A stretch of DNA of 64,000 nt, taken from a virus. Under the pieces are notes generated by a model. It saw only the letters and a list, made by a program, of their open reading frames with translations, ran no database searches and had not been told where the DNA came from. Within the stretch, counting starts at the first letter, position 1, and the number at the start of each line of letters is the position of its first letter. Location of the stretch: positions 53,114 through 117,113 of IMG/VR virus record IMGVR_UViG_3300042914_003763; one strand, 5' to 3'. Below, piece after piece: positions 1 through 64,000 of this stretch. The translations under genes were made by a program, and so were the position numbers.

Positions 1-2
1 CT

Positions 3-200
3 GCTTTAGATTTTAATGCTAGTGGTGCTGGTTTATTGTTAGATGTTGTAACCACTGTGTCACTATTAACTATTCCTTTATCGCCAATAGTTAATATTGC
101 AACATTACCAAGTTCAACATCTATTCCAATTACAATAACCAATCTTTCTGGATCAACAGGAACAGTACAAGTAACTTTAACAATAATGGAGATTGAATAA
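3..200 (+). CDS. C-terminal part of a tail/tail-fibre-type virion protein (5' end outside the window)
   Basis: Open frame ALDFNASGAGLLLDVVTT...ITITNLSGSTGTVQVTLTIMEIE* ends at TAA 198-200, overlapping the next ATG; resembles C-terminal domains of cyanophage tail proteins. Confidence 0.55.
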   Translation, partial: ALDFNASGAGLLLDVVTTVSLLTIPLSPIVNIATLPSSTSIPITITNLSGSTGTVQVTLTIMEIE

Positions 201-997
201 TGCCTAATGCAGTAATTACATCAACTACATTCAGTGCCGATGGTACTCAAGCATCTATCATAAATCAACTTAATACAGCAATGTTAACGGCTGGGTTTAC
301 TCAGATTGATAGTTTTGTGACGGCAGGTAACGAACAAAGGGTATGGCAATTTGATGCAGATCCTGCTGATACCTTATATGGTAAAATGACAATTCACGGG
401 GGTTTCAGTGCTACTACCACTTTACGAGTAAGAGGATATTCTTCATATACACCTGCCACAGATTCAGGACTGAATGAAAGCACTACATCATCAACAGGTG
501 CAGCAGCTTTAACTTCAACCTACACTTTGTACATCTGCAATCATCCCGAAGTAAGAGGTGTAATCATGATGGAAGGTTCAACATTCAGGAAGTTTTTTGG
601 TTATATGCGACCATCGGTTAAACCACCTGCTTGGGGTGATTTTACTTATGGTTTTATGGATTCAGGTACAAACCCTTATGTTTCTTCATCTCTACAGACA
701 ATATCATCTTTAAGACCTGCTACGGTTAGTGTTTCAATTGGTACTGTCGGATATATTAACAATACTACACCAAACATAGAAATATGGAATGGGAGACCTT
801 TTATAACCAACTGCTTGCTATCGGACATCACAAATACAAAACCTATCGCTTTTTTTAGCAATGATATTATCTCTGTAGGTATGTCAGGAATGAATATTTT
901 AAATGAATTTTTTAATCCTATAACTAACTCTACCTATACTATCTTTGATAATCCAGGAGCTTCATCCAGAATGGCAATAAAAACAGCAGGAGCGTAA
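200..997 (+). CDS. Putative virion/tail protein
   Basis: 265 aa, T/S/G-rich, coupled to the upstream gene by TAATG, structural-operon context. Confidence 0.55.
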   Translation: MPNAVITSTTFSADGTQASIINQLNTAMLTAGFTQIDSFVTAGNEQRVWQFDADPADTLYGKMTIHGGFSATTTLRVRGYSSYTPATDSGLNESTTSSTGAAALTSTYTLYICNHPEVRGVIMMEGSTFRKFFGYMRPSVKPPAWGDFTYGFMDSGTNPYVSSSLQTISSLRPATVSVSIGTVGYINNTTPNIEIWNGRPFITNCLLSDITNTKPIAFFSNDIISVGMSGMNILNEFFNPITNSTYTIFDNPGASSRMAIKTAGA

Positions 998-998
998 T

Positions 999-1196
999 AT
1001 GGAAGGTTTGTTTTATCTAAATTCTTATGTTGTAGGTGTTATAAGAAGAACAGCAAATCCATTCTTGAATACATATACGTCAGCAATTAGAAAACAGACA
1101 GGAACTTTTTCATTAATAGGTACGGGAGGTGGTGAATCTACATCTGTAACTGTACCAACTACAGGGCAAATTTATCCACGAACGATAAATATTTAA
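999..1196 (+). CDS. Small virion-associated protein
   Basis: 65 aa, GGAG RBS upstream, ends in PTTGQIYPR. Confidence 0.5.
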   Translation: MEGLFYLNSYVVGVIRRTANPFLNTYTSAIRKQTGTFSLIGTGGGESTSVTVPTTGQIYPRTINI

Positions 1197-1232
1197 TGAG
1201 TGTCAGTGGGTGAAATTCCCACTTTTTAATAT

Positions 1233-2885
1233 ATGAACGAACGTAAACTAATAGATGAAATTAAGCTATCACTTCAACAAGAAGTTATTGCTGGTTATTG
1301 GAATGGTAAAGTATTTGTTAGTGATGACAAGAAAACATATACTAACATTATTTCTAACTCTCAACCTATTGGAGTAGGTTTCATAGTACCTTATGAGGGT
1401 AGATGGTTACTTGTTGTTGGTAATAGTAATAGTGAAGGTAGAAAAAATATTATTAATAGTAAGAGAAGTAGACGTAAACCTTTGATAGAGGAATTAGTCT
1501 ATCCTGTTATTACTTTATTTAATATTGATCAAACTTTTGAAAACTCATTTGAAAAAGAAACTAGATGGGTATATTTAGGTGGGAATAAACCAAGTAATAG
1601 ATTAGCAGTTAGAAATGGAGAGGATGTGGAGTTTATAAATATTCCTTTTGAGATAGAGGGAGAAGTTACAACAGCAATAAGAGGTTTTATATCAAGTAAA
1701 GATATTTATTTTAAATATAATGTTGGAATGCTAATCACTTTTTTATCAATTATAAATAAACAGAAAATAATGACAACAATAGAATTAACTGGAGGTACAG
1801 ATGTAGGAATGTGTGAGATATATAAAGGTGACGGGTTATGGGAATCAAGTCAATTTATCTCACGAAATCAAATGCACCCCGTCACAGTAAATGGAGAATT
1901 TTTAACATTTTCTCGTTCAGAACAAAATGGATCTGTTTACGCAACTTGGAACGGTAACTTTTCTTGGGAAAGAACAAGTCCATCTCCATTGTTTCCCAAC
2001 CAATTTCCACCATCCTATACAGATACAGTTATTGCGTCCTTACCTGTTTTGAACTTTAAAGAGGATTACTTTTTACAAGATTTAAGTTTCGTGATAGAGG
2101 CTGAGGGCGGCATTCCTTTGAACAATAAAATATATACAGAGGAGACAAACAACATCACTTTAGTTAACAAAAAAACTGGAGCATCACGAGCTATTAACTC
2201 TGATGATTATATTCGTATAGCTAGTTATTTTACTGATGAAATAACAGATACAAGTGGTGTAATTACCGCTTTATCGAGATATCTGCCAAATTTGCAACCT
2301 GAATACATGATAGGTATGCCAATACTTTTTTATTATGATGATCATTTACATTATGGATTCATAGAAAATGCTGTTATAGTAACTGGATTTTCATCCAATG
2401 GACGGGAATTTGTAGATCAAGGATTGAGAGTAACAATGTCATTTACTAAAAAAGTAAAACGTCCTTGTAGCTTCATTGGATTAATAGGACACAATGGTTC
2501 TTTCTTCAATTATTTCTATAAAAATAGCCCAGGGTTTATAAGATTAAGACCAGATTTTATAGGTTTTGATAATATAGAAGTTTTTTGTGGCCAATACGAA
2601 AAATTTACAAACATAAATGATAGTCACTTACTTCATTTAGATTGTACTAGGATAGTACATTTAGATACATTAAAAGGTAATAAAATCTATTCAGTTATAT
2701 CACCTAGAAAAGATTTAGAAGGAAAAATATTAGGAGAGTTAAAGGATACTGTCTACATAGAAGTCTGGAAGATAACAGAAGACGGTAAAATACTGTATTC
2801 TGACTTGATAACAGCTAATTATAACAACCTCAAAGAATCTCGATTTGATTTTAAAAATATTTATGCACACAATTATGTGTTGTAA
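1233..2885 (+). CDS. Hypothetical protein, probably structural
   Basis: 550 aa ORF in the + strand operon; no recognised motif. Confidence 0.55.
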   Translation: MNERKLIDEIKLSLQQEVIAGYWNGKVFVSDDKKTYTNIISNSQPIGVGFIVPYEGRWLLVVGNSNSEGRKNIINSKRSRRKPLIEELVYPVITLFNIDQTFENSFEKETRWVYLGGNKPSNRLAVRNGEDVEFINIPFEIEGEVTTAIRGFISSKDIYFKYNVGMLITFLSIINKQKIMTTIELTGGTDVGMCEIYKGDGLWESSQFISRNQMHPVTVNGEFLTFSRSEQNGSVYATWNGNFSWERTSPSPLFPNQFPPSYTDTVIASLPVLNFKEDYFLQDLSFVIEAEGGIPLNNKIYTEETNNITLVNKKTGASRAINSDDYIRIASYFTDEITDTSGVITALSRYLPNLQPEYMIGMPILFYYDDHLHYGFIENAVIVTGFSSNGREFVDQGLRVTMSFTKKVKRPCSFIGLIGHNGSFFNYFYKNSPGFIRLRPDFIGFDNIEVFCGQYEKFTNINDSHLLHLDCTRIVHLDTLKGNKIYSVISPRKDLEGKILGELKDTVYIEVWKITEDGKILYSDLITANYNNLKESRFDFKNIYAHNYVL

Positions 2886-2970
2886 TAATAACATTATTAA
2901 TTTTGTGTCATATGATTACAGTTATCATCCTGCATAATAGTAATAGATAACATATTAAATTAATGTAACT

Positions 2971-4326
2971 GTGAATAACTTATTTCTAACTTCCAAGATT
3001 ACAGCATTAACAACAGGAGTAGTACAAACTTTAAGCAATCCTAATAAACATACAATAAAAGAATATAAGGAAACATTACGTAATCCTTGGTTACGTGCTT
3101 GCATTAGAATGAAAGGTCAACGTGCTGCTAACTCAATAGGAGAATACCAATTTAAGAATAAAGAGATAGAAAAATGGGTTAAAAATAACATTAACAACGT
3201 ACATGGTAACTTACGTGAATTAGTTGGTGTGTTAGCTAGTGGTGCTAGTGCATTTGGACATATGGCAGTTGAAACAGCTAAGGAACGTAAGTACGGTAAT
3301 AAGTTCCGTAAAATTGAATGGCACTTAGGTGGATTTAACGTATTAGATCCTGAACGAGTACATTATGCAGGTAACTATGGCGCAATTAGTTATGTTAAAT
3401 ATCAAGATGCTGTTAGAGAATTATATATACCTTATGAAAAATGTCTTCATATTACTAACTCAGGAACATTAGACTTTAATAATGGTAGTGTTTATGGCGA
3501 TCCAGATTGTGAAGTAGCTTTTCCTTACGTTAAGTTGTATAACATTATAATGTCTGAAATGGCTATTAGTGCTAAGACATTAGCTACTGGTATTATTGTT
3601 GGATTAGCAGATGGAGATAATACAGTTTACTTGTATGACAATAACGGTGATCCGTTACGTGATAGTAATAACAACTTAATCAAACGTAATGCAGTACAAC
3701 ATCTAGCTGATCAACTAAAACAACTAGAAAATAGAAGTCATATTGTTACGGATAAGAAAAATAGTGTTGTACCATTACAAATACCAGCAGGTGAACAGTT
3801 CTGGACAATTAGCGAGAATATGTTGAAACGTAATATATTTGCTAGTTGCGGTGTTCCAGTAATGGTATTTGATGAAGGTAGTAGTGCAATAGCTACTGCA
3901 ACATTAAGTGTGAAACAAGAAACAACTCTTGATACCACTATTGCTGATATAGTGGCGCAAATTAAGGATCAATTGATAGAAAAAGTTATACGTCCGTTGA
4001 TTGTTGCTAATTTTGGTAAGCAATCCGACTATGGCGATTTCGTAGTTCAAGCAAGCGCAGATCCAGCACAAGACAGCTTAATAACCAGCAACTTGATGAC
4101 AGCATTCAGTCTTGGATTGTTACAATCAAGTGATATTGATGCAGTTAACGCATTACGTGAAAGGTTGAAACTACCACCTGTAACACCCGAACAACAGCAA
4201 CAACAAGCACAAATGACAGCTATGTTACAACAATTGCAACAACCTGCTGCACCTGAAGCTGACCCTAATAGTCAACCTCAAGAACAACAGGATGAAAGTT
4301 ATGATCAGCAATATCTAGCAGCGTAA
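2971..4326 (+). CDS. Phage portal protein (DUF935/Mu gp29-like)
   Basis: 451 aa with portal-type segments GASAFGHMAVE, DPERVHY, YGDPDCE, NIFASCGVP and LIEKVIRPLIVANFG; Q/P-rich tail. Confidence 0.75.
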   Translation: MNNLFLTSKITALTTGVVQTLSNPNKHTIKEYKETLRNPWLRACIRMKGQRAANSIGEYQFKNKEIEKWVKNNINNVHGNLRELVGVLASGASAFGHMAVETAKERKYGNKFRKIEWHLGGFNVLDPERVHYAGNYGAISYVKYQDAVRELYIPYEKCLHITNSGTLDFNNGSVYGDPDCEVAFPYVKLYNIIMSEMAISAKTLATGIIVGLADGDNTVYLYDNNGDPLRDSNNNLIKRNAVQHLADQLKQLENRSHIVTDKKNSVVPLQIPAGEQFWTISENMLKRNIFASCGVPVMVFDEGSSAIATATLSVKQETTLDTTIADIVAQIKDQLIEKVIRPLIVANFGKQSDYGDFVVQASADPAQDSLITSNLMTAFSLGLLQSSDIDAVNALRERLKLPPVTPEQQQQQAQMTAMLQQLQQPAAPEADPNSQPQEQQDESYDQQYLAA

Positions 4327-4442
4327 TCAAGAGATAGAGAAAATAAGGTGCATTTAGAGGATGCTGCTATTTAATCATTATTTGTAATTGCTTATCATAA
4401 CTACTCCCGTATTGTTTCTTTACATTCTTGTAACCAGATGTT

Positions 4443-4760
4443 TTAATCTTCATCTGTGTATTCTATTTCGACATTTTCTTCAGAATTATGTTCTTGTAAC
4501 TCGATGTAACTTGTTACACTATTATTTTCCAAATTAAATTCAATTACTTCAAGTAAGTCTTTTTTGTGATAGATAAAGCAACCATGATTCTCTGTGTAAA
4601 TAATAATCCACTCATCATCAACTTCACTAACAAACGATCTGACCCAACAACCTCTACTACCATCAACGTGCATCCAATGTACTTGATTAGTAAAGTCATC
4701 ATAAGTTAAATTACTTTCCTTATGCCTTGCAAAATCCGTAACGTCTAAATAACTCATCAT
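4443..4760 (-). CDS. Hypothetical protein
   Basis: 105 aa ORF overlapping its neighbour by ATGA. Confidence 0.5.
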   Translation of the reverse strand: MMSYLDVTDFARHKESNLTYDDFTNQVHWMHVDGSRGCWVRSFVSEVDDEWIIIYTENHGCFIYHKKDLLEVIEFNLENNSVTSYIELQEHNSEENVEIEYTDED

Positions 4761-4978
4761 AAATACTTTTTCACTCCTAACTTACCTTCTTTTCCATGAC
4801 CATTACTAACGTTATATAACTGATAAACCTTATTATCATTACGATAAATACCACAACGTTCGTATTTAATTAACAAATCATCTAACGCAACAAATAGATA
4901 ACTTACATCACCTTCATACAATGTGTATTCTTGGTTGAATACGTCATCTAAAACTTCACTAACAGTTGTTACAATCAT
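4757..4978 (-). CDS. Hypothetical protein
   Basis: 73 aa ORF in the - strand gene run. Confidence 0.5.
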   Translation of the reverse strand: MIVTTVSEVLDDVFNQEYTLYEGDVSYLFVALDDLLIKYERCGIYRNDNKVYQLYNVSNGHGKEGKLGVKKYL

Positions 4979-5043
4979 AGTTTTTATAATAGATAGAAAA
5001 ATAATGGTGCGGCGTTCAATCTAATTCGCCGCTTACTTGTGAA

Positions 5044-5352
5044 TTACTTAACTACTTTAATGCTGTTATCTTTCAACAACAACATTACTTCATCTAACTT
5101 ACTTTTTTCTACCTCTATTAAGATAGTTGTAGTTGTTTGTTTTTTCTTCCATAACTTAAACGCTGATTCAAACTCAATTCTAAAATTAACAGCATCATTA
5201 ACAAAGTAACCTAACTCTGTTAATTCGTATTCTTCATCGTCATTAAGTACCCATATATTAGGATACTTATCACAATCCCATAATATATCTGCTGGTAATT
5301 CAAATGTATCGTCATTCCAAAACTGTTTAATTTCACTACCTAATACTTTCAT
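5044..5352 (-). CDS. Hypothetical protein
   Basis: 102 aa, AGGAG RBS. Confidence 0.55.
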   Translation of the reverse strand: MKVLGSEIKQFWNDDTFELPADILWDCDKYPNIWVLNDDEEYELTELGYFVNDAVNFRIEFESAFKLWKKKQTTTTILIEVEKSKLDEVMLLLKDNSIKVVK

Positions 5353-5392
5353 AACTAATCTCCTAATTTAATTAATGTATCTCTAATCGTAA

Positions 5393-5611
5393 TTAGTCTT
5401 CTTGTGGTGTCGGTACAAATTTATAATTTAACTTCAATAAATTTTGCATAGTAGCATAACCAGGACTACCATTATGTTCTTTGTAATCGGGTATTGCTAA
5501 TGAATGTTCGTTATATCTAACACCATTAGCACCTGTTTCAGTAACATCAACATACAATATTAAGTTACCACTACTTTCACGTCTCCATTGCATTAATTTA
5601 CTGTGGGACAT
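5393..5611 (-). CDS. Hypothetical protein
   Basis: 72 aa, AGGAG RBS. Confidence 0.55.
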   Translation of the reverse strand: MSHSKLMQWRRESSGNLILYVDVTETGANGVRYNEHSLAIPDYKEHNGSPGYATMQNLLKLNYKFVPTPQED

Positions 5612-5861
5612 AATACACTCCTACAATTACGTTATTGTTATACATATTGTCATAAGTTAAGTTAGTAACTTGTAGTTGTAATTCTTGATTAGCAATTGAA
5701 AGATTAGTTGCTAACTTAACAAAGTGTTTAGCTAGATTAGCTAATTCTTCCTTACTACACTTACCACTGTCAATATGATCAAGTAACTTAACTTCATTAA
5801 TCTTTGTTTGTAACTTTGACTTAGCTAAGATATCATCCATGATTAGTAACTCCTTGTTCAA
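5598..5861 (-). CDS. Small helical protein (weak NblA-like pattern)
   Basis: Two predicted helices; probable true start at MDDILAK. Confidence 0.45.
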   Translation of the reverse strand: MNKELLIMDDILAKSKLQTKINEVKLLDHIDSGKCSKEELANLAKHFVKLATNLSIANQELQLQVTNLTYDNMYNNNVIVGVYYVPQ

Positions 5862-6312
5862 TTAGATAACACATTCCTATAGCAGCACTATCACTACTAT
5901 GATCAGATAGAAAAATAGACTTATCAACTTTAAAATAATTAGCAGCGTTACTAGCTACTAATTCTTTATCAGCTTTACCATCTCCTGTTACTTGTTTCTT
6001 TATATGAGTAGCACTATATGAAATTATAGTAGCACCAACTTTAGCAGCATTAAGTTTAATAACACCTAATGCTTGACTAATGTTAGTACCATTAACACCT
6101 CTACCAATGAAACAAGGTTCTTCATACACAAATACTTCAGGTTTGTACTTATTAAATAACTCGCCGTACTTGTTATCTATATTAAGTAACTTATCCTGAA
6201 GTAATTTGTGTTTACTAACTACATCACCTACTTCTAATATAGTTAAGGTTGTTGTGTCAATAACACAGTAACTATTATTTATAACACCACAATCAGTTCC
6301 GATTAATATCAT
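5833..6312 (-). CDS. ruvC: RuvC-like Holliday junction resolvase
   Basis: ILIGTDCG, FVYEE, IKKQVTGDGKADKELV and DHSSDSAAI motifs. Confidence 0.85.
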   Translation of the reverse strand: MILIGTDCGVINNSYCVIDTTTLTILEVGDVVSKHKLLQDKLLNIDNKYGELFNKYKPEVFVYEEPCFIGRGVNGTNISQALGVIKLNAAKVGATIISYSATHIKKQVTGDGKADKELVASNAANYFKVDKSIFLSDHSSDSAAIGMCYLIEQGVTNHG

Positions 6313-6463
6313 AATGATATTACAATAAGGTAATTGTTAATATCATAACAATATTAATCAATCAATCTTCTAACGCTCATTGTAATACTTTATTAAATTA
6401 CTCTACTTTATCAATAGTTCCATTAAGTGCGGCGATCAACTCTTCTACTGTTATTAGTTTCAT

Positions 6464-6958
6464 TTATTTTCTCCTCACATAGTCAACATAACTGTAACCA
6501 TCATTCATTACTGTTTTTTCTATCTCCCATTCGCTATTCACGAATCGAAAATAAGTATCAGCATCGGGAAAATCTTGAAAAATATGAGTAATATACATCT
6601 TCTCCACATGAGGTAGAAAAATATTGTATATCTGTGAACCACCAATTACAAACACATCTTTCTTGAAACTTTTAGCAAGTTGTAATGCAGTAGCAGGATT
6701 ATTAACATAGTACAACTTACCAAAGTCATCAGTGCTAACATCGTAGTTCAAAGCTGATGATGTGAGTACGATATTGATACGATTAGCGAGTCTCTGACCA
6801 CCCAAATCGCCATCAAAAGTTCTTTTACCTACAATGACAACGGTATCAGTTGTAAGCTGCTTGAATCGTCTCTTATCGTCTCTATTGTTCCACACCAAAC
6901 CACCATTAGCACCAAGTTCACCGTTATGTCCAATTGCTGCTATTAAGTTAATCGTCAT
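6464..6958 (-). CDS. folA: Dihydrofolate reductase
   Basis: LIAAIGHNGELG..GGLVW, DKRRFKQLT, VIVGKRTF, LANRINIVLT, FVIGGSQIY, ADTYF. Confidence 0.92.
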   Translation of the reverse strand: MTINLIAAIGHNGELGANGGLVWNNRDDKRRFKQLTTDTVVIVGKRTFDGDLGGQRLANRINIVLTSSALNYDVSTDDFGKLYYVNNPATALQLAKSFKKDVFVIGGSQIYNIFLPHVEKMYITHIFQDFPDADTYFRFVNSEWEIEKTVMNDGYSYVDYVRRK

Positions 6959-7232
6959 TTTCTTTTTCTACCTCATACATATCAAATAAACTTTTTACGT
7001 AAAGTAAACCACGTAAATAACCTTCAGTTTCTACAGCATTAATTGTTAGATGATGATCGTTCTTTAGTTCATCAATTAAACGTCTAGTGTTTTCAATTTC
7101 ACAATATAATTCTCCATTAACATCTTCGTAGATATCACCTTGTCTAATTAGACTCGCTGTTTTATTTCTAACTAATTGATCAACTTTCTTATTGATATAA
7201 GATTCTAATTCTTGTAGTAAGTTATCTTTCAT
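6948..7232 (-). CDS. Hypothetical protein
   Basis: 94 aa ORF with GAGG RBS. Confidence 0.5.
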   Translation of the reverse strand: MKDNLLQELESYINKKVDQLVRNKTASLIRQGDIYEDVNGELYCEIENTRRLIDELKNDHHLTINAVETEGYLRGLLYVKSLFDMYEVEKENDD

Positions 7233-7234
7233 AA

Positions 7235-7448
7235 TTAACCTCTTCTAATATAATCACGCCAAGATTCATCATTAAACTTTAAGTCAACTCGTAATTGTTT
7301 AACTTGTAGTTCTAAGTTGTTAATTCTATTATCTTTTGCTTCAATTCTATTAACAAAGTATTCATACATGATTAACAACAGTTTCTTTTCTTGTTCTGTT
7401 AATTCAACATTAATACGTTCTTTAAGCCAACGTTGAAAGTTTTTTCAT
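7235..7448 (-). pseudogene. Small gene frameshifted in an A6 run just after the ATG
   Basis: ATG-AAAAAA-CTTT; deleting one A gives MKNFQRWLKERINVELTEQEKK...WRDYIRRG*, which fills the intergenic gap. Confidence 0.55.
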
Positions 7449-7465
7449 GTCTGATGTTCACTACT

Positions 7466-7765
7466 TTACCAAGTTAATCCTAAGTTATCAGCATTACCTC
7501 TACAAGTAAAGTTAGGATTATTATGACAAATCCAACTCTTACTAACTTGTAGTTGTAGTTCTGGTGATTGTTGTTTTAAAGCTTCACTACATTCAATATA
7601 AAGTTTACAAGTTACTGCACAATCTGAACATGACTTTGGTAGTAGTGGTAGTTCTCTATTATCATAATTTAACATCCTCATAAAGTATTCTTCATTGTAT
7701 TCAGTTTTTGGAGTGATATTACATTTAATTTTTTTCATTTTTCTATCTCTTAATTCTATAAACAA
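7466..7765 (-). CDS. Cys-rich hypothetical protein (possible metal-binding)
   Basis: CSDCA...WICH...CRG. Confidence 0.5.
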   Translation of the reverse strand: MFIELRDRKMKKIKCNITPKTEYNEEYFMRMLNYDNRELPLLPKSCSDCAVTCKLYIECSEALKQQSPELQLQVSKSWICHNNPNFTCRGNADNLGLTW

Positions 7766-8519
7766 TCATTTCTTTAACAGGTGTTCTATCACCATTACAA
7801 CTAATACTTCGTGGTGCAATAACATCACTAACTATGAAATCAGCATCACTATATAACTTAACTAACGTATCATCATAACTATTACTAGCTATAACAGTAC
7901 AGTTAAGTTGGGATAACCAATTAACTAATCGTAGTTGATCTTCCCATTTGAAGTCTTGTTGTGCATATTTAGTGAATACATTATAGTAAGGTGGATCTAC
8001 ATATACAAAATCATCATCATTAATCTCAAGTTGTTCAAAATCACTACAAGAGAAACAATAGGTAGAAAAAAGATTAGTGTAGTTAGTGAAGTCTTGTAGC
8101 AACTTAACTGTTTTGTATTTACCGTATGGTACATTAAATTCTCCTTTGTTATTGAATCTACAAAGACCATTGAAACAATGTTTGTTTAGATAGTAAAACA
8201 ATAACGCCGCATCTTTAGTTAAGTAGTTATTTTCTTCTATCCAAATATTAAACTGATTACGCCAAGTGTAATAGTAACTTTCATCATTAACAAACAAATC
8301 TAAGTTAATATCTAGTTGTTGTTGTATTTGTTTATAGAGGTTAATTAAGTGAGGATTAACGTCATTAAGTAATGCAACTTCTGGTTCAATATGTAATGTA
8401 ACAGCACTAGCACCACAAAACGGTTCAACTAATCGTTTATAGCTACCAGCATAATAATGTTCTGCTATATGATTAGCAAGGTGTCCTTTTGATCCACACC
8501 ATTTTAACAAGGGTTTCAT
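7743..8519 (-). CDS. dam: Dam-family (D12 class) DNA adenine methyltransferase
   Basis: LKWCGSK, LVEPFCGASAV, FNGLCRFN..GEFNVPYG, YVDPPY. Confidence 0.92.
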   Translation of the reverse strand: MKPLLKWCGSKGHLANHIAEHYYAGSYKRLVEPFCGASAVTLHIEPEVALLNDVNPHLINLYKQIQQQLDINLDLFVNDESYYYTWRNQFNIWIEENNYLTKDAALLFYYLNKHCFNGLCRFNNKGEFNVPYGKYKTVKLLQDFTNYTNLFSTYCFSCSDFEQLEINDDDFVYVDPPYYNVFTKYAQQDFKWEDQLRLVNWLSQLNCTVIASNSYDDTLVKLYSDADFIVSDVIAPRSISCNGDRTPVKEMIVYRIKR

Positions 8520-8660
8520 AACTACTCTCCATAAGGAAATAACACTAACAATGGTAAGCTACAGATGGTCGCAATAGTAAAGCTGTAATAATCACCAGCT
8601 AACCATCTGTCACATAAACCAAATGCAAAACCACCAGATAGAAAAATAAATGCTGCGAGT

Positions 8661-9002
8661 TTAATGTAAGTCATCTGTAAATACCCGATCAAATAATTTA
8701 TTTATGTTGTGTAAGTCAAATGATCCTTCATTTGTTATATTGAAACCTTCATACTTAACATAAGTTAAATCCATAAAAAGATTTATACCTACATCAATAG
8801 CTAAATTATATTCAACATCTATAACAGGTTCTTGCCAACAATGAATAATTATACTATCAACTTCTTTAATATCATGTTTATCTAAATAACTAAACAAACA
8901 TTCAACGATATTACGTAACTTCTGTATTGTTTCATTATCATAACTAGTCGTTAGTTCTTGTATTCTGTTGTTACAATACCGTAATGCTTCACTTGTCAAC
9001 AT
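8661..9002 (-). CDS. Hypothetical protein
   Basis: 113 aa ORF with GGAG RBS. Confidence 0.5.
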   Translation of the reverse strand: MLTSEALRYCNNRIQELTTSYDNETIQKLRNIVECLFSYLDKHDIKEVDSIIIHCWQEPVIDVEYNLAIDVGINLFMDLTYVKYEGFNITNEGSFDLHNINKLFDRVFTDDLH

Positions 9003-9013
9003 AACTATAACTC

Positions 9014-9772
9014 CTAATCTGGTATTCGTTTATTGCGCCGCACAAAGTCTAAAGCCGTTAGTAATCTATTATATGTTTTTTCTACCTCTTTCAGTCTATC
9101 TTCTGATATTTCATCGTTGTGTTCACTTGCAAACTGTATTTGTATAACACCATAATAATTGTTCTTTTCACCATTAACAGGAATAAGTCTAGTGTAAACA
9201 GCTTCTAATCCTATGCTATTAAGATATTGCTTGCAACCATTATCAACGTTAACATCTGAAATAGCATTACGAGTAAACTTATCTGATTGGTAAGTTAATA
9301 ACTCATCTTCTATTCCAGTTACATCAATATTCTTATAGCGTTTACGTAATGATGTTATACCAGTTTTAAGTGACTCATATGCCAGACTTAACTTAGTGAA
9401 ATGAAAACTCCCAACACTAGTACCATTATGAAACAATCCTACTACAACACGATCTGCATCAGTTAACGCTCTTAACTCAATTAATATTTGTTCTATTTTC
9501 TTCTTCTGTTGAACCGAATCCTTATTGATGTAAGCTATTATGTTACCAGTTGTTGTTTTAAGTAATCTTATTTTACTAATATGATTTTGTATCACTACTA
9601 CACTAGCTAGTAGTAACAATAATAAGTTAATAAAACTAATAGTACCTGTTTCTTTATATATTTTAATAGTATCTGTAATTAATTCTATTTCTACATTAGT
9701 ATTAGGTTCTTTAGTTGTACTTGTTGTTTGAGCAATGAACATAAAATATGATGTACGATATTGAATTACCAT
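9014..9772 (-). CDS. Single-pass membrane protein with GAF-like domain (possible T4 T-type holin)
   Basis: TM segment FINLLLLLLASVVVI followed by ELRALTDADRVVVGLFHNG...YGVIQIQF GAF pattern. Confidence 0.5.
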   Translation of the reverse strand: MVIQYRTSYFMFIAQTTSTTKEPNTNVEIELITDTIKIYKETGTISFINLLLLLLASVVVIQNHISKIRLLKTTTGNIIAYINKDSVQQKKKIEQILIELRALTDADRVVVGLFHNGTSVGSFHFTKLSLAYESLKTGITSLRKRYKNIDVTGIEDELLTYQSDKFTRNAISDVNVDNGCKQYLNSIGLEAVYTRLIPVNGEKNNYYGVIQIQFASEHNDEISEDRLKEVEKTYNRLLTALDFVRRNKRIPD

Positions 9773-9814
9773 ACATCATATTTTAACTGATTACCGTAAT
9801 ACTACTACAATAGT

Positions 9815-10303
9815 TTATACATCGTTATTGTGTTCATCTTTCGTCTCATTACTTAACTTAATAAGAGAAGATAACACTGAATTAAATATTTCACGTTTCT
9901 CTTCTATTTGACCACCAGCGATAACTTCGTGTAAATCAAAGTCCTTCGATTCAATACCGAACTCTTTTACATAACTATTCACGTAATTAGCCCGATTTAA
10001 GTTGGAATATAACCATTTCAACAAATCAAAGGTATAAATATTTGATTCAATTTCAATATCTAAATCCTTTAATTCATTGATACTACTATCAGCAATCAAA
10101 CTAAGTACATCAACAATATAATTATACACATAGTCATCAGGCATCATGTCACCATGAGCTACACGACATAATTCTTGTAATTTAGGATCGGCATCATCTT
10201 TTCGCTTGTAGGTAGAAAAATTTTCAGTTCGTTCTAACGGTTCAAACTGATCAACATAACGTGCTGCTAATTCTCGTACTGCATCCACATTGTAATCTGA
10301 CAT
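9815..10303 (-). CDS. Acidic helical protein, possible Ocr-like DNA mimic
   Basis: Start MSDY after an AGAGG RBS; D/E-rich; IYTFDLLKWL segment. Confidence 0.4.
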   Translation of the reverse strand: MSDYNVDAVRELAARYVDQFEPLERTENFSTYKRKDDADPKLQELCRVAHGDMMPDDYVYNYIVDVLSLIADSSINELKDLDIEIESNIYTFDLLKWLYSNLNRANYVNSYVKEFGIESKDFDLHEVIAGGQIEEKREIFNSVLSSLIKLSNETKDEHNNDV

Positions 10304-10372
10304 AATTCCTCTTTTTCTATCTCTAATAGCCACCAACAACAGTAATTGGAAACTTAATGAACGGATGACTAA

Positions 10373-11002
10373 TTACCAATTTAAAGCACTACTTACAATT
10401 GGTAATTCTGTAATGAACAATTGTTTAACTTCATTAGCTAAATCGTAATGTTCTTTCTGTGTGCCAGATTCAGGGTTAGCACGAACATTTAAATAATGAA
10501 TCCAACTCCTGATTGTACCATTCATATACATCTTAGTTGTACTACTCATTGGTAATATACGTCTCGCTGATTCTTTAGCAATACCTTTATCTAATGCTTC
10601 ATTATAGGTAGAAAAAAGTAATTGGTTTATGTAATTAACATTATCATCAAACCACTGTTTTGTTTCTACCTCTAAATCATCAATACTATTCTGACGGTTT
10701 TTCACATCTTGACGACGTGGAATAGTTGGTTCAACTGTGAGAACTTTGGCGTATCGTTGTGAAAACTCTTGAAACGAAAAAGATTTATGTCTAATTATTT
10801 GTGCTGATATATCTCTCGATGTAGTTAATTCAACACACATATTACCCATTTCAAATATAGACCAGTGTTGATGCTCAATACAATATCTAAGCAACTTAAC
10901 AACATCAGGATTATCTTGATTAGCAGAATTACTAACTCTAGCACAGTAACCTATAATTTGTTCTACGTTTGGTGTCATCCAAACAATTTTTACTTTATTC
11001 AT
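10373..11002 (-). CDS. thyX: FAD-dependent thymidylate synthase
   Basis: [35 protein letters not shown]. Confidence 0.95.
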
Positions 11003-11231
11003 AACATTCCTTATTATTAACTTTAATTAAGATACATAATAATATTCAGAAAATTTAGGATTTTTAGATGAACCAATATAATACTTATTGTTTACAGTGT
11101 TAAGAATCTTATAAATTCCACAATTATCAGTCATAATCGAATTACCGTATATCTATTTGTCTATAAACACCATAATATATATACCAATTGCAAGTATTGT
11201 TGTTCGCTCATAATTACCTCTAATTGAATAC

Positions 11232-11258
11232 AAAAAGGTGGCATTTTATTACCACCTT
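11232..11258 (-). terminator. Intrinsic terminator after dut
   Basis: AAGGTGG/CCACCTT stem with U-tract on the - strand. Confidence 0.6.
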
Positions 11259-11270
11259 ACTGTTAGTTAT

Positions 11271-11750
11271 TTAAATACCTGTACTACCAAATCCATTACT
11301 ACCACGTTTATGTTCTTGTATTTCTTCTACTTCAATTACAGTAGGAACAATAACAGGGAGTACTACAAACTGAGCAATCTTTTGTCCTGGTTTAATTGTA
11401 ATAGGTTCATTACTTAGGTTAACTGCTATTACGATAATGTTCCCAGTATATTCATTATCAACAGTGCCAGGGGAATTTAGTATACCTAATCCTTCTTTTG
11501 CCGAACGTCCTGACTTAGCACGAACTTGTCCTTCATATACTAATAACTCAGTTGTACCGTCATTACAGTTGATTAATTTTGGTTCTGGTAATTGAATAAC
11601 AATACCCGTATCAATCATACGACGTTCTAACGGTTGAAGTGTAATAACTTCCATGTCAGTTGGACTAGTTAAATCAATTCCACTATCTAATGAATAGGCT
11701 CTAGTAGGAATAATAGCGTTAGGATTAACTTTTTTGATTTGTAATTGCAT
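11271..11750 (-). CDS. dut: Trimeric dUTPase
   Basis: SGIDL, RAKSGRS, NSPGTVDNEYTG, KIAQ, RGSNGFGSTG. Confidence 0.95.
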   Translation of the reverse strand: MQLQIKKVNPNAIIPTRAYSLDSGIDLTSPTDMEVITLQPLERRMIDTGIVIQLPEPKLINCNDGTTELLVYEGQVRAKSGRSAKEGLGILNSPGTVDNEYTGNIIVIAVNLSNEPITIKPGQKIAQFVVLPVIVPTVIEVEEIQEHKRGSNGFGSTGI

Positions 11751-11779
11751 TCTTATATTTCCTTATAACAGTTATTAGT

Positions 11780-12520
11780 TTAATTCAAGTCCAACATTTG
11801 AGCTAATGTTTCTTCAAGATAAGCAACATCTTCACCATAGTACAATACGTTATTCTTGTACATTGGTAATGATTCAAGATGTTTACCTACTCTTAATGCA
11901 CTAGCAGCACGTTTACTAAATGTATGTCGTTTAGTCCAACTACCTAATCCCTTACTAACTAAATATTGTTGTGCAGTTACAGCTTGTTCTGTTGAATCGT
12001 TATCAGAGTTAAGTATATTGAAACAACCAGGATTACTAATACCTTTACGAGTAAATTGTTTTAATTGATTACTGTCTTCAAGTAAGCGACGATTAATGTT
12101 AGTTTGTTCTTCAATGAACGTGAGTATCTTACTCATATCGTTAACAGGAGAGATAGAAAAATGTCCTGTTTTACGTAAGGTAGGTAAGACTTCTGATGTT
12201 ACCCATTTCTTAAACTTCTTAGCTTCAGGTTTAGTGCTGTTGAAGATAGCTGCATACAAACCTGATTCATTTATAATGGAAAGTCTGAAACTATTGTCTG
12301 GTAAGGATTGTGCTATTTCGGGAAATAGCTGAGGATTAATTTCTCGCTTATCTTCATCGTCTATAAGTTGCAACATTTTACCTGTACCACTATATTCTAG
12401 TAATTCGGATAAATCTTTAGCTACGAACCAATGGTCATTATCTAATTCAACAATTCTAATAGATCCGTAGTTTTCGTACTTAAATAACTGTAACATCGTA
12501 ATCTCTTTATTGTTTATCAA
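11780..12520 (-). CDS. Bro-N domain (antirepressor-like) DNA-binding protein
   Basis: WFVAKDL, INESGLY, KPEAKKFKKWVTSEVLPTLRKTG. Confidence 0.88.
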   Translation of the reverse strand: MINNKEITMLQLFKYENYGSIRIVELDNDHWFVAKDLSELLEYSGTGKMLQLIDDEDKREINPQLFPEIAQSLPDNSFRLSIINESGLYAAIFNSTKPEAKKFKKWVTSEVLPTLRKTGHFSISPVNDMSKILTFIEEQTNINRRLLEDSNQLKQFTRKGISNPGCFNILNSDNDSTEQAVTAQQYLVSKGLGSWTKRHTFSKRAASALRVGKHLESLPMYKNNVLYYGEDVAYLEETLAQMLDLN

Positions 12521-12642
12521 CTAACTCAGATAATGCTTCAATTTGACTGTCTTTAAGTAATGCTAACACTTCGTTACGCCCCCAACCAGTTTTAGATTGT
12601 AACTTTTGTTGGAATAATTCGTTAATGCGTTCGATTAATTGT

Positions 12643-12975
12643 TTATTGTACATTGTTATTTCTCCTATCACTAATTACAGCAGCTAACAAGATACTGTAG
12701 TTTACCAAATCAAGTAAAGTGTCATCAATCTTCTCATCTTCAACTAACAATACACCTTGTTGTAAGAAGCTATTAATGCGACTTAGCTTATCTGAAATTC
12801 GCGTCATGATACCAATCTCAGTAGAACAAATACCCATTTTTTCTACTAATTGTAAATTAGCAAATGGATTATTTTTTACTTGAGTACCGCAATAGTCATG
12901 ATTCTTCTTAGAACTAATAGCTAATGCACGATCTGTTAGTTGTTTATGGAACTCGATAAACTGTTCTCTATTCAT
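12643..12975 (-). CDS. DUF1599/nucleotide-modification-associated, MazG-fold protein
   Basis: KKNHDY..NPFAN..RISDKLSR..DDTLLDLVNY. Confidence 0.7.
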   Translation of the reverse strand: MNREQFIEFHKQLTDRALAISSKKNHDYCGTQVKNNPFANLQLVEKMGICSTEIGIMTRISDKLSRINSFLQQGVLLVEDEKIDDTLLDLVNYSILLAAVISDRRNNNVQ

Positions 12976-13229
12976 CTTTTTAAATCTCCTATTATATCGT
13001 TAAGTAACTCACTCATTACCTGATCATGTAAAGGATTACTTCTTTTGGTAGCATTTAACACTAAGTCAACAAAGATATTTTTTGTTAACTCATCAGTAAT
13101 TAATGAAGCAACATTAACTACAATATCATAATCAATTTCATCATAATTATCTTGTAGTTTACGTAATGCTTCTTGTACTTCAATAGTGTCAGGTAATTCT
13201 TGTTGTAGTTGTTTCCAGTTAATCATCAC
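12972..13229 (-). CDS. Hypothetical protein
   Basis: 85 aa ORF coupled to its neighbour. Confidence 0.45.
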   Translation of the reverse strand: MMINWKQLQQELPDTIEVQEALRKLQDNYDEIDYDIVVNVASLITDELTKNIFVDLVLNATKRSNPLHDQVMSELLNDIIGDLKR

Positions 13230-13415
13230 TTTTATTTCCTACTCTTAATTTAACATCTTTAACTACATTACCATTAAACACATAGTTAAAATAACTATTA
13301 ACTTATAATGCTTTAGTAGTTAATTCAATTAATTGACACATTAGTTTAACTCCTTATTACAATAACGTTTTACGAAATTAAGCGGCAATGATTAGTTAAA
13401 TCCGCCGCTATTAAA

Positions 13416-13826
13416 TTACTTATTCCAATTTAACTCATCATCTACATCTTTCATTATTTTTTCTACCTCCATTTCATTTTGTTCATACTCATCAAGTGCT
13501 TCATCTACTATTTCTTCAGCTAAATCGTTAAACATTGAAGGGTGAGTACCATCTTCCAATATTCCATACACATTGAGTGGATCTTTAACATTGTATGTAA
13601 TTTTTATGTGATTTGTAGTAATAATAGTACCATATCCCCAACCACCTCTATGATCTGTATCATATTGACTATCACCAATATGAATATGATAATCACCATC
13701 AACAAGTTGTAATCTTATATCAACTTCTGTTATCTCATTATCATTTTCGTAATGCAACATAACGTTTTCTATTTCTTGTTTTACTGCTACAATTAATTGT
13801 TCTCTGTTGTACATAACAATCTCCAA
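13416..13826 (-). CDS. Acidic hypothetical phage protein
   Basis: IDIRLQ-like segment and GDSQYDTDHRGGWG. Confidence 0.55.
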   Translation of the reverse strand: MEIVMYNREQLIVAVKQEIENVMLHYENDNEITEVDIRLQLVDGDYHIHIGDSQYDTDHRGGWGYGTIITTNHIKITYNVKDPLNVYGILEDGTHPSMFNDLAEEIVDEALDEYEQNEMEVEKIMKDVDDELNWNK

Positions 13827-14183
13827 TTAGTCTGAATATAAATAAAATAAGGAATAGTAACAAGAAACAAATACTAATAACACATAACAATTGAAATGCT
13901 ATTAGTATTAGTAGGAATAATGTGTGACTTAACGTAGTTAGTGTTTCAATCATATTACATTACAGTAATTGAGTTTCAGTAACTCTAATATAACCATCTG
14001 GTACTTCTGTTAATCTAGTAGCAATACAAGGTTTAGTATTATCACTAGTACACATCCATACTTTAAGTTGTTGTAACATCTCTTGTACATCATAGTAACA
14101 AGGTAAACAAGTATTATCATCTGCTGATAATTCAGGACAATATCTATCACATGGTTGGAACATAATTACCTCTTTGACTATAA

Positions 14184-14213
14184 TTGTCAATTCTAACTAC
14201 TTATGTTTATAAT
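14184..14213 (+). promoter_or_regulatory. Sigma70-type promoter for 14269..15126
   Basis: TTGTCA-18 nt-TATAAT upstream of the lone + strand gene. Confidence 0.55.
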
Positions 14214-14268
14214 GAAAAAGACGGTGTTGAGTTACCGTCTTGTTGTTTAAACATTAAGTTGATTCATT

Positions 14269-15126
14269 ATGGAAATTGTAACACCTTACAAGTCTGAAGA
14301 TGGAATTACCTTTTACATCTCTAACGATGGTAAACAAACGGGAATTAGTATAGTTGGATTAGAACGACTTTTGGGTTTAGATCCTAGAAGTTGCTTGTTT
14401 ACAAAAAGTCAGAATAAGTTGTTATGGAGGATGTCTATTGGAGATGACCCCCTGGAAACTGATCCTGAATGCTTGAAACCTTTATGGGGTAAAGTTTTTG
14501 AACCCACTGCCGTTGGATCAGATGGTGCTAGGATAGTACGTTCTCAAACTATGGTAGCTATTATTGAATATTATGCTTTTGATAGAAACAATCCAGTAGC
14601 TAAACATAGTTTTAGAGCGTTTGCTAATATAGGTGTTGATAATTGGATTAAACAGACTGTTAATTATACAGTTGATGAAAAACAAAATGAAATGTTGAAT
14701 ATGTTACGTCAACTTCATCAAGATATGCAAATTGTTAAAACAAAGGTAGAAAAATTAGAACGTCTTGATGGTATTACAGTAACGTTGTATCCTGGTGCTA
14801 AACATATTAACGATGGTTTATCATCAACCAATCAACTAATGCTAATGGATGATCGTCTTTACTCTGCTAAAGATTGGTTAGCATCTAAAGGTGTTAAGCT
14901 AACTCACGGAGGTTATATTAGTTTTGGACATCTTGTAGCTCAGACTTATAAAACATTAACGGGTAAAAATCCTCAAGTTAAGTACAAAACAAGTCCACGT
15001 AAAAACAAACCTGGTAAAACTGTTAAAGCTAAAGAAGGTTGGGGTTATCGCAACATTGACTTTTACATAATGGAAGCAGCTTATGAGAAGTTCAAGAAAA
15101 AAATGTTGTGGAAAATAGAAGAATAA
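14269..15126 (+). CDS. Antirepressor/KilA-like modular DNA-binding protein
   Basis: N-terminus resembles 19676..20464 (DGITFYI..ISIVGLERL vs DGIEIYI..ASISGYARM); C-terminal domain shared with 11780 and 19676. Confidence 0.6.
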   Translation: MEIVTPYKSEDGITFYISNDGKQTGISIVGLERLLGLDPRSCLFTKSQNKLLWRMSIGDDPLETDPECLKPLWGKVFEPTAVGSDGARIVRSQTMVAIIEYYAFDRNNPVAKHSFRAFANIGVDNWIKQTVNYTVDEKQNEMLNMLRQLHQDMQIVKTKVEKLERLDGITVTLYPGAKHINDGLSSTNQLMLMDDRLYSAKDWLASKGVKLTHGGYISFGHLVAQTYKTLTGKNPQVKYKTSPRKNKPGKTVKAKEGWGYRNIDFYIMEAAYEKFKKKMLWKIEE

Positions 15127-15133
15127 GTTAAAC

Positions 15134-15163
15134 AAAAAGAGGGTAACTAAAACCCTCTTTTTC
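15134..15163. terminator. Bidirectional intrinsic terminator
   Basis: AAAAAGAGGG-N-CCCTCTTTTT between convergent genes. Confidence 0.8.
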
Positions 15164-15189
15164 TAATCTTATTTGATTAAGCGTTATTG

Positions 15190-15948
15190 TTAGTATAGTA
15201 AAGCGTTTGGACTTTCAAAAAAGCTATAATCATCAGCTACATTAGTTAACTCTTCCAATTCCGGCGCATAACCATCACTGATCAACAGTTTACTTTGAGT
15301 CATGAAAAAGTCCTTGTCTAATCCTGGTACTTTCAAATCACTCATCATCCAATCAAGTGTTTTTTCTACCAATTTGTCAATAGCCCCTACTTGTTTGAAG
15401 TCATGTCCAATGTTAGCTAATACACCACGATTGGTAGCTACATGGCGCATTTCATCCCTACTGACATTACCAGCAAGCATAGATAAACTTTCACCACCAA
15501 AGAGGCGTAATATGCTCAATGATACCAGAAACACACCCATTTCAGCATAAGCAGCTTTCATGATTGGATGGTAGTCATCAGTGTTCCATTCAGCAAATAT
15601 AGCTTGAGTATCTTTATAATCTTCAAGTAGATAGTCTTCAGCAGCGTATTGAAATGCACGGTAATGTAAAGTTTCATCTCCTATATTACTAAGTAATAAT
15701 TTATACGCATCTTCTGTAACAGGTAATTCTTTTTTAGTAGCATCTGCTATCCATTCACCAACATTAAGTTCAAGTGTTAATGCTAATGCAATTACCTTAC
15801 TTACTGTTTCAGGAACACCTTGACTCATTTGAACTAATGGTGTTTTTGGCATCTTAGAAGCAGTCCATTCAAACCCTGTACATTTACCATTTCTAGAATT
15901 ATAGTTGTTACGAGATTCAAGTAAAGAACGATAAGTTAATTTAGTCAT
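15190..15948 (-). CDS. nrdB: Ribonucleotide reductase beta subunit, small ferritin-like (cyanophage type)
   Basis: LELNVGEWI, DETLH, RDEMRH metal-ligand motifs; adjacent to the alpha subunit. Confidence 0.8.
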   Translation of the reverse strand: MTKLTYRSLLESRNNYNSRNGKCTGFEWTASKMPKTPLVQMSQGVPETVSKVIALALTLELNVGEWIADATKKELPVTEDAYKLLLSNIGDETLHYRAFQYAAEDYLLEDYKDTQAIFAEWNTDDYHPIMKAAYAEMGVFLVSLSILRLFGGESLSMLAGNVSRDEMRHVATNRGVLANIGHDFKQVGAIDKLVEKTLDWMMSDLKVPGLDKDFFMTQSKLLISDGYAPELEELTNVADDYSFFESPNALLY

Positions 15949-15968
15949 GATAGTTAATATAGAGGTAG

Positions 15969-15995
15969 AAAAAAGGGTTATTAATACTAACCCTT
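15969..15995 (-). terminator. Intrinsic terminator whose U-tract runs into the RGRTAGAAAAA motif
   Basis: AAGGGTTA/TAACCCTT stem next to AGAGGTAGAAAAAA. Confidence 0.6.
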
Positions 15996-16018
15996 AATGT
16001 TCATTAAGTTAATCAACC

Positions 16019-17842
16019 TTATTCGGCACAAGCAGCACATTCACCTGGATTGTTGATTGCACAAAACGCTTTCTCATTTTCACTCACTGCTGTGTTGGCT
16101 ACTGCTTTATTGAGATAAGACTGATCAACTTTATCTGCTAACTGATAATAAGTTGTTACTAATGGTGAACGTAACATGAAATCACGTAACCATTCTTCAT
16201 CAATTTCACGATACAAGTCAAATGACATACAATGCGCCATTCCAGTTGTATTCATTAATCTTTGGAACAATTCCCATAGTCGTTGTACTGCATCAACACC
16301 GTTAGATTGAATAAACTCTTTTATTGTTTCTACCTTATTACCGTAATAGTAGAAACCAGCTAACTTATCAACAGTATGACTAGTGCGTCGTACACGTCTA
16401 TCTAATGGTGGGTTAATCTGTTTACATACTGTATTACCATCAAGGTCTTGATAACGGAATGCACATGATTGTGTAGGCGCAATCGTAAACATTCTTTCAA
16501 GTCCCACTTCACGTCCTATTTCAGCAGCAGCTTGATAACCTTCGTGAATAGCATTAAATAGTTGCCACTCAATTTTGTTTTGTAGATAAAAGTCATCATT
16601 AAGATATGCTTCACCTGCTCGAATAAAGTCAAGGTACTTGATATCAAAGTGCGCTAACATATTAGCTAAACCAATCCAACCAATACCAATTTGTCTGTCT
16701 TCTTCTGCTGATAAGTATTGAGAAGCACGACCACCAACTTCATTCTTCCAACGTTTCCATAAATCACAACCTAAATATGCAATCTCTTTGAACGCAGGAA
16801 CGATATCTTCAATTTTTTCTATCTGACCACCGTTGATGTGTAATAGTAAGCACGTTGCTTTATCAGCTAAAATTATTTCTTTGCAAACTTGCGAGTATAA
16901 ACGTTCGATACTATAGTTAATACCAAAATAATTAACTTCAATATCTTTAAGTGGTACTCCTATTTCGTAATTAACACCGCCACGTTCTTCATACCCACAA
17001 TCAACTTTATATATTGTTTTCTCTAACATTAGTGATTTATCATTAACACGTACTTCTACAAGTTTCATTAATCTCTTGTCTTGTAGAATATCTGAATCAA
17101 CAATAATACCTTTCTTACCACTACCAGGAATGTCAGCTAATGGAACATTGAGGTATTTAATAATATCAGGATGTGTATAGATGAGTGAAAAAGTCACTAT
17201 CCCATTTTTGAAGTTCCCACCGCGACGTAACACTTCATTCATCTGACCGCATAACTTCATAAAGCTAATCAAATCACCTTTGTTAATGTGATTCAAAATA
17301 GCTTCGTAAATAGTTAAAAACGATACAGCACCAGATGATGTTAAACCTTTACCATTATCAATACCTTTGGGACGTAATCGAGATAAGTCAATTACTGGAA
17401 TATTACTTGATTCAATAACTTCAATAAATGACTTCCATGATTGTTCGATAGAAACAAAAGCATCTACACTTTCTTCCATTGAATCATTAACTGAAATAAC
17501 TATGTAATCACCTTCATTACGATTAGAATCGTTTAATATAAATAAACGTAACTTTTGTTCATCAGTTAAATCAACATAATCAGGATGATCTTCAGGAAGG
17601 TAGAAAAAATATTGTTTATCTACTTGAGGTTGACGCGCTTTAAAGTCATCTAAGTTAACACATATACCAGCACCACCTCTTAGCGCAATAGATAAATATT
17701 TAATTGCGTCAAATATATCATTACGATATTTCTTTATAGAACACGATACAGGCATTAGACTATTACTATTGCCGTTATTTAATTGTTCAGTATATGATTG
17801 AACTCTGCCAGTTAGAGCAATAAACTTGCTTACATCTTGCAT
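16019..17842 (-). CDS. nrdA: Ribonucleotide reductase alpha subunit (Cyano SP-type class I)
   Basis: TGRVQS, PVSC, LRRGGNFKNG, QVCKE, TCLL, FTIAPTQSC, C-terminal CAACAE. Confidence 0.88.
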   Translation of the reverse strand: MQDVSKFIALTGRVQSYTEQLNNGNSNSLMPVSCSIKKYRNDIFDAIKYLSIALRGGAGICVNLDDFKARQPQVDKQYFFYLPEDHPDYVDLTDEQKLRLFILNDSNRNEGDYIVISVNDSMEESVDAFVSIEQSWKSFIEVIESSNIPVIDLSRLRPKGIDNGKGLTSSGAVSFLTIYEAILNHINKGDLISFMKLCGQMNEVLRRGGNFKNGIVTFSLIYTHPDIIKYLNVPLADIPGSGKKGIIVDSDILQDKRLMKLVEVRVNDKSLMLEKTIYKVDCGYEERGGVNYEIGVPLKDIEVNYFGINYSIERLYSQVCKEIILADKATCLLLHINGGQIEKIEDIVPAFKEIAYLGCDLWKRWKNEVGGRASQYLSAEEDRQIGIGWIGLANMLAHFDIKYLDFIRAGEAYLNDDFYLQNKIEWQLFNAIHEGYQAAAEIGREVGLERMFTIAPTQSCAFRYQDLDGNTVCKQINPPLDRRVRRTSHTVDKLAGFYYYGNKVETIKEFIQSNGVDAVQRLWELFQRLMNTTGMAHCMSFDLYREIDEEWLRDFMLRSPLVTTYYQLADKVDQSYLNKAVANTAVSENEKAFCAINNPGECAACAE

Positions 17843-17945
17843 CTTATTTCTACCTTATGTTGGTTATGTGATTACAGCTTTAATTAGTCTAACAAGTAGT
17901 AGTTGAGGATGACCGTTGTTACTACTACTTGTTTTGTAGAGTTAG

Positions 17946-18443
17946 TTAGTAACCGCAATCATAATCATTAACTATTACACGATCACGTAATATTATTACT
18001 TCAGCATTATCACCAAACTGTTTTTGACATTCCTCTTTTACAGTTTGTAATGCTGAATAAATAACAGATAATAATTTTACTTTATCTTCATCTATTGTGT
18101 TAGTATAAATACGTTTCTTAGTTTCATTATCCCACTCACAATTAAATTCCCACTTAGTCACCACACTATATTCTTCTTTGCCTATTTCAATTACGGTATC
18201 AAAACTACTGTAATTACTTTCATTATCCTTTTTAACAATATAACCAGGATCATCCATCGTAAATGTACAAGGATCTCCATCATTAAACGAAGGAATATAT
18301 TGTATCCATCTAATACCAATAAATTCGGGATACTTATCTAACGTAGAACAAATCTGTTGTTTAATTAAAACAAATAATTCCTCATTTAACTTTTTACGTT
18401 GTGTATCAATTTCATTAATCTTCTTGTACACATCTTCAAACAT
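17946..18443 (-). CDS. Conserved hypothetical phage protein
   Basis: WIQYIPSFNDGDPC motif. Confidence 0.6.
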   Translation of the reverse strand: MFEDVYKKINEIDTQRKKLNEELFVLIKQQICSTLDKYPEFIGIRWIQYIPSFNDGDPCTFTMDDPGYIVKKDNESNYSSFDTVIEIGKEEYSVVTKWEFNCEWDNETKKRIYTNTIDEDKVKLLSVIYSALQTVKEECQKQFGDNAEVIILRDRVIVNDYDCGY

Positions 18444-18445
18444 AA

Positions 18446-18796
18446 CTATTCTCCTAATTTATAAACAGTTGTAATTTTAGTAGGTTTACCCATCCAAGAT
18501 TCTAAAGGTATTAACGATAACCAATCTGCTAATGATGGTATCTTACCTAAATCTTCAAGGATATGTAATTCAGCAATTTCTCTTACACTAACTAATTTAC
18601 CATCTTTGGTAGTTATATTATGCCCAAATATTTGTTCCATAACATAACAACCGTGTGCATGATGATATAAGGCGCGATGTTGCATACTAGCATAAGATTG
18701 TTTGCTACTATCTAACATATCGTGAATAGGTAAATAATCTTCGGGAATGCCGCCCCATTTTTTAACCGAAGTTAATGCGTGTTCGTATGGCTTCAT
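18446..18796 (-). CDS. DUF6915-like protein
   Basis: KPYEHALTSVKKWGG.PEDYLPIH..LDSSK, HRALYHH, VREIAELHILEDLG. Confidence 0.7.
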   Translation of the reverse strand: MKPYEHALTSVKKWGGIPEDYLPIHDMLDSSKQSYASMQHRALYHHAHGCYVMEQIFGHNITTKDGKLVSVREIAELHILEDLGKIPSLADWLSLIPLESWMGKPTKITTVYKLGE

Positions 18797-19135
18797 CTTT
18801 TTTCTATCTTATCTAATCAATGTACCGTACTAGTATTTCCTGATCTAACTTAACTAACCATCTTATTAACGTAATATAACAAGGTGGTTGTAGTTCTGCT
18901 AGTAAGTAAACTAAGTCAGCAATTAAGTTGCGTATTATAGTTATGATATTGTTTTTCATTCTTTTACCTCTACTTCAACAACTTCAACATCTTGATCGCC
19001 ATCAACAATTAATATACCAGCTATTTCATGTGCTAGTGATTCATCATCTGTAGTACCACTAACAGGATTACCGTTATTATCTATAACTTGATATTGGGAC
19101 ATAGTTAATATAATAGGTAGAAAAATAGTAGTTAA

Positions 19136-19584
19136 TTAAATACCAGACTTAACAAGTTGTTCATTTTCTTCCCTTACCATTTTATTTCTATCTAGTAACA
19201 ATTGTTTTTCTTTTTCACTAGCTAATAATCTTTCTAATGATTCAATATAGTTCTTAGGTAATGTACTTTGTCTAGCTTGTTTAAACGCTTTAACTAAATT
19301 AACTTTTGCTTGTCTAACTTCAGGTGTGTTTTTGAGTAAGTTAATGAAAGATAAGATTGATCTTCATTCAGGTAATAATACGTTTCAGCTTGTCCGAAAC
19401 CTCCTTGTGGTAAGGATTTACCCTGCGCCGCTACCAGCGTCACCTCACCAAACACTTCAAAATCCGATTGATAAGTACATATTAAATCTTTCAGTGACTT
19501 ATGTTGAATACCAAGTTCCTCAGCAATTAATCTTAAATCAACCACTAAATTTGAATTAATCAACTGTACTGTTAAATTACTCAT
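19136..19584 (-). pseudogene. Rha-family regulator, frameshifted in an A5 run
   Basis: Rha N-terminus (VVDLRLIAEELGIQHK, YYLNEDQ); adding one A at 19329-19333 restores KNTPEVRQAKVNLVKAF...LVKSGI*. Confidence 0.75.
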
Positions 19585-19675
19585 TCTAAATTCCTCTTAA
19601 TTTAGGTAGAAAAAATAGTAAACATCAATTAAGTATTTATACTAAACTAGAGTCAGTAACTCCTGACTCACATAA

Positions 19676-20464
19676 CTAAATACCACTTTGTACTAATCTA
19701 ATTGTTGCAATAATATAAGCAACTTTACGTCCAACAAAGATAGTTCGATTACGATTATTTTTCAATGGATTTTTACCTTCTAACAGTCGAAAATATTGGG
19801 CTGATCGTTTAGATATAGTAGCCCAATATTCAGGTTCTAATCTTTCTTCAACCCTTGTATTATTCCATTCAATTAGAAAGTCATTAATGCTAATTCCATT
19901 TGAATATAGTAAATCACTAACTTCATTTTTGCTTATCTCAAGTAATTCTAAAAACTTATCATATTCAGATACTTCATCTTTAAAATCGTTTAAGTCTTGA
20001 TTTTCATCTTTCAATTCTTCATTTTCTTCAATTAATTTAATAGCTTCTAATTGTAATCGTTGTTTTTCTTCTTCAACTGCAATCAGCTTCTTCAATGCGT
20101 CAATATATGAATCAGGAGTTTGAGTTAGCGTTGCTGTACTTTTAACTTCATACCCAGATAATTGATGTAGAAATACTCTGATACCTAATATTGCAATTTT
20201 ATCCGCTAATTCAGGATTATCATTTCTCAACCATTTAACGATAAGATGTTCTGGAATTAGTGCAATTGCTTGTAATCCGCCTCTGGTAAGGACTTCCGCC
20301 GTTTTTATTTCATTTAATTCACACCCTTTACATCTTTTTGATATGGTTGATCTATCTTTACCACTCATCCGAGCATAACCGCTTATACTAGCAAAACTCT
20401 CGCCTGTTGTATTGTTGATATAAATCTCAATACCGTCTTGATTAAATGCTGTTAAATTACTCAT
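19676..20464 (-). CDS. Antirepressor-like DNA-binding protein with coiled coil
   Basis: ASISGYARMSG, AEVLTRGGLQ, PDSYIDALK. Confidence 0.65.
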   Translation of the reverse strand: MSNLTAFNQDGIEIYINNTTGESFASISGYARMSGKDRSTISKRCKGCELNEIKTAEVLTRGGLQAIALIPEHLIVKWLRNDNPELADKIAILGIRVFLHQLSGYEVKSTATLTQTPDSYIDALKKLIAVEEEKQRLQLEAIKLIEENEELKDENQDLNDFKDEVSEYDKFLELLEISKNEVSDLLYSNGISINDFLIEWNNTRVEERLEPEYWATISKRSAQYFRLLEGKNPLKNNRNRTIFVGRKVAYIIATIRLVQSGI

Positions 20465-20490
20465 TCCAATTTCCTCTTAAATTAGGTAGA

Positions 20491-20519
20491 AAAATAAGGG
20501 GTAATAACACCCCTTATTA
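20491..20519 (-). terminator. Intrinsic terminator next to the RGRTAGAAAAA motif
   Basis: AATAAGGGGT/ACCCCTTATT stem. Confidence 0.65.
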
Positions 20520-20621
20520 TAATTAAACTGATGTTACAAATCGTGTTTGGGAATCATAGTAATGAAATTCACTGTTGTACCAATAATGACTACAGTTACT
20601 ACTATTTTCATATCACAACTC

Positions 20622-20939
20622 CTATTTACTCAAAGCTTGTTCTAACTTATCTAACTTAATATCAATAAGTTCTTCTAACTCTTCATTAGTTACATCAAAT
20701 ATTAACATAACTTGTTGTAACATTATGTAAACATCTGCTAATTCAGTTTTAACGTCAACATCTGTTACTTTACCGTAACGATATTGTTGTAACGCTAACG
20801 ATAGTTCAGTTAGTTCTTGTACTACATGGATAAGTTGTTTATCTTGTCCCCATTTACTTATAGCTTGTTTAGCTAAGTCAGGTAATCTACTTTTCGCGCT
20901 TGCTTGATTCATTTGTCCTTGTTTAATGTTCATATCCAT
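20622..20939 (-). CDS. MazG-like NTP pyrophosphohydrolase
   Basis: KWG..KQ..QELTEL...TELADVYIMLQQ. Confidence 0.75.
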   Translation of the reverse strand: MDMNIKQGQMNQASAKSRLPDLAKQAISKWGQDKQLIHVVQELTELSLALQQYRYGKVTDVDVKTELADVYIMLQQVMLIFDVTNEELEELIDIKLDKLEQALSK

Positions 20940-20961
20940 TATATTATTCCTCTATTTGTAG

Positions 20962-23058
20962 TTAGTTAATAGTACCGATCTTGTTGATGATTTTGTTCAC
21001 TTCAGAAATATAGAAGTCGTAATCTATATTATAATCTGCAAAATGCTGCACATCATAGTAGTTGTTGAACATAGTTATGTATGCTCCTACTGGTGATAAG
21101 CTTATTTCACGATCACCTAATACTTGTTCCTTAACTTTGATAGTGGGAATATTAACTCCCTCTAACAAAATATCTTTAAACTTCTTCATTCTACCAGTAG
21201 CAGGATTAATGCGACTCTCTTCATGATATAAGTGACTCATTCTTATACCACGTTGTACTAATCTTTCTTGGGTTACTTGTGCATTATGTTCAACTTTCTT
21301 GATGATATTACCAGTAATAGTTGTTTCAGTTACAGTAGGTTTAGACATAAAAAACCTAACTGTCTTTTGTACTTCTTGTTTACTTACGATTGTTTCTTCT
21401 TGTGTTAATAAGTTTTTTTCTATCTGAAATAGGTAAGTTACAAATTGAGAAGATGTTTTCTGTGACATACAGAAGTCGTATATGTCATCGTGTTGATATA
21501 AAAACTCTTCTACATCTACACCATCAAAATAATATGCTTGTAATGCTTTAGCTATTACAGGAAATTCAAAACCTTTAAGTATTCCACCTTGAGGAATAAA
21601 TATACCTTTAGTTTTCTTCTTACCGTCTGTAGTTAAAGCCGCATAATTATTTATATCTCTTCTTACATAGGTAGAAAAGTATGATTCTTCTAATGTGAAT
21701 CGTGATTCTTTCTCCCATTCTTTATATAAACATCTAACACCTTCTAACTGATCCTTTTTAATGTGTAGTAATAAACCATCTGTATTAGCAGAAATAACCT
21801 TATAACCCGCTAAATATAACCGTTCAATCAACATCAGAATCCAAAGTTGGTTGTTGATAGTAACTTTATACGTACACTGGGGATCATATAAAAAGTAATA
21901 CGGAAAATTAAAGAGACCATAAATTGTATTAATTTTTATCTTCATACCAGCTTCTAGTACGGAGTACAAGACATTTTCTTGTTTATGTTTTTTGTACCAT
22001 AATCGTTTAGATACAACCTCTTCTACTAACGGAATAAATATATCAACATCTAAGTGAGCAGGACAGACCTTATTGTTAATAATTGCAGTTGGGTATTGTG
22101 ATGCGATGTCAATATCAAGTAACAATTCATCGTCTGGTACTTTAACAATTAACGGTGTATCTACGCTATGAATACCACCTAATGCTACAGTGTAAGTCAT
22201 TCCACCGTATTCAAGTTCTGGTATATCGCATACGAACTTATCATCATTTTTTCTAACTATGTTAAGTGTCTTAATGAGATAGAAAAAAGATTGTAGTTCT
22301 GGTGTTGTAAAGTTGATTTGAGGGAGGACTATATCTTTAATTGAAATATTCTCACGTGGAGTTCGTAAATATTTAAGTTGTTTAATATCGGTATTAGGGT
22401 TCTTTTCTAATATCTTTTCGTAGTAAAACTTATCAAACAACTTCTTAGCAATGTAGCTATCAGCCGAACTTAATACATCAATCTTGTAATGTTGAGATAG
22501 CACTTGGCGCATCTCTAATCTTTTTTCTATATGATTGAGAATTTTAAGTGTTATATCAACGTCATTCTTGTTGTAATCAACTAATAGATCAAACTCTTCA
22601 TCTGTTATTTCTTTATCGTAATCAACAGGTAAGTCTTGAATAATAGGATGTTTAAGGTTAACTGCTACAGCTTTGAGTGACTTGACACTATATCCTTCAC
22701 GTATAACTTCTAATAAATCAAGACTATAAAGAAAGTTACTGTTGTATTTGTATGGATTCTTATTACCCTTAATCAGTGTTTGTGAAAACTCCCATAACTC
22801 AAGTAGTGTTATATCTTTGTTGTAAATTAGATGATCAATAACACCATTATCAAACTGTAATGAGTTATAACCAATCCAACATCTAGGATTACTCTTATTA
22901 GTGATTAAATTAAGTAACTCATTAATATTATTCTTGTCTTTGTACCAAGAGTAAATACGATATTGCTTAACCTTTAATGAATAACAAGTAACAACAAGTG
23001 CATTTTTAAATATCTCAACGTCGTATATTATTCCTGTTTGTTCTAGTTGCTCTAACAT
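20962..23058 (-). CDS. Family B DNA polymerase with 3'-5' exonuclease
   Basis: YDVE, GYNSLQFD, YNKNDV (exonuclease); DIDIASQYP, KIKINTIYG, SANTDG (polymerase). Confidence 0.9.
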   Translation of the reverse strand: MLEQLEQTGIIYDVEIFKNALVVTCYSLKVKQYRIYSWYKDKNNINELLNLITNKSNPRCWIGYNSLQFDNGVIDHLIYNKDITLLELWEFSQTLIKGNKNPYKYNSNFLYSLDLLEVIREGYSVKSLKAVAVNLKHPIIQDLPVDYDKEITDEEFDLLVDYNKNDVDITLKILNHIEKRLEMRQVLSQHYKIDVLSSADSYIAKKLFDKFYYEKILEKNPNTDIKQLKYLRTPRENISIKDIVLPQINFTTPELQSFFYLIKTLNIVRKNDDKFVCDIPELEYGGMTYTVALGGIHSVDTPLIVKVPDDELLLDIDIASQYPTAIINNKVCPAHLDVDIFIPLVEEVVSKRLWYKKHKQENVLYSVLEAGMKIKINTIYGLFNFPYYFLYDPQCTYKVTINNQLWILMLIERLYLAGYKVISANTDGLLLHIKKDQLEGVRCLYKEWEKESRFTLEESYFSTYVRRDINNYAALTTDGKKKTKGIFIPQGGILKGFEFPVIAKALQAYYFDGVDVEEFLYQHDDIYDFCMSQKTSSQFVTYLFQIEKNLLTQEETIVSKQEVQKTVRFFMSKPTVTETTITGNIIKKVEHNAQVTQERLVQRGIRMSHLYHEESRINPATGRMKKFKDILLEGVNIPTIKVKEQVLGDREISLSPVGAYITMFNNYYDVQHFADYNIDYDFYISEVNKIINKIGTIN

Positions 23059-23162
23059 AGTTAACCTCTACTTATTACAAAGATCCGCTATCTTATTAGA
23101 GTAGCGGATCTATTAAGTTATTGTTCATAATGTAGTAACTCTAATTAACTACTCTTACTTAA

Positions 23163-23774
23163 TCAAGCTGCGTAACGTTTAACCGTATTAGGTGATTTAA
23201 ACTCAATTACATTACTGTTACGTGGAGCATATTCAACTACTTGAGGTTGTCTCTTCTGCATCCATGAATTAACAATAACTAATCGCTTACCTTGTACTAC
23301 TGCTTCAATGTCATAAAACTTATCAACAGCATCACCACGTATATTACCGTAACGATCTTCATATTCGCTACCAGCTAACGTACCTACCAACTTAATCTTT
23401 TGGTTATACCTACCTTTTTGCATCTTAACTAATACAAATTGGTGATTAATGTTTTCGTAGATTACCTTACCAGAAATACGAACTACATCCCATTCAATAT
23501 CATCTGGATTCTGATATACTACAACACCGATTACTATGAAGTCAAGATAAGGTGGTTGTTCACCTTCATATTCATAGTAATCGTTACTATCATTAGGATT
23601 AAGTGTATTAGGTACAAGAACTAAAGCTGACTCTTTTGATAAATCAATTTCACCATCGTCAACTAATCTTTGTACCTTGTAAGAAAGGGTAGCAGGATAT
23701 GAGCTACCCAAAATGTTAACTACGTTGTTATCAAAAGTCCCCTTCGTTACTAATCTCGCCATCTGCTTGTTCAT
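23163..23774 (-). CDS. Beta-rich hypothetical protein (possible OB-fold)
   Basis: 203 aa between helicase and polymerase. Confidence 0.5.
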   Translation of the reverse strand: MNKQMARLVTKGTFDNNVVNILGSSYPATLSYKVQRLVDDGEIDLSKESALVLVPNTLNPNDSNDYYEYEGEQPPYLDFIVIGVVVYQNPDDIEWDVVRISGKVIYENINHQFVLVKMQKGRYNQKIKLVGTLAGSEYEDRYGNIRGDAVDKFYDIEAVVQGKRLVIVNSWMQKRQPQVVEYAPRNSNVIEFKSPNTVKRYAA

Positions 23775-25608
23775 CTATCTTACTCAACTGTTCGCATCGA
23801 AATGTACGATCTGGAAAACCTACCAGATAATATATATGATACTTATCAGTTGTGTTATATTCCACTTTTTCAACAGAAGTTGAGATATACTCATTTTCCA
23901 CTTCAACAGTAACCGGAGTAGAGATAGAAAAAAGTGGTGGACGTACCATTAACCAAAGTAAGTTTTTAACTTCAGGTGTTAATAACTCCATTATCTTAAC
24001 GCGCAAATCAGTCTTCCAACTATTAGTTAATTCCTTGTAACGTACCACATCATTAGTTAATACAGCTTCAGTTACAAGTTCAGCTTGACGTTTAATTAAA
24101 TCTTGTTGCAATTTCACCTCTTCTTCTTTTTGCTTGTTACGTTCAATGGCTTCATCTTCCTTATCTAAAAAGTGAGTTAACCAAGTTTCACCAGTTTTAG
24201 GAATGGCATATAACCATCTTTTTTTTCTACCTGACCTATCAGCATAGTAGATGATTCCTTCGCTGTTAATCATGTCATTGAGGCGTTCTATGACAAGTTC
24301 ACGATCTTCACCAACAGCATTAATTAATTCTTCTAGTGTGTAACCAAATGGTAAGCTATGACGGTCATCATATTCAATGTCGCCCCATTGTTCATCCCAT
24401 TGATACCATTTCTCAAACAATAATCGTAACAAGTTATTTTGTAATTGTAAGTTTTCAGGCGTTAATACAGTTTCCTTAATTACTTCTAATCTCCAACTAC
24501 AAGCTTCACCATATATCAACTTGTATTGAATAGTTACAGGATCACCATCTCTAGGTATAGTATGAAGTTCGTTGTAATTACCGTTATTAGGATCTTCTTT
24601 TCTAGTTAAGATAGCCATACCATCGTTAGTGCGACTTATCTTACTACTACCAGCAATACTATCTATTTTTTCTACCTGTGTTTTAGTACCGCCATTATAG
24701 CTAGTTTTATTATTGTGATGTAGTAATACAATAGTGAAATCGTTTTCATGCGCCATTGTTTGTAAGCCATATAACGCATTACCAATTTCACTACTAACAT
24801 CAGTTAACCCTGATTGTCTGATACTACCATTAAGACTATCAATAACAACTAACTTACAATCGTATTTCTTAACTAGTTCTAGTAACTCTACTTGATGAGT
24901 TACTATATCTAAGTTTTTACATAACGTAATACGATTACTGTAAATTAACTCATTATATTGATTAAAATCTTCAAGTTCTAACGTTTGTAAACCACCAGTT
25001 CGTAATCGTTTAGCTGTTGTTTTACGAACATTTTCCTCATTTTGTACAAACAACACATTACCTTGTAAAACTGGACGATTGAGAAAATCAATACCAGTAG
25101 CTACTGAAATAGTGAGACAACTACCATAAACAGATTTACCAGACTTAGCTTGTGCTGGTACAAGTATCATACCACCTAACGGAATAATACCTTTAACTAA
25201 ATCACGATTAGTTTTAATATCACTATTAAGCAACTCACCTAATGTATATACCTCAATAGGTGATTCCTTAATACTGTAAGATTCGATAATTTTTTCTACC
25301 TCTCTCTTATCATTAAGATGACGATTTAACCATAATGCTAACTGTGCTTTTTTTCTACCTTTAGTATATGCTTCGGTAGTATTATGTAAATCAATAACCC
25401 TTAACTTAATCTCTTCAATCATTATTTGATCGAAGTCGCTTTGAATAGTATCATATTGCTTACGATAAATAGCACAACCTTCTGCTAACTTAACAATTAC
25501 TTCTTCGTTATTGAAGTTAATTAATGATCGTAAGTAGTTATAATATTCTTGTTCAAGTTCTTGTAATGTTAATAAATTATCAGTTAGCGTATCTTGAGCA
25601 GTAGTCAT
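23731..25608 (-). CDS. RecA-fold (AAA_25/RepA-like) replicative helicase
   Basis: Walker A AQAKSGKS, Walker B LVVIDS, LLHHNNK, AGSS. Confidence 0.85.
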   Translation of the reverse strand: MTTAQDTLTDNLLTLQELEQEYYNYLRSLINFNNEEVIVKLAEGCAIYRKQYDTIQSDFDQIMIEEIKLRVIDLHNTTEAYTKGRKKAQLALWLNRHLNDKREVEKIIESYSIKESPIEVYTLGELLNSDIKTNRDLVKGIIPLGGMILVPAQAKSGKSVYGSCLTISVATGIDFLNRPVLQGNVLFVQNEENVRKTTAKRLRTGGLQTLELEDFNQYNELIYSNRITLCKNLDIVTHQVELLELVKKYDCKLVVIDSLNGSIRQSGLTDVSSEIGNALYGLQTMAHENDFTIVLLHHNNKTSYNGGTKTQVEKIDSIAGSSKISRTNDGMAILTRKEDPNNGNYNELHTIPRDGDPVTIQYKLIYGEACSWRLEVIKETVLTPENLQLQNNLLRLLFEKWYQWDEQWGDIEYDDRHSLPFGYTLEELINAVGEDRELVIERLNDMINSEGIIYYADRSGRKKRWLYAIPKTGETWLTHFLDKEDEAIERNKQKEEEVKLQQDLIKRQAELVTEAVLTNDVVRYKELTNSWKTDLRVKIMELLTPEVKNLLWLMVRPPLFSISTPVTVEVENEYISTSVEKVEYNTTDKYHIYYLVGFPDRTFRCEQLSKIDEQADGEISNEGDF

Positions 25609-26425
25609 CTATCAATCTCCTTATGTCGTAATCACGTCCTGCAATATCAACTATATCGTCACCATCACTCATAGTGTGAGCAGCTTCACCATAATCAAAT
25701 ATGAAGTATGGTTTACTAACAGCCCAACAAGCTTGCATAACAGCAGTAGCTTTTTTTCTACCCCTCTCATCATTATCAGGTAGAAAAATAACTGATGTAA
25801 TCTTAGGGTTAGTTAAGTTACTTGCTATGTAACTAACGTCCTCTTGTGCAAAAGTAGGTGCTGATAAACAAACATAATCTGTATTTCGCATAATATAGTC
25901 GGCGCATTTTTCGCCTTCTGTCATTAATACACTACCTGATGTTGTAACATAACTACTACCATATAACCCAAAATTATTACTACGTCCATAAGTCCAATTA
26001 GAATTAATATTTGTACGGTATTTAGGGTAGAGTTCTTTTTTTCGTTCATCATTATAATCAACTCTCTCAACACAAGATAAGGTAGAAAAAATATAAGTGG
26101 TAATGGTGCGATCTGATAAACGCCTTACTTTAGGTAATTGATAAGTTGAAGTTCGTTTAATGGGTGGATCTAATGAAGTAGGAATAACAGGTTTAATGAA
26201 TGAACTAATTGGAGGTGGTAAGTTAGAAGTTGTTATTGGATTAGCACCTAATTTAGTTCGTATTGAATTAGGTGAACAGTTACCTGTATAACAACTATAC
26301 TTACCTGTGTTCTTATGACACTTTAACTTACCACCACAAACAGGACACTCAAATGTGTATTCTGTTCCTAATTCATTAATCAAGTTCAACTTACCAGCGT
26401 GATAATAATCAGCTAGTTTGAACAT
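25580..26425 (-). CDS. DNA primase (Zn finger + TOPRIM)
   Basis: CPVC..C...C; TEGEKCAD; PDNDERG; DIVD. Confidence 0.85.
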   Translation of the reverse strand: MFKLADYYHAGKLNLINELGTEYTFECPVCGGKLKCHKNTGKYSCYTGNCSPNSIRTKLGANPITTSNLPPPISSFIKPVIPTSLDPPIKRTSTYQLPKVRRLSDRTITTYIFSTLSCVERVDYNDERKKELYPKYRTNINSNWTYGRSNNFGLYGSSYVTTSGSVLMTEGEKCADYIMRNTDYVCLSAPTFAQEDVSYIASNLTNPKITSVIFLPDNDERGRKKATAVMQACWAVSKPYFIFDYGEAAHTMSDGDDIVDIAGRDYDIRRLIDDYCSRYAN

Positions 26426-26431
26426 TGTTAA

Positions 26432-26749
26432 TTATCTCATACTAACTATTAATTCTTCGTAACTATCAGATAACTTAACAACGTAATTACATAATTCATT
26501 CATATCTTCAATTACGTTATTTGTCCAATTACCTTCTTGATGTAACTTAACTGCTATTTCTTTTAACTTATTAAGTATTTCTTCATTATCAACATCAGGA
26601 GAATAAGCATAGTTAGTATTATGATAAGCAACTGAAAAATGATTATCGTCATAATGTGAACTCACTTGTACATTAAATAAATGACCATCACTAGTAACAC
26701 TAAAAGATCCGCTTTCGTATATTAAGTAAGTTGTCATAACTAAATCCAT
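26432..26749 (-). CDS. Hypothetical protein
   Basis: 105 aa ORF. Confidence 0.45.
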   Translation of the reverse strand: MDLVMTTYLIYESGSFSVTSDGHLFNVQVSSHYDDNHFSVAYHNTNYAYSPDVDNEEILNKLKEIAVKLHQEGNWTNNVIEDMNELCNYVVKLSDSYEELIVSMR

Positions 26750-26894
26750 TCTTCTACATCAACAACAGGATAACCATTAGGTACATTACGTAACCACATA
26801 GCTTTATTACGATCATAATCAGCAATACAATACCAAGTGCCGCCAATTAATTGACGTATTAACTGAATAGATGTAATTAAGTTAATTAAGTTAT

Positions 26895-27224
26895 TTAGCA
26901 TAACCATTCTCCATCTTGATAAATAGTAGTTGTTTCTTCTTGAAATCTGTTAAACGCAATATATTCTATATTTGAAATATAAAATTCATACCACGTTAGA
27001 CAATCCTCACTAATGTAATAACGACATTGAAATAAAGTTGGATATAAATCTGACTTATTTAATTCAACATTATCTAATTCAATAACTATCCTACCAAAGT
27101 TAACAGTAGTTGTGATATTACCAGTTATTCTTTCTATATTATTGCAATTAACTAATGTTCTTCTTATATCAGCTAATTGAATAAGTATTAATTCAAGTAA
27201 CTCTTTATTGTGTGTCATTTCCAT
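26895..27224 (-). CDS. Hypothetical protein
   Basis: 109 aa ORF. Confidence 0.45.
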   Translation of the reverse strand: MEMTHNKELLELILIQLADIRRTLVNCNNIERITGNITTTVNFGRIVIELDNVELNKSDLYPTLFQCRYYISEDCLTWYEFYISNIEYIAFNRFQEETTTIYQDGEWLC

Positions 27225-27451
27225 ACTCCATCTTCAAATAACAACTCTACGTCATTAACAGTACAACGAAAACCACGACTAGTAACACTAAGATGATCAA
27301 CAAATAAGTTATCTAACTTAACATAACTAGCACTAACAATACACTTCTTATCAACATTCATATTGATATTGTTAGCAACACAAAAGTTATATAGTAACAA
27401 CAACTTCTGTTTGATTAACTCTACTTCTGTTAGTTGCATTATTATCTCCAA
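27215..27451 (-). CDS. Hypothetical protein
   Basis: 78 aa ORF. Confidence 0.45.
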   Translation of the reverse strand: MEIIMQLTEVELIKQKLLLLYNFCVANNINMNVDKKCIVSASYVKLDNLFVDHLSVTSRGFRCTVNDVELLFEDGVWK

Positions 27452-27562
27452 TTACTAAGTCAATTAGTGTTTGTAATTGTAAAGGATTACGTTTATCGTC
27501 ACAATTACCGGGACAATAGATAGAAAAACAATAGGGGCATTCTAACATAACAACACCTTTAA

Positions 27563-28429
27563 CTAAACAATGTCGCAACGTAATGGAAGATAACCACCGC
27601 CATCAGCTTGTAGTTCCATTTCTCGCCAATTAATTTTTTCTTGATTAGCATAACCTACAATCATTTTTTGCATCCATTCCCAATAAAACTGTAATGAATC
27701 AGGATTGATGTAGTAAACAAAAGGTTGTCTACAAGTAGGAGTTATGCCGACTATGAACGCTTTGTTGAATGGATAACTACAATTAGTACGTTGATTAAGT
27801 GCCGCACTGTAAGCGGCTAACTGAACACAGTATTGCATCAAAGGATAAAAAGGTTCGCCGTTATATGGGCGTACAACAGGTTCTTTTGTTTTGTAAGTCT
27901 TACCATCAGGTTTAAGAATTAACCACGATTTCCAATCCTTTAAAGCAGGTATATAACCATCACTAACTGTTTCTCCCGTATCACGAATTATTAAACGGCT
28001 ACCATCAATGTAACCAATAAAATCAACGTTACCAGCAAAACCACCTACACCTTCTCGATACCAATATGTAGTTTGTTCAACAGCAATCGGTTTGATAATA
28101 GGAAATAACTTTTTTTCTACCTTACTAAAACAAGCGTAGTTAATTGATCCATCATCTATTGGTACTTGATTATGTGAGAAATATTTTTCTATTAGATTAT
28201 GAATCTTAGTACCAGCATTAGCAGCTTTAGTTGTTATAGCATTAGCATTTTCATGACCTACTTTATCACGCCAAGCAAATAAAGCTGTTTTATCTTTATG
28301 ATAATCAATCTGAGTAGTTACAGATTTAAGGTGTTTACTGAAGCTACCGTCATGTTCTACTATCTCATAATGTCTACCACTACCATCTTGCTTAGTTACC
28401 TGTTTAGAACTGAAAGTATTAACTATCAT
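27563..28429 (-). CDS. PD-(D/E)XK (Cas4/RecB-like) exonuclease
   Basis: SVTT, GTKIH, FAGNVD, KDWKS, QLAAY. Confidence 0.82.
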   Translation of the reverse strand: MIVNTFSSKQVTKQDGSGRHYEIVEHDGSFSKHLKSVTTQIDYHKDKTALFAWRDKVGHENANAITTKAANAGTKIHNLIEKYFSHNQVPIDDGSINYACFSKVEKKLFPIIKPIAVEQTTYWYREGVGGFAGNVDFIGYIDGSRLIIRDTGETVSDGYIPALKDWKSWLILKPDGKTYKTKEPVVRPYNGEPFYPLMQYCVQLAAYSAALNQRTNCSYPFNKAFIVGITPTCRQPFVYYINPDSLQFYWEWMQKMIVGYANQEKINWREMELQADGGGYLPLRCDIV

Positions 28430-28541
28430 TACGTTACTTCATTAACTACATCTTGTTAGTGTAGCTTATTTGTTTACCATATTTAATTACAAAAAGAAAA
28501 GATGCAGTTGTTATCTGCATCTTGTTATTACTACTTGTTAA

Positions 28542-28742
28542 TTACTTTTCCGATGGTTTATATGATAACGCTAACAACTCACCAAAGCATTTCAAAAAAA
28601 CTGCATCAGTAAATCCAATAGGCTTAATTCCATATTTCGGTGCTAAGTAGTTAAATACAAACATTATTATTAGTGATGCTAATAATGTGAATACTACGTT
28701 AGCTATACCATTTTTAATGAACTTTTCCCAATTAATCTTCAT
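28542..28742 (-). CDS. Small membrane protein
   Basis: Hydrophobic stretch VVFTLLASLIIMFVF; GAGG RBS. Confidence 0.55.
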   Translation of the reverse strand: MKINWEKFIKNGIANVVFTLLASLIIMFVFNYLAPKYGIKPIGFTDAVFLKCFGELLALSYKPSEK

Positions 28743-28811
28743 TTCAAATAATCCTCATAAGAGATAGAAAAATAAGTTAATAAGGAGTTAATCACTCCTT
28801 ACTTTAATCAA

Positions 28812-29279
28812 TTAAAAGTTGTCAGATGCAGATGGTAATTCTTCGTTGGAAGATGCACCGTTAGCACCATCGTCAGACTTCTTAGGTGACATAGGAGGCT
28901 TGTTAAACTTAGTAACCTCACGTACATCGTATTCAATATAAGACTTACCTTCATAGACTCTAGAGCTTTGTATAACGTAACCTTCAATGCTGAATTGCGC
29001 CCCCTTCTTGATTTTCATCCATTCTTGATCTGGATCAATGAATGCAAATACCTTATCAGCACCAGGAACATTTTCCCAGATATTAATAGTAATCCACTGT
29101 GTTTGATTTTCCCAGTTATCATCTACTTTTTTTCTACCCGCACTTGCAGCTAAACTAAACTTGATAACTCTAGTATTATTGACATCGCGTACTTCAGGAT
29201 CTTTACCTAAGTTACCACTAACTTTAATTTCAAAACCAGTAGGAGCTAAAACGTTATAACGGATTTGTAAGTCTGACAT
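28812..29279 (-). CDS. ssb: Single-stranded DNA-binding protein
   Basis: GNLGKDPEVR, FSLA, TQW, acidic C-terminal tail ending in F; start re-set to MSDLQ. Confidence 0.88.
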   Translation of the reverse strand: MSDLQIRYNVLAPTGFEIKVSGNLGKDPEVRDVNNTRVIKFSLAASAGRKKVDDNWENQTQWITINIWENVPGADKVFAFIDPDQEWMKIKKGAQFSIEGYVIQSSRVYEGKSYIEYDVREVTKFNKPPMSPKKSDDGANGASSNEELPSASDNF

Positions 29280-29430
29280 AATAGTTGTTCCAATAAAAAA
29301 TAGTAGTTTTCGGTAATAGTGATATCGTAACACAACTAGGAGTTGATTACTGTTATTATTCACTTACAATTTGTAATTTAACTTTGAGTGATCCTATTAC
29401 AGTTAAACACCTCAGAAGTTAGCACCAATA

Positions 29431-29667
29431 TTAATCATTTATTTTTATCGCTTTATTTATTTCATTAACTGAATACCAACATTTAACTTCAGTTAACGAA
29501 TAAAATTTAATATTGTTAAGGTGACTATCTTCTTCAATAAATAAACCACGACTGAAATAACCAATACACCATCCGTCATCAGTAGTTAGGAAAACAATAT
29601 GTTGTTCATAAGATGGTAGTTTTTCAGAAGGTTCGTAAATTGTAATATTAACGTTTTTCATTATCAT
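29431..29667 (-). CDS. DUF551-like small protein
   Basis: SEKLP...VKCW pattern. Confidence 0.45.
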   Translation of the reverse strand: MIMKNVNITIYEPSEKLPSYEQHIVFLTTDDGWCIGYFSRGLFIEEDSHLNNIKFYSLTEVKCWYSVNEINKAIKIND

Positions 29668-29734
29668 TTATTGCTTCAAATTAATAAAGAGATAGAAAAG
29701 TATTAAGGGGCGACTTAACACCCCTTGAAGTTAA

Positions 29735-30700
29735 TTAGCTAGGTATTGGTTCGAGTTTCTTTTTAGCTTGTTCTATATCAGTAACAAGTATTTTACCTTT
29801 AGTACGAATATCATCTTCTGTGATATTAGTAAAGTCTGTTGTTACAAAAGGATGATCTTTACCTGTTACATCTTTGTATTCAGCTAACTTCTTGTTGAAC
29901 AAATCTAATAACTTAACTTCTACGCCTTGATCTAAGTAATATTTGATTTCAGCTACAGCACGTTTAGCGTTCCATTGTTCAATTTCATCTGCTTCGTAAG
30001 GAGGAATAACAAATTGCTTATCACGAAAATAGTTAATTCTAGGTGGTTTAGTATTACGTATTACTTGAGCGTCTCTACCTTGTTTATCTGTTAATAAGCT
30101 AAACTCTAATGCGATATGAAATTCATATTCAATGTCAGCTTTGAAAACAGGAGCTAAACCAACTTTAACAGCTTTAGTCCGGGTCTTACCTGTTTTATCA
30201 ATGTATTCTTCCATGATTGTGTCAGACTTAACACGCGAAGTAACAATCACATGAGCAGTTTTAGATGAAGTAATTGTTTCTCTAGCTTTAGCTATCTTAG
30301 GCGTTACAGTTCCCCAAGCATCTTGAGTTTTTGCTTTATTACCGTTTGTTATTTTATTAACCTCATCTAATGCTCCACCGAGTCCTTCCCAATACTTAGA
30401 GATGGTATCAATAATTATTACACCACCTTCGCCTACAAATGCTTCAGCTTCCTTAAATGCCTTAACTAATGAATCCATTGAAAAAGGTGCATCAACAGGT
30501 AGCACATTAAAATCAGGAAACAAATCTAAAGCACCTGAACTATTTTCATTTTCAGTATCAATTACAACTACTTTATCGGAACTAGGTGCTAATAATGTAG
30601 CTATTTCAATTGCAGTAGTAGTTTTACCTGAACCACTAAGTCCGTAGAAAAACAAGCGAGCTTTTTGTTGACGTTTTGTTGCACGACGAATCGATCCCAT
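29735..30700 (-). CDS. Sak4-like AAA_24 recombination ATPase
   Basis: GLSGSGKTT, VIDTE, IIDTIS, KVGLAP, EYEF. Confidence 0.82.
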   Translation of the reverse strand: MGSIRRATKRQQKARLFFYGLSGSGKTTTAIEIATLLAPSSDKVVVIDTENENSSGALDLFPDFNVLPVDAPFSMDSLVKAFKEAEAFVGEGGVIIIDTISKYWEGLGGALDEVNKITNGNKAKTQDAWGTVTPKIAKARETITSSKTAHVIVTSRVKSDTIMEEYIDKTGKTRTKAVKVGLAPVFKADIEYEFHIALEFSLLTDKQGRDAQVIRNTKPPRINYFRDKQFVIPPYEADEIEQWNAKRAVAEIKYYLDQGVEVKLLDLFNKKLAEYKDVTGKDHPFVTTDFTNITEDDIRTKGKILVTDIEQAKKKLEPIPS

Positions 30701-30804
30701 TATGATTCTCCTATTCTTTTTACGGTGTAACTTTTATGTTGCTGTTTCTTACAAAAGACTTTAATAAGGTACAGTACCAGATTAACTCAACTATTATAAC
30801 CGGA

Positions 30805-31272
30805 TTATGCTGCTAAAAATTCATCAAGTGCTAACTTATCTTGATAATCTTTCCATAATTGCATTAGTTGTGGATACTTGTATTGAGGCGGAATATTATC
30901 TTCTTTTCCTCCTAACCAAGCATTAAACGTTCTGTTAGTAGTTAACATAGCAACAGCAACACTACATGGATTATGTAACCAAGTAACAAGTAATCTAGCA
31001 TCATCGGTTATTTGATTACGAACTCCTGTATCAACAAGACGTTGACTTCCTAACTCAACATAGAATACGCGATTGTTACTTCTTTGTTGCAGTAGAGATT
31101 TTGGTTTATCTACCATAACTAAGATATCTTTAGTTCTAGTCCACATTTTGTTATTGTAATAAGTTGTAAATGGATTAGGTAAGTTAACCCAGTTAGCGTA
31201 TTTACTTATAACATCAGTTGCTAATTTATCTTTAGTAAGTAATTGAATAGTGATATTGTTAATTGTTGTCAT
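30805..31272 (-). CDS. Hypothetical protein
   Basis: Probable start MTTINN after a GGAG RBS. Confidence 0.5.
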   Translation of the reverse strand: MTTINNITIQLLTKDKLATDVISKYANWVNLPNPFTTYYNNKMWTRTKDILVMVDKPKSLLQQRSNNRVFYVELGSQRLVDTGVRNQITDDARLLVTWLHNPCSVAVAMLTTNRTFNAWLGGKEDNIPPQYKYPQLMQLWKDYQDKLALDEFLAA

Positions 31273-31596
31273 GATAATGTATCTCCAAATAATATTAATA
31301 AGAGATAGAAAAATGGGTGCGTTTTTAACACCCATTAATATTCCTTTCCCTCCACTCTTAACTATCTATCAACATAGTCCCAACATATGCAAATTTTAAA
31401 TCACAAAAAAAATCCCCTTTCCAATTCACAATATACTTCGTGTATATCGCCTATGAAGTTACCTGCTTTATCTGTTTCAATTAATATGAAATCATCTTCA
31501 TCGTTATGAAACAACTTCCAATTATCTTTACCAAACATGAAATCACACATTGCGCTGATTAAACCTTTAACTTGTAATTCAGTCATTTTCTACCTT

Positions 31597-32688
31597 TTAA
31601 TAAACTAATTGCATTTTATGTTTGAAGATATTAACAGCAGTAGGTTCAACTGTTACAAGGAATTTCTTATCTGGAATACCTGTTTCTTCATCACCGTATT
31701 CAGTAATTACACACTTCGTAGTAGTTAATACCTTAGTTATATCACCATAATTCAAACCTTCAACTATAAATGAATCTAATAAATCATAGTTACTATTAAC
31801 TCTGAAACTTTTCTTACATAATAAATCAGCAGATACAATTTTGTTTAATATTAAACATTCTGCTAACTTATTATCTTCTAATATTTGTTGAATAGTAACT
31901 AGAAAGTGTTGTTCGTTGTAATCTAAGTTCATATCTTCAATTAACTTAGATGGTAAATCTTTGTGCATATTAACTTCATTAATTAAAGAAGTAATAGCAT
32001 CAATAGTTAGATAACTTAACTTACCTATTGTCTCAAGTAAGTCGTCTCTGTATTCTTGATACAGTAATAAATCATCCACAATCTCAAATATTGCACTATC
32101 AGGTAATCTATCAAACTTTTTATGATATCTAATACGTCCAGGTCTATTAAGTAAGTTATCATCAATTCGTAATTCATTAGTCGTAAACAAGAACAATCTC
32201 TTATGTACATTAGTGTTAATACCATCTAATAAAGATAACACTTCGCTAACATTATCATCTTCTTCCTGATCGTATATCTTTTCAAATTCATCAAAGAATA
32301 CAATAAGTTCCTGTTGTATTTCGTTAATAAAGTCAGGCATATTAATAAATCTTGCATTAACTATAACAACAGGTAATTGTAATTGATTACAAATCATCTT
32401 AGCCGTAACAGATTTAGATGTACCTTTCATTCCTGAAAGTAATACACCTACGTTGTTATCTACTTTATTCCAAGTTGTAACCACCTTATCTATAAAAGGT
32501 GTATTTAGATCATACAATTTAGAAGGTAAAATAAAAGTTTCTGATTGCTTATCTAAAAACAACCCAAACTTACATTCTTTTAATAAATAAACACCAGCTT
32601 CTAATTCATTTATTTCGGTGTTCTTGTTGTTGTAGAAAAAAGAATTACCACTTAATTGCCATACTTTAGTCATGATATTTATGTCCAA
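31597..32688 (-). CDS. AAA+ ATPase
   Basis: GMKGTSKS, FFDEFEK, LSLLDG, LLNRPGRIRY. Confidence 0.85.
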   Translation of the reverse strand: MDINIMTKVWQLSGNSFFYNNKNTEINELEAGVYLLKECKFGLFLDKQSETFILPSKLYDLNTPFIDKVVTTWNKVDNNVGVLLSGMKGTSKSVTAKMICNQLQLPVVIVNARFINMPDFINEIQQELIVFFDEFEKIYDQEEDDNVSEVLSLLDGINTNVHKRLFLFTTNELRIDDNLLNRPGRIRYHKKFDRLPDSAIFEIVDDLLLYQEYRDDLLETIGKLSYLTIDAITSLINEVNMHKDLPSKLIEDMNLDYNEQHFLVTIQQILEDNKLAECLILNKIVSADLLCKKSFRVNSNYDLLDSFIVEGLNYGDITKVLTTTKCVITEYGDEETGIPDKKFLVTVEPTAVNIFKHKMQLVY

Positions 32689-32743
32689 TTATTTAATTTA
32701 CCTGGATAGAAATGCAAGGGCGACTAAAACCGTCCATTATATA

Positions 32744-33268
32744 TTACAGTAGTGATTCTAGTTGCGTTATTAATTTAAGTTTTTCATCGTTATCATGTAC
32801 TAATAACTGAAGATCCCCTCTTAAATCGTCCATTTCATATTCAATATCATTTTTCTTTTCTTCTAATTCATCTATTCTATTTTGTATTTGAGTTATTTCT
32901 TCTTTATTGTTAGCGATTATTTGTCTTAACTTATCAATTGGACTAACATCTAAATCATCAATACATCTTAATTTAATGTCGTAGTTCAACAAAATGCAAA
33001 CAATACTACGATAACTAAGTTCCCAAGTATCTTGTTTATTCTTACTCGATCCTTGTTCAAGTAGAAATTCCTTATTTCTATTAAGGTAAGGATATAGTGT
33101 TATTTTCTCATATTTGATATGAGTACGTAATACCTTTAATAAGTTACCAACTTTTCTTAGTTCATGTATTTGTAGGTTAAGATCGCTGCATAACCATTTA
33201 CGATTATAAAACAATAACTCTTCAGCAACATCTTCTGTTAATTTAGCTATGTCAAATGTAATTTCCAT
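32744..33268 (-). CDS. Coiled-coil hypothetical protein
   Basis: C-terminal heptad pattern. Confidence 0.5.
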   Translation of the reverse strand: MEITFDIAKLTEDVAEELLFYNRKWLCSDLNLQIHELRKVGNLLKVLRTHIKYEKITLYPYLNRNKEFLLEQGSSKNKQDTWELSYRSIVCILLNYDIKLRCIDDLDVSPIDKLRQIIANNKEEITQIQNRIDELEEKKNDIEYEMDDLRGDLQLLVHDNDEKLKLITQLESLL

Positions 33269-33280
33269 TTTTTCTACCTC

Positions 33281-33505
33281 TTATTTACTGGCTAACCATT
33301 CTAATTCTAATTCAGTAAACACGTTAATCAAGTAACCACTTGTAGCTATATATTCGTTACAGTTACTATCAACTGTTTCATCTTTACACCAAACTTCACA
33401 ATAATCATCTTCATCAACATCTATTCTATTAACGTAATCAGAATAAACTTCTCTAGCTAACAACTCAATATAGTTAGTTAGCTGTTCCTTCGTTAGTGTA
33501 ATCAT
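33281..33505 (-). CDS. Small acidic protein
   Basis: 74 aa, D/E-rich. Confidence 0.45.
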   Translation of the reverse strand: MITLTKEQLTNYIELLAREVYSDYVNRIDVDEDDYCEVWCKDETVDSNCNEYIATSGYLINVFTELELEWLASK

Positions 33506-34413
33506 GTTATTAATCCTAATACTTTAGCAAACCTTGTTATCTCATCTGGTTTAATATGATGACAACCTGCAACAATACCTTTACGACTAATGTGATTAAC
33601 CTTGTAACTACCTACTTGAATAGTTTCACTATAAACCTCATTATATTTAACACAACGTTGATATAACTTGAATAACATTTCACATGAATCAACAGGAAAG
33701 GTTGCACCTTTACTTGTTTCAACTACATCAAAGTAAAGGCGTAAGTAAATATTATCACAATAACAGTAAGGGATATTAACAGGTTTACCATCTAACCAAT
33801 CATGAAACTGCTCTTTATAATACTCTAAATCAAGTGCTAATTTAGTAGCTTTTTCTTCTTCTTCCTTACGTAACCTATCTTCATGTTCAATTGCTAATTT
33901 AACTAATAACTCATCTAGTTGTGTTTCATCTATTCTTTCAAGATGACTAGCATTGAAAAAGCCTATTAGTTGATTAGCTTTAACTAAATAACTCTTAGAT
34001 TGTTCACATAGATAAAGTTTATTTTTTCTAGCTCTATTAGACTTACTTTGTAATTCAGTAGCTTTTTCTATGTAATAGTTGTAGATAAAATCAACTTCTA
34101 CGTTTGATGGTGCTAATAAAGGTTTGCTGTTATAATAACCTCTACCGCTTTCATATGTAAACACTTTTAAATGACTACACGCTAGAATTATAGATGATTG
34201 ATGTTTTTTTGTTGTATTACTGAATGGTTCTACATCTACAACTACACATTCTTCACCTTTACTATTACTACGAAATGCAGCTATTTCTGTACTATAACTA
34301 TAAAAACTTTTACCCTCAAGCCTAACAGTGGTGTTGTAATTAGCCGCATAATCTTGTGATTGATTAGCAAATAAATGAGCTACTTCAGCTTGTTTAACTA
34401 CTGTTCTAACCAT
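33502..34413 (-). CDS. Conserved hypothetical phage protein
   Basis: VAHLFANQSQ, FSNTTKKHQS, ETSKGA, AGCHHI. Confidence 0.65.
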   Translation of the reverse strand: MVRTVVKQAEVAHLFANQSQDYAANYNTTVRLEGKSFYSYSTEIAAFRSNSKGEECVVVDVEPFSNTTKKHQSSIILACSHLKVFTYESGRGYYNSKPLLAPSNVEVDFIYNYYIEKATELQSKSNRARKNKLYLCEQSKSYLVKANQLIGFFNASHLERIDETQLDELLVKLAIEHEDRLRKEEEEKATKLALDLEYYKEQFHDWLDGKPVNIPYCYCDNIYLRLYFDVVETSKGATFPVDSCEMLFKLYQRCVKYNEVYSETIQVGSYKVNHISRKGIVAGCHHIKPDEITRFAKVLGLIT

Positions 34414-34494
34414 GATAATATTCCTGTAATAAAGTTAATGAAATAGAAAAAAATAAGAGGGTTATAAACACCTTCTTATTTAATAACTATTTAA

Positions 34495-35052
34495 CTACTC
34501 TTTGTTGTCATATATTTCTTGTAACTTAGGTAAATCTTCAACGGTTAAATCGTAATCTTCTAATGGGAAATCTTCTCGTAAATAATCTTTCTCGTCTAAA
34601 GCATTTAACATTTTAGTAATATTACTATCATTGCTGTAAGTAGGTATAACTATTTTCAAAGGTTTATCGCTGTGTACATACCCAACTGATATTTCACCTG
34701 GTAGATATTTGAAACAACTACTATCATTAGACCTAATAGGTAACTTATGAAAATTCCAAATAAGTCCATATTCTCTACCGGAAGAACGTTCAGGTTCTAA
34801 CCACCAATCATTACCTACTAAAACTAAAGTATTGTTTTTGCAGTAATCTATTAAATCTAATGATGTATATTCAAACTCACACGAATTTACTGCTAGTAAT
34901 TTAAGTACCCATTTAAAATCTTCCCAAGGACAACTAAACTTACCATCTTTACTACCAATCCATAAAATGTCATCGGTGGTTAGTTTATGTTTAGATAAGA
35001 CATCTTTAAGGTCTATGCTGAAAAAATCTTTAAAATCAAAATACATATACAA
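34495..35052 (-). CDS. Hypothetical protein
   Basis: DILWIGS, LVLVGNDWWLE. Confidence 0.5.
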   Translation of the reverse strand: MYMYFDFKDFFSIDLKDVLSKHKLTTDDILWIGSKDGKFSCPWEDFKWVLKLLAVNSCEFEYTSLDLIDYCKNNTLVLVGNDWWLEPERSSGREYGLIWNFHKLPIRSNDSSCFKYLPGEISVGYVHSDKPLKIVIPTYSNDSNITKMLNALDEKDYLREDFPLEDYDLTVEDLPKLQEIYDNKE

Positions 35053-35060
35053 CTCCTTTA

Positions 35061-35417
35061 TTATTTACCTAATCCAAATTCACTTAACTTATAACCATCT
35101 TTTCTTTTTGGAACTACATATACATCTATGTTGTAATTAAGATTGTACATAAAATCCTTGGCTTGTTCTTCTGTTACACCACTGACTGTTATTACTATAT
35201 TTTCAAAATTAGTAGTAACAACAAGTTGCTTATCAAAATCATAGTAAATAGCACTAATATAGTTAATCTTCATATCATCATCTCTCCAAGTTTCTAACCA
35301 ATTACCATCAACGTCATTAACAAATTGTCTTATACCATCAACACCATAAGTTAATCTTGAATCTTGTAGTTGACGTGCAAATTCAAGATGTTGTTGTAGT
35401 TCACTAATCATAATCAA
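35061..35417 (-). CDS. Hypothetical protein
   Basis: 118 aa ORF. Confidence 0.5.
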   Translation of the reverse strand: MIMISELQQHLEFARQLQDSRLTYGVDGIRQFVNDVDGNWLETWRDDDMKINYISAIYYDFDKQLVVTTNFENIVITVSGVTEEQAKDFMYNLNYNIDVYVVPKRKDGYKLSEFGLGK

Positions 35418-35475
35418 GAGATAGAAAAATAAGGGGTGAATTAGTGTATATCACCCATTATATTGCATTAACTAA

Positions 35476-35706
35476 TTAACTATTTTCTTTTATAAAATTC
35501 AACCAATTATCTACTTCAGTAACATACTTTTCTTTCAACTCTTCAAATGAATTACCGTATGCAAAGAGAAATACTCCGTCGTCATTTTCTTCACCAATAT
35601 AAAGTGCATACCATGAATAAGTATGATTTTTTGTTTCAACAACTACAGCATCATAACCTTTGTATGAAATGGTTAGTCTTTTAATTCCTTCAACGTTATT
35701 ACTCAT
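35476..35706 (-). CDS. HicB-like antitoxin N-terminal domain (orphan)
   Basis: YKGY.A.V...F..GNSFEELKE....VDNWL matches the HicB toxin-binding domain pattern. Confidence 0.6.
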   Translation of the reverse strand: MSNNVEGIKRLTISYKGYDAVVVETKNHTYSWYALYIGEENDDGVFLFAYGNSFEELKEKYVTEVDNWLNFIKENS

Positions 35707-35708
35707 TT

Positions 35709-35984
35709 CTATCTCACTTCTTCTAATGTTACAGTAAGTTCTTTTTGTTCTAATTTAACTCGATAAGATAATGCAGTAGAATAATCAGTTGTTATTACAA
35801 TAGCTCTACCATTAGTAAGTGCTTCTTGAATTATCTTATCGGCAACATCGTAATCATATTTCAATACACTCATTAGTACCTCAACAACATACATAGCAGA
35901 TAAACTACTATCTTCATGTAGTATGATATGCCAGTTGTTATCGTAGTTTGGTTTGATAGACAACAACTCAAATAATGTTTGCAT
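35709..35984 (-). CDS. clpS: ClpS-like protease adaptor
   Basis: WHIILHEDS..SAMYVVEVL...A.KII.EA...GRAIV...ELTVTLE. Confidence 0.72.
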   Translation of the reverse strand: MQTLFELLSIKPNYDNNWHIILHEDSSLSAMYVVEVLMSVLKYDYDVADKIIQEALTNGRAIVITTDYSTALSYRVKLEQKELTVTLEEVR

Positions 35985-36005
35985 AACTAACTCCTGTTAT
36001 GTGTA

Positions 36006-36356
36006 TTAGCTATTAACGTAATCGTACATTTCCCAACACAACTCTATCAAATCATATTGAGATAAAATAGAATTATCGTGACAATAATCACTAATACTAT
36101 TTATTAATTCAATAACATCAATCCATTTTTTAGGATACATATTAACACTAAAATTAGGATCTACTAATCCTTCAGTTGCAATATCATAGAACTTGTTAGC
36201 TAATATCCAGATGTCACGATTAGCTAGTTTAATAGCCTCATCGTTATTGTCAGTCATATAACAATAACGATTTTCTAGTATTTCATATTTAACAATACTA
36301 GGAATTATTTTCTCTATCAGTTTAATCTTATTCCACTTAACATCGTTACTATTCAT
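36006..36356 (-). CDS. Hypothetical protein
   Basis: 116 aa ORF. Confidence 0.45.
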   Translation of the reverse strand: MNSNDVKWNKIKLIEKIIPSIVKYEILENRYCYMTDNNDEAIKLANRDIWILANKFYDIATEGLVDPNFSVNMYPKKWIDVIELINSISDYCHDNSILSQYDLIELCWEMYDYVNS

Positions 36357-36727
36357 ATGTCATCAATACCTGCTTGTAGTAATGCCTCTTTGTAAATGTA
36401 CAACTTATTGTAAGTTGTACGTAACTTCTTAGATGTCTTATTCCACCACAAGTTAAACTTAGCTTCTTGTTCCAAGATGGTTTCTTCTACATTTTCAACA
36501 TAAGCTAAGTTAACATAAGTTTGTTTATGTTCCTTCTGTAAGTAGATATCATTAATAATCCTCTCACATTGTCTGATGATAGCTTTAGCTTCACTAACTG
36601 TAGTTACTTCAGGTAGTTCATCTGGTGACGGACTATCAATTTCAGCATTGATAGGAATATTAATAATTCGTTGTTTTATGATTGGTTTATCTTTAAGCAT
36701 AACAATTAAAAAGGGTGCTATTAACAC
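36353..36727 (-). CDS. Hypothetical protein
   Basis: ORF; probable start MLKDK. Confidence 0.45.
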   Translation of the reverse strand: MLIAPFLIVMLKDKPIIKQRIINIPINAEIDSPSPDELPEVTTVSEAKAIIRQCERIINDIYLQKEHKQTYVNLAYVENVEETILEQEAKFNLWWNKTSKKLRTTYNKLYIYKEALLQAGIDDI

Positions 36728-36751
36728 CCTATAATAAACTAACTAAATCAA

Positions 36752-37408
36752 TTAAACAGCACTACTTCTGGTGCGTTTGGTGCGTCCTGTTGTTGTTACT
36801 TCTGGATCGCTTTCATCGGTTGTTACTTCAGGTTGAGGTTCAATTACTTCACTTTTTTCTACCTTTTGATTATCTTCAACTAAAGGTAGTTCTTCACCTG
36901 TTACTATCGGTTCACTAACATCTTCACCTTCAACTTCAAACTCAACTTCATCAGGTTTAAGTGTTTCGATGAGTGCAGTTATTCTTCCACCATTATCTCG
37001 ATCACCCCAACCACGTTCTTTCTCTGTGACCCAATGTATACCCCGTACACAATCCATCACATCGTAGATTTTGAGATCATCTAATTCGATTAACTGTTTC
37101 GCTTTATCTGCAACTTCAGCATCAATCAGTAAAGATAAAGCGGTAATTAATACCAACATTTTAGCTAAGTCTTGCCTATCACTTTTTGATGGTAAAGATG
37201 ATAATACATAATCCTTAATGTCAATCTTTCTAGCTACTGCTGTACCAACACGTCTACGGCTAGTAGTAGCCATCAACTCGAAATTTGCATCTTCAAAGTC
37301 TTTCTTAGTTCTAGCAATAATATCTTCTGGAACTCCATAACTTCTCATGTTATCCAGTGCTACCAATTGTTCAGGACGTAACATAATTTCTTCTCTGTTA
37401 ATGGACAT
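36752..37408 (-). CDS. Hypothetical protein with acidic low-complexity tail
   Basis: 218 aa; GGAG RBS; PEVTT repeat. Confidence 0.6.
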   Translation of the reverse strand: MSINREEIMLRPEQLVALDNMRSYGVPEDIIARTKKDFEDANFELMATTSRRRVGTAVARKIDIKDYVLSSLPSKSDRQDLAKMLVLITALSLLIDAEVADKAKQLIELDDLKIYDVMDCVRGIHWVTEKERGWGDRDNGGRITALIETLKPDEVEFEVEGEDVSEPIVTGEELPLVEDNQKVEKSEVIEPQPEVTTDESDPEVTTTGRTKRTRSSAV

Positions 37409-37469
37409 GAATATCTAACTCCTTATATATTACTTGATAAAACGGTAGAAAACAATGGGTTAATAAGAA

Positions 37470-37856
37470 CTAACTCATATAACCACTATAACCGCACCAA
37501 ATTGAACTTATTAACTCACCCCTATTGGATAATCGTTTAGGTTTTTGGTTCATCTCGCTGATATAACGATTATAATGGTTTAACTGTATCTCGTACAATG
37601 TTGGTATTTTTATATCTCTAACTCGCTCAACCCTCATCTTATGCCAAACTAACTGAACTCGAAGTGGTATAAACTCTTTCATATACCAATCGCATATTTT
37701 TTCTACCTCTTGTTCTTGTTTTCGTTGTTGTTTAATTAAGCTAACATGATATGCAAATTGAATTACAGCTTCTTCTTCAATTGGTTTCAATATCATGATA
37801 GATGGAAACTTCATGTAAGCAGCATACTCAGAAGTAGCACTTGGTATTTGAAACAT
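37470..37856 (-). CDS. Hypothetical protein downstream of E1
   Basis: 128 aa ORF. Confidence 0.5.
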   Translation of the reverse strand: MFQIPSATSEYAAYMKFPSIMILKPIEEEAVIQFAYHVSLIKQQRKQEQEVEKICDWYMKEFIPLRVQLVWHKMRVERVRDIKIPTLYEIQLNHYNRYISEMNQKPKRLSNRGELISSIWCGYSGYMS

Positions 37857-37909
37857 GATTTAAGTAAGGATGTAGTAGTATGTTGACGCTGTGTGTGAGA
37901 AGCTAGTGT

Positions 37910-38695
37910 TTAGGCTATTGTAATTGGTTCATCAATATCCATACCTGTAATAATTTGATCACCAATCGGATGTCTCCACGCCCATTCACATCTAGGTAAC
38001 AATTTACCGTATTCCATTAAATGAAAGAATACATCGTACCCAAACTGTGATGTACGTTCGTTAGCGGCTAGAGTTTGAGGTTCACTAACATGATTAGTAT
38101 CACAACTACCACCCACTCTAGGCATATTACCAATACTCATATCTATCATATTTGGATACAATATGCGCGGATCTGAACCATATAAAATTTTATTATGATT
38201 CATGGTAGTAACACATTGTCCGAAAGTTGTTGAGTTACCCATATCAATCAATGTCCAATTTTTTGGCTTATTCAAAGCTTCATTGTTATTAGGATCGCCT
38301 TTCAAATACTCCCAAAATAACTTACGTGTAGGATTGTTATCTACACATAAGAATATTAGAGTTTGTGTATAGCTACTTAACTTTTCAATCAGTAAAAAAT
38401 GTACAGAAGATATGTTATTAACATAACTGTTATAATAATCAAAATTGCGTGATCTATTACTTAACATACCGTAACATTCTGCCAATACTTTGGCTTTAGG
38501 TTTGCCGATATCACGTGCATAAAACATCTGACGTGATATGTTTTTCTCTTCAACTACATCTTCATCTACTAAAAAAATAGCAGGATTAATATTCTGACTA
38601 ACAATGTAGTTACATAACTTAGCTAGTAACCTACTACCATTACCACCACATCCTATTATGACAATATTAAAAAATTCTTTTTTTAACTTAATCAT
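37910..38695 (-). CDS. ThiF/E1 ubiquitin-activating-like enzyme (PRTRC ThiF type)
   Basis: IVIIGCGGNG, VDEDVVEEKNISRQ, KPKAKVLA, LCVDN..TR, IDMGN..FGQ, putative catalytic GSC. Confidence 0.9.
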   Translation of the reverse strand: MIKLKKEFFNIVIIGCGGNGSRLLAKLCNYIVSQNINPAIFLVDEDVVEEKNISRQMFYARDIGKPKAKVLAECYGMLSNRSRNFDYYNSYVNNISSVHFLLIEKLSSYTQTLIFLCVDNNPTRKLFWEYLKGDPNNNEALNKPKNWTLIDMGNSTTFGQCVTTMNHNKILYGSDPRILYPNMIDMSIGNMPRVGGSCDTNHVSEPQTLAANERTSQFGYDVFFHLMEYGKLLPRCEWAWRHPIGDQIITGMDIDEPITIA

Positions 38696-38704
38696 TGTAT
38701 TCTC

Positions 38705-39544
38705 CTAAAGTATTTCTAAGTAATTACCTTCTGTCAACTCAATGAAATATGAATCGCTATCTGGTTCATTATCAGTTAGATAGTAACTGCGATTAGTAAA
38801 ATCCAAATAGTGTCGTTCTGGACGTTCATCCAACCATTCGTAACTTATATCTATGTAGTATGAAATATAATCTTCATCCTCATCCTCATCATCATCAGCA
38901 AATACTAACTTATTAGGACTCCACTCTCTAAGTAACTGCTCAACTGTAGGATGAACAACTTCACCATTTATATACAACGACGGTCTGTAATCGCCGTTTC
39001 TAATACAATCCCAAAAATTGTTGTAGGTTTTGTTAATATTTAACTCATCAATCTCTACAGTACCAGTACACCAACTACCTACTGATCTTTCAACATTACT
39101 CAAAGATAAAGCAACGGCTTTATCTTCATGTTCAGTTAAGAAGTAATAAGTATTTCCATCAAAGATCATTAGATGTTCAGGTATATCTCTTTCGACAAAT
39201 CCTATAAATTCACTTTGCTTAATTGCACTTTTCCTTTTACAGTTATCATTACGATAAACATTAATACCACCTATACAATCATCGTATAAACGGTATGAAC
39301 AATCCATACAATTCCGCCAATAAAAATCAACAAATGACTTATCGTAATACTTTAAGTTAACGTTAGTTAATGCCTCCATTTGGAACATGATTATACCGTC
39401 ATTATTGATATCTACATAGTCTTCTTCTGTTACGTAATCATCTTCTTCATCACACCATACTGTCTTTCCTTGGTACTCACTGGCGAATGAATACGCAACG
39501 AAAGCATTTTTACAATTAGCAGGTAGAATAAGTTCCTTTCTCAT
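38705..39544 (-). CDS. Putative prokaryotic E2 (Prok-E2 family D-like) conjugating enzyme
   Basis: LSNV....GSWCTG and FW...NGD motifs; lies between JAB and E1. Confidence 0.6.
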   Translation of the reverse strand: MRKELILPANCKNAFVAYSFASEYQGKTVWCDEEDDYVTEEDYVDINNDGIIMFQMEALTNVNLKYYDKSFVDFYWRNCMDCSYRLYDDCIGGINVYRNDNCKRKSAIKQSEFIGFVERDIPEHLMIFDGNTYYFLTEHEDKAVALSLSNVERSVGSWCTGTVEIDELNINKTYNNFWDCIRNGDYRPSLYINGEVVHPTVEQLLREWSPNKLVFADDDEDEDEDYISYYIDISYEWLDERPERHYLDFTNRSYYLTDNEPDSDSYFIELTEGNYLEIL

Positions 39545-40455
39545 TACACAACTCCTTCTTTTTCTAACTTAGCTATTGCTACTTTAACTTTATCTAATCC
39601 AAACTCTTGAACTAAATATCGCATTTCATCTTCAACACCCCAAGCACTGAAACTTCTTGTGTCAAACAATTCAAAACCATAATCATAATAATTAACTACG
39701 GCTTTCTTCTTACTGCCTTTAGGTAGCCAACTGTACCAATGTTCAGTAGAGGGTTGTACAACTTGATTTATGTATTGCCTAATTACTTGATGTACGTTGT
39801 TATGATAATCAGTTTCAACGATCATAGCAACGTCAGCATTGAAGCTTATATCGCTAACAATTCCAGATATAGCCGAATCAGGTAGAAAAAAGCGTTTATT
39901 CTGTTTATTCTTACCATCATTACCTACTACAGTAAAACACCATTTATAGGTGCGATTAACTAAGTCAATATTACTGATTACACAGTAACCTTGCTTAATG
40001 TGCAACTCATCCTTATCATCAACACCAGATGGATGTTTGATTTGCATCGTATTGTGACTATGAATATGCCAGATATTATCATAATTTGGTAGGTCAGCAG
40101 GATACGACAATGATCTACCTGTCTCTAAATCAACACATGATTGATAATTATAATTGGCACTACCACCTGTAACCATCTGAGTAGGAATGATAACTTTCCA
40201 GTCATTACGGTATTCATCAAAAATGATTCGAGAATGCACCTCTAAGTCTTGTTCGGCATAATCAAGGAATAGTGTCATCAACTTATTCCATAAATCGTTA
40301 GGAACTTTAGGTAAATTAGGATTAAGTTCAAATATTCCCATTACATAATCATCTATACCATCTTCATAAGGTTGATATACAAGATGATTACCATAGTAGG
40401 TTTCAAGTTGTGCTATTGTTTCACCAGTCTTCAATCTTAAATTTGTGTTTGTCAT
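39544..40455 (-). CDS. JAB/MPN+ metalloprotease (Ubl peptidase)
   Basis: Catalytic E in DLEVH, IPTQ.VT, HIHSH...PSGVDD.DE Zn motif. Confidence 0.88.
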   Translation of the reverse strand: MTNTNLRLKTGETIAQLETYYGNHLVYQPYEDGIDDYVMGIFELNPNLPKVPNDLWNKLMTLFLDYAEQDLEVHSRIIFDEYRNDWKVIIPTQMVTGGSANYNYQSCVDLETGRSLSYPADLPNYDNIWHIHSHNTMQIKHPSGVDDKDELHIKQGYCVISNIDLVNRTYKWCFTVVGNDGKNKQNKRFFLPDSAISGIVSDISFNADVAMIVETDYHNNVHQVIRQYINQVVQPSTEHWYSWLPKGSKKKAVVNYYDYGFELFDTRSFSAWGVEDEMRYLVQEFGLDKVKVAIAKLEKEGVV

Positions 40456-40478
40456 GATATGTCTCTAATTAGGTGAGC

Positions 40479-40511
40479 GAAAAAGAAAGGGGCGATCTAA
40501 TGACCTACCCC
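40479..40511 (-). terminator. Possible terminator between the Ubl genes and JAB
   Basis: GGGG/CCCC stem followed by a U-rich tract on the - strand. Confidence 0.45.
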
Positions 40512-40527
40512 TATTGATTACATCATG

Positions 40528-40830
40528 TTAGCCAGCAACACCCGCAGAAAAGCTCACTGCATAGCGTGTACCATTAACGTACTTGCTATTGACATCAATA
40601 GCTACACCATTAGCAACAACAGTATATTCACGATTGATATCAGTACCACTTAATTTAGCAGCTGATTCAATAACATCTTTCACTGTTACTTCATCTTTAA
40701 TTTTAATTTCTCTCATATCAGCGACAGAGAATTTAACGTTAACTACAGCTTCACCATTGAACTCAGTTGTAACTTCTTGTTGTTGAGAAGCTTTAGCAGC
40801 CGCAGCGAATAAACGGGAAAATAAAGACAT
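40528..40830 (-). CDS. Ubiquitin-like (beta-grasp) protein, copy 2
   Basis: Start re-set to ATG after GGAG; TVKDVI..VANG; C-terminal AGVAG; beside JAB-E2-E1. Confidence 0.78.
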   Translation of the reverse strand: MSLFSRLFAAAAKASQQQEVTTEFNGEAVVNVKFSVADMREIKIKDEVTVKDVIESAAKLSGTDINREYTVVANGVAIDVNSKYVNGTRYAVSFSAGVAG

Positions 40831-40923
40831 AACGTACTCCAATTAAATAGGGTAGAACATTGTTATAGTAATCAGTTACGTGAGGAAACACTATGTAACC
40901 GTCTAGTTAACCGATTTAATTAA

Positions 40924-41220
40924 TTACCCAGCGATACCAGCAGAAAAAGAGATAGAATATTTAGCACCGTTAACAGGTTTGCTATTAACATCTACAACTA
41001 CACCGTTACATAATACAGTGTACTCACGTGATGTGTCAACGTTAGCTAGTTTAGCTTGAGATTCTATAAGTTGTTTTACCGTAGTAGCATTACCTACTTT
41101 AACTTCTCTTTCATCTGCAACTGAATATTTAATCTTGACAGTAGCTTCACCATTGAACTCAGTTGTAACAGTTGTATCAGGATTAGTAAAGTTCTTAAAC
41201 AGTTTGGCAAATAAAGACAT
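40924..41220 (-). CDS. Ubiquitin-like (beta-grasp) protein, copy 1
   Basis: Paralogue of 40528; TVKQLI..LCNG; C-terminal AGIAG. Confidence 0.78.
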   Translation of the reverse strand: MSLFAKLFKNFTNPDTTVTTEFNGEATVKIKYSVADEREVKVGNATTVKQLIESQAKLANVDTSREYTVLCNGVVVDVNSKPVNGAKYSISFSAGIAG

Positions 41221-41300
41221 AACGTACTCCAATTAAATAATCGTATTAGTTAGTTACTTGAGGAATCACTAGTAACATAGTTAAGTTAACTTACGATCCA

Positions 41301-41891
41301 TTATCGTAGATAACCTATCATACCGTTATCGTATTTAGCGATACCTAACATAACCCACAAGTTGATAGTCTGATTATCAATCATATGTTTCAGTGCTTCA
41401 GGTTTAATATTATGAGTTTTACATTGCTTGTATTTTAATAATGCTTGTTCTGTTTCAGCACTTATTGTAATATCCAACCATTTACTTATTGCAACAAGTA
41501 AAAGTAACTTATCTGTATCTTTGTTTAACCATACACAACCAGGGGCTTGGCCATTGTAATGACCGTAAGTTAAATCTCTAGTAAGGTAGTTACTGATATA
41601 TCTATCGTAACCACATTTAGATGACTTAACTTGAAAACCTATGTAATGATCTCCCTTCTTAACTGCAACATCTATTTTTAAATAACAATCTAACTTACTA
41701 CCTGATTCAGTAACCATTACTTTATCTACATCAAGTAGTTGTAATAAGTTACATATGGTAGTTATTGTTTCTTGCTCTTTAATCACATTCTCAACTTCAA
41801 CAATCCAATTATGTTCAATCTTATCAAGGTATTTGGTTATTTGTTTCTTTGATAGTGTTAATGGTTTTGTTGTTGTAATACCGTATGTCAT
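41301..41891 (-). CDS. PD-(D/E)XK-fold nuclease-like protein
   Basis: KIDVAV...IGFQVKS. Confidence 0.55.
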   Translation of the reverse strand: MTYGITTTKPLTLSKKQITKYLDKIEHNWIVEVENVIKEQETITTICNLLQLLDVDKVMVTESGSKLDCYLKIDVAVKKGDHYIGFQVKSSKCGYDRYISNYLTRDLTYGHYNGQAPGCVWLNKDTDKLLLLVAISKWLDITISAETEQALLKYKQCKTHNIKPEALKHMIDNQTINLWVMLGIAKYDNGMIGYLR

Positions 41892-41927
41892 GATATGTCT
41901 CCAATGTTAATGAAAAGAATGAGATAG

Positions 41928-41966
41928 AAAAAAGGAAAGCTTACTAGCATTAGTTGCTAGTAAGCT
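41928..41966 (-). terminator. Intrinsic terminator ending in the RGRTAGAAAAA motif
   Basis: AGCTTACTAGCA/TGCTAGTAAGCT 12-bp stem. Confidence 0.7.
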
Positions 41967-42008
41967 AAATGTGTTATTAGAGTGAGGTACGATTAATGAT
42001 TAAATCAT

Positions 42009-42623
42009 TTAATTGCTGTATGCAGCTACCTCTACTTGTTGTGGGTTGTTAATGTAATTGATTATCTCAGTTTCATTCATTAGATATTCTTGATTGTAAA
42101 CTACCCATCTGTTACCAAGATGTTTCCTAAGAACTACATAATCTTCATTATTATAGCTAAACCTAACACCTTCTCGAACTGAAGTTAGAAAAACAGTAAC
42201 GGTATCTGGTAATGGTGCAATTATTTTTTCTACCTCACTTATAGTTAAACCACCATAACCAATACCGGGATAAGGTAATGCAACAGTCTTAGTTGGATTA
42301 GCATTACACCAACTAACTAACATTTCCACTGATTGCTTAATTAAAGTTGGATCAGAAGCATATTTGTAACTGTTTTTTGTTTGAAATGCTCCAACTAATT
42401 GACCTTCATAATCAACTACAATTAACCCGTATCTAAAATGCTTATTTCGTTGTTTATCAATTAACCCACCAAACTGTTGTTCGATACCAGGATATCGCAA
42501 CTTAACTGACTTAGCACTACCAGCACCCATAATAAGTGCATTACGATTGTTAAGTTCTGAATTAGTAGTCGCTAAATAAAGATCGAACTTAGTATCGAAC
42601 ATATCACCAATTCTTAATTGCAT
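42009..42623 (-). CDS. Macro-domain (ADP-ribose) protein
   Basis: GDMF, ATTN, MGAGSA, FQTK, LPYPGIGYGGL. Confidence 0.8.
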   Translation of the reverse strand: MQLRIGDMFDTKFDLYLATTNSELNNRNALIMGAGSAKSVKLRYPGIEQQFGGLIDKQRNKHFRYGLIVVDYEGQLVGAFQTKNSYKYASDPTLIKQSVEMLVSWCNANPTKTVALPYPGIGYGGLTISEVEKIIAPLPDTVTVFLTSVREGVRFSYNNEDYVVLRKHLGNRWVVYNQEYLMNETEIINYINNPQQVEVAAYSN

Positions 42624-42914
42624 TATTTAATTCTCCCGGTAAGTACATTATTACAATTTGGACAACAATACATCTCTATCTTTTTCCAATAGATAGTAAC
42701 GATGTTATAACCAAACCAATTACAATTACGACATCTATACAAAGACATAATTAATCTCCAAATACGGTAGAAAAAAGTAAGCGGCGAATTAGAGAAGTAG
42801 TTGTTCAACTTGCGCCGCTAATTGAGTTAATCCCAATTAATTCAATCAACTAACTAACTATCTTTATATTGGACATCTTTAAGTTTAATAAAATCTACTA
42901 GTTTCATAATTTCC

Positions 42915-43154
42915 TTATTGATGTTCTGAATAAATTTCTTTAACTAGATTAATCAGTTCAGGATCAAGTAAATTAACACCTTGTTTATTTACTCCAAATA
43001 AAAATTCACTTATCTCATCATCTAAGCTCTTATAACAAAATACAGTACAAGAAACTTTGTTATAAACAAAATACAACTCACTATCATGAAACTTATGTAA
43101 TTGAACTCTATTATCTTTACAAAATTCTTCCGCTGTTATAATCTCATAATTCAT
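42915..43154 (-). CDS. Hypothetical protein
   Basis: 79 aa ORF, GGAGG RBS. Confidence 0.5.
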   Translation of the reverse strand: MNYEIITAEEFCKDNRVQLHKFHDSELYFVYNKVSCTVFCYKSLDDEISEFLFGVNKQGVNLLDPELINLVKEIYSEHQ

Positions 43155-43395
43155 AATACCTCCAACATTAACTTACCATTACGAACAACAATTCTTTCAC
43201 TGCTCGATAATACAACACTTCCTTGTTGCATTATCTCATTAACTGATAAATTAATATGGTACTTATCTAACAAGTCCCATACATCCATTACATCTAACTC
43301 TTTAATAGTTGCTAATAAAGTAGCCATAACTTTTATCTCCAAAATAATTATGATAATGAAATAAGGTACTTGTTGTATTAGCAAGTACCCTTAAC

Positions 43396-43869
43396 TTATG
43401 CTGCTATTAATTGATCTTCATACTGCATTATTACAGCATTAAGAAAACTCATGTAACTTTCATATTCATTACTAACATCATAAGAGTTGTTTATTTCTAC
43501 CAATTGATCATAAGAGAAGGTAGAAAATAAAGATGATAAGTCTCTGTTAAGTAGTGAAAACGATATCTTGTTATCAATGTAATCATCGAATATAATCTGC
43601 CAGTTACATTGAACATAACTAGGTTTCTCTAACCATAACTCATGTTGTAATTGCGGCGGATTAACTTCATTAATTACAAGTAATAACTGACCTATGTTGT
43701 CACAACTATTCCAATTCCATGAATAAAGATATGGATATTGTTGTAGTAAGTCGCGTACTTTAGTTAATACGGTAATTGCTTTGTGTGAGTACATAATCAC
43801 CTCAACTAAATGGTAACAATTCAGGATGATAGAACTCATCAGCCTTACACCATTCACGAACAAAGTCAT
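43396..43869 (-). CDS. Hypothetical protein
   Basis: ORF; probable start MYSHK. Confidence 0.45.
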   Translation of the reverse strand: MTLFVNGVRLMSSIILNCYHLVEVIMYSHKAITVLTKVRDLLQQYPYLYSWNWNSCDNIGQLLLVINEVNPPQLQHELWLEKPSYVQCNWQIIFDDYIDNKISFSLLNRDLSSLFSTFSYDQLVEINNSYDVSNEYESYMSFLNAVIMQYEDQLIAA

Positions 43870-44212
43870 CTAAATCAGCTTCATAATCTTCAAGATCGTG
43901 CGTACTGAAGTCATCAAGTAAACAGCAACGTAAGCTATCAATGTAATTACAGTGATAATAACCACCTTCACTAAATAAGTTAGCTTCTTGAAGATCGTCA
44001 TACATCTTTTCACGTAATAATTCATCTTCAGGTTGTTTCTCACAATATGATGCGACATATTCCAAGCAGTAACTAGGAGTAATTTCACAACAATGTGTTA
44101 TTTGGTTGATATTGAAATAGTAGATATCAAATATGCGTCCATATTCATCTACCATCTGTTGAGAGTAATTAGTTGTTGCATCAATAGCAACAACGTATAT
44201 TTCTGGTCTCAT
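43802..44212 (-). CDS. Acidic Cys-containing hypothetical protein
   Basis: THCCEITPSY; D/E-rich. Confidence 0.55.
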   Translation of the reverse strand: MRPEIYVVAIDATTNYSQQMVDEYGRIFDIYYFNINQITHCCEITPSYCLEYVASYCEKQPEDELLREKMYDDLQEANLFSEGGYYHCNYIDSLRCCLLDDFSTHDLEDYEADLDDFVREWCKADEFYHPELLPFS

Positions 44213-44601
44213 ATTTTTTCTAACTTCACTCTAACTAAACCTTGTTTTAATGGTGCAATATTTTTGAATGAACCTTTTGACAAATCAATAATACGTCCTA
44301 ATTTATTGAAGTTACCCGTATCTTGTACTAAACAAATAGTTGATTTTCCATTAGTCACATTAGTAACTTTCAACTTAGTACCAAACTTGTAACTGTTATG
44401 GGCGCAAGTGTTACCCCATTCATTAAACGTAATACCACTAGCAGTCTTACGACCATGAAAATAACCACCATACCAACTAGCAATACCGTAACTAGGTTTA
44501 GTTGCAATTACTACTGGCTCGATACGTCCACTACCACGTTCGCTAATGTTAGTAGGAATCTCTTGAGTTAATAATGCTGTAGCAATAAGTAATTCAATCA
44601 C
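44209..44601 (-). CDS. rlpA: RlpA-like double-psi beta-barrel lytic transglycosylase
   Basis: GIASWYG..FHGRKTASG, CAH, FGTKLKVTN, RIIDLS. Confidence 0.88.
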   Translation of the reverse strand: MIELLIATALLTQEIPTNISERGSGRIEPVVIATKPSYGIASWYGGYFHGRKTASGITFNEWGNTCAHNSYKFGTKLKVTNVTNGKSTICLVQDTGNFNKLGRIIDLSKGSFKNIAPLKQGLVRVKLEKI

Positions 44602-44692
44602 AACTTGTAATTAGATAAGTTTACACAACAAAAGAGTTAGATCAGTTGTTAACTAATCTAACTCATGTTTGTTATTTGATGTAATAGTTACG

Positions 44693-45052
44693 TTAAACTA
44701 CTAATTTATATTCAGTAGGAGATACAATACCACTACTATCACCATCTACCTCAATAACCAATTCACCAATGCTTGTGATATGAGTAATCGTCCAAATAAT
44801 AGAGCCTTCAAAAGGAACAATACGCCGCACTTTATCACCAACTTTAAATTCACTCACTATTTTTTCTACCTTAGTTTGTTCGTTAATTTTTAACCATTCA
44901 TTGATCTCATCTTTATCTATTTTAGGTAGTTGATGTCGTATTCGTAATCCTAATATATCTCTAGCTTGTTTATATGTTAAATCACCATGAAGATCGAGCA
45001 TTGATGTTAAATGCTTATCAATCGCAACTTTTAATTTCGATATCATAAACAA
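44693..45052 (-). CDS. Hypothetical protein with SH3-like C-terminus
   Basis: FKVGDKVR. Confidence 0.5.
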   Translation of the reverse strand: MFMISKLKVAIDKHLTSMLDLHGDLTYKQARDILGLRIRHQLPKIDKDEINEWLKINEQTKVEKIVSEFKVGDKVRRIVPFEGSIIWTITHITSIGELVIEVDGDSSGIVSPTEYKLVV

Positions 45053-45148
45053 CTCCTATTATTTTTTTCTATGTGTTGTATAAATTCTATGATTAAATGA
45101 CATAATATGGGATGATATGTGTCACCCCATATTATGTTATTGTTTATG

Positions 45149-45301
45149 TTACAAGTTTGATTCAATGTACTGGACGATTAATTTCCGTCCAACTTCAGAT
45201 TCAGACTTGTCTTGTTCATCCGTTATTTTTTTGAACATGGATGCCTCTTTTTGATTAAGATATACGACTAACTTAACCTGGTCTTTATTGGTTGACTTCA
45301 T
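45149..45301 (-). CDS. Ribbon-helix-helix (CopG/Arc-like) regulator, absent from the ORF track
   Basis: Manual translation MKSTNKDQVKLVVYLNQKEASMFKKITDEQDKSESEVGRKLIVQYIESNL* (50 aa). Confidence 0.65.
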   Translation of the reverse strand: MKSTNKDQVKLVVYLNQKEASMFKKITDEQDKSESEVGRKLIVQYIESNL

Positions 45302-45543
45302 AAAGTTATGTTTCGATAATTAGCAGATGTAGTTGGTAGCTACATCTGCTTTATTTTGGCATAACATTATACAAATATAGCATCCTAGCTATATGAATAT
45401 TACTAAGTATATTAGGCTTACTTAGTAATATATACATTATGAGAGTTGACAAACTCTCCTAATTATGTTTTGGTTCTTCTTGTGGTGGAGGATTAGTTGG
45501 TGACTCTTCACCTTCTTTTCGTTCATCAGGATCGGTAGTTAGA

Positions 45544-45744
45544 TTAAACATAATTTTGCTCCAGATAGTTAGCCAGTAAATAAGAGGTAGAGAAAGTAAG
45601 CGTGTGAGGTTTTCTATCTATATAACAACACCAATTCGATCTTAACTTAATATCAATCGTTAAACCATCAAGATCCGCGTATATTGATTGACTAGGATTG
45701 TCGGATCGTAAGTTATCAATAATCCGTTGTAGTGAAGTTGTCAT
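45544..45744 (-). CDS. Hypothetical protein
   Basis: 66 aa, GAGG RBS. Confidence 0.5.
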   Translation of the reverse strand: MTTSLQRIIDNLRSDNPSQSIYADLDGLTIDIKLRSNWCCYIDRKPHTLTFSTSYLLANYLEQNYV

Positions 45745-46252
45745 AAGTCACCTCTATTTAATAACAACCAACAGATAAGAAGATATGTAGTTAACCGGGA
45801 GAAGTACGTTGTTATGCAAGGAATGTACTTCTTATCTGTAAGTAATCATCAAACTAATTACTATCTTTATTGAAGATAAGAAGTTTCATGTTGTCATTAA
45901 TTTCATTATCTCCCATTACCAATGAACAAGTAATATCAGATAGAAAAATATTGTTATCGTTGTCGTTGACTTGATCTTCGTTGTTGATGATAAACATGAT
46001 TAGATGTCCTTTTGTGATAACTATAAAATGAAATGAGTTATTAAACTCAAAGGTGACACTAACTAAATGCTAATGTCACCGACTGAGGATATTAACTAAT
46101 TAATGACTACCCTTTTCTATCTCTTCTTCAGTGGCAGGTCGAATGATAATGATATCATCCATATCAACCTCTTCTTCAAGATCAATACCTTGAAGCTTAC
46201 GAATAATCTTTTGTAGTTTAGTTTCTTCCATGATGCACTTTCCTTTTCCTAT

Positions 46253-46777
46253 TTAACTAATTTGCCACTTACCATTAGGATATTGTAACGCCCAATTTAG
46301 CAGAATATTCAAAGCATAACCAGCGTTACCAGGTGTAGGTTTCCAGTAGCCACCTGTGTCATGTAAAACGCCGACACATTTACCTAGTTCCTTCTCCGAA
46401 AGAGATAACTTTTCAACATCGGAAAGAGAGGGGAAATTAGGTAAATTTTCGGAGATAAACGCCTTTTGACGTTCAGATATTTTTTTACCGAATAATTCTC
46501 CGAATCTTATGTCGGCTTTAATTACATAATATTCACCCGTATATCTCTCAACACCTAATTCTCTTACTCCACCATATAATACATCAACTGTTTCTCTAGC
46601 TAATTTACCATCTAACCAATATAAACCATGTTCCTTATCTAATGTTTCATAATAAAACTTACTGTAATTGTAAGTAATATTAAGAGTGGCTTGATTAGTA
46701 CCACCTTCACTATGAGAATAAGGTAGAAAAATAGGTGTACCAGTTTCTTCATCAACTAACTCAACATCAAAACTCAT
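46253..46777 (-). CDS. Conserved hypothetical phage protein
   Basis: LNITYNYS, YWKPTPGNA. Confidence 0.6.
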   Translation of the reverse strand: MSFDVELVDEETGTPIFLPYSHSEGGTNQATLNITYNYSKFYYETLDKEHGLYWLDGKLARETVDVLYGGVRELGVERYTGEYYVIKADIRFGELFGKKISERQKAFISENLPNFPSLSDVEKLSLSEKELGKCVGVLHDTGGYWKPTPGNAGYALNILLNWALQYPNGKWQIS

Positions 46778-47024
46778 TTGTTTGTTCCTTATCTAACATA
46801 GCGGTTAATAATGAGGCAGAAAGTTTATTTAATTGTTGTGCTTCTTCCCACAACTTTTCACGATCACCTTCCCTAATAGTATCAACTGCTTCAACTATTC
46901 CTCTACTTAACCATCTCAATTCACCACCTACTTTCTCATTACCTGTTTTATAAAATGCTTGAGATAATGAATCAAGACTACCTGCTATTTGCGTTAAACT
47001 ATCGAGTGCTTCTTTATTATTCAT
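46767..47024 (-). CDS. Small helical protein, paralogue of 47017..47301
   Basis: AFYKTGNEKVGGEL vs GFKLTGNDKLCDEL. Confidence 0.55.
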   Translation of the reverse strand: MNNKEALDSLTQIAGSLDSLSQAFYKTGNEKVGGELRWLSRGIVEAVDTIREGDREKLWEEAQQLNKLSASLLTAMLDKEQTNEF

Positions 47025-47301
47025 TGCTCTGTTCTAATCCTAATTTAATACCAGTTAATGTTGCATTTAACATTATCTTATTTGATTGTTCAATGTCCCT
47101 CATTCTTTCAACTAATATTTCATTAGGAATTGAATATAATACGTCACAACTATGAGATAAGTCACTGACAACACAAATTAACTCATCACATAATTTGTCA
47201 TTACCTGTTAACTTAAATCCTTCCGACAAACGACGTAAGTAATCTGCTATTGAACTAATATCAGTTATTACGTCATTAATCTTATTATTCCAATCACTCA
47301 T
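47017..47301 (-). CDS. Small helical protein, paralogue of 46767..47024
   Basis: Shares the F..TGN.K...EL motif with its neighbour. Confidence 0.55.
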   Translation of the reverse strand: MSDWNNKINDVITDISSIADYLRRLSEGFKLTGNDKLCDELICVVSDLSHSCDVLYSIPNEILVERMRDIEQSNKIMLNATLTGIKLGLEQSNE

Positions 47302-47701
47302 TTTCTACCTCTTCATTATTTAAACTAACTACCCAAGTATGATATGGCGAGATCAGAGCATAATGTCCACCATTAGTACATTCCGAGAATGTACTAGCAA
47401 ATTCCCAAACTATTTCTGATAATTCAGGAAGACATAAATTATCTAACTTCTCACTATTACGAATACGTTCTGCTATTTGAATATCGTAATAATCATCTTT
47501 ATTAAAGTCATAATCAGGTACATCTTCACCTAACAGATTACATAAACTTGTTTCGTTAGTAACACATTGTTGATACGTCCATATCTCAACAACACATTCT
47601 TTTAATGTTTCGATATCTAAGTTAAAAATGTTATTTCTAACATTTTCGTAAGCTTCCGTTGTATGTGACCATTCCCATGTCATATTATTCACATCCTGCA
47701 A
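47294..47701 (-). CDS. Acidic hypothetical phage protein
   Basis: WEWSHTTEAY, CTNGG. Confidence 0.55.
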   Translation of the reverse strand: MQDVNNMTWEWSHTTEAYENVRNNIFNLDIETLKECVVEIWTYQQCVTNETSLCNLLGEDVPDYDFNKDDYYDIQIAERIRNSEKLDNLCLPELSEIVWEFASTFSECTNGGHYALISPYHTWVVSLNNEEVENE

Positions 47702-47850
47702 TAGTAGAGTTAATACCTAAATACAAGTTACTACCACAATAAGAATATGTTTCATTATTCTTACTAGCAATAACATCAAATCCGTTAGTAGAGGTAGAAA
47801 TAATAACTTCTATTCCTTTACCATAAGCGTTTATTAATCTAGTTTCTAAA

Positions 47851-48144
47851 TCAAACATAATCAATCACACATTCCTTATACTTGTTATATATTGATATTA
47901 ATTCTTCGTACAAATAAGTATCATAAGGTAAGTCAGTTATTACCTCTAATTCGTAATCATTGTTATTACGATAATAGTGAACATACAATACAACTCTATT
48001 ATCCAAATACATTAACTTCAATAACGTTGTATATCTGACATTAGTTATTGCACTAACGTAATTAGCTAACACAGTTACTACTTCACTAGATGTTGTGAAG
48101 TTAGGTGTTACTAGTTGTTTGTTGTTAACTGATATTAATGTCAT
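47851..48144 (-). CDS. Hypothetical protein
   Basis: 97 aa, GGAG RBS. Confidence 0.5.
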   Translation of the reverse strand: MTLISVNNKQLVTPNFTTSSEVVTVLANYVSAITNVRYTTLLKLMYLDNRVVLYVHYYRNNNDYELEVITDLPYDTYLYEELISIYNKYKECVIDYV

Positions 48145-48355
48145 GATTAAGATACTCCAATAACGTTATATCTGTAACTGAAACTAACTTAATAAGCGTC
48201 AACTTACTTATGTTAGTTTTCCACTCATTATTGCAACAAGTAAATGCTGCAATACTCATATCTTCAAAACAAAACTCTAACAAGTAACGATAACGATCAG
48301 TTACAAAGTTAGAGTTATTAAGCTTACAATTTACCTAATCATGATGATTGACTCA

Positions 48356-48757
48356 TCATTCCAAACAATGTTTAATTAGCTGGATTGGTGCTTCAAAACT
48401 AAACTGCCCACATCTACTCTTAACACTCCATTTATCAGAATCATTTAAACTCCATTCATCAACTATCCATTCTTGTAGTCCATATTGAGGATGGAAATAC
48501 TTGAATTTCAATCCTACATAAATATTGTTGTTGCTTAACCAAGTAACATCCAAAATATCTATTGAAAACGAGCAAGCGTAATAGTGAGAATAAGTAATGC
48601 TAATATCAATAATGTCATTACTATTTAAAGTTTGATATGTCAAAGAAGGAAGATTACTAATTCTATTTTTCAATTGATTAAGAGCAGTTTCAATGTCATC
48701 ACTTGTAATAATAAACAAGCGATTACCATCATTAGTTTTCACAATAAACGTTTTCAT
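48356..48757 (-). CDS. Hypothetical protein
   Basis: 133 aa, GGAGG RBS. Confidence 0.55.
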   Translation of the reverse strand: MKTFIVKTNDGNRLFIITSDDIETALNQLKNRISNLPSLTYQTLNSNDIIDISITYSHYYACSFSIDILDVTWLSNNNIYVGLKFKYFHPQYGLQEWIVDEWSLNDSDKWSVKSRCGQFSFEAPIQLIKHCLE

Positions 48758-49129
48758 TTATGCCTCCAATTAATACAAAATCCGATGCACACACAGTACA
48801 CCGGATAAACTACTACATATCTAGAAGTATATCTAACAGACGATCTACTTCTCTTGATAACTCTGTATCTTCAGGATACCCGTAATGACAGATACTATCG
48901 TCATCATCCTCATCAGAGTAAATTAAATGAAATATACGGCTCATATCACCTTCCTGTTGTTGATCATCTTCTAACATAAACAACCATAATAATGAATATT
49001 ATAGTTAATATACTTCATCAATTTTGTTTAAGCAAGAATAACGTTATTAATTAAACAGCTAAACCATTAAGATCCGCCGATCTTGTATTATTAATTAATT
49101 AGCAAATGTAATATGAAGTGATTACTAAT

Positions 49130-49595
49130 TAATCAATAAATCCCACATAATGTTCAAGGAAATTAGATACACCTATCCTTAATACCCAACTCTCTCTCTC
49201 TTAGTATATAAGAGCGTTTTAACGTTGCGACTTGGTTGTTAACTCAGTGCAACTAATTAATTACCGTTAGCTACTGTTATAGCGTATCTTAACTATTGTT
49301 AAGCGGTGTTACGTGACTTGACGGGACATTACCAGGTAACTCTTGATGTCCGATCATTGTGCATCCATGAATGTAACTTCTTGCGATAAGTTATTCACAC
49401 AACCTATCTCGTTGCTTTCACAACGTTCATGGATGTAAAGCTACTAGTGAACTAAGTCATTTCATGTTCAGAGGTTTCTCTTTCAACATCTAGTGCCTTA
49501 CGGGAACGACAAACCACCTAAACCGTTACCCCGCATACCAGCCGATACCGTGAACTACGTAACGCAGTATCAGGTGATCTTTCAATATCAGCTAT
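49130..49595 (-). ncRNA. Candidate large structured ncRNA (ends approximate)
   Basis: ORF-free, GC-enriched; GNRA-capped hairpins and a 10-bp closing helix on the - strand; TATAAT box upstream. Confidence 0.55.
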
Positions 49596-49597
49596 TT

Positions 49598-49625
49598 AAT
49601 ATTATAAACATTTTTTTCTATCTGT
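49598..49625 (-). promoter_or_regulatory. Probable promoter of the candidate ncRNA
   Basis: - strand reads AGATAGAAAAAAATGTTTATAAT; the same ATGTTTATAAT occurs in the 14.2-kb promoter. Confidence 0.5.
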
Positions 49626-49708
49626 GTTGATTAAATTTAATGAGATAGAAAAAGTAGTAAGCCGCTACATGAACAACTTACTACTTGTTGGAAACACTTA
49701 GCTCGTAG

Positions 49709-50560
49709 TTACGATATCCAATTTAAGTTAGTAACCTTACAACCTGCGGAATTTTGATGTCCTCCCCCGCCTAATTGTTTAGCTAACACACTAACATCAA
49801 AGTTATGTGTTTTCTTATTAGACCTAAAGCTAATAAGATATTCATCTTTGTGTTTAACTATTGCAACTACGAATAACGTAGTAGGATTAGTATTGTAGAT
49901 GTAAGAACAAACATCGCTAACTAATCTACTATCTTCATAAGGTATTTCAACAACTAACACTTCGTAATCAATTACCTTACGCCACTCAGCAGTAGTAGCT
50001 ATTTCCTTAATACGATTACGCTTAGGTTGTAACAACTTAACACCTGTATGAACTAATAACTTAATTAGTTCATCTTGTGTTAATGGTTCTAGTACATCAT
50101 ACAAGGTGTATGACTTACGTAATGAACTAACACATTCGTGAATCTCTTCACTATAAGGTAGATCAAAGTTCCATAAGTCACGATCCTTAACATAGTTAAG
50201 GAACGCAGGTACTACTTCATTAGGAAAGAAATGTTTCCATGTTAAAGTTGCACCACACTCATTCATATCGAACTTAGCTAATATACGACCACTAAGATTA
50301 GATAAGTCATTCATTGCTGTCTCATGATGATCAATTACTATAACTTCACAACCATCATCAGCATATTTTTCTAACTGATTTGCAGGGAAAGAAAAGTCAA
50401 CTATCACTAACCTGGAGTTAGAAAAAGAGGGTGTGTCTCCATAACAACACCCTATTATTTCTGCATCTGGATAAACTTTAGCAGCTACCCATGATGCAGC
50501 AAATCCGTCAGGACAATCCGTAGTCGGATTAATCCTGTGATAAATAATTATAGTTTTCAT
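49709..50560 (-). CDS. DHH/DHHA1 phosphoesterase
   Basis: YH..DCPDG, IVDFS, IDHH, DRDLW, GGGGH..SAG. Confidence 0.9.
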   Translation of the reverse strand: MKTIIIYHRINPTTDCPDGFAASWVAAKVYPDAEIIGCCYGDTPSFSNSRLVIVDFSFPANQLEKYADDGCEVIVIDHHETAMNDLSNLSGRILAKFDMNECGATLTWKHFFPNEVVPAFLNYVKDRDLWNFDLPYSEEIHECVSSLRKSYTLYDVLEPLTQDELIKLLVHTGVKLLQPKRNRIKEIATTAEWRKVIDYEVLVVEIPYEDSRLVSDVCSYIYNTNPTTLFVVAIVKHKDEYLISFRSNKKTHNFDVSVLAKQLGGGGHQNSAGCKVTNLNWIS

Positions 50561-50875
50561 TTACTTTCTCACTAAAGTACAGGGTCGTCCTGTTGAGTGG
50601 AATGACGCTTTATACTCATCTAATTTTATATCCATACCTGCATCATACAAGGCATGAATAATCTGACTAATTGTTTGATGATTCTTACCTAAAGTGGAGG
50701 CTATTTCACGGTAAGTTAACATTTCATCTTGAATTAAACCTAATATCTCAATTACAGTTTTGATACTAGGCTTCAAGATTGGTAATAGCCATTCTTGTTC
50801 GCTATTAGTCAGTTCCATAAATTTAGTTATTTCAGGAGCTAACTCTTTAATCCTTTCTAAACTTTCGACGTTCAT
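50561..50875 (-). CDS. Helix-turn-helix DNA-binding protein
   Basis: LTYREIASTLGKNHQTISQIIHAL. Confidence 0.7.
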   Translation of the reverse strand: MNVESLERIKELAPEITKFMELTNSEQEWLLPILKPSIKTVIEILGLIQDEMLTYREIASTLGKNHQTISQIIHALYDAGMDIKLDEYKASFHSTGRPCTLVRK

Positions 50876-51114
50876 ACTGATACTGCTGCTATTAACTCAT
50901 CAATTGTTTCTATCTCACTATCGTTAGTGAAATAGTAAATATCTTCTATTAACTCAACATCAACACTAGATTTTAATTCCTGGTAAGTGAAGTTTACGTT
51001 CTTACTACCTTCAACACAGTACCAACTACCACCTTTCATCTTATCTTCATAAACTAATATGCTACATGGTGTATGAGAACTACCGTATGTACCGTTAATA
51101 ATATTTTCTCTCAT
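50872..51114 (-). CDS. Hypothetical protein
   Basis: GTYGS, WYCVEGS.NVN. Confidence 0.55.
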   Translation of the reverse strand: MRENIINGTYGSSHTPCSILVYEDKMKGGSWYCVEGSKNVNFTYQELKSSVDVELIEDIYYFTNDSEIETIDELIAAVSV

Positions 51115-51264
51115 TTAGTTCACCTACTTTCCAACCAGTAATCGGTTGAAATACGGACACTTAATCTTATCACAAAGATTAATGCTCATTTTCTATATCC
51201 AACAAAAAAATACACAGTAAATTACCCTTACTAACTGAATATATCAGTTTTCAGGGTAAATGAA

Positions 51265-51426
51265 TCAAGTTAGTACAAACATCTTATCAGGATGCACATA
51301 CACACCTGATGTTTCGTTTTTTAATTTTATATTAATTTTGTGTTTGGACACAAAGTTAACCTCTTCTATAGTTCTGTTGTTGATGCTATCACCAACTTTC
51401 AGTTTACTTGCCGGAACTGTTGTCAT
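51265..51426 (-). CDS. Small protein (53 aa), absent from the ORF track
   Basis: MTTVPASKLKVGD...; GAGG upstream. Confidence 0.5.
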   Translation of the reverse strand: MTTVPASKLKVGDSINNRTIEEVNFVSKHKINIKLKNETSGVYVHPDKMFVLT

Positions 51427-51547
51427 TTTTTTCATCATCCTCTTCTAAATCTTCAAGTACATCTTCATCTAAATCTGAAAAATAAAAATAATCTAAATAA
51501 GTTTCAGTTTCTTTATCTAACTCATCAGTTCTATCATTTTGAGTCAT
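51404..51547 (-). CDS. Very acidic 47-aa peptide, absent from the ORF track
   Basis: MTQNDRTDELDKETETYLDYFYFSDLDEDVLEDLEEDDEKNDNSSGK*. Confidence 0.5.
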   Translation of the reverse strand: MTQNDRTDELDKETETYLDYFYFSDLDEDVLEDLEEDDEKNDNSSGK

Positions 51548-51802
51548 ATTAATTAATCCCTACATTTACCGTATATTAAACAATCCCCTGTTTGTTCATC
51601 TCTAGCATTAGTAGCTAGAGTTAATGAGTTAGTAGTTAACAGGATTAACAGCGTTATTGCAATTAACTTAATCATAATACTGTTACCGTACCGTAATTAG
51701 CTATTTATATTGTAACTTAAGTGCATACCATAGTTAGTTACAACGTTAAGTTAATTAAACATAAAAAAGCTAGTAACACTTTTGTATCACTAGCTAATCT
51801 TG

Positions 51803-51827
51803 TTATCGCATTACGGTAATGCGATAA
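51803..51827. repeat. Perfect 12-bp inverted repeat
   Basis: TTATCGCATTAC-G-GTAATGCGATAA. Confidence 0.85.
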
Positions 51828-51851
51828 AATAAATAATAATAAATAGGTATA

Positions 51852-51886
51852 AGAAAAGCCACTAACGGAATACCTTGTTAGTGGCT
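51852..51886 (-). terminator. Intrinsic terminator
   Basis: AGCCACTAAC/GTTAGTGGCT stem plus U-tract. Confidence 0.75.
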
Positions 51887-51905
51887 GAAATATATTCAAA
51901 CGTTC

Positions 51906-51932
51906 AGACAGTTTAACGACGTATCCAGGTCG
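51906..51932 (-). ncRNA. H-type pseudoknot motif, copy 1
   Basis: CGAC-CUGGAUAC-GUCG-UUAAAC-UGUCU. Confidence 0.6.
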
Positions 51933-51940
51933 GAATTTTA

Positions 51941-52246
51941 TTATTTTACATCATCCCAAGACACTGATCCTGGTTCTTTCATTGCTTCTTCTGCTGCTTG
52001 AATATCAAGCTGATCTTCAAGAGTTGAATTAAGGTGGTAACTATTACCCCCTTTACACTTAATTACTTGATTTTTTTCACGATCAATTGTATATGATGAC
52101 ACATCAACTTCCATCACAGTAGCTTTAATTAAGTTACCATTTATTTCTAATGGTAGTAAATCGGCGGCTGTTTGATTAGCTTCCTGCATGGATTCGTAGA
52201 TACCAGCAATATTGATACCATGACCTACAACAAATAAACTAGACAT
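51941..52246 (-). CDS. Hypothetical protein with antitoxin-like C-terminus
   Basis: LEDQLDIQAAEEAMKEPGSVSWDDVK. Confidence 0.5.
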   Translation of the reverse strand: MSSLFVVGHGINIAGIYESMQEANQTAADLLPLEINGNLIKATVMEVDVSSYTIDREKNQVIKCKGGNSYHLNSTLEDQLDIQAAEEAMKEPGSVSWDDVK

Positions 52247-52327
52247 ACTTATATCTCTCCTCTAGAATGATAATGTTAACACACTTGTTTTATTTATTGA
52301 CCACTACAAGTAAACGGTCATGAAAAA

Positions 52328-52729
52328 CTATAATCCAAGTTCTTTTAAGTCTTCAGGATCATCATCAAAATGATACTCTCTTTCGAGTATCATAGCTACT
52401 AACTTGTTGTCTCTACTCAGCTTCATTTGAAGAAGCGGTAGAATAAATTGTTCTGCTTCATCGGGTGAGAATTCACCTGATCTTTTGAACCTGTCATCGG
52501 GTGTAAAAGATTGCAAACCAAATATAGCTTGCCCTAACTCTCCATCACCTTGAAGAGCTATACTGTAAGAAATCAGGTGTTCACGAATTGTAGGCGATCC
52601 ACCAAATCCACCTGTCACCAAGTAGGTGAAAGTAGCGGTAAACTCTCTTTGCTTTATTAAATTTGATGGAAAGTGTACAGCAGATCGGCGCAATCCTTCT
52701 TTCCACACTGAACTAAAATCTAATTCCAT
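52328..52729 (-). CDS. Hypothetical protein
   Basis: 133 aa ORF. Confidence 0.55.
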   Translation of the reverse strand: MELDFSSVWKEGLRRSAVHFPSNLIKQREFTATFTYLVTGGFGGSPTIREHLISYSIALQGDGELGQAIFGLQSFTPDDRFKRSGEFSPDEAEQFILPLLQMKLSRDNKLVAMILEREYHFDDDPEDLKELGL

Positions 52730-52759
52730 TTCTTTTTCTACCTTTTGTAAATGTATATA

Positions 52760-53225
52760 TTTCTAGAAGTTGATAAAGGTACTTCTAGCATAAACCGTTA
52801 TTGAAGGCAATAACCTGTAACTTATCTTTGCTTCCTTATAGTTACAGTTTTGTTACTTGTCTTGGTGTAACAATAACCTAGACTTGTTGCTAACTACGTT
52901 AGTAGCGTACTGTGAGAAATACAACCTCTACAGTAATAAGTTTAGTTAGGATATTTCTAATCACATTTGTCGTGATTCTTATTGCAATAAGAAGAAATAT
53001 CAATTAGCATTTGTCGCTACTTAACTAATTAACTTACCGTAAGTCATTCCTACATACATTAGTGTCATCTAATTAGTTACTGTAGTTATAACTAATAGAT
53101 CAAGTGACTAGAACACAACTAATCTAGTATCATAAGTTGAAGAAGATAACACCTCTAATGTAATAACGTAATTAACTTAGTTTTACATCTAGCATTACTG
53201 TAACTAGATAACCTTATCACAGGTA
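52760..53225. other. ORF-free array of tandem and nested hairpins (candidate ncRNA or origin)
   Basis: Many adjacent inverted repeats, e.g. CTAGAAGT/ACTTCTAG, GTTATTG/CAATAAC, CTGTAACT/AGTTACAG, GATATTTCT/AGAAATATC. Confidence 0.5.
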
Positions 53226-53230
53226 GAAAA

Positions 53231-54583
53231 TCAGATATCTTGACGGTAAATGCCACCAGTGGCAGCACTTATCATCTTGAGATGATCGTTACTGCTATTT
53301 AGGATGAATGAGTGCAACTTAGCACCCTTTAGATCCCCAGGTTTAACACTAGTTGCATCGTCTTCACCATCGTTTACAACAATGATGTGACGATCTCTTT
53401 TGGAAATAGCACCTTTATTTTCAAGTGCTATCTTATCAAACTCCTCTAACGCTTCTTGAATAGCGTTAGCTACATCAGTTCCACTCTTGTCGAAAGAGTG
53501 TTTTATGATCTTTTTTCTATAAAATTTATCTATATTACCATCATCAGGCAATAGATAGAATTTATGACAAGAACTCTCAAAGAAAGAGAAATTTAACCAA
53601 CATTCACCACGTTTAACACGCTTGAGAATGTTGTGTATTATACCTATAGCTTTCTTTGACTTGCTATTAGTCTGCATACTACCTGAATCATCAACAATAA
53701 GCGTAACAAACGGCATTTTAAACTCTCGTTTGTATTTTTCATCAACTCTTGCTTCATTGTTGATGACACGATATGCCATCATTGGTAATGGGTTTACAAG
53801 TTCTAATGGGTTTATGCGATGAAACTCATCAAAACCCTTAATACTACGCGCTATTTTAACATCACCTTGATCATCCTTGATTAATTTAGATGAAGGCTTA
53901 GTTTTTATGGCTGATATCTTGTCCATTTCGTTACTAGCACGAAGAATATCGCGCATAACATCGGACTTAACAAGACTTTCAATGTTATAATTATCATCAT
54001 CTTTTAGATCAAGAAGTTCTTTATCTTCTTGATCTAATTTTTCAACAAGTTCAATCGCTTCGTTGATTTTTTTAGCTTCTTCTCTAACCTTCCCTTCAAA
54101 GGTAGAAAAAATGGGAATGGTTGGTGAACCACTACTATCATTACTACCAGATGATGAATTAGCTTCTTCACCGAGATATTTAATTGTATTAATTGCTTTT
54201 TCAAGTGGGGTAGTACCTGGAATACCATCCAGGTTTAATGATTGAAGAAAGGTTTGGATATTTTGATGATAGCCAACATCTTTTTCTACCCATGCTTGTT
54301 TAGCGATTGAGTAATTTTTTGTATAATTAGAATCGAAATCGTTTGGGTTATCGGGTAATGTGTAGTCACCATCATAATCCGGTTCTAACACTTTATTAAA
54401 GTTGTTAGAACAGTGATCAAAAATATTACTAGCGGATACAAATGATCCACCACTAGCGATATTACACAAATCTTCTACTAAGTCAGGAGCATATGCCTCT
54501 ACTCCTAATTCTTTAGCTAATTTTCTTACTTCATCAGCAGATGGATGAAGGTAACTAGGTGAAGGGATAGTTCTAATCGTCAT
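53231..54583 (-). CDS. VWA-domain protein (ViaA/CoxE-like)
   Basis: MIDAS DDSGSM, SGTD, VVNDGED. Confidence 0.85.
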   Translation of the reverse strand: MTIRTIPSPSYLHPSADEVRKLAKELGVEAYAPDLVEDLCNIASGGSFVSASNIFDHCSNNFNKVLEPDYDGDYTLPDNPNDFDSNYTKNYSIAKQAWVEKDVGYHQNIQTFLQSLNLDGIPGTTPLEKAINTIKYLGEEANSSSGSNDSSGSPTIPIFSTFEGKVREEAKKINEAIELVEKLDQEDKELLDLKDDDNYNIESLVKSDVMRDILRASNEMDKISAIKTKPSSKLIKDDQGDVKIARSIKGFDEFHRINPLELVNPLPMMAYRVINNEARVDEKYKREFKMPFVTLIVDDSGSMQTNSKSKKAIGIIHNILKRVKRGECWLNFSFFESSCHKFYLLPDDGNIDKFYRKKIIKHSFDKSGTDVANAIQEALEEFDKIALENKGAISKRDRHIIVVNDGEDDATSVKPGDLKGAKLHSFILNSSNDHLKMISAATGGIYRQDI

Positions 54584-54673
54584 ATTTGACTATTTTTTTT
54601 TGGTTATTAATGAGATAGAAAAATAATAGTAGTTAAGTTAGTATGTTGCGATTAACTTAACTACTAATTAATA

Positions 54674-55855
54674 TTAGAGCGATTCAGATCCACACATGAT
54701 TGAATTATCACGTTCATTAGCAGCCTTAACTACGAGATCCGCGCATTTCTTCTTAACGTTGTTAATACGTGATGTTAACGAGTCTGGATATTTACCGCTA
54801 TTACTAATCTCTGTCTCTAATGATTTAGCAAGTTTCCATATTATAGCGGCGTTAACTAATTTTCCCTTCTCAGGGTTATTAAGTTTATGGAAACCTCTAT
54901 CAATTCTTCTTTCAAATTCGTTTATTTTTTCTACCTGAATATCGTATTGTTTCTTGCGTTCCATCTCTTCTTCTAGACCTGCTAGTAGAGATGTATCCCA
55001 ATACGATAAGTAGTTCAAAATTCGTAAATCTTCCATATCAGCAGTATTAGCATCACGAAGATAAGCTGCTGATTTGATAAGTTTTTGTGTCCATTTATAT
55101 GCTCTAGGAGATATAATACTCCCGTTTTCTCCTGATTTTTGTGCTAGATGTTGGAGTAGACCTTTAATGGAACTACTTAGGATAATACTTGACACATCTT
55201 CACGCATCATATCAATTTCCGTTATATCAATAGCAGATACGTCATGTTTAACTAGTTCATCATCATCGAGAAGAGCATAATCTGCTGCATCATGACTATC
55301 CCAGCCATGATTAACAACCAGAAATCGTTGTAAAAAGGCATCGTATGAATTTTGTTGAATCTCAGGTAGAGATTCTTTTAGTTCAATTGGGTTAAGATTT
55401 GTAGCAGCAACTAATACTTTGTTAATTGACTTTATTTCTTCACCACTAATATTTAACATACGATTAGTGATGACAGCTTTCAATACAGATAACGCGTTAA
55501 AACTCGCATCTAACGCTTCTTCAAAGAAAAACTTGTGTCGTTGTAATACAGAAGCAGCAATATTATAATGTGCTTCTGTTAGGTCGTATTTTTCACCCTT
55601 CAAAGTACGACCAATTGCGCCACCTTTTATGTGACTAGCTGATGTTTCAGGGTCACATTCAAGCATACCCTGAGATCCTTTTATTGCTTTAAACGAACTA
55701 AGAATCATTTCAGTCTTACCATAACCACCTCTACCGTAGTAGAGGATTGGAATACCGGAAAGAATAGATAAAGATAAGGAATCAGAAAAACTATCGAATT
55801 TAACAAAACCAGAGTTAGCAAGTTGAGCGTTGATAGAAGATTTGATTGTAGACAT
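54674..55855 (-). CDS. MoxR/RavA-family AAA+ ATPase
   Basis: GRGGYGKT, FFEE, AATN, AFLQRF, ISPRA; start re-set to MSTIK. Confidence 0.82.
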   Translation of the reverse strand: MSTIKSSINAQLANSGFVKFDSFSDSLSLSILSGIPILYYGRGGYGKTEMILSSFKAIKGSQGMLECDPETSASHIKGGAIGRTLKGEKYDLTEAHYNIAASVLQRHKFFFEEALDASFNALSVLKAVITNRMLNISGEEIKSINKVLVAATNLNPIELKESLPEIQQNSYDAFLQRFLVVNHGWDSHDAADYALLDDDELVKHDVSAIDITEIDMMREDVSSIILSSSIKGLLQHLAQKSGENGSIISPRAYKWTQKLIKSAAYLRDANTADMEDLRILNYLSYWDTSLLAGLEEEMERKKQYDIQVEKINEFERRIDRGFHKLNNPEKGKLVNAAIIWKLAKSLETEISNSGKYPDSLTSRINNVKKKCADLVVKAANERDNSIMCGSESL

Positions 55856-55886
55856 GACTCGTACTCCAATATGATATGTGGTTAAC

Positions 55887-55915
55887 AAGTTAGTTTAATG
55901 ACATAACTTAGGTCA
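55887..55915 (-). ncRNA. H-type pseudoknot motif, copy 2
   Basis: UGAC-CUAAGUUAU-GUCA-UUAAAC-UAACUU. Confidence 0.6.
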
Positions 55916-55922
55916 ATATAAT

Positions 55923-57845
55923 TTACAGTTTGCTTATTGATGTAAGAACTGTGAACTCTCTACCACCGTTACGTGGTTTAATAGTACGTGGTATTCCTAC
56001 CACTTCATCATCTATGTTAAGCGAACTAACAACTGAATTACGTTCAGCTGTTACGATAACTCCTGTTTCTATACACCTAAAGTTATTACCATGACGACTA
56101 CCGCCTATGTAACGATACTTACGCATGGTAGTTGCTAAACAAACTTTATAGTTTTCAGGATTACTATCCTTACTAACTATATTGTTAGTTGAAATTAGTT
56201 GGGTTAACTTAGTAACGTTATCCTTAATTTGAAATAACTTCTTACTAATTAACTCATGTTGATAATCACGTCTATCTTGACTGTTATTAATGAATCTCTT
56301 ATATAAGTTCATTAACGTTGCAATATCGCAGTCCTTAACTGGGTTAGTTGCAACACTAATATCACCTTTAAAGAAATTACCTACTCCTAATAATGAAGTT
56401 GCTAGGATAGTTGTACTAACACAACCTAACTCAAGAGACTTAACTAGCATCACAGCTAAGTTAGTATCAAGAGGTAATTTACTAACTTCGATACCAAAGT
56501 TAGTTATAGCACCTAACTCATCAATACAACCCCATTTAGTTAATAACTCAATTGCATTATTAACTGCATCTTCTGTAGGTTGATGCACGAAAGATAAGTC
56601 TCTAAGTGATTTATTTATTTTTCTAACTGACAACTCTAAAGACTCAACATTAATTCTTTTTATTTCAGGGATAGGGAACTTGATACGAGAACTATAGCTA
56701 GTATCACTAACCAGATAATACGTACCATCACAAGTACGTCCAGTTCTTCCCTTACGCTGATCAAGTTCGGCTTGACTACATAATGTAGGTGATATTTTCC
56801 ATATACCATCTACAGATGATACTTCTTTCTTGATACCGTAATCAACCACAACTTGCAGGTTTTCTGGTGTTACACCTGCGGCACATATGTCTGTGCTTAA
56901 AATTATTTCGCTAACACCATGATCCTTGATGGTGTCATGGATATTATCAACCTCACTATGACAGTGAGTGATACGAACATTTATTTTTTCTACCTCGAAG
57001 TAGGACTTCAATTCATGATCTAATTCAATAATTTCTCCCTTACCAGCTAGGAATATCAGAATACGATCACCATTACTAACGTGCTTTTTCAGAGATAGAA
57101 ATAACTCTTTATTATTACCAAGATGATGTTCAACTATGGGACATTTCACACCACCCATGTGGATGTTACCAATTGAATAGCCATCAAAATAGCTATTAAT
57201 TTCATCGTCATTGAGAGTTGCACTAACAATCAATACGCGGGTTTTCCAACCATTAGCTAAACGTTGTTTAATTAAAGCAAGACATAATTCTTGCTGTTGA
57301 CTAAACTCATGACATTCATCTATTGCCACAAAGTCCGGTTCAAATGTCGGATCTAATAACTGATTTACTAATACACCTGTAGTAACAAACATTCCAGGAG
57401 CATTAGTATTGAACGACGCATTACCGTTGCGATAACCAACTTTACACTGCTTACTACAATACTCGTGAAGAGAATAAGTATTTATAATTCTTGGTTGTGC
57501 GGATATTATATTATAACCAGCGTTAACTAATTGGATCATTGAATTAGTTGACTTACCTGATCCAGTATCACCACGCAGAATAGTTATCTGGTTTTGCATG
57601 ACTTTAGATACAAAATCAGATAATGGGTTGCTAACGCTTAACAATTTTTCTATCGCTATTTGTTGTTGTTGTAATTTAACCGTTAATCTTTTTTCGAGAT
57701 CGATCAACTTAACAATATATTTCTTTTTACCTAGACCGATCAACTTGAATAAACTGCTAATTTCACCTTTGATACGACGAATGCTAACTACTAATTCATT
57801 ATTAGAAGAATTAACGGAAACTTGATTTAAAGATAATGCTTGCAT
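55923..57845 (-). CDS. DEAH/RHA (HrpA/HrpB-like) RNA helicase
   Basis: GDTGSGKST, QPR, DECHE, SAT, FLAG, QRKGRTGR, HA2-like region. Confidence 0.9.
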   Translation of the reverse strand: MQALSLNQVSVNSSNNELVVSIRRIKGEISSLFKLIGLGKKKYIVKLIDLEKRLTVKLQQQQIAIEKLLSVSNPLSDFVSKVMQNQITILRGDTGSGKSTNSMIQLVNAGYNIISAQPRIINTYSLHEYCSKQCKVGYRNGNASFNTNAPGMFVTTGVLVNQLLDPTFEPDFVAIDECHEFSQQQELCLALIKQRLANGWKTRVLIVSATLNDDEINSYFDGYSIGNIHMGGVKCPIVEHHLGNNKELFLSLKKHVSNGDRILIFLAGKGEIIELDHELKSYFEVEKINVRITHCHSEVDNIHDTIKDHGVSEIILSTDICAAGVTPENLQVVVDYGIKKEVSSVDGIWKISPTLCSQAELDQRKGRTGRTCDGTYYLVSDTSYSSRIKFPIPEIKRINVESLELSVRKINKSLRDLSFVHQPTEDAVNNAIELLTKWGCIDELGAITNFGIEVSKLPLDTNLAVMLVKSLELGCVSTTILATSLLGVGNFFKGDISVATNPVKDCDIATLMNLYKRFINNSQDRRDYQHELISKKLFQIKDNVTKLTQLISTNNIVSKDSNPENYKVCLATTMRKYRYIGGSRHGNNFRCIETGVIVTAERNSVVSSLNIDDEVVGIPRTIKPRNGGREFTVLTSISKL

Positions 57846-58029
57846 GACTCGAAACTCCTACTTGGTTATGTTAATGTCGGTTAGAAAATGAACACTTGTT
57901 ATATCAATAAAAAACCTATTGTTGCTACTAACAATAACAACAATAGGTGATATAACCAAGTCTGGTTAATTGTTAGTTAACCAGCAGCATCTATCAAATA
58001 CATAACACTTGATAGATGCAACTGAATAA

Positions 58030-58224
58030 CTAATTTCTGAAGTATCTTTTCAGATACTTTTCAATCTTTAAATAACTGACATTAGGATCAGCTTTTAAAG
58101 ATTGATAATGTTCTACTGGTACATGGCATACTAAAACCACATTACCAATAGAACCTAATATAGTTAATGATGGGTAAGAGTTAGGATCGAAATTATCACT
58201 AACTCTCATGATTATGTGTGGCAT
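58030..58224 (-). CDS. Small protein (weak subtilisin-propeptide/I9-like pattern)
   Basis: SLKADPNVSYL. Confidence 0.4.
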   Translation of the reverse strand: MPHIIMRVSDNFDPNSYPSLTILGSIGNVVLVCHVPVEHYQSLKADPNVSYLKIEKYLKRYFRN

Positions 58225-58735
58225 TATTGCTATCTAAGCTATGATCTGGAAGTGGTTTCTTATTCCACTTTGTATTTACACTTTCACCACTGTTACGATC
58301 TATTAGAACCACTTCTACATTATCGTTATCAGTTGTATCAATTTCGATTTGTAGTTTGTTTATGGTGTTGTTGTAGATAGCTATTTTTTGATTACTACTC
58401 TTTTCATCACCAAACCAATACAGTTCAGGATTTAAAACATATCCTCTAGCTCGTTTACAACCATAAGGATATTTAAGAATATAATTTTTATCTACTAATT
58501 TTTTAATAGCAGCTTTAATATTACTTTCATTGAGATTAAAATATTTAGCTAACTTTTTAATAACAGAAGTTGACACATAACCCTCATTGAATTTAACTTC
58601 TAACTGAATATAGTTAAATACTTTTACCCATAAAGGATAATCAGGATCGTCATGTATTCTTAATAATGCACGTTTTCTTGTCTTGAGAAAGACATTAAGA
58701 TCGTCACTTTCTCTCATATTGGAATTATTTGTCAT
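58199..58735 (-). CDS. Winged-HTH protein, RepL-like
   Basis: LAKYFNLNESNIKAAIKKLVDKNYI, YVLNPELYWFG; start re-set to MTNN. Confidence 0.6.
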   Translation of the reverse strand: MTNNSNMRESDDLNVFLKTRKRALLRIHDDPDYPLWVKVFNYIQLEVKFNEGYVSTSVIKKLAKYFNLNESNIKAAIKKLVDKNYILKYPYGCKRARGYVLNPELYWFGDEKSSNQKIAIYNNTINKLQIEIDTTDNDNVEVVLIDRNSGESVNTKWNKKPLPDHSLDSNNATHNHES

Positions 58736-58768
58736 AATGGTTAAAGGTAAACGTCTATAACCATTATA

Positions 58769-58816
58769 ATAAGTACGAACCATTAGTACCACTTAGTACG
58801 AACTGTTCGTACTTAT
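58769..58816. promoter_or_regulatory. Direct and inverted AGTACGAAC repeats (operator/iteron-like)
   Basis: AGTACGAAC at 58772 and 58795; palindrome AGTACGAAC-T-GTTCGTACT at 58795-58813; beside a - strand TATAAT. Confidence 0.6.
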
Positions 58817-59017
58817 TTTACTTTAAACAAGTAGTAAATACTGTAAATCAACTACGTTACTTCTTTTATATCTTTTAACGTAGTGATCAATTAATTCTCC
58901 ATTACTTATAAATTAGTAATGATAACATTTTTTGTTTTTTTTTTCAAAGTAATAATAGTTTTAACAAAAAAAGTTACCCATACTTGCAGATACAGGTAAC
59001 TAATTCACACAAAGAAT

Positions 59018-59043
59018 AGCAGTTTAACGACGTGCTTAGGTCA
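59018..59043 (-). ncRNA. H-type pseudoknot motif, copy 3
   Basis: UGAC-CUAAGCAC-GUCG-UUAAAC-UGCU. Confidence 0.6.
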
Positions 59044-59048
59044 AGATG

Positions 59049-59312
59049 CTATTTTTGGTTGTTTTTTATTTCTAAGTAAGCAGTACGGGACATGAACCCG
59101 TACTCTGTTTTTATTTCATCGGAAAGTGGAACACGGATTAACCGTGTGTCAGGATCGGCATAGTCAGCATTAGGACGTAATTGTCCTAATGTCTGTAGAT
59201 CCCAAGAACGGGATCTACCTACAGACATAAGTTCACCATTTAAGGATATGGCGTATCCGAAATTTTGTTTTATTTCTTCTTCTCTAAATTTATGTGTCTT
59301 TGTTTTTGACAT
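59049..59312 (-). CDS. Hypothetical protein downstream of the hammerhead
   Basis: 87 aa, AGGAG RBS. Confidence 0.6.
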   Translation of the reverse strand: MSKTKTHKFREEEIKQNFGYAISLNGELMSVGRSRSWDLQTLGQLRPNADYADPDTRLIRVPLSDEIKTEYGFMSRTAYLEIKNNQK

Positions 59313-59330
59313 CTTTTTCTCCTTTAGTTT

Positions 59331-59389
59331 GTCTCATCAGTGCATAGGTAACTAGCCTATACAGACAGGGTTAATAACCCTGTTTCGAC
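59331..59389 (-). ncRNA. Type II hammerhead ribozyme
   Basis: GUC-GAAA-CAGGG(loop)CCCUG-UC/-UGUAUAGG(loop)CCUAUGCA-CUGAUGA-GAC: full catalytic core and three stems. Confidence 0.9.
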
Positions 59390-59698
59390 TTAATAACAAG
59401 AATAAGCTAATTCCTCTATTAAGACTTCATGATCTTCGCAGTATGCAATTGCATCTATGAGATATTGACGTTTTAATATTGACTCATAACTCCATTCGGT
59501 TATGTTCTTTAAATCACTTATCGTCTTACAACATTTAAATGTTGTATATATTCCCTGTTTAATCCATTCTTGATCGGTTAAGACCACTAGAATAGTAAAT
59601 TTCCGATCATATAATTTTATTAACTCACAATCGGAAACTTTATCAAATACTTCTAATAGTTGATCTGAGTTGATAACTGTTTTAAGTAGAGTAGTCAT
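59390..59698 (-). CDS. Hypothetical protein
   Basis: 102 aa; its RBS region contains GGAGATAGAAAAAAA. Confidence 0.55.
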   Translation of the reverse strand: MTTLLKTVINSDQLLEVFDKVSDCELIKLYDRKFTILVVLTDQEWIKQGIYTTFKCCKTISDLKNITEWSYESILKRQYLIDAIAYCEDHEVLIEELAYSCY

Positions 59699-60017
59699 TT
59701 TTTTTCTATCTCCAGTAATTGAATAAACATGACAATCCTATTGCAATACGGTACATGAGGTATTGCAACACTGTTAGTAATTAACTAGCAGCAAAGTGTA
59801 ACTAACTAATTACGTTATGTAAGTAAGTTAGTTACACTTAACTGGTATTTAATTTTTTGGTTATTGTAGTACGTTAGTTGTACTACTTCTTTAACGTCTT
59901 AACCTTACATTATATAAGTAACAAGACGTGATCTATTGCAACAAAAAAGCTACCTATAAGTTAATATAGGTAGCTTAGTTGTATGATCTTTTTTTTTTGA
60001 TTAAGTAACTAAGGTAG

Positions 60018-61100
60018 TTACCTACTCACCCCTGTTTGACGGTACAAGTTAAACGGTGTACCGACATCAGGTAATCTAGTTACCTTAGTTACGGTAACTG
60101 GTTTAATTACCTTAACTATTGATTGTACTTGTTTAGTTGTTGTAGTAGGTTTAGTTGTTGTTGGTTTAGTCTTACTAACCTTACTACATATGGTAATTTT
60201 ATTTTCTTGTTGTGTTAGCTGTTTATCTACAGCTAACGTTAAGTTATTAACACTTACGACATATTTTTGATTAATATTATTTACAACTTGGAATTTATCA
60301 TATGTAATTAGCTTAACTACCTTAACAAGATGTTTGTTATGTGGTTTATCTAGGTTAGGTGTAAACCAACATATGTCATCTATATTAAACAACTTCTCTT
60401 CATAATAGCTAAAGCTACTATGAGAGCTTTCAACTTTGATGTAGTCTGTTTCTGATAGCTTACTTGGTTTTATCTTTTCTACTTGTTTACGAGAGATTTT
60501 ATCTCTCTTATTCATTCTGATTATTTCAGTACGTCTAAGACCAGGTACTTTTTCATAAGTACCTACGAAGTCTTTTACACCCTCTATACGTTGCAAGAGA
60601 GGTAGAAAAACAGAGTTAAATATTTCTTCTCCAGAGAAGAAATCAGTACCTTGAATAGTACCGATCTCGATAAACACATAAGTGTTATATGACTGATCTT
60701 GTTTGTTGTTTATCAAGTCATACTCTCTAGGGAAACCTAGATCGAGAATATAATCACTTAATTTAAAATTATGTGTAATATAACCTGCTTCAACTAGGTC
60801 TTTTTTAGTATCTATTGCATTATTATTAATAATCTTATTTATTTTTTCTATGACTAACATCTCTTGACCATTATCGGTATGAAGTACATACCAAGATGAG
60901 GGTAAGTCTCTAGTGTTAGTAACTATAGTTGTATTTTCTGTAATGTTGTTAGTCATATGATGTTTCCAGATTAATTTTTGTAATGTTACATGAGGTAACA
61001 ATGTGTTTAGTTTATTGAATATATTAATTTTTTTTTCTAATGCAAGCGAAATTAACTCAGTGTGTGGCATTAGAAATAAACTTGTTTTTGTTATTTGCAT
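60018..61100 (-). CDS. Hypothetical protein with T/K-rich tail
   Basis: 360 aa; possible N-terminal HeH-like helices; TKPTTT repeat. Confidence 0.6.
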   Translation of the reverse strand: MQITKTSLFLMPHTELISLALEKKINIFNKLNTLLPHVTLQKLIWKHHMTNNITENTTIVTNTRDLPSSWYVLHTDNGQEMLVIEKINKIINNNAIDTKKDLVEAGYITHNFKLSDYILDLGFPREYDLINNKQDQSYNTYVFIEIGTIQGTDFFSGEEIFNSVFLPLLQRIEGVKDFVGTYEKVPGLRRTEIIRMNKRDKISRKQVEKIKPSKLSETDYIKVESSHSSFSYYEEKLFNIDDICWFTPNLDKPHNKHLVKVVKLITYDKFQVVNNINQKYVVSVNNLTLAVDKQLTQQENKITICSKVSKTKPTTTKPTTTTKQVQSIVKVIKPVTVTKVTRLPDVGTPFNLYRQTGVSR

Positions 61101-61197
61101 AAAAAAAGACTGTTATTGTAACAGTCTGGATATTGTATATAAGCATAAAAAAAACTAGTAACTAAGTTAAGTTACTAGTTCGTTGGTTATGGAGTGT

Positions 61198-62997
61198 TTA
61201 TTCTATAAGTCTATAAGGATACGTATCCTTATAGTCGTAACTAACGTTACCCTTACTCGATTGTGGGATAACGTTTATCCCTAACAGTTGTTTCCAGTTA
61301 ACAGTTATCCTACTACAGAATATTGGGTTAAGCGTCACTATTCCGTGTAGCGTTAGTAGTTGTTTGATCTCTGGTAGATCATTAACTTGATTTTTATTAC
61401 TTATGTAAGTAATACATCCTTTATGGATGTATATGATACCTAAGTAGTGTACTACATGATTAGTACACTGTAATCCTAGTCTACCCAATACTTTACTTTG
61501 CGGGATCTTGTGTTCTTTAAGGAACACTATTAGATCCCGGTTAACTTCCCTATATATAACGTCTTGTTTGTGACGTATAGAATTTATTTGTTTGGATCTA
61601 TGCTGATGATCATAATATATATAATCATCATGATAATTATCAAAACATAATTTTTCAGTGTAACACAGTGACAGATCACCGTGTTTGTTTGTTTGTTTGC
61701 TTAATTTCTCATATACTAATCTGCTACCTAGCAGATCAGATAATGCTGTTAAGCTTAAACACATATCACTGAGATATGTTCTTAGTGATAGATCAGACGA
61801 TGGTATTTTACTCGTTACGTCACTCTTTGATCTTTTACTTAATATATTATTTTGTTTAACTTTAGCACCCGTAGATCGAGTGATTATGATATCTTGTATT
61901 CTTTTATGATCCTGTTCTACACAGGTGTTGTAGTCCCAACTTGTGTTTATAATTCCGTTGAATATGTTTAGATCCGGGATCATTATGATCCTATTTTCTA
62001 ATGGATCGAGTTGTAAACTTATACAACTCATCAGATCCGCGTGAAGCGTATCAACCCGGATCTGTTTAATAAACTCATAATATGAGTCATCTAAAGATTG
62101 TAGTATGTTAAATGCAATTAACAATGGTGATTTGAGTATTTTTACATACTCACCGCTATCTTGTATCAAGTACCCTATTAAGGAATATAAAACATCATGA
62201 TTTATGCTTTCAAAATATTTATTACTACGCTTATACATTTGGTTAAGTTGTTTGAAACTTAACTTAGTAACATTCTCTTTAATACTACTAATCAAAGAAA
62301 ACGTGTTTGGATCATATTCTATCTTCCAGATACTTTTAGGGTTATTATTATATTGTTCCGAAATTAAATTAAGTAAAATATGATCTTCACAGTCATATCT
62401 TACAGTTATTTTTTGTTTATTATATTCACTTTGTAATTCATCTGGTATATCTATAGTTATTTTTTCTATCTCGAAAGATAGTAAGCCACGTAGTTTAATA
62501 CCTGTAGGATTATCTGGTATTGAGATAATGCAACGATTAACCCAGTAGTCTATACCTTGGAAACTGTTACTTCTTACTGGTGGATTCTCTTTAATTCTTT
62601 GTAATATTGATTGTTTGTAAGTAGGCTTAATAAATTTGTTTTTATTTTTTTTGTTTATATTATTTTCTTTATTGTTACGTTCTATACTGACAAGATCAAC
62701 ATTATAATAATCGTTAATCCGTGATCCGGTATGATCTGATGTTAAATCATCAGATGATACCTGATCATCTATACTGAAAGGTTGATTTAACCTTTTTTGA
62801 TCTTGTAATCTTACGTCATTATTAATATCTAAAACTGTATGTTTATTTTTATTATTAGTATTAGTTGCATCCTCTTGAGTTAATGCAGCATTAGAAATTA
62901 AAAGTTCAATTATCTCTTGTGATTTAAGATTTGCTTTTATACCGTGTTTTTTAGCAAGTGATTGTAACTCACTTCTAGATAAAGTTGTGTATTTCAT
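61198..62997 (-). CDS. Large protein with N-terminal SAP/HeH/Rho_N nucleic-acid-binding motif
   Basis: LSRSELQSLAKKHGIKANLKSQEIIELL. Confidence 0.65.
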   Translation of the reverse strand: MKYTTLSRSELQSLAKKHGIKANLKSQEIIELLISNAALTQEDATNTNNKNKHTVLDINNDVRLQDQKRLNQPFSIDDQVSSDDLTSDHTGSRINDYYNVDLVSIERNNKENNINKKNKNKFIKPTYKQSILQRIKENPPVRSNSFQGIDYWVNRCIISIPDNPTGIKLRGLLSFEIEKITIDIPDELQSEYNKQKITVRYDCEDHILLNLISEQYNNNPKSIWKIEYDPNTFSLISSIKENVTKLSFKQLNQMYKRSNKYFESINHDVLYSLIGYLIQDSGEYVKILKSPLLIAFNILQSLDDSYYEFIKQIRVDTLHADLMSCISLQLDPLENRIIMIPDLNIFNGIINTSWDYNTCVEQDHKRIQDIIITRSTGAKVKQNNILSKRSKSDVTSKIPSSDLSLRTYLSDMCLSLTALSDLLGSRLVYEKLSKQTNKHGDLSLCYTEKLCFDNYHDDYIYYDHQHRSKQINSIRHKQDVIYREVNRDLIVFLKEHKIPQSKVLGRLGLQCTNHVVHYLGIIYIHKGCITYISNKNQVNDLPEIKQLLTLHGIVTLNPIFCSRITVNWKQLLGINVIPQSSKGNVSYDYKDTYPYRLIE

Positions 62998-63035
62998 GAT
63001 TATTCTGTTCCTTTATTTTTTTTTAGTTATGTGTG

Positions 63036-63075
63036 GATAGAAAAAAAACACAACTACCATACAGTAGTTGTGTTT
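63036..63075 (-). terminator. Intrinsic terminator ending in the GATAGAAAAA motif
   Basis: AAACACAACTAC/GTAGTTGTGTTT stem. Confidence 0.7.
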
Positions 63076-63092
63076 GAAAATGAGATATGAAG

Positions 63093-63698
63093 CTATTTAA
63101 CAGGTTGTTTTACTTCCTGTTTATTTTTAACAGGTGTAGGTACACCTACTGTTTTTAATTTTTCGATCTCATCTTTGGTTAATCCAAAAGAAATTTTAGA
63201 CACTATCGTATCTCTATCTAAGACCGTTAAGTTTTTCAAGTTTTCTAACCAGTAGTCTAAACTCAACTGTTGGATCGATCCATCTGATAAAACACGACAA
63301 TGTAAATAGGCTTTAGCAAACTGGATAAACCAGGAATTACCCTGTAGATCAGCGTTATCGTTACATATTGCGTTTAAAAAATCACTGAATAGGTTAATTT
63401 CCTTAACCGGGATTTGTCCCGGCTTTAAGCGGAAGTCGAGTGAATTTTTAGCGGAATAGTGCATAGGTGCTAGTTTTTTCACCCCGTCGATCATGTATGT
63501 ACAACCAGTTGACGATAGGATCAACTGGTGTAATTTTGCACTCTTGATCATACCGTCTTTATCCCGTGTTACCTCTATAGAGGTGATAATGTTAGAGTTT
63601 ATTCTGTAAGCCAAAATGCCTGCTTTAGTTAAAGCAGCATTATCCACATTAGCGGGATCAGCAAAGTAACTTTTAGCCATAGTTAGTCTAGTCTCCAA
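63093..63698 (-). CDS. Hypothetical protein
   Basis: ORF; probable start MAKSYF after GGAG. Confidence 0.6.
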   Translation of the reverse strand: METRLTMAKSYFADPANVDNAALTKAGILAYRINSNIITSIEVTRDKDGMIKSAKLHQLILSSTGCTYMIDGVKKLAPMHYSAKNSLDFRLKPGQIPVKEINLFSDFLNAICNDNADLQGNSWFIQFAKAYLHCRVLSDGSIQQLSLDYWLENLKNLTVLDRDTIVSKISFGLTKDEIEKLKTVGVPTPVKNKQEVKQPVK

Positions 63699-64000
63699 AT
63701 GGTATGAAAATGAACGTGATCAGTTAGTTAAGCAATTAACTAACTTTAACATGGATCAAGTAACGGCTTGATCCATGTAAAGGTTATTCAATCACCTAAT
63801 ATTTAATTGGAGAAACAAACAATTCCGTTGCTGGTTTTAATGTTTCTCCTGATATCTCAGAACGGTAAAGTTTTAAAAGACGATCGTCGTCAAGTTGTAA
63901 CTGTAGCCAAGTAGTAGCTACACATTACGTGACGTTACGATCTATTAGATACCTGATAAGCCAGTTCTCACTAGCCTAACCTGTTACGGTACGGTATCTC

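Follow-up and report, generated by a model that had tools for sequence, protein, structure and literature searches.

A hyper-iterated asymmetric DNA word in a phage genome co-varies with the primase lineage and may act as a primase start signal

A stretch of 64,000 nucleotides of viral DNA (the window) carries a short word about once per kilobase, raising the question of what reads this word and why both strands hold it. The window is part of a 117,113-bp record from a large freshwater phage. A sequence-only reading had estimated about 60 copies of GRTAGAAAAA in both orientations, with about one expected by chance; we counted 66 in the window (36 on the plus strand and 30 on the minus strand), while over 100 dinucleotide-preserving shuffles the count averaged 0.84 and peaked at 4. 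The same reading wrote the consensus as RGRTAGAAAAA. Its GRTAGAAAAA core stands but its leading R does not, since the preceding nucleotide is A in 58 of the 66 copies (G in 4, C in 2, T in 2), making the consensus AGRTAGAAAAA; bases flanking the word are not conserved among the window copies. This 11-mer occurs 112 times in the whole record (57 plus, 55 minus; ~1 per kb), compared to 0 and 1 copies for the reversed-word control, and is the top over-represented k-mer of the genome, at 150- to 200-fold the order-3 Markov expectation. By inspection it is asymmetric and hence non-palindromic. With an information content of ~21 bits, the word is graded, being strict at positions 4-9 and soft at positions 1-3, 10, and 11, where one-mismatch variants are enriched 5- to 15-fold. 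We found no paper describing it.

Apart from copies considered individually below, the 11-mer lies on the plus strand of the window at 1436-1446, 3164-3174, 5905-5915, 6611-6621, 8060-8070, 8636-8646, 10210-10220, 10606-10616, 12151-12161, 14744-14754, 17598-17608, 22277-22287, 23922-23932, 25778-25788, 26080-26090, 27518-27528, 31303-31313, 39880-39890, 45938-45948, 46721-46731, 54100-54110, 54613-54623, and 60600-60610, and on the minus strand at 5104-5114, 6515-6525, 6963-6973, 7738-7748, 9077-9087, 10312-10322, 16814-16824, 21415-21425, 24222-24232, 24667-24677, 25291-25301, 25350-25360, 28112-28122, 36854-36864, 37698-37708, 42225-42235, 44861-44871, 54926-54936, 56985-56995, and 62461-62471. 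The 10-mer form is found at 3975-3984 (where position 1 is other than A), 42766-42775, and 63036-63045 on the plus strand and at 15361-15370, 25753-25762, 29129-29138, 54281-54290, and 57645-57654 on the minus strand.

Using our own crude gene calls for the whole record (158 ORFs, 89% coding), we placed 46 of the 112 copies in genes in the sense orientation, 35 in the antisense orientation, 30 between genes, and 1 at a boundary. Sense frame 0 is free of copies because the word contains TAG. The peptides encoded by the word (E/K/Q-I/V-E-K, xDRKK/xGRKK, FLS/FLP, and FST) are those that the sequence-only reading had listed when it placed copies inside coding sequences in several frames. Permutation of synonymous codons with the proteins kept reduced the in-gene copies from 81 to 5.7 ± 2.1, and a codon-order shuffle reduced them to 0.87; the enrichment persists under the codon- and amino-acid-preserving null that had been named as its test. 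The other comparison named at that time, with AT-rich genomes, gave at most ~0.017 copies per kb in bacterial genomes. These results support selection on the word at the DNA rather than the protein level, as had been suggested.

Outside genes, the placement has further structure. Several sense intergenic copies are followed by a start codon 0-3 nt downstream of the word end, in agreement with the earlier assignment of copies to ribosome-binding sites; on the minus strand of the window, a start codon stands directly at the end of 33269-33279, 2 nt beyond 18799-18809 and 59701-59711, and 3 nt beyond 52733-52743. Copies had also been assigned to terminators, and a hairpin of −8 kcal/mol or stronger indeed adjoins 8 of 31 intergenic copies, compared to 0 of 81 coding copies and 3% of background 36-mers. 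Plus-strand window copies that adjoin a hairpin are 4991-5001, 15963-15973, 20484-20494 (with a terminator T-tract on the minus strand), 28762-28772, 35419-35429, and 41922-41932 (a strong hairpin). The minus-strand copy at 49613-49623, previously placed in a promoter spacer (49611-49623), forms a divergent pair with the plus-strand copy at 49643-49653. The relative G414 has many inverted word pairs, 23-34 nt apart.

The hairpins would suit a transcription signal, in which the non-template word or its complement recruits or pauses RNA polymerase via a NusG-like protein and the T-run form serves as the terminator U-tract. GGTAG, present in the word, also occurs in the RfaH ops element, and the protein encoded at 60018-61100 gives a borderline match to NusG NGN (21.4 bits, cut-off 22.2). 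However, the model of this NusG-like protein is poor (Atlas pLDDT 0.54, TM 0.28), 81 of the 112 copies are intragenic, the orientation of the word relative to local gene direction is balanced in 10 of 10 genomes, and the word-bearing lineages have no transcription gene in common. We give a transcription signal very little credence.

The two strands are served evenly. Orientation along the genome is balanced, with a cumulative range of −4 to +5. When positions were fixed and strand labels permuted, the spacing per strand was more even than chance (p = 0.0003), as was the strand balance at 5 kb (p = 5e-5); conditioned on the orientation of close pairs, these values became p ~0.012 and p ~0.001, respectively. 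Per-strand evenness was replicated in the relatives G408 (p = 0.001), G412 (p = 0.029), and G414 (p = 0.0085). Spacing is also even with the strands pooled, and copies on each strand are ~2 kb apart with a maximum gap of 6.6 kb. The word appears to be read in a strand-specific manner. Two classes of signal proposed by the sequence-only reading were discarded: the strand balance (57+/55−, with the cumulative range given above) contradicts a KOPS-type polar motif, and HIP1 is palindromic whereas AGRTAGAAAAA is asymmetric.

Comparison of strains at 1-2% divergence revealed turnover of word copies rather than strict conservation, and 6 substitutions fell at motif positions versus 6.2 expected, so that the motif is not avoided. 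Strain-specific cassettes of 5.8, 6.3, and 2.5 kb contain 0 copies. The minus-strand copy at 13458-13468 is intact within a divergent allele, and the plus-strand copies at 19115-19125 and 19604-19614 lie at the left and right edges of a natural 490-bp deletion. Turnover is compatible with a non-adaptive drive, in which sequence-biased repair, conversion, or a process coupled to methylation makes the word without benefit, as in ideas proposed for cyanobacterial HIP1; the phage encodes a D12-class, Dam-like adenine methyltransferase (258 aa), of which the word-bearing loci L112 and L114 have weak homologs. Such a drive seems highly improbable to us: the usual Dam target, GATC, is no more or less frequent in the phage than expected, a Dam-like enzyme of 258 aa would hardly recognise 11 asymmetric bases, one-mismatch neighbours are enriched rather than depleted, and the per-strand evenness and small maximum gaps imply selected placement.

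We searched bacterial genomes from Bacteroidota and Cyanobacteriota as candidate host phyla. The word was not enriched in 401 Bacteroidota genomes (up to ~48 copies in any one genome, the same as for the reversed control) or in 151 Cyanobacteriota genomes (at most 0.017 copies per kb), and among the matches listed by a GTDB pair-pattern scan there were only scattered single hits. The word is private to the phage lineage and at background in the sampled bacterial genomes. A host-derived signal, namely a phage copy of a host DNA-uptake sequence or host Chi, would account for the density, the two-strand use, and the terminator pairs, all of which resemble USS/DUS, but the hyper-abundance of USS/DUS in a host chromosome has no counterpart in these 401 and 151 genomes, and phages of different GC have the same word when they belong to the same primase clade. 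The options of DUS/USS and host Chi, raised by the sequence-only reading, find no support in the genomes searched, and we regard a host-derived signal as barely plausible. Somewhat less remote, yet still improbable, is a Chi-like self-mark that attenuates an end-entering helicase-nuclease (host RecBCD/AddAB or a phage enzyme) and protects phage DNA in both orientations. Chi sites mark self DNA in a comparable way, and the use of both orientations, the even per-strand coverage, the small maximum gaps, and the recently exchanged cassettes devoid of the word are as such a mark predicts. Neither Chi-like enrichment nor skew was seen in the sampled Bacteroidota and Cyanobacteriota, outside which the host may lie, and no RecBCD/AddAB-like nuclease was found among ~70 phage ORFs scanned. 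A self-mark also leaves unexplained why word and primase tree agree across phages of 27-41% GC.

Of 14 loci in which the phage primase has a full-length relative, 11 had, by a fixed criterion, a dispersed hyper-iterated 9-mer, compared to 18 of 196 comparison loci. This association represents only ~7 phylogenetically related lineages, and most of the comparison loci span only ±10 kb. The top de novo word belonged to the family (T/C)A(A/G)GAAA in 10 of 10 whole records with a full-length primase relative, and a word of this family was found in 3 of 121 polymerase-relative comparison loci. Top words contain TAG, TAA, or CAG in 9 of 10 genomes, G414 having CCGAAA instead; G416 has an outlier second word, GATGTCAATA. 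The word tracks the primase tree, with one word in G417 and G419 and another in G412, G413, and G418 despite GC contents of 27-37%. The polymerase relatives L043, L113, and L114 carry other words, and their flanks have no match to this primase. On the word strand, TAG, TAA, and CAG are complementary, respectively, to the trinucleotides d(CTA), d(TTA), and d(CTG) at which DnaG initiates (PMC2978363); the middle base is where synthesis starts, and the primers begin with pppAG.

The primase gene lies at 25580-26425 on the minus strand and encodes 281 aa with an N-terminal zinc ribbon and a Toprim RNA-polymerase domain (motifs CPVCGG..C..C, EGEK, and PDNDxxG). In the alignment of homologs, C27, C30, and C50 of the Cys4 zinc ribbon are invariant and C45 is kept in at least 90% of 42 homologs. 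Also invariant are E170-G-E-K and D217-x-D219, which we take to be the Toprim acidic motifs (conserved E; DxD). ESM Atlas features gave 0.95-0.97 to Toprim/T7 gp4-type primases (TM 0.5-0.65), and the top Foldseek matches of the AF2 model (pLDDT 93.6) were the T7 primase structure 1NUI, T7 gp4, Twinkle, and Aquifex and E. coli DnaG (probability 1.00, TM 0.37-0.51). No Pfam match exceeded the threshold, the Toprim/DnaG models missing this divergent sequence, and PF08275 and PF13155, searched against all six frames with E allowed up to 0.1, had no match. The protein is a predicted T7 gp4/DnaG-type primase. It had been mentioned only in passing by the sequence-only reading and is now the best candidate reader, while the binders named there (61198, 60018, 58199, and Bro/Rha proteins) gained no support.

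The start of the next gene, encoding a DnaB-like (AAA_25) replicative helicase of 625 aa (23731-25608, minus strand; PF13481 E = 4e-21, weak DnaB_C, PHROG primase/helicase families), overlaps the end of the primase gene. These two genes adjoin in 9 of 9 loci (L416-L424) and are the only ones common to all nine. The Family B-like DNA polymerase (20962-23058, minus strand; phrog_1252 E = 3.6e-127, PF00136 on homologs) is common, among primase relatives, only to the G408 group. The association is one of linkage to a replication module and does not distinguish between the primase, the helicase, and other co-inherited genes. The word could accordingly be read by another co-inherited phage protein (a site-specific nickase, helicase loader, HU/IHF-family protein, or unassigned 288-aa protein) and mark or organise DNA instead of primer starts. 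A nickase would act as at the nick motifs of phages T5, tf, and phiKMV, where virion DNA has single-strand interruptions; assembled contigs of 23 public runs, in which such interruptions would not show, gave no sites of molecule ends. Of the 9 close loci, 7 also have the 288-aa protein (window 27563-28429), G000 carries an HU/IHF-family gene at 5888-6181, and the overall even spacing suits an organising role. We nonetheless judge such a reader unlikely: only primase and helicase occur in all nine loci, an orientation-blind binder does not predict the per-strand evenness seen in four genomes, and the match of the TAG/TAA/CAG core to DnaG start trinucleotides would be a coincidence.

We lean, with guarded confidence, toward AGRTAGAAAAA being the extended recognition and start site of the phage's own T7 gp4/DnaG-type primase, working with the adjacent DnaB-like helicase. 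If so, a map for priming would be written into the genome itself; among the functions listed by the sequence-only reading, the primase association favours priming or helicase loading over USS/DUS, host Chi, KOPS, and HIP1. The helicase-primase would move along the single-stranded template, where the zinc-binding and RNA-polymerase domains would recognise the complement, 5′-TTTTTCTAYCT-3′. Primer synthesis would begin opposite the middle base of 5′-CTA-3′ to give pppAGAAA..., so that word positions 4-9 (TAGAAA) would correspond to the cryptic base and first primer bases and positions 1-3 to a 3′ template flank modulating binding. According to PMC12839067, the sequence recognised by T7 primase comprises a pentanucleotide and ~10 nt of 3′ flank, and T7 Okazaki fragments measure ~1-6 kb; the word, on both strands, would be at roughly Okazaki-fragment spacing. 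Because a site this long hardly ever arises by chance, the genome would have to encode it on both strands, and the two-strand supply would be needed if forks run either way, for example in recombination-dependent replication.

The main point against a primase start signal is that the word has no strand polarity. Predicted active primase sites of T7 change strand at the origin (PMC12839067), whereas in 10 genomes the word is not confined to a lagging-strand template with a switch at an origin but stays in balance between the strands throughout. A simple model with one origin and priming of the lagging strand alone therefore does not hold. The absence of motif-position avoidance between strains (6 vs 6.2) also counts against it. 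To our knowledge, the word (~21 bits) is far longer than any known primase site. The hairpin and terminator copies and the inverted pairs of G414 could reflect a role in duplex DNA or RNA. More tentatively, and with appreciable doubt, a clade of large freshwater phages that includes cultured Pseudanabaena phages may possess primases of 8-11-base specificity, so that every genome must carry a dense, strand-balanced priming map co-evolving with the zinc-binding domain. This would amount to a replication lock and key, in which efficient priming by the phage replisome is restricted to its own DNA, new cassettes that have yet to gain words are tolerated only if no longer than about one Okazaki fragment, and divergence of the word isolates lineages in replication and recombination.

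Among known systems, the stoperators of cluster A mycobacteriophages are asymmetric sites of ~13 bp, mostly intergenic and in one orientation relative to transcription. The word resembles them as an asymmetric site dispersed over a phage genome with a proposed phage-protein reader, but differs in having 81 of 112 copies in genes and a balanced orientation. The ssiA and ssiB signals of RSF1010, single-strand initiation sites read by the AEP-type RepB′ primase, would share with the word a dedicated primase and a long specific start signal; they are few, structured, and ~40 nt long with a hairpin, unlike the ~100 copies of the word, which are short and unstructured and would be read by a Toprim primase. 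Closest in enzyme class is T7 gp4, which recognises 5′-(G/T)(G/T)GTC-3′ and uses its zinc-binding domain to read a 3′ flank as well (PMC12839067, which cites a figure of 177 pentanucleotide sites in T7). Both combine a zinc ribbon and Toprim RNA-polymerase domain with a DnaB-family helicase partner, the proposed scheme gives the word a strict core (cryptic base and first primer bases) within softer flanks as in T7, and the word spacing falls within the T7 Okazaki-fragment range. In contrast to T7, the word specifies ~11 bases rather than 5, is enriched 150- to 200-fold where T7 relies on chance supply, and is equal on both strands, with no change of strand at an origin; here, primase and helicase are encoded separately. 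As for DnaG (PMC2978363), the cores TAG, TAA, and CAG are complements of its initiation trinucleotides, and the predicted primers would start pppAG or pppAA. Three bases suffice for bacterial DnaG, and bacterial genomes are not tailored to it, whereas 8-11 bases are fixed and lineage-specific in these phages. Neisseria DUS, Pasteurellaceae USS, and Chi occur at ~1 per kb on both strands, are under DNA-level selection, and are missing from recently acquired DNA. The word shares all of these features, including its lack in new cassettes, together with some inverted terminator pairs, but unlike these signals it is private to a phage lineage, is not enriched in the sampled candidate host phyla, and tracks the phage primase clade.

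The window holds 66 copies of the decamer GRTAGAAAAA, where dinucleotide shuffles predict 0.84. The base that precedes it is A in 58 of the 66 copies and nothing is conserved further out; because the flanks beyond this A are unconserved, AGRTAGAAAAA (the word) stands as an 11-mer on its own, and a larger repeat or MITE was ruled out. In the whole source record (G000; 117,113 bp with 127-bp direct terminal repeats in IMG/VR, of which the window covers bases 53,114–117,113), we counted 112 copies of the word, 57 and 55 on the two strands, compared to 0 and 1 for a control consisting of the same word read backwards. It is the top over-represented word of this genome, at 150–200 times the order-3 Markov expectation. 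The site is graded: positions 4–9 (TAGAAA) are strict, with one-mismatch variants at background, and positions 1–3, 10 and 11 are soft, their one-mismatch variants being themselves enriched 5- to 15-fold. This enrichment of neighbours speaks against a non-adaptive conversion drive, which would deplete them, and we regard non-adaptive drive as very unlikely.

To place the copies relative to genes we used our own crude calls for G000 (158 ORFs, 89% coding), which gave 46 sense copies, 35 antisense copies and 31 that are intergenic or on a boundary. The 81 in-gene copies compare with 5.7 ± 2.1 when synonymous codons were permuted per gene with the proteins kept, and with 0.87 after codon order was shuffled, ruling out a codon or protein artefact as the source of the word. 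The sequence-only reading had argued for selection on the DNA and not the protein, to be abandoned if enrichment disappeared under a codon- and amino-acid-preserving null; the enrichment survives that null and the argument holds. Of the 35 antisense in-gene copies, as many as 11 encode FFLS[D/N] and may also be under protein-level selection; 7 of these directly follow a start codon. The seven genes concerned start with M-FFLS[D/N], the residues after M being encoded by the word in reverse complement, and lie in the structural arm outside the window (G000 5090, 12463, 14690, 21217, 30035, 31351 and 40933), and FFLSD recurs within three genes. Sense intergenic copies end 0–3 nt before start codons, resembling a ribosome-binding site plus spacer, while antisense intergenic copies supply a T-run after a GC hairpin, resembling the U-tract of a terminator. 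A hairpin of −8 kcal/mol or stronger adjoins 8 of the 31 intergenic copies versus 3% in the background and none of the 81 coding copies. The copies first noticed by eye at ribosome-binding sites and terminators were thus confirmed, and the intergenic copies occupy low-cost places.

The copies in G000 are spaced more evenly than random (CV 0.79, p = 0.006), with a largest gap of 3,422 bp (p = 0.005). When strand labels were permuted over fixed positions, the copies on each strand proved more evenly distributed than chance (p = 0.0003), and the strand balance of 5-kb bins was closer than chance (p = 5e-5); spacing per strand is ~2 kb on average and 6.6 kb at maximum. Evenness and balance are partly a short-range effect. 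Among close adjacent pairs (<300 bp), 18 of 21 lie on opposite strands, indicating that close direct repeats of the word are avoided, and adjacent pairs at least 500 bp apart comprise 35 same-strand versus 40 opposite-strand cases. Long-range strand alternation is absent (runs test on isolated sites, z = 0.6). Once the close pairs are conditioned on, evenness per strand and strand balance persist (p ~0.012, 0.025 and 0.001). In G408, G412 and G414, three genomes with a full-length relative of the G000 primase, per-strand evenness was replicated (p = 0.001, 0.029 and 0.0085, respectively), and close pairs again lay mostly on opposite strands (pooled, 22 versus 4). Many GTCCGAAATAA copies in G414 (the record of locus L422) form convergent inverted pairs 23–34 nt apart, which could fold into hairpins with 11-bp stems. 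Polarity is absent in G000, where cumulative orientation never leaves the range −4 to +5, and a polar signal of the KOPS type, one of the likenesses suggested from sequence alone, has to be given up. Across 10 genomes no orientation bias was found along the genome or relative to local gene direction. For the cultured phage PA-SR01, a hand tally found 24 of 36 copies on the strand opposite to that of the local gene (p ~0.07, not significant), and 30 of 50 copies of its 8-mer were so placed (not significant).

No close DNA relatives of G000 were found in the phage collection searched. A scan of viral contigs for the same word returned solely L313 and L404, loci of the IMG/VR records G407 (28/27 copies per strand) and G406 (6/7), which are 97.6–99% identical to G000 and, at this identity, are taken as strains of the same phage and hence as not independent. 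Comparison of the three genomes revealed strain-variable, non-homologous cassettes at G000 26742–29172, 52764–54337 and 54630–56032, the last two reaching window positions 1–2919. The replacement cassettes lack the word in every strain (0 copies in 5,846, 6,260 and 2,450 bp, versus ~6, 6 and 2.5 expected), and one of them is the largest word gap in G000; the word is confined to core DNA. A Chi-like mark of self is a reading we consider quite unlikely. Coordinates of cassette boundaries and word copies do not coincide, and the right-hand cassettes lie among large + strand genes, which may be tail-fibre-like. Between strains, purifying selection at motif positions was not detected: 6 substitutions versus 6.2 expected indicate turnover at the strain timescale, and all 6 are copies present in G407 and missing in G000. 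In public contigs, among the 40 listed of 179, 0 differences fell inside a copy (~0.6 expected, too few to be informative). Contigs of three independent studies (X5, X12 and X19) share a natural deletion of ~490 bp (window 19121–19610) that removes a small − strand ORF (about 19294–19584). Its edges are same-strand word copies at 19115–19125 and 19604–19614, with 10 letters fitting either side, and the avoidance of close direct repeats makes sense in view of such an event.

Across an even sample of 401 Bacteroidota genomes, the word was as frequent as the reversed control, with at most ~48 copies per genome, and in 151 Cyanobacteriota genomes it never exceeded ~0.017 per kb, a few of these running 2–4 times above control. 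GTDB genomes searched with a two-copy pattern gave scattered single matches or tandem repeats among the matches listed. The word is therefore not equally common in the unrelated genomes sampled; had it been, this would have counted against the sequence-only reading. Nor is it a host signal within the sampled Bacteroidota, Cyanobacteriota and GTDB genomes; for the phage's own host, we keep a host signal as a highly improbable reading.

Pfam and PHROG scans of ~70 ORFs identified a family B-like polymerase, a DnaB-like AAA_25 helicase (window 23731–25608, −), SSB, an AAA_24 ATPase, RNR, ThyX and dUTPase, as well as a D12 adenine methyltransferase, Bro-N and KilA-N proteins, a DEAD helicase and an HU/IHF-family protein, and found no primase among these ORFs. 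A 281-aa ORF at window 25580–26425 (−), overlapping the start of the helicase gene, is predicted from ESM-Atlas features and structure to be a Toprim primase of the T7 gp4/DnaG type. It has a zinc ribbon (CPVCGG...C...C) and invariant EGEK and DxD motifs. The best PDB matches of its AlphaFold model (42 homologs, pLDDT 93.6) are the T7 primase fragment 1NUI, T7 gp4, Twinkle and DnaG (probability 1.00, TM 0.37–0.51), and we attribute the modest TM to two domains that would be flexibly linked. A PDB sequence search with the primase, helicase and NusG-like proteins gave no match. The last of these (360 aa, window 60018–61100, −) is tentatively assigned on an NGN domain at 21.4 bits (cut-off 22.2) and on Atlas structural neighbours that are NusG proteins at low TM. 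The DFDxD motif of crAss-type virion RNA polymerases was not found in any ORF, and the phi14:2 preprint describes early promoters without a common motif. That the word is a transcription signal seems scarcely probable. A ThiF/E1-like protein is encoded at window 37910–38695, within the stretch 37910–41220. Some restriction-type palindromes are strongly avoided in G000 (GGCC, 2 copies; GAATTC, 1), and counts of TCGA (94) and CATG (168) are low as well. GATC occurs as often as expected (340 copies), as would suit a phage with a D12 (Dam-like) methyltransferase of its own (window 7743–8519).

We compared relatives of the polymerase and of the primase by a fixed criterion, namely a top 9-mer at ≥6 dispersed places and ≥0.4 per kb in loci of ≥8 kb. 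Among 161 polymerase-relative loci, which share with G000 just polymerase and terminase at BLAST level, none held the G000 word above 1 copy, and a dispersed hyper-iterated 9-mer was present in 10 of 121. Loci with a full-length primase relative passed in 11 of 14 cases versus 8 of 75 for those matching the generic Toprim half alone. In whole records, the top de novo word belongs to one family in all 10 primase-relative genomes; the same family supplies the top word in just 3 of 121 polymerase-relative loci, and just 1 of 161 has a flank match to these primases. Beside AGRTAGAAAAA in G000, the top words are GTAAGAAAA in G408 (42/45, control 1/0), GTTAGAAA(A) in G412, G413 and G418 (26/30 in G412, 25/21 in G413), (G)CAGAAAA(A)GA in G417 and G419, CC(G/A)TAGAAGAG in G415, GTCCGAAATA in G414 (30/24 counted for GTCCGAAATAA) and ATTCTAGAA in G416, plus the outlier GATGTCAATA; GTAAGAAAA, GNTAGAAAA and GGCAGAAAAGAA are sister words recorded in other freshwater phages. 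The cultured Pseudanabaena phages PA-SR01 and Pam2 have primases 29–30% identical to that of G000, and PA-SR01 carries the sister word CAGAAAAGA (19/17, control 2/1).

Word identity follows the primase tree. The G417 and G419 primases (61% identical, support 100/99) share a word, as do those of G412, G413 and G418 (38–45% identical, genome GC 27–37%), and the G000 primase pairs with that of G408 (support 95/93), their words being related but distinct. Another co-inherited DNA-binding or nicking protein might read the word, since the association does not distinguish the primase from the helicase and other linked genes, and independent lineages are few. Against this, of the G000 proteins only primase and helicase occur in every one of the nine closest loci, side by side each time, the polymerase being common to one group only, and we judge a different reader unlikely. 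Unrelated hyper-iterated words also occur on both strands in other loci: AWCACTAAAAAGA in L043 and L126 (23–24 copies in 12 kb), CGGCCGAA in L112 and L114 (22–35 copies in 9–14 kb, plus the mostly one-strand CCCGGCGA) and TCACTCAAG in L113 (13 copies in 14 kb, unrelated to the G000 word). L112 has a distant match to the G000 primase family, and L112 and L114 have a D12 methyltransferase homolog. In L015, an IMG/VR polymerase relative, the top word AGCGATCGC (7 copies) contains the cyanobacterial HIP1 palindrome, suggesting a cyanobacterial host for L015.

The word's occurrence is strongly non-random, and the reading we lean towards, by somewhat better than even chances, is that the word serves the phage's own primase-helicase as an extended site for recognition and start. 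What a primase recognises is commonly seen as a preference for 3–5 bases, met by chance in genomes. If this reading is true, the primases of this phage group would have a specificity high enough to alter the choice of codons, and even of amino acids, genome-wide, a replication signal would be readable straight from sequence, and primase specificity would be predictable from genomes alone. It would also provide a natural series of pairs of zinc-binding domain (ZBD) and word for studying how this domain reads DNA, point to a self/non-self principle in how phages replicate, and account for a class of 'mystery' iterated words found in their genomes. With PA-SR01 in culture, the idea is directly testable at the bench. 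Among the papers searched, none was found on genome-wide iterated primase words.

PMC2978363 describes defined trinucleotides as the start points of bacterial and phage primases, with the first primer base laid down opposite the middle one; most primers of E. coli open with pppAG, and the cryptic 3′ base is set by ZBD residues. TAG, TAA and CAG within the words are complements of the initiation trinucleotides described there. With the word as a primase site, the strict core T4–A9 would correspond to the cryptic base plus pppAGAAA, and soft positions 1–3 would fall within the template's 3′ flank. For both strands to be primed, forks would have to run both ways, for example in recombination-dependent replication, beside which we set the encoded AAA_24 ATPase and SSB; a single-origin, lagging-strand-only model does not fit, because orientation is balanced. 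According to PMC12839067, T7 primase requires 5′-(G/T)2GTC-3′ plus ~10 nt of 3′ flank and uses a subset of sites only, with Okazaki fragments of ~1–6 kb. The predicted active T7 sites described there switch strand at the origin, whereas copies in the 10 word-bearing genomes are balanced along the genome and relative to gene direction, and the word is much longer than known primase sites.

What the first reader, a model, noticed from the sequence alone, without database searches (positions are those of the whole stretch)
37910..41220. Complete phage-encoded ubiquitin-like conjugation cassette (Ubl-Ubl-JAB-E2-E1)
Seen: five adjacent - strand genes in the order Ubl, Ubl, JAB, E2-like, E1. The two small paralogues end in AGIAG and AGVAG; JAB has HIHSH...S..D; the E2-like protein has NV....GSWCTG; E1 has GCGGNG, D.D.V..KN..RQ and a candidate catalytic GSC. 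Known: this gene set resembles prokaryotic E1-E2-JAB-Ubl operons (PRTRC type), and related bacterial systems (Bil, CBASS Cap2/Cap3) conjugate proteins in anti-phage defence. Inference: here the phage carries the machinery, without ParB or plasmid context, so it may tag host or phage proteins, or jam or reverse host Ubl-based immunity. Targets are unknown.
Basis: partly seen in the sequence, partly recalled or inferred. Interest (0 to 1): 0.92.

Follow-up and report, generated by a model that had tools for sequence, protein, structure and literature searches.

The report
Phage ubiquitin-like tagging gene cassette
A complete freshwater phage genome carries its own small kit for attaching a ubiquitin-like tag to proteins (two tags, an activating enzyme, a carrier enzyme and a removing enzyme); it is a divergent version of a catalogued but never tested cassette, and what it tags is unknown.

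Summary
Five adjacent minus-strand genes at 37910-41220 encode two paralogous small proteins that end in a free Gly, a JAB/JAMM peptidase, an E2-like protein and a ThiF-type E1. The window is part of a complete 117-kb phage genome with terminal repeats.

Strength of each assignment:
- **E1:** firm. It passes Pfam ThiF and its best NCBIfam match is the PRTRC ThiF model.
- **JAB:** good. The motif is invariant, hhalign gives 95% to a Prok-JAB protein of Vibrio phage D69, and the Atlas neighbours are Prok-JAB clusters.
- **E2:** moderate. It has an invariant N-x8-C-x-G site, 84% hhalign probability to phage Prok-E2_D proteins, and only weak UBC-fold matches.
- **Ubl:** moderate. The model is low-confidence, but its nearest structures are almost all beta-grasp Ubls.

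It is best read as a ParB-less, rearranged relative of the PRTRC cassette (operon type 6d of Iyer 2006). It has ThiS/SAMP-like tags instead of Prok_Ub and a four-Cys insert in the E2.

Phage-borne PRTRC-type cassettes are already annotated (Ralstonia phage Dina) and mentioned in print, and cultured Salmonella, Vibrio and Bacillus phages carry E2-JAB-E1 trios. This scan has reported similar phage cassettes on other DNA. No conjugation, target or biological role has been shown.

The parts
40924..41220 (-). Ubl-a, 98 aa from the ATG, ends ...SAGIAG-stop
   Evidence: ORF. GGAG lies 8 nt before the ATG. It is 60% identical to Ubl-b. The ThiS hit is below cut-off (E 0.078). The terminal Gly is the last residue in 8 of 8 family rows. 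The AF2 model has pLDDT 54 and its nearest structures are beta-grasp Ubls.
40528..40830 (-). Ubl-b, 100 aa from the ATG, ends ...SAGVAG-stop
   Evidence: ORF. Its ribosome-binding stretch is the same as that of Ubl-a. The ThiS hit has E 0.011 and 16.7 bits, under the 22.5-bit cut-off. Four of the six database homologues are closer to this paralogue.
39544..40455 (-). JAB/JAMM metallopeptidase, 303 aa; motif E72 ... H132-x-H134-x8-S143-x2-D146
   Evidence: It has no Pfam hit of its own. The motif is invariant in 5 of 5. hhalign against the Vibrio phage D69 protein, which hits Prok-JAB at 9.9e-9, gives probability 95.3 and E 2.1e-8 over 98 columns. Atlas neighbours are Prok-JAB and PRTRC protein A clusters. 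Its stop overlaps the E2 start by one base.
38705..39544 (-). E2-like protein, 279 aa; candidate catalytic C159 in N150-x8-C159-x-G161; four-Cys insert C79, C82, C90, C102
   Evidence: It has no Pfam hit of its own. It has 14 relatives among 1.84 billion representatives. One of 15 relatives hits Prok-E2_D at 3.7e-4. hhalign gives 71.5% against Dina PRTRC B and 84.4% against five phage Prok-E2_D-type proteins. The AF2 model has pLDDT 77, with a four-strand meander before the N...C loop. VIA-align Z is at most 5.0, but 27 of 50 rows are E2/UEV entries.
37910..38695 (-). E1, single ThiF-type adenylation domain, 261 aa; candidate catalytic C198
   Evidence: Pfam ThiF E 2.4e-13. NCBIfam PRTRC_ThiF E 1.8e-20 over residues 6-232, at 73.3 bits, below the 144.75 cut-off. 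PDB matches are Uba1, UBA3 and MccB at about 1e-4. S197-C198 is invariant in 6 of 6 phage E1s.
40478..40512 (-). hairpin followed by a U-rich run, between Ubl-b and JAB
   Evidence: Sequence. The fold is -14.4 kcal/mol, but z is only -0.88 against shuffles. The consensus scan did not list it. Its role as an attenuator is inference.
40874..40887 (-). 14-nt motif repeated upstream of each Ubl gene (second copy at 41252..41265)
   Evidence: There are two exact copies. Six matches are found within 2 mismatches, against 1.35 expected. Function is unknown. It may simply reflect the gene duplication.

Best explanation
This is a phage-encoded ubiquitin-like protein conjugation cassette of the PRTRC / type-6d lineage, with some parts exchanged.

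**Proposed mechanism.**
- The two Ubl paralogues are made in mature form, with the reactive Gly as the last residue. This is shown by the sequence.
- They may be made in excess over the enzymes, because each has its own ribosome-binding site and a hairpin with a U-run separates them from the enzyme genes. This is inferred.
- The single-domain ThiF-type E1, probably a homodimer, adenylates that Gly and takes the Ubl onto Cys198. This is inferred from family chemistry and the invariant Ser-Cys.
- The Ubl passes to Cys159 of the E2-like protein and then to lysines of targets (inferred).
- No E3 is visible. The four-Cys insert in the E2, probably a zinc site, may help to choose targets (speculative).
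- Because the Ubls need no trimming, the JAB peptidase most likely removes or edits conjugates (inferred).

**Context and likely role.** The genes lie in the replication and early-gene half of an apparently non-integrating phage, close to a macro-domain (DarG-like) gene and a ClpS-like gene. My best guess at the role is modification of host or phage proteins during infection, either host takeover or counter-defence. Targets are unknown.
For: **E1.**
- Pfam ThiF passes its cut-off.
- The best NCBIfam hit is the full-length PRTRC ThiF model.
- ATP-site motifs align to Uba1 and UBA3.
- S197-C198 is invariant in 6 of 6 phage E1s.

**JAB.**
- The JAMM residues are invariant in 5 of 5.
- hhalign to a Prok-JAB-positive phage protein gives 95.3%.
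- All ten best Atlas hits that carry a family share a family or clan with the best (Prok-JAB), and structure rows include PRTRC protein A clusters.

**E2.**
- N150, C159 and G161 are invariant in 15 of 15 and in 9 of 9.
- hhalign gives 71.5% and 84.4% over the active-site region.
- One of 15 relatives hits Prok-E2_D.
- In the model the N...C loop follows a four-strand meander, as in UBC folds.
- 27 of 50 VIA rows are E2 or UEV entries by title, at Z 3.4-4.7.

**Ubl.**
- Five of 7 distinct family members give sub-threshold ThiS hits, E 0.0089-0.078.
- 44 of 50 Foldseek rows are SUMO, LC3, MoaD or SAMP1 entries by title, with best E 0.027.
- VIA Z is 4.5-5.6 over residues 24-98 against ubiquitin, ISG15, MoaD and a bacterial BilA.
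- The terminal Gly is last in 8 of 8.

**E1 with Ubl.** Complex prediction gave 'weak support': score 0.48 against a best control of 0.01. That mark was reached by 58 of 80 solved complexes and 2 of 110 mismatched pairs. At 0.60 or under it was reached by only 7 of those 80 and by both mismatches. The runs agree in at least 59% of contacts, and partner pLDDT is at least 63. E1-Ubl is a textbook pair, so the pass may come from likeness to solved complexes.

**Gene arrangement.** JAB, E2 and E1 are translationally chained (1-base overlap, then a 9-nt gap).

**Persistence.**
- A 40.7-kb contig of another lake run covers E1 to Ubl-b with 19 differences and no gaps.
- E2, JAB and Ubl relatives have the same longest-contig lengths (32,594; 18,619; 12,818), which suggests that they travel together.
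Against: **No biochemistry exists for this cassette or for any PRTRC-type cassette.** One paper states that the function has not been studied (passage read).

**The fold evidence for E2 and Ubl is weak.**
- Foldseek found no match at E <= 0.001 for either model.
- All VIA Z scores are under 8, a range the tool says can arise from common arrangements.
- The Ubl model has pLDDT 54.

**Direct family searches mostly fail.**
- The E2, JAB and Ubl proteins have no family hit above cut-off.
- Profiles of all three find nothing among PDB sequences.

**Several profile comparisons failed.**
- E2 family against the D69 E2-position protein: 2.3%.
- JAB family against Dina PRTRC A: 0.4%.
- Ubl family against Dina Prok_Ub: 0.2%, and against a small Arash protein: 0.06%.

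**Other points.**
- The Ubls look most like sulfur carriers (ThiS), and two sources name relatives 'sulfur carrier protein ThiS'.
- Transcription is not shown. Short contigs from an RNA-library run lie on the genes, but such a library can hold DNA.
Confidence: 0.68

Rival explanations
1. Sulfur-carrier pathway. E1 adenylates the ThiS-like proteins, which then become thiocarboxylates. They donate sulfur to a cofactor, tRNA or DNA modification, as ThiS-ThiF, MoaD-MoeB or TtuB-TtuC do. The JAB would play a CysO/Mec-like role.
For: - The only named family that the Ubls touch is ThiS, in 5 of 7 members, all below cut-off.
- JGI names two relatives 'sulfur carrier protein ThiS'.
- E1 also gives weak hits to ThiF and MoeB equivalog models.
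Against: - An E2-like protein with an invariant Cys is chained to E1. Sulfur-carrier pathways have no use for one.
- E1 has no rhodanese domain; it is 261 aa with a single ThiF domain.
- None of the ORFs scanned with Pfam hits a rhodanese, cysteine desulfurase, PP-loop thiolase, ThiG or MoaE at E <= 0.001. That covers 11 + 81 window ORFs and 54 ORFs from the rest of the genome. ORFs under 60-70 aa, and some at locus borders, were not scanned.
- All ThiF and MoeB equivalog scores are far below their cut-offs.
- Host enzymes could still supply the missing steps.
Confidence: 0.08
2. The enzymes work as in the best explanation, but the cassette is a weapon against competing phages or other mobile elements (superinfection exclusion). 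Bil systems work this way: they tag a rival phage's tail protein.
For: - Bil systems conjugate a Ubl to a phage central tail fibre (abstract in the listing).
- Iyer et al. proposed that such mobile cassettes act as addiction or protection systems (passage read).
- PRTRC-type sets sit on plasmids, ICEs and prophages.
Against: - The carrier looks like a non-integrating phage. No integrase family was hit in the ORFs scanned.
- The cassette lies among replication and early genes, not in a moron-like position.
- No test was made.
Confidence: 0.12
3. Decoy or eraser of host Ubl-type immunity. The main effector is the JAB peptidase, which strips host Bil- or CBASS-type conjugates. Alternatively, the phage Ubls saturate host E1/E2 enzymes. 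Conjugation by the phage's own E1 and E2 would be secondary.
For: - The phage Ubls carry a ready-made terminal Gly.
- The PADLOC hits of E1 are all to Cap2-type E1-E2 models.
- A neighbouring macro-domain gene (DarG-like) suggests a counter-defence neighbourhood.
Against: - A lone peptidase would be enough to erase conjugates, yet E1, E2 and two Ubls are all kept, with intact catalytic residues.
- The PADLOC matches cover only the Rossmann part of E1 and are weak.
- The host and its defences are unknown.
Confidence: 0.1

Closest known systems
PRTRC (ParB-Related, ThiF-Related Cassette; NCBIfam TIGR03734-03742), as annotated in Ralstonia phage Dina. By domain content it corresponds to operon type 6d of Iyer, Burroughs and Aravind 2006 (PMC1779556, section 14 read).
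   Same: - The best E1 match is PRTRC_ThiF, over the full length.
- The E2 aligns to PRTRC protein B (Prok-E2_D) over the N...C.G site.
- The JAB has Prok-JAB and PRTRC protein A neighbours.
- It has a small Ubl with a conserved terminal Gly, separate E1, E2 and JAB genes, and sits on a mobile element.
   Different: - There is no ParB, and no hit to protein F (alpha-hel2) or protein E.
- The E1 score is below the family cut-off.
- The Ubls are ThiS/SAMP-like, not Prok_Ub. They are duplicated, and they end at the Gly.
- Gene order is JAB-E2-E1, whereas it is E2-JAB-E1 in 5 of 5 phage cassettes examined.
- The E2 has a four-Cys insert that those five lack.
- DUF2016 was not detected in the JAB protein.
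E2-JAB-E1 trios of cultured or deposited large phages: Salmonella phage Arash, Vibrio phage D69, Bacillus phages Edson and vB_BauM_KLEB27-3
   Same: - They are ParB-less phage cassettes with a ThiF E1 that is 28-30% identical to this one (23% for the C-terminal part of the D69 E1).
- They have Prok-JAB and Prok-E2_D-type neighbours.
- The E1 S-C and the E2 N...C.G are shared.
- In Arash, table rows Gp246-Gp248 list 5, 3 and 2 unique peptides in a particle preparation (PMC10585845, passages read). That preparation also held RNA polymerase and ribonucleotide reductase.
   Different: - Gene order differs.
- They have no ThiS-like Ubl pair. Arash and D69 instead have proteins with a ...TGTKG tail, which show no detectable kinship to the Ubls here.
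- They lack the four-Cys insert.
Bil systems (BilA Ubl, BilB E2, BilC JAB, BilD E1), Type I and Type II (PMC10557695 passages read; abstract of 10.1101/2023.09.04.556158)
   Same: - They have four separate functions: Ubl, E2, JAB and E1.
- They use thioester chemistry through conserved Cys residues.
- A BilA chain is among the structural neighbours of the Ubl model (8tyz_B, Z 4.5).
   Different: [quoted passage not shown] The E1 here is a single 261-aa domain.
- BilA usually needs C-terminal trimming (passage). The Ubls here do not.
- Bil is a host defence system. This cassette is in a phage.
Archaeal SAMP / UbaA / HvJAMM1 sampylation
   Same: - Several ThiS/MoaD-like modifiers are served by one small E1, with a JAMM peptidase.
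- SAMP1 (3po0) is among the Foldseek rows.
- One Ubl relative gives a weak SAMP2 hit (E 0.1).
   Different: - That sampylation uses no E2 is recalled from memory and not taken from any call. Here an E2-like protein is present.
- The UbaA equivalog model scores 23.4 bits against a cut-off of 450.
Type II CBASS Cap2/Cap3
   Same: - The E1 Rossmann region matches 26 PADLOC 'E1-E2' (Cap2) models, with best E 1.6e-8.
- A JAB partner is present.
   Different: - Cap2 is an E2-E1 fusion that conjugates a CD-NTase (passage).
- Here E1 and E2 are separate genes, a Ubl is present, and no nucleotidyltransferase family was hit in the ORFs scanned.

Membership tests
PRTRC (TIGR03734-03742) | ThiF-family protein that reaches the PRTRC_ThiF model cut-off | tested here: not met
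   It is the best NCBIfam hit and covers the full length (residues 6-232 against model positions 9-224 of 245). It scores 73.3 bits against a cut-off of 144.75.
PRTRC (TIGR03734-03742) | ParB homologue in the cassette | tested here: not met
   There is no ParB_N match in the complete 117-kb genome, while 11 of 14 control genomes rang.
PRTRC (TIGR03734-03742) | Protein B = Prok-E2_D E2 | tested here: inconclusive
   There is no direct Pfam hit. One of 15 relatives hits at 3.7e-4. hhalign gives 71.5% against Dina protein B and 84.4% against five phage proteins of that type. The active-site N...C.G is shared in 9 of 9.
PRTRC (TIGR03734-03742) | Protein A = DUF2016 + Prok-JAB | tested here: inconclusive
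   The JAMM motif is present. hhalign gives 95.3% against the D69 Prok-JAB protein but only 0.4% against Dina protein A. Neither DUF2016 nor Prok-JAB hits at E <= 0.1. The Atlas lists PRTRC protein A clusters at TM 0.44.
PRTRC (TIGR03734-03742) | Protein C = Prok_Ub ubiquitin-like protein | tested here: not met
   There is no Prok_Ub hit in 7 distinct family members. hhalign against Dina protein C gives 0.2%. The Ubls here are ThiS/SAMP-like.
PRTRC (TIGR03734-03742) | Proteins F (alpha-hel2) and E | tested here: inconclusive
   Neither PF14456 nor PF19556 was hit in the ORFs scanned. The genome search for PF14456 found nothing, but its controls were silent too.
E1-like superfamily (ThiF/MoeB/Uba) | Rossmann adenylation domain with ATP-binding Gly motif, Arg finger and Mg-binding Asp | tested here: met
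   Pfam ThiF scores 50.2 bits against a cut-off of 28.1. Alignments to Uba1 and UBA3 cover the GxGxxG and D.D..E..N..RQ stretches. D119 is invariant in 6 of 6.
JAB/JAMM metallopeptidases | E ... HxH ... S..D zinc-binding and catalytic motif | tested here: met
   E72, H132, H134, S143 and D146 are invariant in 5 of 5. The spacing is HxH-x8-S-x2-D. Whether this matches the canonical spacing is recalled from memory, not tested.
UBC/E2 superfamily | UBC fold: four-strand meander, then an Asn-containing loop and catalytic Cys, then helices | tested here: inconclusive
   The secondary-structure order fits. The best E2 rows in VIA have Z 4.7 (rmsd 3.7-4.4 A, 112 aligned), and 27 of 50 rows are E2 or UEV entries. 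Foldseek found nothing at E <= 0.001.
Beta-grasp ubiquitin-like proteins | Beta-grasp fold with a C-terminal Gly available for adenylation | tested here: inconclusive
   The terminal Gly is met in 8 of 8. For the fold, the model has pLDDT 54. Foldseek's best E is 0.027, with 44 of 50 rows being Ubls by title. VIA gives Z 4.5-5.6, rmsd about 3 A and 66-75 aligned residues.
Bil (BilABCD) | E1 with inactive plus active adenylation domains and a CYS domain | tested here: not met
   The E1 is 261 aa with one ThiF domain. The BilD architecture is taken from passages read.
ThiS-ThiF / MoaD-MoeB sulfur carriers | Equivalog-level match, and partner sulfur-transfer or acceptor enzymes | tested here: not met
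   All ThiF and MoeB equivalog scores are 15-40 bits against cut-offs of 152-647. ThiS scores are below 22.5 bits. No partner family was hit in the ORFs scanned.

The most novel reading that the evidence does not exclude
A virulent phage runs its own two-tag, E3-less ubiquitin-like 'writer and eraser' system during infection. The zinc-type four-Cys module built into the E2, and the invariant N-terminal peptide of the tags (M-x-L-F-x-x-L-F), direct the tags onto host or replisome proteins. This could, for example, feed them to Clp proteolysis through the phage's ClpS-like adaptor. If so, it would be a demonstrated Ubl conjugation system that a prokaryotic virus uses for host takeover.
Probability: 0.22. 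Interest if true: 0.85.

Novelty: new variant of a known kind. Interest (0 to 1): 0.55.

Why it matters
Ubiquitin-like conjugation in bacteria has so far been shown experimentally only as host defence (type II CBASS and Bil) or in operons of unknown role (Bub). This is from passages read.

The PRTRC / type-6d cassette has been catalogued since 2006 and is still untested. Showing that phages use a stripped-down version of it would add a viral side to this biology and could reveal what such cassettes act on.

This particular version is compact: five genes, mature tags and no accessory proteins. That makes it a convenient set for reconstitution in E. coli. The related trios in cultured Salmonella, Vibrio and Bacillus phages would allow genetic tests.

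Its value is tempered in three ways:
- The host is unknown.
- The phage is uncultured.
- The same general idea has been reached by this scan on other phage genomes.

Tried and rejected
**Searches for related DNA.**
- blastn of 5 kb against 50,697 phage records found no match.
- Four scans of viral contigs (E2, E1, JAB profile, Ubl profile) found no relative.
- Two metagenome scans (JAB and Ubl profiles) found none.
- The genome scan with E1 found one distant locus. It is 25% identical over residues 10-127, inside a 502-aa ORF of an uncultured Pseudomonadales MAG, and I did not study it further.
- Records near the window's own may have been withheld. For this reason I could not compare synteny in the closest relatives. 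Co-occurrence rests only on equal contig lengths.

**Family and structure searches.**
- E2-family, JAB-family and Ubl-family profiles against PDB sequences found nothing at E <= 10.
- Foldseek of the E2 model against PDB and BFVD found nothing at E <= 0.001, and the top rows were unrelated folds.
- PHROGs gave only unnamed families for E1 and nothing for E2, JAB or Ubl-b.
- PADLOC gave nothing for E2, JAB or Ubl-a.

**Failed profile comparisons** are listed in the Against line.

**Flanking genes.** The genes at 41301..41891, 37470..37856 and 36752..37408 have no family or PDB match. I cannot say whether they belong to the cassette.

**Promoters.** Sigma-70-like promoters are not enriched: 19 found against 33.8 expected.

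**Strain variation.** The 26 coding differences seen in other runs are a mix of synonymous and non-synonymous changes with no stops. They are too few to test selection.

**RNA runs.** X21 and X22 held next to none of the sampled words, which says nothing either way.

**Clamp-docking lead from earlier notes.** The C-termini of E1, E2 and JAB show no such motif by eye, and I ran no formal test.

**Literature.** Searches for PRTRC with ubiquitin-like and phage found 0 papers. None turned up an experimental study of a phage-encoded E1-E2-JAB-Ubl set. Subscription journals are mostly outside the library, and no supplements were opened.

Full report
**What is there.** The window is bases 53114-117113 of a 117,113-bp virus record with direct terminal repeats, rated 100% complete. 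From about 4.4 kb onward almost all genes lie on the minus strand. They encode replication and nucleotide-metabolism functions:
- DNA polymerase, primase/helicase-type ATPases, SSB, an exonuclease and RuvC;
- DHFR, ThyX, dUTPase, a ribonucleotide reductase-like protein and a Dam-type methylase.

The other half of the genome holds a terminase and mostly unnamed large genes. No integrase family was hit in the ORFs scanned. The DNA polymerase is at most 29.5% identical to that of any deposited phage; the best matches are Flavobacterium phages. The host is therefore unknown.

The cassette DNA occurs in lake and freshwater metagenomes. Twelve of 22 listed runs hold at least half of its sampled words, and one of the 12 may be the source sample.

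**The five genes.** JAB, E2 and E1 are chained: the JAB stop overlaps the E2 start by one base, and 9 nt separate E2 from E1. Each Ubl gene has its own identical ribosome-binding stretch ahead of an ATG, and a 14-nt motif is repeated further upstream. So the ATG starts (98 and 100 aa) are more likely than the upstream TTGs. Between Ubl-b and JAB lies a hairpin followed by a U-rich run. Its folding energy is not exceptional (z -0.88), so reading it as an attenuator is only a suggestion.

**E1.**
- The 261-aa protein passes Pfam ThiF.
- Its best NCBIfam match is the PRTRC ThiF model over its whole length, at 73.3 bits, about half the cut-off.
- It aligns to the active adenylation domains of Uba1 and UBA3 and to MccB.
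- Aligned with five other phage E1s, including the annotated PRTRC ThiF of Ralstonia phage Dina, twelve positions are invariant. They include the Asp of CVDN and a Ser-Cys pair at 197-198, the candidate catalytic cysteine.

**JAB.**
- The 303-aa protein has no family hit of its own and only four homologues in 5.8 billion clusters.
- All five sequences keep E72, H132, H134, S143 and D146.
- A profile of the five matches the JAB-position protein of Vibrio phage D69, which itself hits Pfam Prok-JAB at 9.9e-9. The match has 95.3% probability over 98 columns that include both motif halves.
- The same profile does not match Dina's PRTRC protein A (0.4%).
- The Atlas places the protein among clusters that carry Prok-JAB, most of them viral, with PRTRC protein A clusters among the structural neighbours.

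**E2-like protein.**
- An exhaustive HMMER search of 1.84 billion representatives found 14 relatives. This is a rare family.
- N150, G156, C159, G161, D185 and three further cysteines are invariant in 15 of 15, and C90, P122 and H124 are nearly so.
- One of the 15 hits Pfam Prok-E2_D (3.7e-4).
- Profile comparison gives 71.5% against Dina's PRTRC protein B, which is Prok-E2_D at 1.6e-45. It gives 84.4% against a profile of five phage proteins in the E2 position. Both alignments run across the N...C.G site and the following helix. Against the D69 protein alone the comparison failed (2.3%).
- The AlphaFold model (pLDDT 77) puts a four-strand meander directly before the N150-C159 loop, as in UBC folds.
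- Foldseek found nothing. An all-against-all structural search gave only Z up to 5.0, yet 27 of the 50 rows are E2 or UEV entries by title, and others are RWD, Atg10 or Bub E2 entries.
- I rate the E2 assignment as probable, not proven.
- The C79/C82/C90/C102 cluster is an insert that the five other phage proteins lack.

**Ubls.**
- The paralogues are 60% identical.
- Six database homologues were found, one of them identical to Ubl-b. All eight rows end G-x-A-G-stop.
- Five of seven distinct members give ThiS hits below the cut-off, and other sub-threshold hits are also to beta-grasp families.
- The model is poor (pLDDT 54). Even so, 44 of 50 Foldseek rows are SUMO, LC3, MoaD or SAMP1 entries by title (best E 0.027). 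The wide structural search returns ubiquitin, ISG15, MoaD and a bacterial BilA at Z 4.5-5.6 over residues 24-98.
- There is no detectable kinship to Prok_Ub.
- An E1 dimer with Ubl-a gave 'weak support' in complex prediction: 0.48 against a best control of 0.01. The mark was reached by 58 of 80 solved complexes and 2 of 110 mismatches, but at 0.60 or under by only 7 of those 80 and by both mismatches. The runs agree in at least 59% of contacts, and partner pLDDT is at least 63. As E1-Ubl is a textbook pair, this may reflect likeness to solved complexes.
- The first eight residues (M, L, F, L, F at positions 1, 3, 4, 7, 8) are invariant in 8 of 8 and are followed by a variable linker. The role of this peptide is unknown.

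**Relatives and precedents.**
- tblastn with E1 found 10 phage records.
- I examined five annotated ones: Dina, Arash, D69, Edson and KLEB27-3. In all five, E1 is preceded by a protein with a Prok-JAB hit and, before that, one with a Prok-E2_D hit. Two of the E2 hits and three of the JAB hits are above the Pfam cut-off.
- Their order is E2-JAB-E1. Here it is JAB-E2-E1.
- Dina carries the whole annotated PRTRC set except ParB in the stretch seen.
- PRTRC cassettes in a Burkholderia gladioli prophage and in a Phocaeicola vulgatus prophage are in print. The first paper states that the function has not been studied (passages read).
- In phage Arash, table rows Gp246-248 were detected by LC-MS in particle preparations, which also contained many non-structural enzymes.
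- By domain content, the PRTRC set matches the fourth operon type (6d) of Iyer et al. 2006. This mapping is my inference. Earlier notes of this scan state the same.

**Rivals.**
- A pure sulfur-carrier role is made unlikely by the chained E2-like protein with an invariant Cys, and by the lack of any sulfur-transfer or acceptor enzyme among the ORFs scanned. Host enzymes are not excluded.
- Defence against rival phages, or erasure of host Ubl immunity, would use the same chemistry. Sequence alone cannot separate these roles.

**Persistence and expression.**
- A 40.7-kb contig from another lake run spans E1 to Ubl-b with 19 differences and no gaps. It stops inside the Ubl duplication.
- Thirteen of those differences fall in E1 codons 41-74.
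- Short contigs from one RNA-library run lie on E1, E2, JAB, Ubl-b and the upstream gene. Such libraries can contain DNA, so transcription is not shown.

**Verdict.** It is a new variant of a known but untested kind. Phage carriage as such is not new, and this scan has reported comparable phage cassettes on other DNA.

Noticed in passing
window 42009..42623 (-): Macro-domain protein just upstream of the cassette region. It matches the PADLOC DarG model (7.1e-10) and the NCBIfam DarG antitoxin model (35.8 bits, far below the 250 cut-off) over the macro part only. It is a possible ADP-ribose-removing counter-defence enzyme.
   Followed up: partly
window 35709..35984 (-); G000:C1:2830-3369 (-); window 31597..32688 (-): The phage encodes three proteolysis-related proteins:
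- a ClpS-like adaptor (Pfam ClpS 38.5 bits, cut-off 23);
- a ClpP-family protease next to the terminase, which may simply be a prohead protease;
- a classical AAA ATPase.

A link between tagging and proteolysis is only a thought.
   Followed up: no
window 40924..41220 and 40528..40830 (-), residues 1-8: An N-terminal peptide M-x-L-F-x-x-L-F is invariant in 8 of 8 Ubl family rows. It is followed by a variable linker ahead of the beta-grasp part. It could be a docking peptide or a membrane-binding peptide. This was not tested.
   Followed up: no
window 38705..39544 (-), residues 79-102: A four-Cys cluster (C-x2-C-x7-C-x11-C) sits just before the UBC-like core. Three of the Cys are invariant in 15 of 15 and one is nearly so. 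The E2-position proteins of five other phages lack it. It is probably a zinc site.
   Followed up: partly
L002:102-320 (Salmonella phage Arash) and L003:394-1185 (Vibrio phage D69): Upstream of their E2-JAB-E1 trios, Arash has a 72-aa protein that ends ...TGTKG. D69 has a 263-aa protein with ...TGTKG followed by five more residues. These may be those cassettes' own tags, one of which would need trimming. Neither has a family hit, and neither shows kinship to the Ubls here.
   Followed up: partly
window 38476..38574 (E1 codons 41-74): In run X2, 13 of the 19 differences on a 3.4-kb stretch cluster within 100 nt of E1. This looks like a small recombined patch between strains.
   Followed up: partly
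window 58199..58792 (-): A weak Pfam hit to the cullin neddylation (winged-helix) domain: E 1e-4 and 22.8 bits, below the 36.9 cut-off. It is probably just a winged-helix protein. I note it only because of the Ubl context.
   Followed up: no
window 53231..55888 (-): Adjacent genes encode a VWA-domain protein and a MoxR-like AAA ATPase (AAA_lid_8).
   Followed up: no
window 41938..41966 (-) and 36712..36730 (-): Two terminator-like hairpins bracket a possible transcription unit. It would run from the 196-aa gene (41301..41891) through the cassette to the 218-aa gene (36752..37408). The three flanking genes have no recognisable family.
   Followed up: partly

Follow-up and report, generated by a model that had tools for sequence, protein, structure and literature searches.

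A candidate gene for a pseudoknotted structured RNA on an exchangeable cassette of an uncultured lake phage

Introduction

On balance, the stretch at 49151-49607 (minus strand) of the DNA analysed here is best explained as a free-standing gene whose product is a highly structured, pseudoknotted non-coding RNA of about 440-470 nt; this RNA would act in trans, and its gene is carried on an exchangeable cassette. The components of this reading differ in strength. That the element is a structured RNA gene is highly probable; that it plays a trans-acting accessory role is probable; and a binding or decoy mechanism, taken specifically, is put forward tentatively, as a proposal that may well prove wrong. 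In what follows, the window denotes the whole stretch of 64,000 nt, corresponding to positions 53114-117113 of a virus record of 117,113 bp that has direct terminal repeats of ~128 nt, and positions are those of the window unless genome positions are named.

The phage is an uncultured lake phage of 117 kb with a genomic G+C content of 32.1%, and its genes include those for its own DNA polymerase, a primase/helicase-like protein and ribonucleotide reductase, the polymerase being less than 30% identical to those of the nearest cultured phages. All or part of the element stretch is contained in 20 of the 22 listed runs, and the holder runs are lake-water or freshwater metagenomes from 20 studies, none of them an RNA run and five being a possible source of the record. 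The RNA gene is located in the right arm of the genome, which is rich in small genes and subject to high turnover.

The element and its gene neighbourhood

The element occupies a gap of 725 nt (48984-49708) between the gene for a DHH/DHHA1 phosphoesterase of 283 aa on its upstream side (49709-50560, minus strand; phrog_4771 at E 1.6e-73, Pfam DHHA1 and DHH) and an acidic ORF of 56 aa on its downstream side (48813-48983, minus strand). A previous sequence-only reading of this DNA, made with no database searches, had described the region as ORF-free and raised in G+C, and so it is: the gap holds no ORF of at least 50 aa, its only two ORFs of at least 30 aa (31 aa and 45 aa) are both on the plus strand, and the G+C fraction in 200-nt windows at 49200-49599 is 0.38-0.425 against 0.27-0.34 in the flanks, the element as a whole having 39.2% against the genomic 32.1%. 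Each reading frame contains at least five stops in both lineages' copies (the second lineage is introduced below), and of the indels that separate the two copies, with lengths of 1, 1, 18, 8, 1, 16, 1 and 6 nt, five of eight are not multiples of three. Judged by its sequence, the element at 49151-49607 is thus non-coding, with no conserved reading frame in either copy. It is single-copy in this genome by covariance-model searches with both its 3' domain (model R1) and its 5' domain (model R2).

The DHH gene is followed by a terminator-like hairpin of 15 pairs and a T run (49652-49686, minus strand), and just past this hairpin, where a TATAAT box had been pointed out earlier, lies a sigma-70-like promoter candidate (49601-49630, minus strand) composed of TCAACA, a spacer of 18 nt and TATAAT at 49606-49601 (10 of 12). 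At the aligned place the homologue has TTGTAA, 18 nt and TATGAT. Promoter-like sites in the region number two, which is below the shuffle mean of 6.3, so that only its position and its conservation speak for the promoter candidate. The RNA would start near 49594, ~7 nt past the -10 box, and sequence conservation ends near 49151. Between the RNA and 48806-48780 there is no terminator-like site, the latter lying after the 56-aa ORF, and the RNA could therefore head a longer transcript. The interval downstream of the conserved RNA (49043-49141) contains three AT-rich 21-nt repeats with a TTAATTAAT core, spaced by 44 and 34 nt, together with AT-rich inverted repeats of 18 nt; these are not conserved in the homologue and may represent operators, iteron-like sites or a weakly terminating region. 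The product of the 56-aa ORF is strongly acidic and contains D and E runs; it has no family match, and likewise the small proteins near the RNA gene have no Pfam or PHROG family.

Some further features of this part of the genome deserve mention in their own right. Immediately upstream of the DHH gene, 50561-50875 encodes a protein of 104 aa with weak helix-turn-helix and sigma-70 region 4 matches, which fall below the Pfam cut-offs (E about 1e-4); from these matches it could be a small transcription regulator. A gene pair encoding a VWA-domain protein of 450 aa and an AAA-type ATPase of 404 aa is present once, at 53231-55888, and upstream of the VWA gene a second stretch, of 464 nt (52767-53230; genome 105880-106343), is devoid of ORFs of at least 45 aa, has no Rfam match at the gathering threshold and, among the matches listed, is uncovered by nucleotide matches to the second-lineage phage G001.

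A homologue in a second phage lineage

A 23-mer taken from a 49-nt piece of the element (49217-49265) was used to find contigs in IMG/VR, and all seven contigs so found (L101-L107) carry a homologue of 49151-49607 (blastn identity 70.4-70.7% over 460 nt). These seven represent four near-identical variants and are counted here as one independent second lineage. In one of them, L106, the element lies in an ORF-free gap of 613 nt and has the same orientation as its neighbours, which are different ones (71 aa and 660 aa). The second-lineage phage G001 (111,623 bp, 92% complete) is collinear with the present phage, and its DNA polymerase is 47% identical; alignment at the nucleotide level between the two genomes extends over ~18 kb only. 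In this comparison the RNA is the 12th best of 47 genome-wide nucleotide matches and the best of those beyond 68.3 kb, that is, in the replication/small-gene arm. The 49-nt piece at 49217-49265, in the form of the second lineage's copy, is found in other lake contigs, one of them at ~400x depth in one lake metagenome.

The two genomes also differ in ways that concern other genes. In G001 the VWA/AAA pair takes the form of two tandem pairs (96331-101143), 35-47% identical to the pair in the window, and lies on the opposite side of the RNA gene, indicating that the arm has been rearranged. The DNA polymerase of G001 is split into two adjacent ORFs of 264 and 478 aa (71682-73774; loci L127-L129), which jointly cover the single 698-aa polymerase of this phage.

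Searches beyond these two lineages returned little. The covariance model R1 matched five of five known holders and had no match in 100 sources, comprising 99 loci anchored on DHH homologues and the locus L119, nor in any of 50 records from phages whose DNA polymerase is related, 11 of which are at least 90% complete. When R2 was run against a largely overlapping set of 50 records, the control G001 was matched convincingly and the only other match was one of 12 bits (E 0.29) in G044. Neither version of the RNA had a blastn match among 50,697 GenBank phage records. A scan for the exact pattern TATNGGCTGGTATGCGG yielded 18 loci, of which seven are the known holders and the other 11, having no nhmmer match, are taken as chance; two further exact patterns returned the same seven loci only. 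Pattern scans of GTDB gave no locus and then one, L119, in an Oscillospiraceae MAG, which R1 does not match. The RNA family would thus appear to be narrow, comprising two lineages within the collections and methods used.

Predicted structure of the RNA

Applied to an alignment of five rows, RNAalifold predicted 130 pairs, 17 of them with changes on both sides. Refinement removed a helix that overlaps the promoter and a badly aligned variable domain, and added two pseudoknots from an exhaustive scan, to give a structure of 112 pairs in 16 helices. On this structure 99.1% of cells are paired, against 31-45% in six slid controls, and 16 pairs are changed on both sides, against none in each slid control and 5.3 +/- 1.7 in shuffles (0 of 500 reach 16), the contrast with the slid controls being inflated by the derivation of the structure from the same sequences as were counted. 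With only two independent lineages there are too few for a statistic of the R-scape type. What is found in these two lineages, namely helices kept by compensatory changes on one strand, is what would generically be expected of a structured non-coding RNA, and the homologue search proposed with the sequence-only reading in this way supports its central claim.

The assignment to the minus strand, made earlier from GNRA loops and G-U pairs, is likewise favoured by the comparison, with 34 G-U cells against 11 on the other strand and a consensus energy of -89.0 against -69.5 kcal/mol. Folding energy, by which the same reading expected an RNA to surpass shuffled sequence, gave a borderline answer: the minus strand does fold better than most shuffles (z -2.20, 2 of 100 as good), and the plus strand does so as well (z -2.95, 0 of 100), so that the energy is marginal, fails to separate the strands and leaves comparative data as necessary. 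Several sub-domains fold no better than shuffles.

The architecture predicted from the model has at least 11 helices; its 5' domain contains a pseudoknot of 11 bp and its 3' domain a near-invariant hairpin, P9. All its parts are read on the minus strand. In the 5' domain, P1 (49537-49596) is a helix of 14 pairs, formed by 49596-49583 with 49550-49537, which has one compensatory pair and 97.6% of its cells paired, and which encloses both the 5' strand of the pseudoknot and the hairpin P2 (49568-49554). The pseudoknot (49511-49580) pairs 49580-49570 with the loop of P3 at 49521-49511, its strands being AGAUCACCUGA/UUAGGUGGUUU in this phage and AGAUCCCUUGA/UUAAGGGGUUU in L106, such that 11 of 11 base pairs form in both lineages, two of them compensatory, with 100% of cells paired. 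The P3 hairpin itself (49500-49534) contains four compensatory pairs, and is followed by the helix P4 (49437-49499), which includes a hairpin insert (~49463-49485) opposite an alignment gap in the homologue. One detail of the sequence-only reading is not upheld here: CC-GUAA-GG (49503-49496), which had been taken for a GNRA-capped hairpin, is no hairpin in the comparative structure, its halves belonging to different helices, and the homologue reads CCGUAGG.

The other elements named in that reading are present on the minus strand, most of them in a variable three-way-junction domain (49362-49435; z -4.34, 0 of 200 shuffles). This domain is closed by the 10-bp helix 49435-49426 with 49371-49362 and carries the GAAA-capped hairpin CGUUGU-GAAA-GCAACG (49425-49410) together with a 10-bp hairpin with a GUGA loop (49408-49385, from the MFE fold); the GCAA loop is found at 49384-49381. 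At the corresponding place the homologue in L106 has a different closed domain, which folds no better than shuffles (z -0.51). The GGACAU/AUGUCC helix noted earlier, within 49351-49324, forms part of the hairpin P6 (49319-49356; UGAU.GGACAU / AUGUCC.GUCA), which has one compensatory pair and a loop of 16 nt containing UACCUGGUA. A second pseudoknot candidate, 49377-49373 with 49312-49308, is accompanied by one compensatory pair and has an equally covarying partner at 49563-49559.

Further towards the 3' end, P8 (49263-49307), with its inner hairpin P8a (49303-49288), has two compensatory pairs, and the stretch 49285-49270 in this region aligns to a gap in the homologue. The stem of P9 (49224-49253) is invariant and, showing no variation, has no covariation support; its loop of 13 nt differs between the lineages by one deleted base, and the hairpin falls in the longest identical stretch (24 + 18 nt). 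The remaining part (49151-49222) consists of the variable hairpin P10 (49222-49186) and P11 (49185-49151), with three compensatory pairs. The alignment puts the 18- and 16-nt indels at peripheral hairpins. Self-complementary words in the loops occur at chance level (P 0.74 for a 6-nt palindrome, 0.20 for a 4+1+4 quasi-palindrome), and the invariant segments share five 10-mers with the two phage genomes, which is about chance by estimate, none of them in homologous genes.

Relation to known RNA families

At the gathering threshold, the 4227 models of Rfam 15 have no match in the whole window, and at E up to 10 the only matches are at chance level and outside the element (sau-13, E 2.9; DapZ, E 7.7); the homologue in turn returned only mir-318 and RAGATH-17, the latter scoring 23 bits where the gathering score is 102. 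The Infernal-type comparison with Rfam suggested earlier has thus identified no family. The accompanying remark that no tRNA, tmRNA or RNase P signature was visible also holds, since ARAGORN reports no tRNA or tmRNA gene in the window and RNase P has no match in Rfam 15 at E up to 10.

Among the specific candidates, group I introns come to mind because those of phages are of similar size, have a pseudoknotted core and GNRA loops and are mobile between related phages, and size, pseudoknot, GNRA-type loops and mobility are features that they share with this RNA. Group I introns are built on a P3/P7 pseudoknot arrangement, unlike the pseudoknot of this RNA, which joins a junction strand to a hairpin loop. 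Intron_gpI matches neither lineage at E up to 10, the element is intergenic between complete genes, and the related phage L021, described below, has another cassette at the site and not joined exons. A retron or DGR-type RNA is disfavoured by the lack of any reverse transcriptase match (PF00078) in the genome, and a Ro60-associated Y RNA by the lack of any Ro60/TROVE match (PF05731), the control genomes being positive in both cases. GOLLD and ROOL are usually sited near tRNA islands; this RNA is not beside one, the sole tRNA of the genome, a tRNA-Asp at genome 45579-45651, being ~57 kb away from the element (genome 102264-102720), and neither lineage has a match to their covariance models in Rfam 15 at E up to 10.

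GOLLD and ROOL nevertheless offer the closest description in kind, being large, multi-helix, pseudoknotted and phage-encoded, as is this RNA. They were first found in environmental sequence, are of unknown function with no known protein partner, and, like OLE, form RNA-only assemblies (PMC12286853). Many GOLLD members exceed 800 nt (PMC12286853), this RNA being shorter at ~450 nt. A second comparison is provided by the viral screen of Fremin et al. 2023, which sought conserved intergenic structure with covariation in viral contigs, using data of the IMG/VR type, and which reported 10,006 candidates, those described in its abstract being mostly tRNA-like structures, terminators and cis-regulatory leaders (PMC10690425). 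The type of evidence is the same as that used here, and in a comparison by description only this RNA is set apart by its ~450 nt and its own promoter-like site. No title or abstract was found that describes this RNA, and we rate it as a new RNA family of a kind already known, namely large structured RNAs encoded by phages, with the proviso that the candidate tables of Fremin et al. may include it.

An exchangeable cassette

When the gap was compared with 99 loci anchored on DHH homologues, from IMG/VR and metagenomes, one locus was found to resemble it, and this at the edges only. In this locus, L021, whose DHH protein is 97% identical, 70 nt at 87% identity and 39 nt at 100% enclose ~554 unrelated nt (L021 3914-4467) in place of window 49023-49638 (minus strand), and the replacement comprises an ORF of 86 aa, with a ribosome-binding site, and another of 32 aa. 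The genes downstream of the slot (56 aa and 133 aa) are the same in L021, the 56-aa ORF being identical. Shared flanks with a different, protein-coding cargo indicate that the RNA is exchangeable accessory cargo in a fixed slot, with the DHH terminator at one end and the upstream region of the following gene at the other. No Pfam family matches the 86-aa ORF; in a single comparison it shows a weak resemblance to an ORF of 80 aa in the second lineage (at 392-634 of L106; 29% identity, E 0.023).

Mobile gene cassettes bounded by promoter and terminator are familiar from T4-type phages. The likeness lies in the boundaries, one just behind a terminator hairpin and the other just ahead of the following gene's regulatory region, and in the swapping of cargo among relatives; the difference is that T4-type cassettes carry protein genes and the cargo here is an RNA gene. 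A lake strain, X11, adds information on more recent events. Its record 3 has 12 substitutions in ~450 nt of the DHH gene, seven at third codon positions, and none across 49191-49700, and an RNA identical across strains with diverged DHH genes points to a recent sweep or transfer. Beyond 49191 the record diverges from the window, which suggests that another breakpoint of recombination lies within the 3' part of the RNA. The same strain has an 8-nt insertion at 49703, just past the DHH stop codon.

Proposed role and alternative explanations

In the mechanism that we favour, host RNA polymerase would read the RNA from its own sigma-70-like promoter (49630-49601) right after the DHH terminator, and the product would act in trans as a folded molecule. 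It might bind or decoy a host or phage factor and so contribute to host take-over or counter-defence, in which case its functional surface could consist of the conserved joining segments together with the invariant hairpin P9, and the variable hairpins would be a peripheral decoration. A gene on an exchangeable cassette is to be regarded as an accessory gene and not as an essential cis element, and the combination of a high-turnover arm, exchange with a protein cassette and identity across strains favours an accessory role in take-over or counter-defence. A bolder proposal would see the RNA as the founding member of a new class of large, pseudoknotted 'ornate' RNA, a mobile accessory gene of abundant lake phages whose product is a ribozyme or, in the manner of ROOL, GOLLD and OLE, a self-assembling RNA-only particle with no dedicated protein, the near-invariant P9 loop (with its GUUAAC) and the P6 loop (UACC-N-GGUA) providing kissing contacts between molecules; this is speculative and, we think, unlikely.

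Several other explanations account for part of the evidence. Orientation shared with the neighbours, the position of the next terminator-like site beyond the 56-aa ORF and a 5' domain whose compact pseudoknotted fold is of aptamer-like size would all suit a cis-acting leader (riboswitch-like, an attenuator or an antiterminator) that controls the 56-aa ORF and beyond from the same transcript. We consider this improbable, as the class of downstream gene is not constant between the lineages, with the 56-aa ORF here and the 660-aa ORF in L106, and as in L021 the 56-aa ORF and the same 39 nt upstream of it follow a protein-coding cassette, with the RNA absent; moreover, between the RNA and the next start codon lie ~170-200 nt that are not conserved, and no Rfam riboswitch matches at E up to 10. 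From this distribution, the RNA appears not to be required in cis by its neighbours. The absence of the RNA from this site in L021 weighs also on the idea, which the sequence-only reading had named as the alternative, of a replication origin or primer transcript, in which a structured pre-primer RNA beside AT-rich repeats would start DNA synthesis. Such an origin could make use of the promoter-like site of the element and of the three AT-rich 21-nt repeats and the inverted repeats just downstream (49043-49141), but a different cassette at the site in so near-identical a phage would be surprising if the origin were essential (the part of the L021 contig searched being 6.8 kb), the repeats are unconserved in the homologue, and cumulative GC skew makes no turn at the element. 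By our reckoning the many peripheral hairpins and the pseudoknot also exceed the needs expected of a primer, and the alternative, fitting poorly, seems very improbable.

Catalysis would be a natural thought for an RNA of this complexity, since large ribozymes are typically large, pseudoknotted, GNRA-looped and multi-domain, and the size, pseudoknot, GNRA-type loops and multi-domain fold found here may be likened to theirs. A ribozyme moved into the slot, whether self-cleaving or of an intron-like type that is degenerate or free-standing, would also be in keeping with the mobility of the cassette; against it, neither copy matches a group I, group II, RNase P or small-ribozyme model (Rfam 15, E up to 10), no gene is interrupted, the RNA-less site holds another cassette and not a joined exon, and no homing endonuclease or reverse transcriptase gene adjoins, so that we hold it to be quite improbable. 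Finally, the conservation might reflect sites at the DNA level, such as protein operators or recombination sequences, with pairings that are coincidental and no RNA function at all. The modest folding z, alike on both strands, and the restriction to two lineages could be read in this way, but the 16 compensatory pairs against none in the slid controls, the strand asymmetry of the G-U pairs, the placing of indels at hairpins and the presence of 457 nt conserved to the same degree as structural genes, in an arm with little other alignable sequence, make it the least credible of the explanations considered. A free-standing, trans-acting structured RNA on an exchangeable cassette is thus the reading that we retain.

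Significance

Large, intricately folded RNAs are rare, and most of those known are ribozymes, ribonucleoprotein cores or, as recently recognised, RNA-only cages. The present element would add a further family of large RNA, with its own promoter-like site and with a conservation like that of the structural genes of its phage; co-occurring lake phages exchange it as a cassette, and it offers a new target for RNA structural biology. Its value is for now limited by a narrow distribution in two lineages. The finding nonetheless suggests that the accessory regions of phages, usually read for small proteins only, may carry genes for RNAs of take-over or counter-defence as well.

Follow-up and report, generated by a model that had tools for sequence, protein, structure and literature searches.

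A small H-type RNA pseudoknot past the stop codons of diverse phages and prophages, a possible portable 3'-end module

The recoding pseudoknots of luteoviruses and retroviruses are compact H-type structures with a spacing of 5 to 9 nt from the A-site codon. REP elements are simple palindromes that are confined to a species and are thought to shield the upstream message. The HK022 put and lambda nut sites act in cis as antitermination sites of the nascent RNA, past the end of a gene and ahead of terminators (for nutR of lambda, the order is cro, nutR, tR1). In the present study, we analyzed a 64,000-nt window (the whole stretch of DNA considered here, positions 53,114 to 117,113 of the 117,113-bp IMG/VR virus record IMGVR_UViG_3300042914_003763), in which three copies of a pseudoknot, hereafter the knot, stand just past stop codons. 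The knot resembles the luteovirus and retrovirus signals in its short loop 1, its one junction nucleotide and its A-rich loop 3 across stem 1, but it comes without a slippery site or an open extension, in DNA phages and past a true stop. Like REPs and other operon 3' stabilisers, it is a short repeated structure past stops and between cistrons; unlike REPs, it folds as a pseudoknot and keeps one core across many phyla. It shares with put and nut the placement past a gene end and before terminators, although it differs from them in structure and size and has no boxA or boxB, and its binding by polymerase is only hypothesised. Intrinsic (Rho-independent) terminators also stand a few bases past stops on the sense strand, and their duplex closes directly before a U-tract, as that of the knot does in 70 of 133 copies. 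However, the knot has no stable GC-rich hairpin of the kind that characterizes these terminators, being a 27-nt pseudoknot of two short AU-rich stems and invariant loops, and about half of the copies lack the U-tract. The preQ1-I riboswitch aptamer is likewise an H-type pseudoknot of very small size whose 3' loop is rich in A, but the knot has no Rfam match, its stem 1 is fixed whereas its stem 2 is free, and no queuosine-related genes lie near it. GP20-b RNA (RF03003) shares with the knot the intergenic space that precedes phage GP20/scaffold genes; the knot, however, lies outside the GP20-b model, a search of 19 loci detected GP20-b in only 2, and the knot also occurs in unrelated contexts.

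All three knots of the window lie on the minus strand. PK1 (51906 to 51932, 38.6 bits) is composed of stem 1 CGAC/GUCG, loop 1 CU, stem 2 GGAUA/UGUCU with two G.U pairs, the junction nucleotide (loop 2) C and loop 3 UUAAAC. In PK2 (55887 to 55915, 38.7 bits), the corresponding elements are UGAC/GUCA, CU, AAGUUA/UAACUU, U and UUAAAC, and in PK3 (59018 to 59043, 42.7 bits) they are UGAC/GUCG with a closing U.G pair, CU plus A, AGCA/UGCU, C and UUAAAC. Our re-reading of the sequence agrees with the first-pass annotation on these three minus-strand sites, and its observation that GACCU, GUC and UUAAAC are invariant while the two strands of stem 2 (X and X') change together holds in all three copies. 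The pattern YGAC-CU-X-N-GUCR-UUAAAC-X' has exactly three matches in the 117,113-bp record, all on the minus strand. GACCT-N4-9-GTCR-TTAAAC matched three times in the window, against none in each of 100 shuffles, and three times in the record, against none in the backwards control; a chance origin of the three window copies is thus excluded. When the regular expressions were loosened, and with a covariance model at E<=10, the same three sites and none besides were returned. Nested folds of the 27-nt pieces have ordinary energies (-2.4 to -3.2 kcal/mol, z from +0.1 to -0.9).

Distances to the upstream stop codon were counted from its last base to the base at which stem 1 starts. PK1 begins 8 and 5 nt past the tandem TAA TAA stops (51938 to 51943, minus strand) of a 101-aa ORF (51941 to 52246), PK2 begins 7 nt past the TAA (55923 to 55925, minus strand) of a DEAD/Helicase_C helicase gene (55923 to 57845), and PK3 begins 5 nt past the TAG (59049 to 59051, minus strand) of an 87-aa ORF (59049 to 59312). 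These values, 8 (or 5), 7 and 5 nt, lie in the range of 5 to 8 nt that had been proposed before. It had also been proposed that two copies precede a terminator-like hairpin, and this was confirmed for PK1 and PK3. Nineteen nucleotides past PK1, a 10-bp hairpin (51886 to 51857, with a 10-nt loop) and a T-rich tail occupy 51851 to 51886 on the minus strand; our terminator list admits loops of at most 8 nt, and hence this hairpin is outside it. A 12-bp hairpin (59001 to 58972) with a T7 run (together 58965 to 59001, minus strand) follows 16 nt past PK3. Because of these hairpins, PK1 and PK3 can be assigned to the 3' UTRs of their upstream ORFs. PK2 lies between two cistrons, with the GGAG (55867 to 55864) of an AAA-ATPase gene 19 nt downstream and its ATG (55855 to 55853) 31 nt downstream (together 55853 to 55867, minus strand). 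A U-rich tail is present only at PK3 (5 U of 8), and PK1 and PK2 have no U-tract. A sigma-70-like promoter match (10 of 12 with TG, by consensus only) is located at 58919 to 58947 on the minus strand, past the PK3 terminator and ahead of the gene at 58199 to 58792. The stretch before PK3 looks like the 3' half of a tRNA; according to ARAGORN and Rfam it is just a hairpin, and neither found a tRNA in the window. Megablast of 9 kb against phages gave no relatives of this phage, and the helicase as query gave no related viral locus and only remote tblastn matches (25% identity).

We searched IMG/VR contigs and bacterial genome contigs with a pattern in which X and X' are unconstrained. In-register pairing of X' with X over at least 4 bp was found in 65 of the 108 viral matches listed (the three of the window included) and in 79 of the 125 matches listed from bacterial genome contigs. 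As controls in the viral set, the tails were permuted 1000 times (on average 22.6 pairing matches, at most 32), displaced by 20 nt (3 matches) or replaced by an upstream segment (0 matches). Covariation was scored on the unselected matches with a 6-nt loop (65 distinct rows), in which 92.1% of the cells are paired against 80.8% after shuffling, and the covariation score is 0.397 against 0.187; neither value was reached in 500 shuffles. In this set, both sides vary at all five pairs of stem 2, and the closing pair of stem 1 covaries (CG 27, UA 18, UG 9). When the partners are slid by one to three columns, pairing falls to 21-59%. A descriptor with loop 1 left free found 131 matches, against 3 on reversed sequence, and loop 1 is CU in 129 of them. 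Loop 3 is UUAAAC, with rare variants among the extra copies (AUAAAC three times; CUAAAC, GUAAAC and five others once each; n=131), and it ends in an invariant C before stem 2, whereas the junction nucleotide is variable and the sequence of stem 2 is free. Two helices, a first loop that pairs with a 3' segment and covariation were thus all found, as expected of an H-type pseudoknot, and the earlier suggestion of a real covarying structure is strongly supported by these unselected homologues. We regard it as practically certain that this is a real conserved family of RNA pseudoknots. The module is about 27 nt long, with a fixed stem 1 of 3-4 bp (YGAC/GUCR), a stem 2 of 4-6 bp with free sequence, and the invariant loops CU and UUAAAC. 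Since G.U pairs are frequent, the knot strand is the structured one.

The first-pass annotation had suggested a comparison with Rfam, and no Rfam 15 family matches the knot: there was no match in the window at the gathering score, none on the motif at E<=10 (51700 to 59300, and a 66-nt slice around PK2), and none on the knot in 39 related loci. In the literature, searched by the motif letters and by words, we found no description; the letter matches listed were primers or siRNAs. The thousands of unnamed candidate motifs in the supplements of PMC5737381 and PMC10690425 may include it. Carriers are phages and prophages of Bacillota, Bacteroidota, Cyanobacteria, Planctomycetota, Chloroflexota, Saccharibacteria and others, and include cultured Staphylococcus and Lactobacillus phages, so that the knot is directly testable. 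In the Lactobacillus gasseri phage phi jlb1, for example, it occupies 19168 to 19200. None of SPP1, T4, T5, SPO1 and K (0/5) has the knot, 80alpha is without it, and phi11 has only a 10.8-bit fragment. No Gamma- or Betaproteobacteria labels were seen among 78 genome loci with a pairing knot. Class samples scored with the covariance model, at 47 candidates per genome, gave 1 of 151 for Gammaproteobacteria and 2 of 151 for Bacilli (the centre genome included); the gammaproteobacterial match, on a 2.3-kb contig and with CUAAAC as loop 3, has the appearance of a real knot. The knot is a spacer target in at least one CRISPR array (locus L214), and only cas1 was recognised there, so the strand of the spacer gives no firm indication of RNA targeting.

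In the phiJB record, 41 bp covering the knot are annotated as 'putative promoter P5R', and among S. aureus phages the knot stays conserved where the sequences on either side are unrelated (13 of the 30 matches listed align only the gene end and the knot). Both observations would suit an element that acts as DNA, either a promoter or a conserved linker at which phage modules recombine. However, the covariation with many G.U pairs on one strand only, the strict sense orientation and the onset 5 nt past stop codons argue against such an element. Furthermore, the spacing of the phiJB hexamers, judged by eye, does not fit sigma-70 (16-18 bp), and none of the 41 promoter-like matches within 50500 to 61500 lies on the three sites. 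We consider a DNA-level function highly improbable.

In a set of 111 copies, the upstream gene shares the strand of the knot in 82 and runs opposite to it in 3; for the downstream gene, these counts are 75 and 10. Among 135 copies, the distance from stop to knot is at most 4 nt in 8, 5-9 nt in 36, 10-17 nt in 20, 18-45 nt in 23 and more than 45 nt in 28, and 20 have no ORF end within 200 nt. The onset at 5 nt is sharp, with 12 copies at 5 nt and 9 at 6 nt against one to three at each distance from 0 to 4 nt. A spacer of 5-9 nt, present in 36 of the 135 copies and at all three sites of the window, together with the type of pseudoknot, matches recoding signals, as would be expected of programmed read-through or frameshifting at the upstream stop codon. 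However, open extensions have medians of only 6, 7 and 4 codons (three frames, n=50), extensions of at least 40 codons occur in 4, 0 and 5 of 50 cases per frame, PK2 meets a stop after 4 codons, and there is no conserved slippery heptamer. Recoding is therefore almost certainly not the function, and the stop-codon read-through considered in the first-pass annotation is rejected, given the median in-frame extension of 6 codons and the tandem stops at PK1.

The same spacing could indicate that the knot abuts the terminating ribosome and blocks the sliding of the ribosome or its subunits, so that the next ribosome-binding site is kept free of upstream pairing and neighbouring cistrons are uncoupled. 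The layout of locus L012, where three successive genes each show a stop, 5-8 nt, the knot, 12 nt and a Shine-Dalgarno sequence, would agree with such translational insulation, as would the GGAG downstream of PK2. However, terminators rather than cistrons stand behind PK1 and PK3, copies in tRNA arrays have no ribosome, and the copies with a U-tract have their next start at a median of 61 nt. Insulation thus appears quite unlikely.

We defined the U-tract as an 8-nt stretch that contains five or more U and begins no more than 2 nt past X'; it occurs in the 70 of 133 copies mentioned above, against 52 of 472 random positions. From the structure, strand, placement and U-tract association, we infer, tentatively, that the knot may serve the upstream cistron as a portable 3'-end module, acting either like a terminator or as a barrier to decay. 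Found in many unrelated phages and prophages, the module is transcribed with their genes. It would occupy the first untranslated bases that the ribosome leaves free at the upstream stop, at least 5 nt past it, and stem 2 would close as X' emerges from the polymerase. With a U-tract directly behind, as in about half of the family, the knot could substitute for the terminator hairpin. Before a normal terminator (PK1 and PK3) or between cistrons (PK2), the compact knot may instead be a barrier that shields the upstream reading frame from 3'-to-5' decay, or from decay after a cut in an AU-rich spacer. At PK3, the knot is dispensable as a terminator because a strong ordinary one lies directly behind it. 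At locus L185, the knot ends at 3224 and the GP20-b model spans 3206 to 3146; as this leader starts 17 nt past the knot, the knot closes one unit and the leader opens the next.

Some observations run counter to a 3'-end role. The knot most commonly lies between a minor-head gene and a scaffold gene, that is, ahead of the phage head-scaffold genes, and a terminator there would silence the most highly expressed genes unless the leader had a promoter; no sigma-70 type promoter was seen in this leader of about 60 nt. For the copies in tRNA arrays, termination and the protection of an upstream reading frame are both inapplicable. Small RNAs whose letters are invariant across many phyla usually have a precise task, and a plain barrier or terminator has no obvious need for such invariant loop letters, which fit specific recognition at least as well.

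One form of specific recognition would be by RNA polymerase. The nascent knot may bind the elongating polymerase, with or without a Nus-type factor, and alter pausing or termination downstream, that is, processive antitermination like that of HK022 put or lambda nut. The order of stop codon, knot and terminator at PK1 and PK3 is that of lambda nutR, the U-tract after the knot could be a pause that gives time for binding, and invariant loops across phyla suit a universal partner such as RNA polymerase. An ORF upstream on the same strand (60018 to 61100) has a weak NusG-N-like match, which would agree with this possibility; however, the match is sub-threshold (Pfam, 21.4 bits, cut-off 22.2). Furthermore, neither boxA and boxB nor the two-hairpin anatomy of put is present, and a constitutive cis antiterminator before strong terminators would leave them without purpose. 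For 10 of the 133 copies, there is a canonical terminator whose end lies at most 14 nt upstream of the knot and which cannot be its target. In a separate comparison, the tails after the upstream terminator and after the knot were not similar (mean identity 0.377 against 0.414 permuted). We rate a polymerase-directed function as rather unlikely.

An alternative partner could be a conserved host or phage protein or a small ligand, and in the latter case the U-tract would make the knot a very small ligand-dependent, riboswitch-like terminator. Invariant unpaired letters combined with a free stem sequence are the usual signature of an aptamer, and the knot has both (loop 1 and loop 3 with the free stem 2). 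It is as small as the smallest riboswitch aptamers, resembles them in topology and is spread over phages of many phyla. Several genomes have two or three copies, as might be expected of a titrating or dosage-dependent site. However, the neighbouring genes (scaffold, primase, ATPase, helicase, tRNAs) share no function that points to a ligand, the junction nucleotide is variable, and no Rfam riboswitch model matches, even for the 66-nt slice at E<=10. A specific aptamer is thus a minor possibility.

Of 145 copies, 7 (about 5%) are located within tRNA arrays, 4 of them 2-6 nt before the next tRNA. In L053 and L167, a tRNA ends 1-2 nt ahead of the knot, and in L017, L053, L054 and L070 the knot is followed by a tRNA after 2-6 nt. 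In gut phages, HDV-like theta ribozymes stand directly at tRNA 3' ends, as described in PMC10879173, and the knot resembles them as a pseudoknotted phage RNA that is able to adjoin tRNA genes. This context, and the invariant C that ends loop 3 just before stem 2, could suggest a processing signal or very small self-cleaving RNA that marks off the units of polycistronic transcripts, both where genes end and within tRNA arrays. The HDV-like fold is a nested double pseudoknot with P1, P1.1, P2 and P3 and a catalytic C in J4/2 (described in part in PMC10879173). The knot, however, has two short helices only and none of the extra HDV helices (no equivalents of P3, P1.1 or P4), no HDV-type or other ribozyme family of Rfam matches it, and few copies lie near tRNAs. 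We doubt strongly, for these reasons, that it is a processing signal.

RNase J (TIGR00649) was above the cut-off in 1 of 5 knot-bearing host genomes and absent at the cut-off from three Bacteroidota hosts, which are MAGs and may be incomplete. Since RNase J is absent at the cut-off in most hosts tested, an xrRNA-like block of its 5'-to-3' activity is weakened as a general explanation. A more elaborate, and rather improbable, version of the 3'-end module is a ribosome-gated device, in which a 27-nt triplex-type pseudoknot, with predicted triples of loop 3 with stem 1 and of loop 1 with stem 2, would replace the terminator hairpin. The 5' strand of the knot would start exactly where the ribosome halted at the stop codon ends; a closely trailing ribosome would hold stem 1 open and the polymerase would run on, while an untranslated transcript would fold the knot and then terminate or become exonuclease-proof. 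If this were true, it would be the first description of an exonuclease-resistant knot in bacterial viruses. The concrete question is thus whether a pseudoknot can end or shield a bacterial message under the control of the terminating ribosome. For phage genomes, the knot is a new annotation feature that one record now labels as a putative promoter, its covariance model is ready for Rfam-style curation, and synthetic operons could use it as a 27-nt part, a candidate insulator or terminator.

For the S. aureus-type prophage locus L005, 20 of 24 sequencing runs (19 recorded as RNA, from 10 studies) contain the stretch, all in the form of contigs. No transcript ends were seen: two raw runs had no reads on it, and contigs of two other runs span all 2 kb.

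The window covers the right-hand 64 kb of a viral record of 117,113 bp, which has direct terminal repeats and a G+C content of 32%. This record carries three copies of an H-type RNA pseudoknot of about 27 nt (the knot), all on the - strand: PK1 at 51906-51932, PK2 at 55887-55915 and PK3 at 59018-59043. Their common plan comprises stem 1 (YGAC/GUCR), loop 1 (CU), stem 2 (X/X', free in sequence), a single junction nucleotide and loop 3 (UUAAAC); X/X' is GGAUA/UGUCU with two G.U pairs in PK1, AAGUUA/UAACUU in PK2 and AGCA/UGCU in PK3. The core pattern occurs three times in the window, compared with none in each of 100 shuffles, and three times in the entire 117,113-bp genome, where neither looser patterns nor a covariance model of the knot at E<=10 gave further copies. 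From 43.8 to 63.7 kb, all ORFs of at least 90 aa lie on the - strand, save two short ones within - strand genes. PK1 starts 8 nt past the stop codon of a 101-aa ORF (5 nt past a second in-frame stop); 19 nt beyond it stands a 10-bp hairpin whose tail is rich in T. PK2 starts 7 nt past the stop of a DEAD/Helicase_C helicase gene, with GGAG at 19 nt and the ATG of an AAA-ATPase gene at 31 nt on its 3' side. PK3 starts 5 nt past the stop of an 87-aa ORF; 16 nt beyond it come a 12-bp hairpin and its T7 run, and then a promoter-like match. The observation of the three knots is thus confirmed: the sequences, consensus and X/X' pairs are as the first-pass annotation gave them, as are the distance of 5-8 nt from the stop codons and the terminator-like hairpins after two copies. 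The gene pair directly downstream of PK2 (53231-55855, - strand) encodes an AAA ATPase (AAA_lid_8, PHROG ATPase) and a VWA-domain protein, and a DHH/DHHA1 phosphoesterase is encoded at 49709-50560.

Since three copies are thin evidence, homologues were sought outside the phage genome with a pattern in which GACCU, GUCR and UUAAAC were fixed and X and X' were unconstrained. The search of IMG/VR gave at least 116 loci, and removal of six matches at locus ends and five duplicates left 108 distinct viral matches, the window's three included. Among the viral matches listed, X and X' form an in-register helix of 4 bp or more in 65 of 108 and of 5 bp or more in 51, whereas 1000 permutations of the tails gave means of 22.6 and 12.9 (maxima 32 and 20), tails taken 20 nt further on gave 3 and 2, and upstream segments used as tails gave none at either length. 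In bacterial and archaeal genome contigs, a single scan found 120 loci with 125 matches; the helix reaches 4 bp or more in 79 of these matches and 5 bp or more in 62. Covariation was measured on every viral match whose loop is 6 nt long (67 in all, 65 of them distinct rows), with no selection for pairing. Paired cells amounted to 92.1%, against 80.8% after shuffling, and the covariation score of the 65 rows was 0.397 against 0.187; neither value was reached in 500 shuffles. When the 3' partners were displaced by 1-3 columns, the paired share fell to 21-59%. All five pairs of stem 2 change on both sides, and stem 1 closes with C-G in 27 rows, with U-A in 18 and with U.G in 9, the position being unpaired in 11. 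A descriptor that left loop 1 free and relaxed loop 3 gave 131 hits, compared with 3 on the reversed sequence, and loop 1 was CU in 129 of the 131. Nested energy folding of the 27-mers was unremarkable (-2.4 to -3.2 kcal/mol, z near 0), so the structural case is carried by covariation, not energy. The earlier view that the compensatory changes reflect a real RNA structure was borne out by pairing and covariation in the matches from outside the genome, and the structure is supported as far as comparative data permit. In PK3 (59018-59051, - strand), the stop-codon region UAGCA is able to pair with X' plus one base; in the energy fold this is a nested alternative to stem 2, which a ribosome on the stop codon would block.

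G.U pairs are common, and the structure was therefore assigned to the strand read. The nearest upstream gene was on the same strand in 82 of 111 copies and on the opposite strand in 3, and the nearest downstream gene in 75 and 10, respectively. Given the structured strand and this sense orientation, we infer that the element acts as RNA. Action at the DNA level, as a promoter or recombination linker, seems very improbable. In Staphylococcus phages the sequences on either side of the knot are unrelated and the knot itself forms a conserved island; the sole annotation met over it is 'putative promoter P5R' in Staphylococcus phage phiJB.

The knot is a new, widespread phage RNA family, absent from the catalogues searched. 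Rfam 15 gave no match to the window at gathering scores, none to the knot at E<=10 in a 7.6-kb region or a 66-nt slice, and none to the knot in 39 related loci, and the pattern searches revealed many copies in other viral contigs and in bacterial genome contigs. Among the full-text papers listed, the motif letters occurred only in primers and siRNAs, and the search of the literature by topic found no description; an unnamed entry may exist in the candidate-RNA supplements of two catalogues with thousands of unnamed candidate RNAs (PMC5737381, PMC10690425).

Measured from the end of the nearest upstream ORF of 60 codons or more to the start of stem 1, the distance has a sharp onset. Among 135 copies it is 4 nt or less in 8, 5-9 nt in 36 (exactly 5 nt in 12 and exactly 6 nt in 9), 10-17 nt in 20, 18-45 nt in 23, often with a terminator hairpin in between, and more than 45 nt in 28; in 20 copies no ORF end lies within 200 nt. 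The stop codons of the 5-17-nt class are TAA (38), TAG (12) and TGA (6). The first-pass annotation had also considered stop-codon read-through, and this did not hold: the three frames after the stop remain open for medians of only 6, 7 and 4 codons (n=50), and tandem stops precede PK1. Recoding at the upstream stop is hardly credible and was set aside. A U-tract (at least 5 U in 8 nt) directly follows X' in 70 of 133 copies, compared with 52 of 472 random positions, and the stop-distance profile is the same with and without it. Canonical terminators that end no more than 14 nt upstream occur at 10 of 133 copies (random, 4 of 472), and ones that start no more than 60 nt downstream at 8 of 133 (random, 23 of 472).

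The best-supported reading, which we hold tentatively, is that the knot serves the upstream cistron as a 3'-end module, in a terminator-like or protective role. It is based on the 5-nt spacing, on the U-tract that directly follows the closing strand in half of the copies, and on the position of PK1 and PK3 within 3' UTRs, shortly before ordinary terminators. When a stop codon is in the A site, a base 5-6 nt downstream is approximately at the end of the ribosome's mRNA entry channel, and frameshift signals have the same geometry. The onset at 5 nt matches this edge; thus, the knot lies as near the reading frame as possible without being unwound at each round of translation. With a U-tract, closure of stem 2 would act as closure of a terminator hairpin does; without it, the compact knot would halt 3'-to-5' decay after a cut in the AU-rich spacer or the next cistron. 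It counts against this reading that no RNA ends were seen in four sequencing runs compared with an S. aureus-type prophage locus, where two raw runs had no reads and the contigs of two others spanned all 2 kb. A block to RNase J is unlikely as a general answer, since only one of five host genomes with the knot, MAGs that may be incomplete, scored above cut-off for the enzyme family. An unlikely alternative is an element directed at the polymerase, for pausing or antitermination. A candidate phage NusG-like factor would bear on antitermination: for a 360-aa ORF upstream of PK3 on the same strand (60018-61100), the match to the NusG N-terminal domain falls below threshold (21.4 bits, cut-off 22.2).

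The commonest neighbours of the knot are phage head genes. The top two PHROG families of downstream proteins are both 'head scaffolding protein' (9 of 45 each), and those upstream are minor head, head morphogenesis and portal proteins (5-7 of 51 each). For a 3'-end module this is awkward, as a terminator would stand before scaffold or capsid genes unless the leader carries a promoter. Moreover, a specific partner would account just as well for loops that stay invariant over many phyla. A protein or ligand aptamer is a rather doubtful reading. The Rfam leader motif GP20-b (RF03003) lies 3' of the knot in 2 of 19 loci searched (L185:3146-3206, - strand, starting 17 nt after the knot, and L231:1720-1778, + strand), and many other scaffold-gene leaders after the knot have a conserved hairpin below the GP20-a and GP20-b gathering scores. 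Same-strand tRNAs occur within 60 nt of 7 of 145 copies, and in L017:346-1277 (- strand) a knot lies between two tRNA genes, directly upstream of a full-length ROOL RNA (299 bits). Copies between tRNAs need another reason than a 3'-end module offers; a processing signal or tiny ribozyme is improbable.

As in the window, the knot is also found between early or replication genes. In L012:2035-3100 it stands 5-8 nt past the stop of each of three consecutive small genes (132, 83 and 86 aa); the copies are near-identical, two having AUAAAC as loop 3, and the Shine-Dalgarno sequence of the next gene is about 12 nt beyond the first and second. In U-tract copies, the next Shine-Dalgarno-led start is at a median of 61 nt. 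There is little probability that the knot is an insulator at the level of translation.

Cultured carriers include the Staphylococcus aureus phages phiETA, phiETA3, phiNM4, 96 and phiJB and the Lactobacillus phages phi jlb1, KC5a and Lj771. With the covariance model, phiETA, phiJB and phi jlb1 each gave a single copy, phi11 only a 10.8-bit fragment, and SPP1, T4, T5, SPO1, K and 80alpha none. Directly 3' of the knot in six loci (L006, L020, L081, L089, L092 and L107), there is a second conserved stretch, made up of a G-rich/C-rich hairpin and then AAAACGGUG; it had no Rfam hit at gathering score, and knot, hairpin and AAAACGGUG stretch possibly form a larger composite RNA. Tandem knots 8-20 nt apart with differing stem-2 sequences occur in L133:3307-3362 (- strand) and L193:1171-1250 (+ strand), the second copy of the latter having CUAAAC as loop 3 and a 2-nt junction. 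Finally, a Veillonella MAG contig (L214:1700-3485) contains a CRISPR array with about 20 intact repeats of 35 nt, 1.5 kb from cas1, in which one spacer is the pseudoknot motif itself; the degenerate repeats are at the low-coordinate end, and thus the crRNA is probably antisense to the sense strand of the knot.
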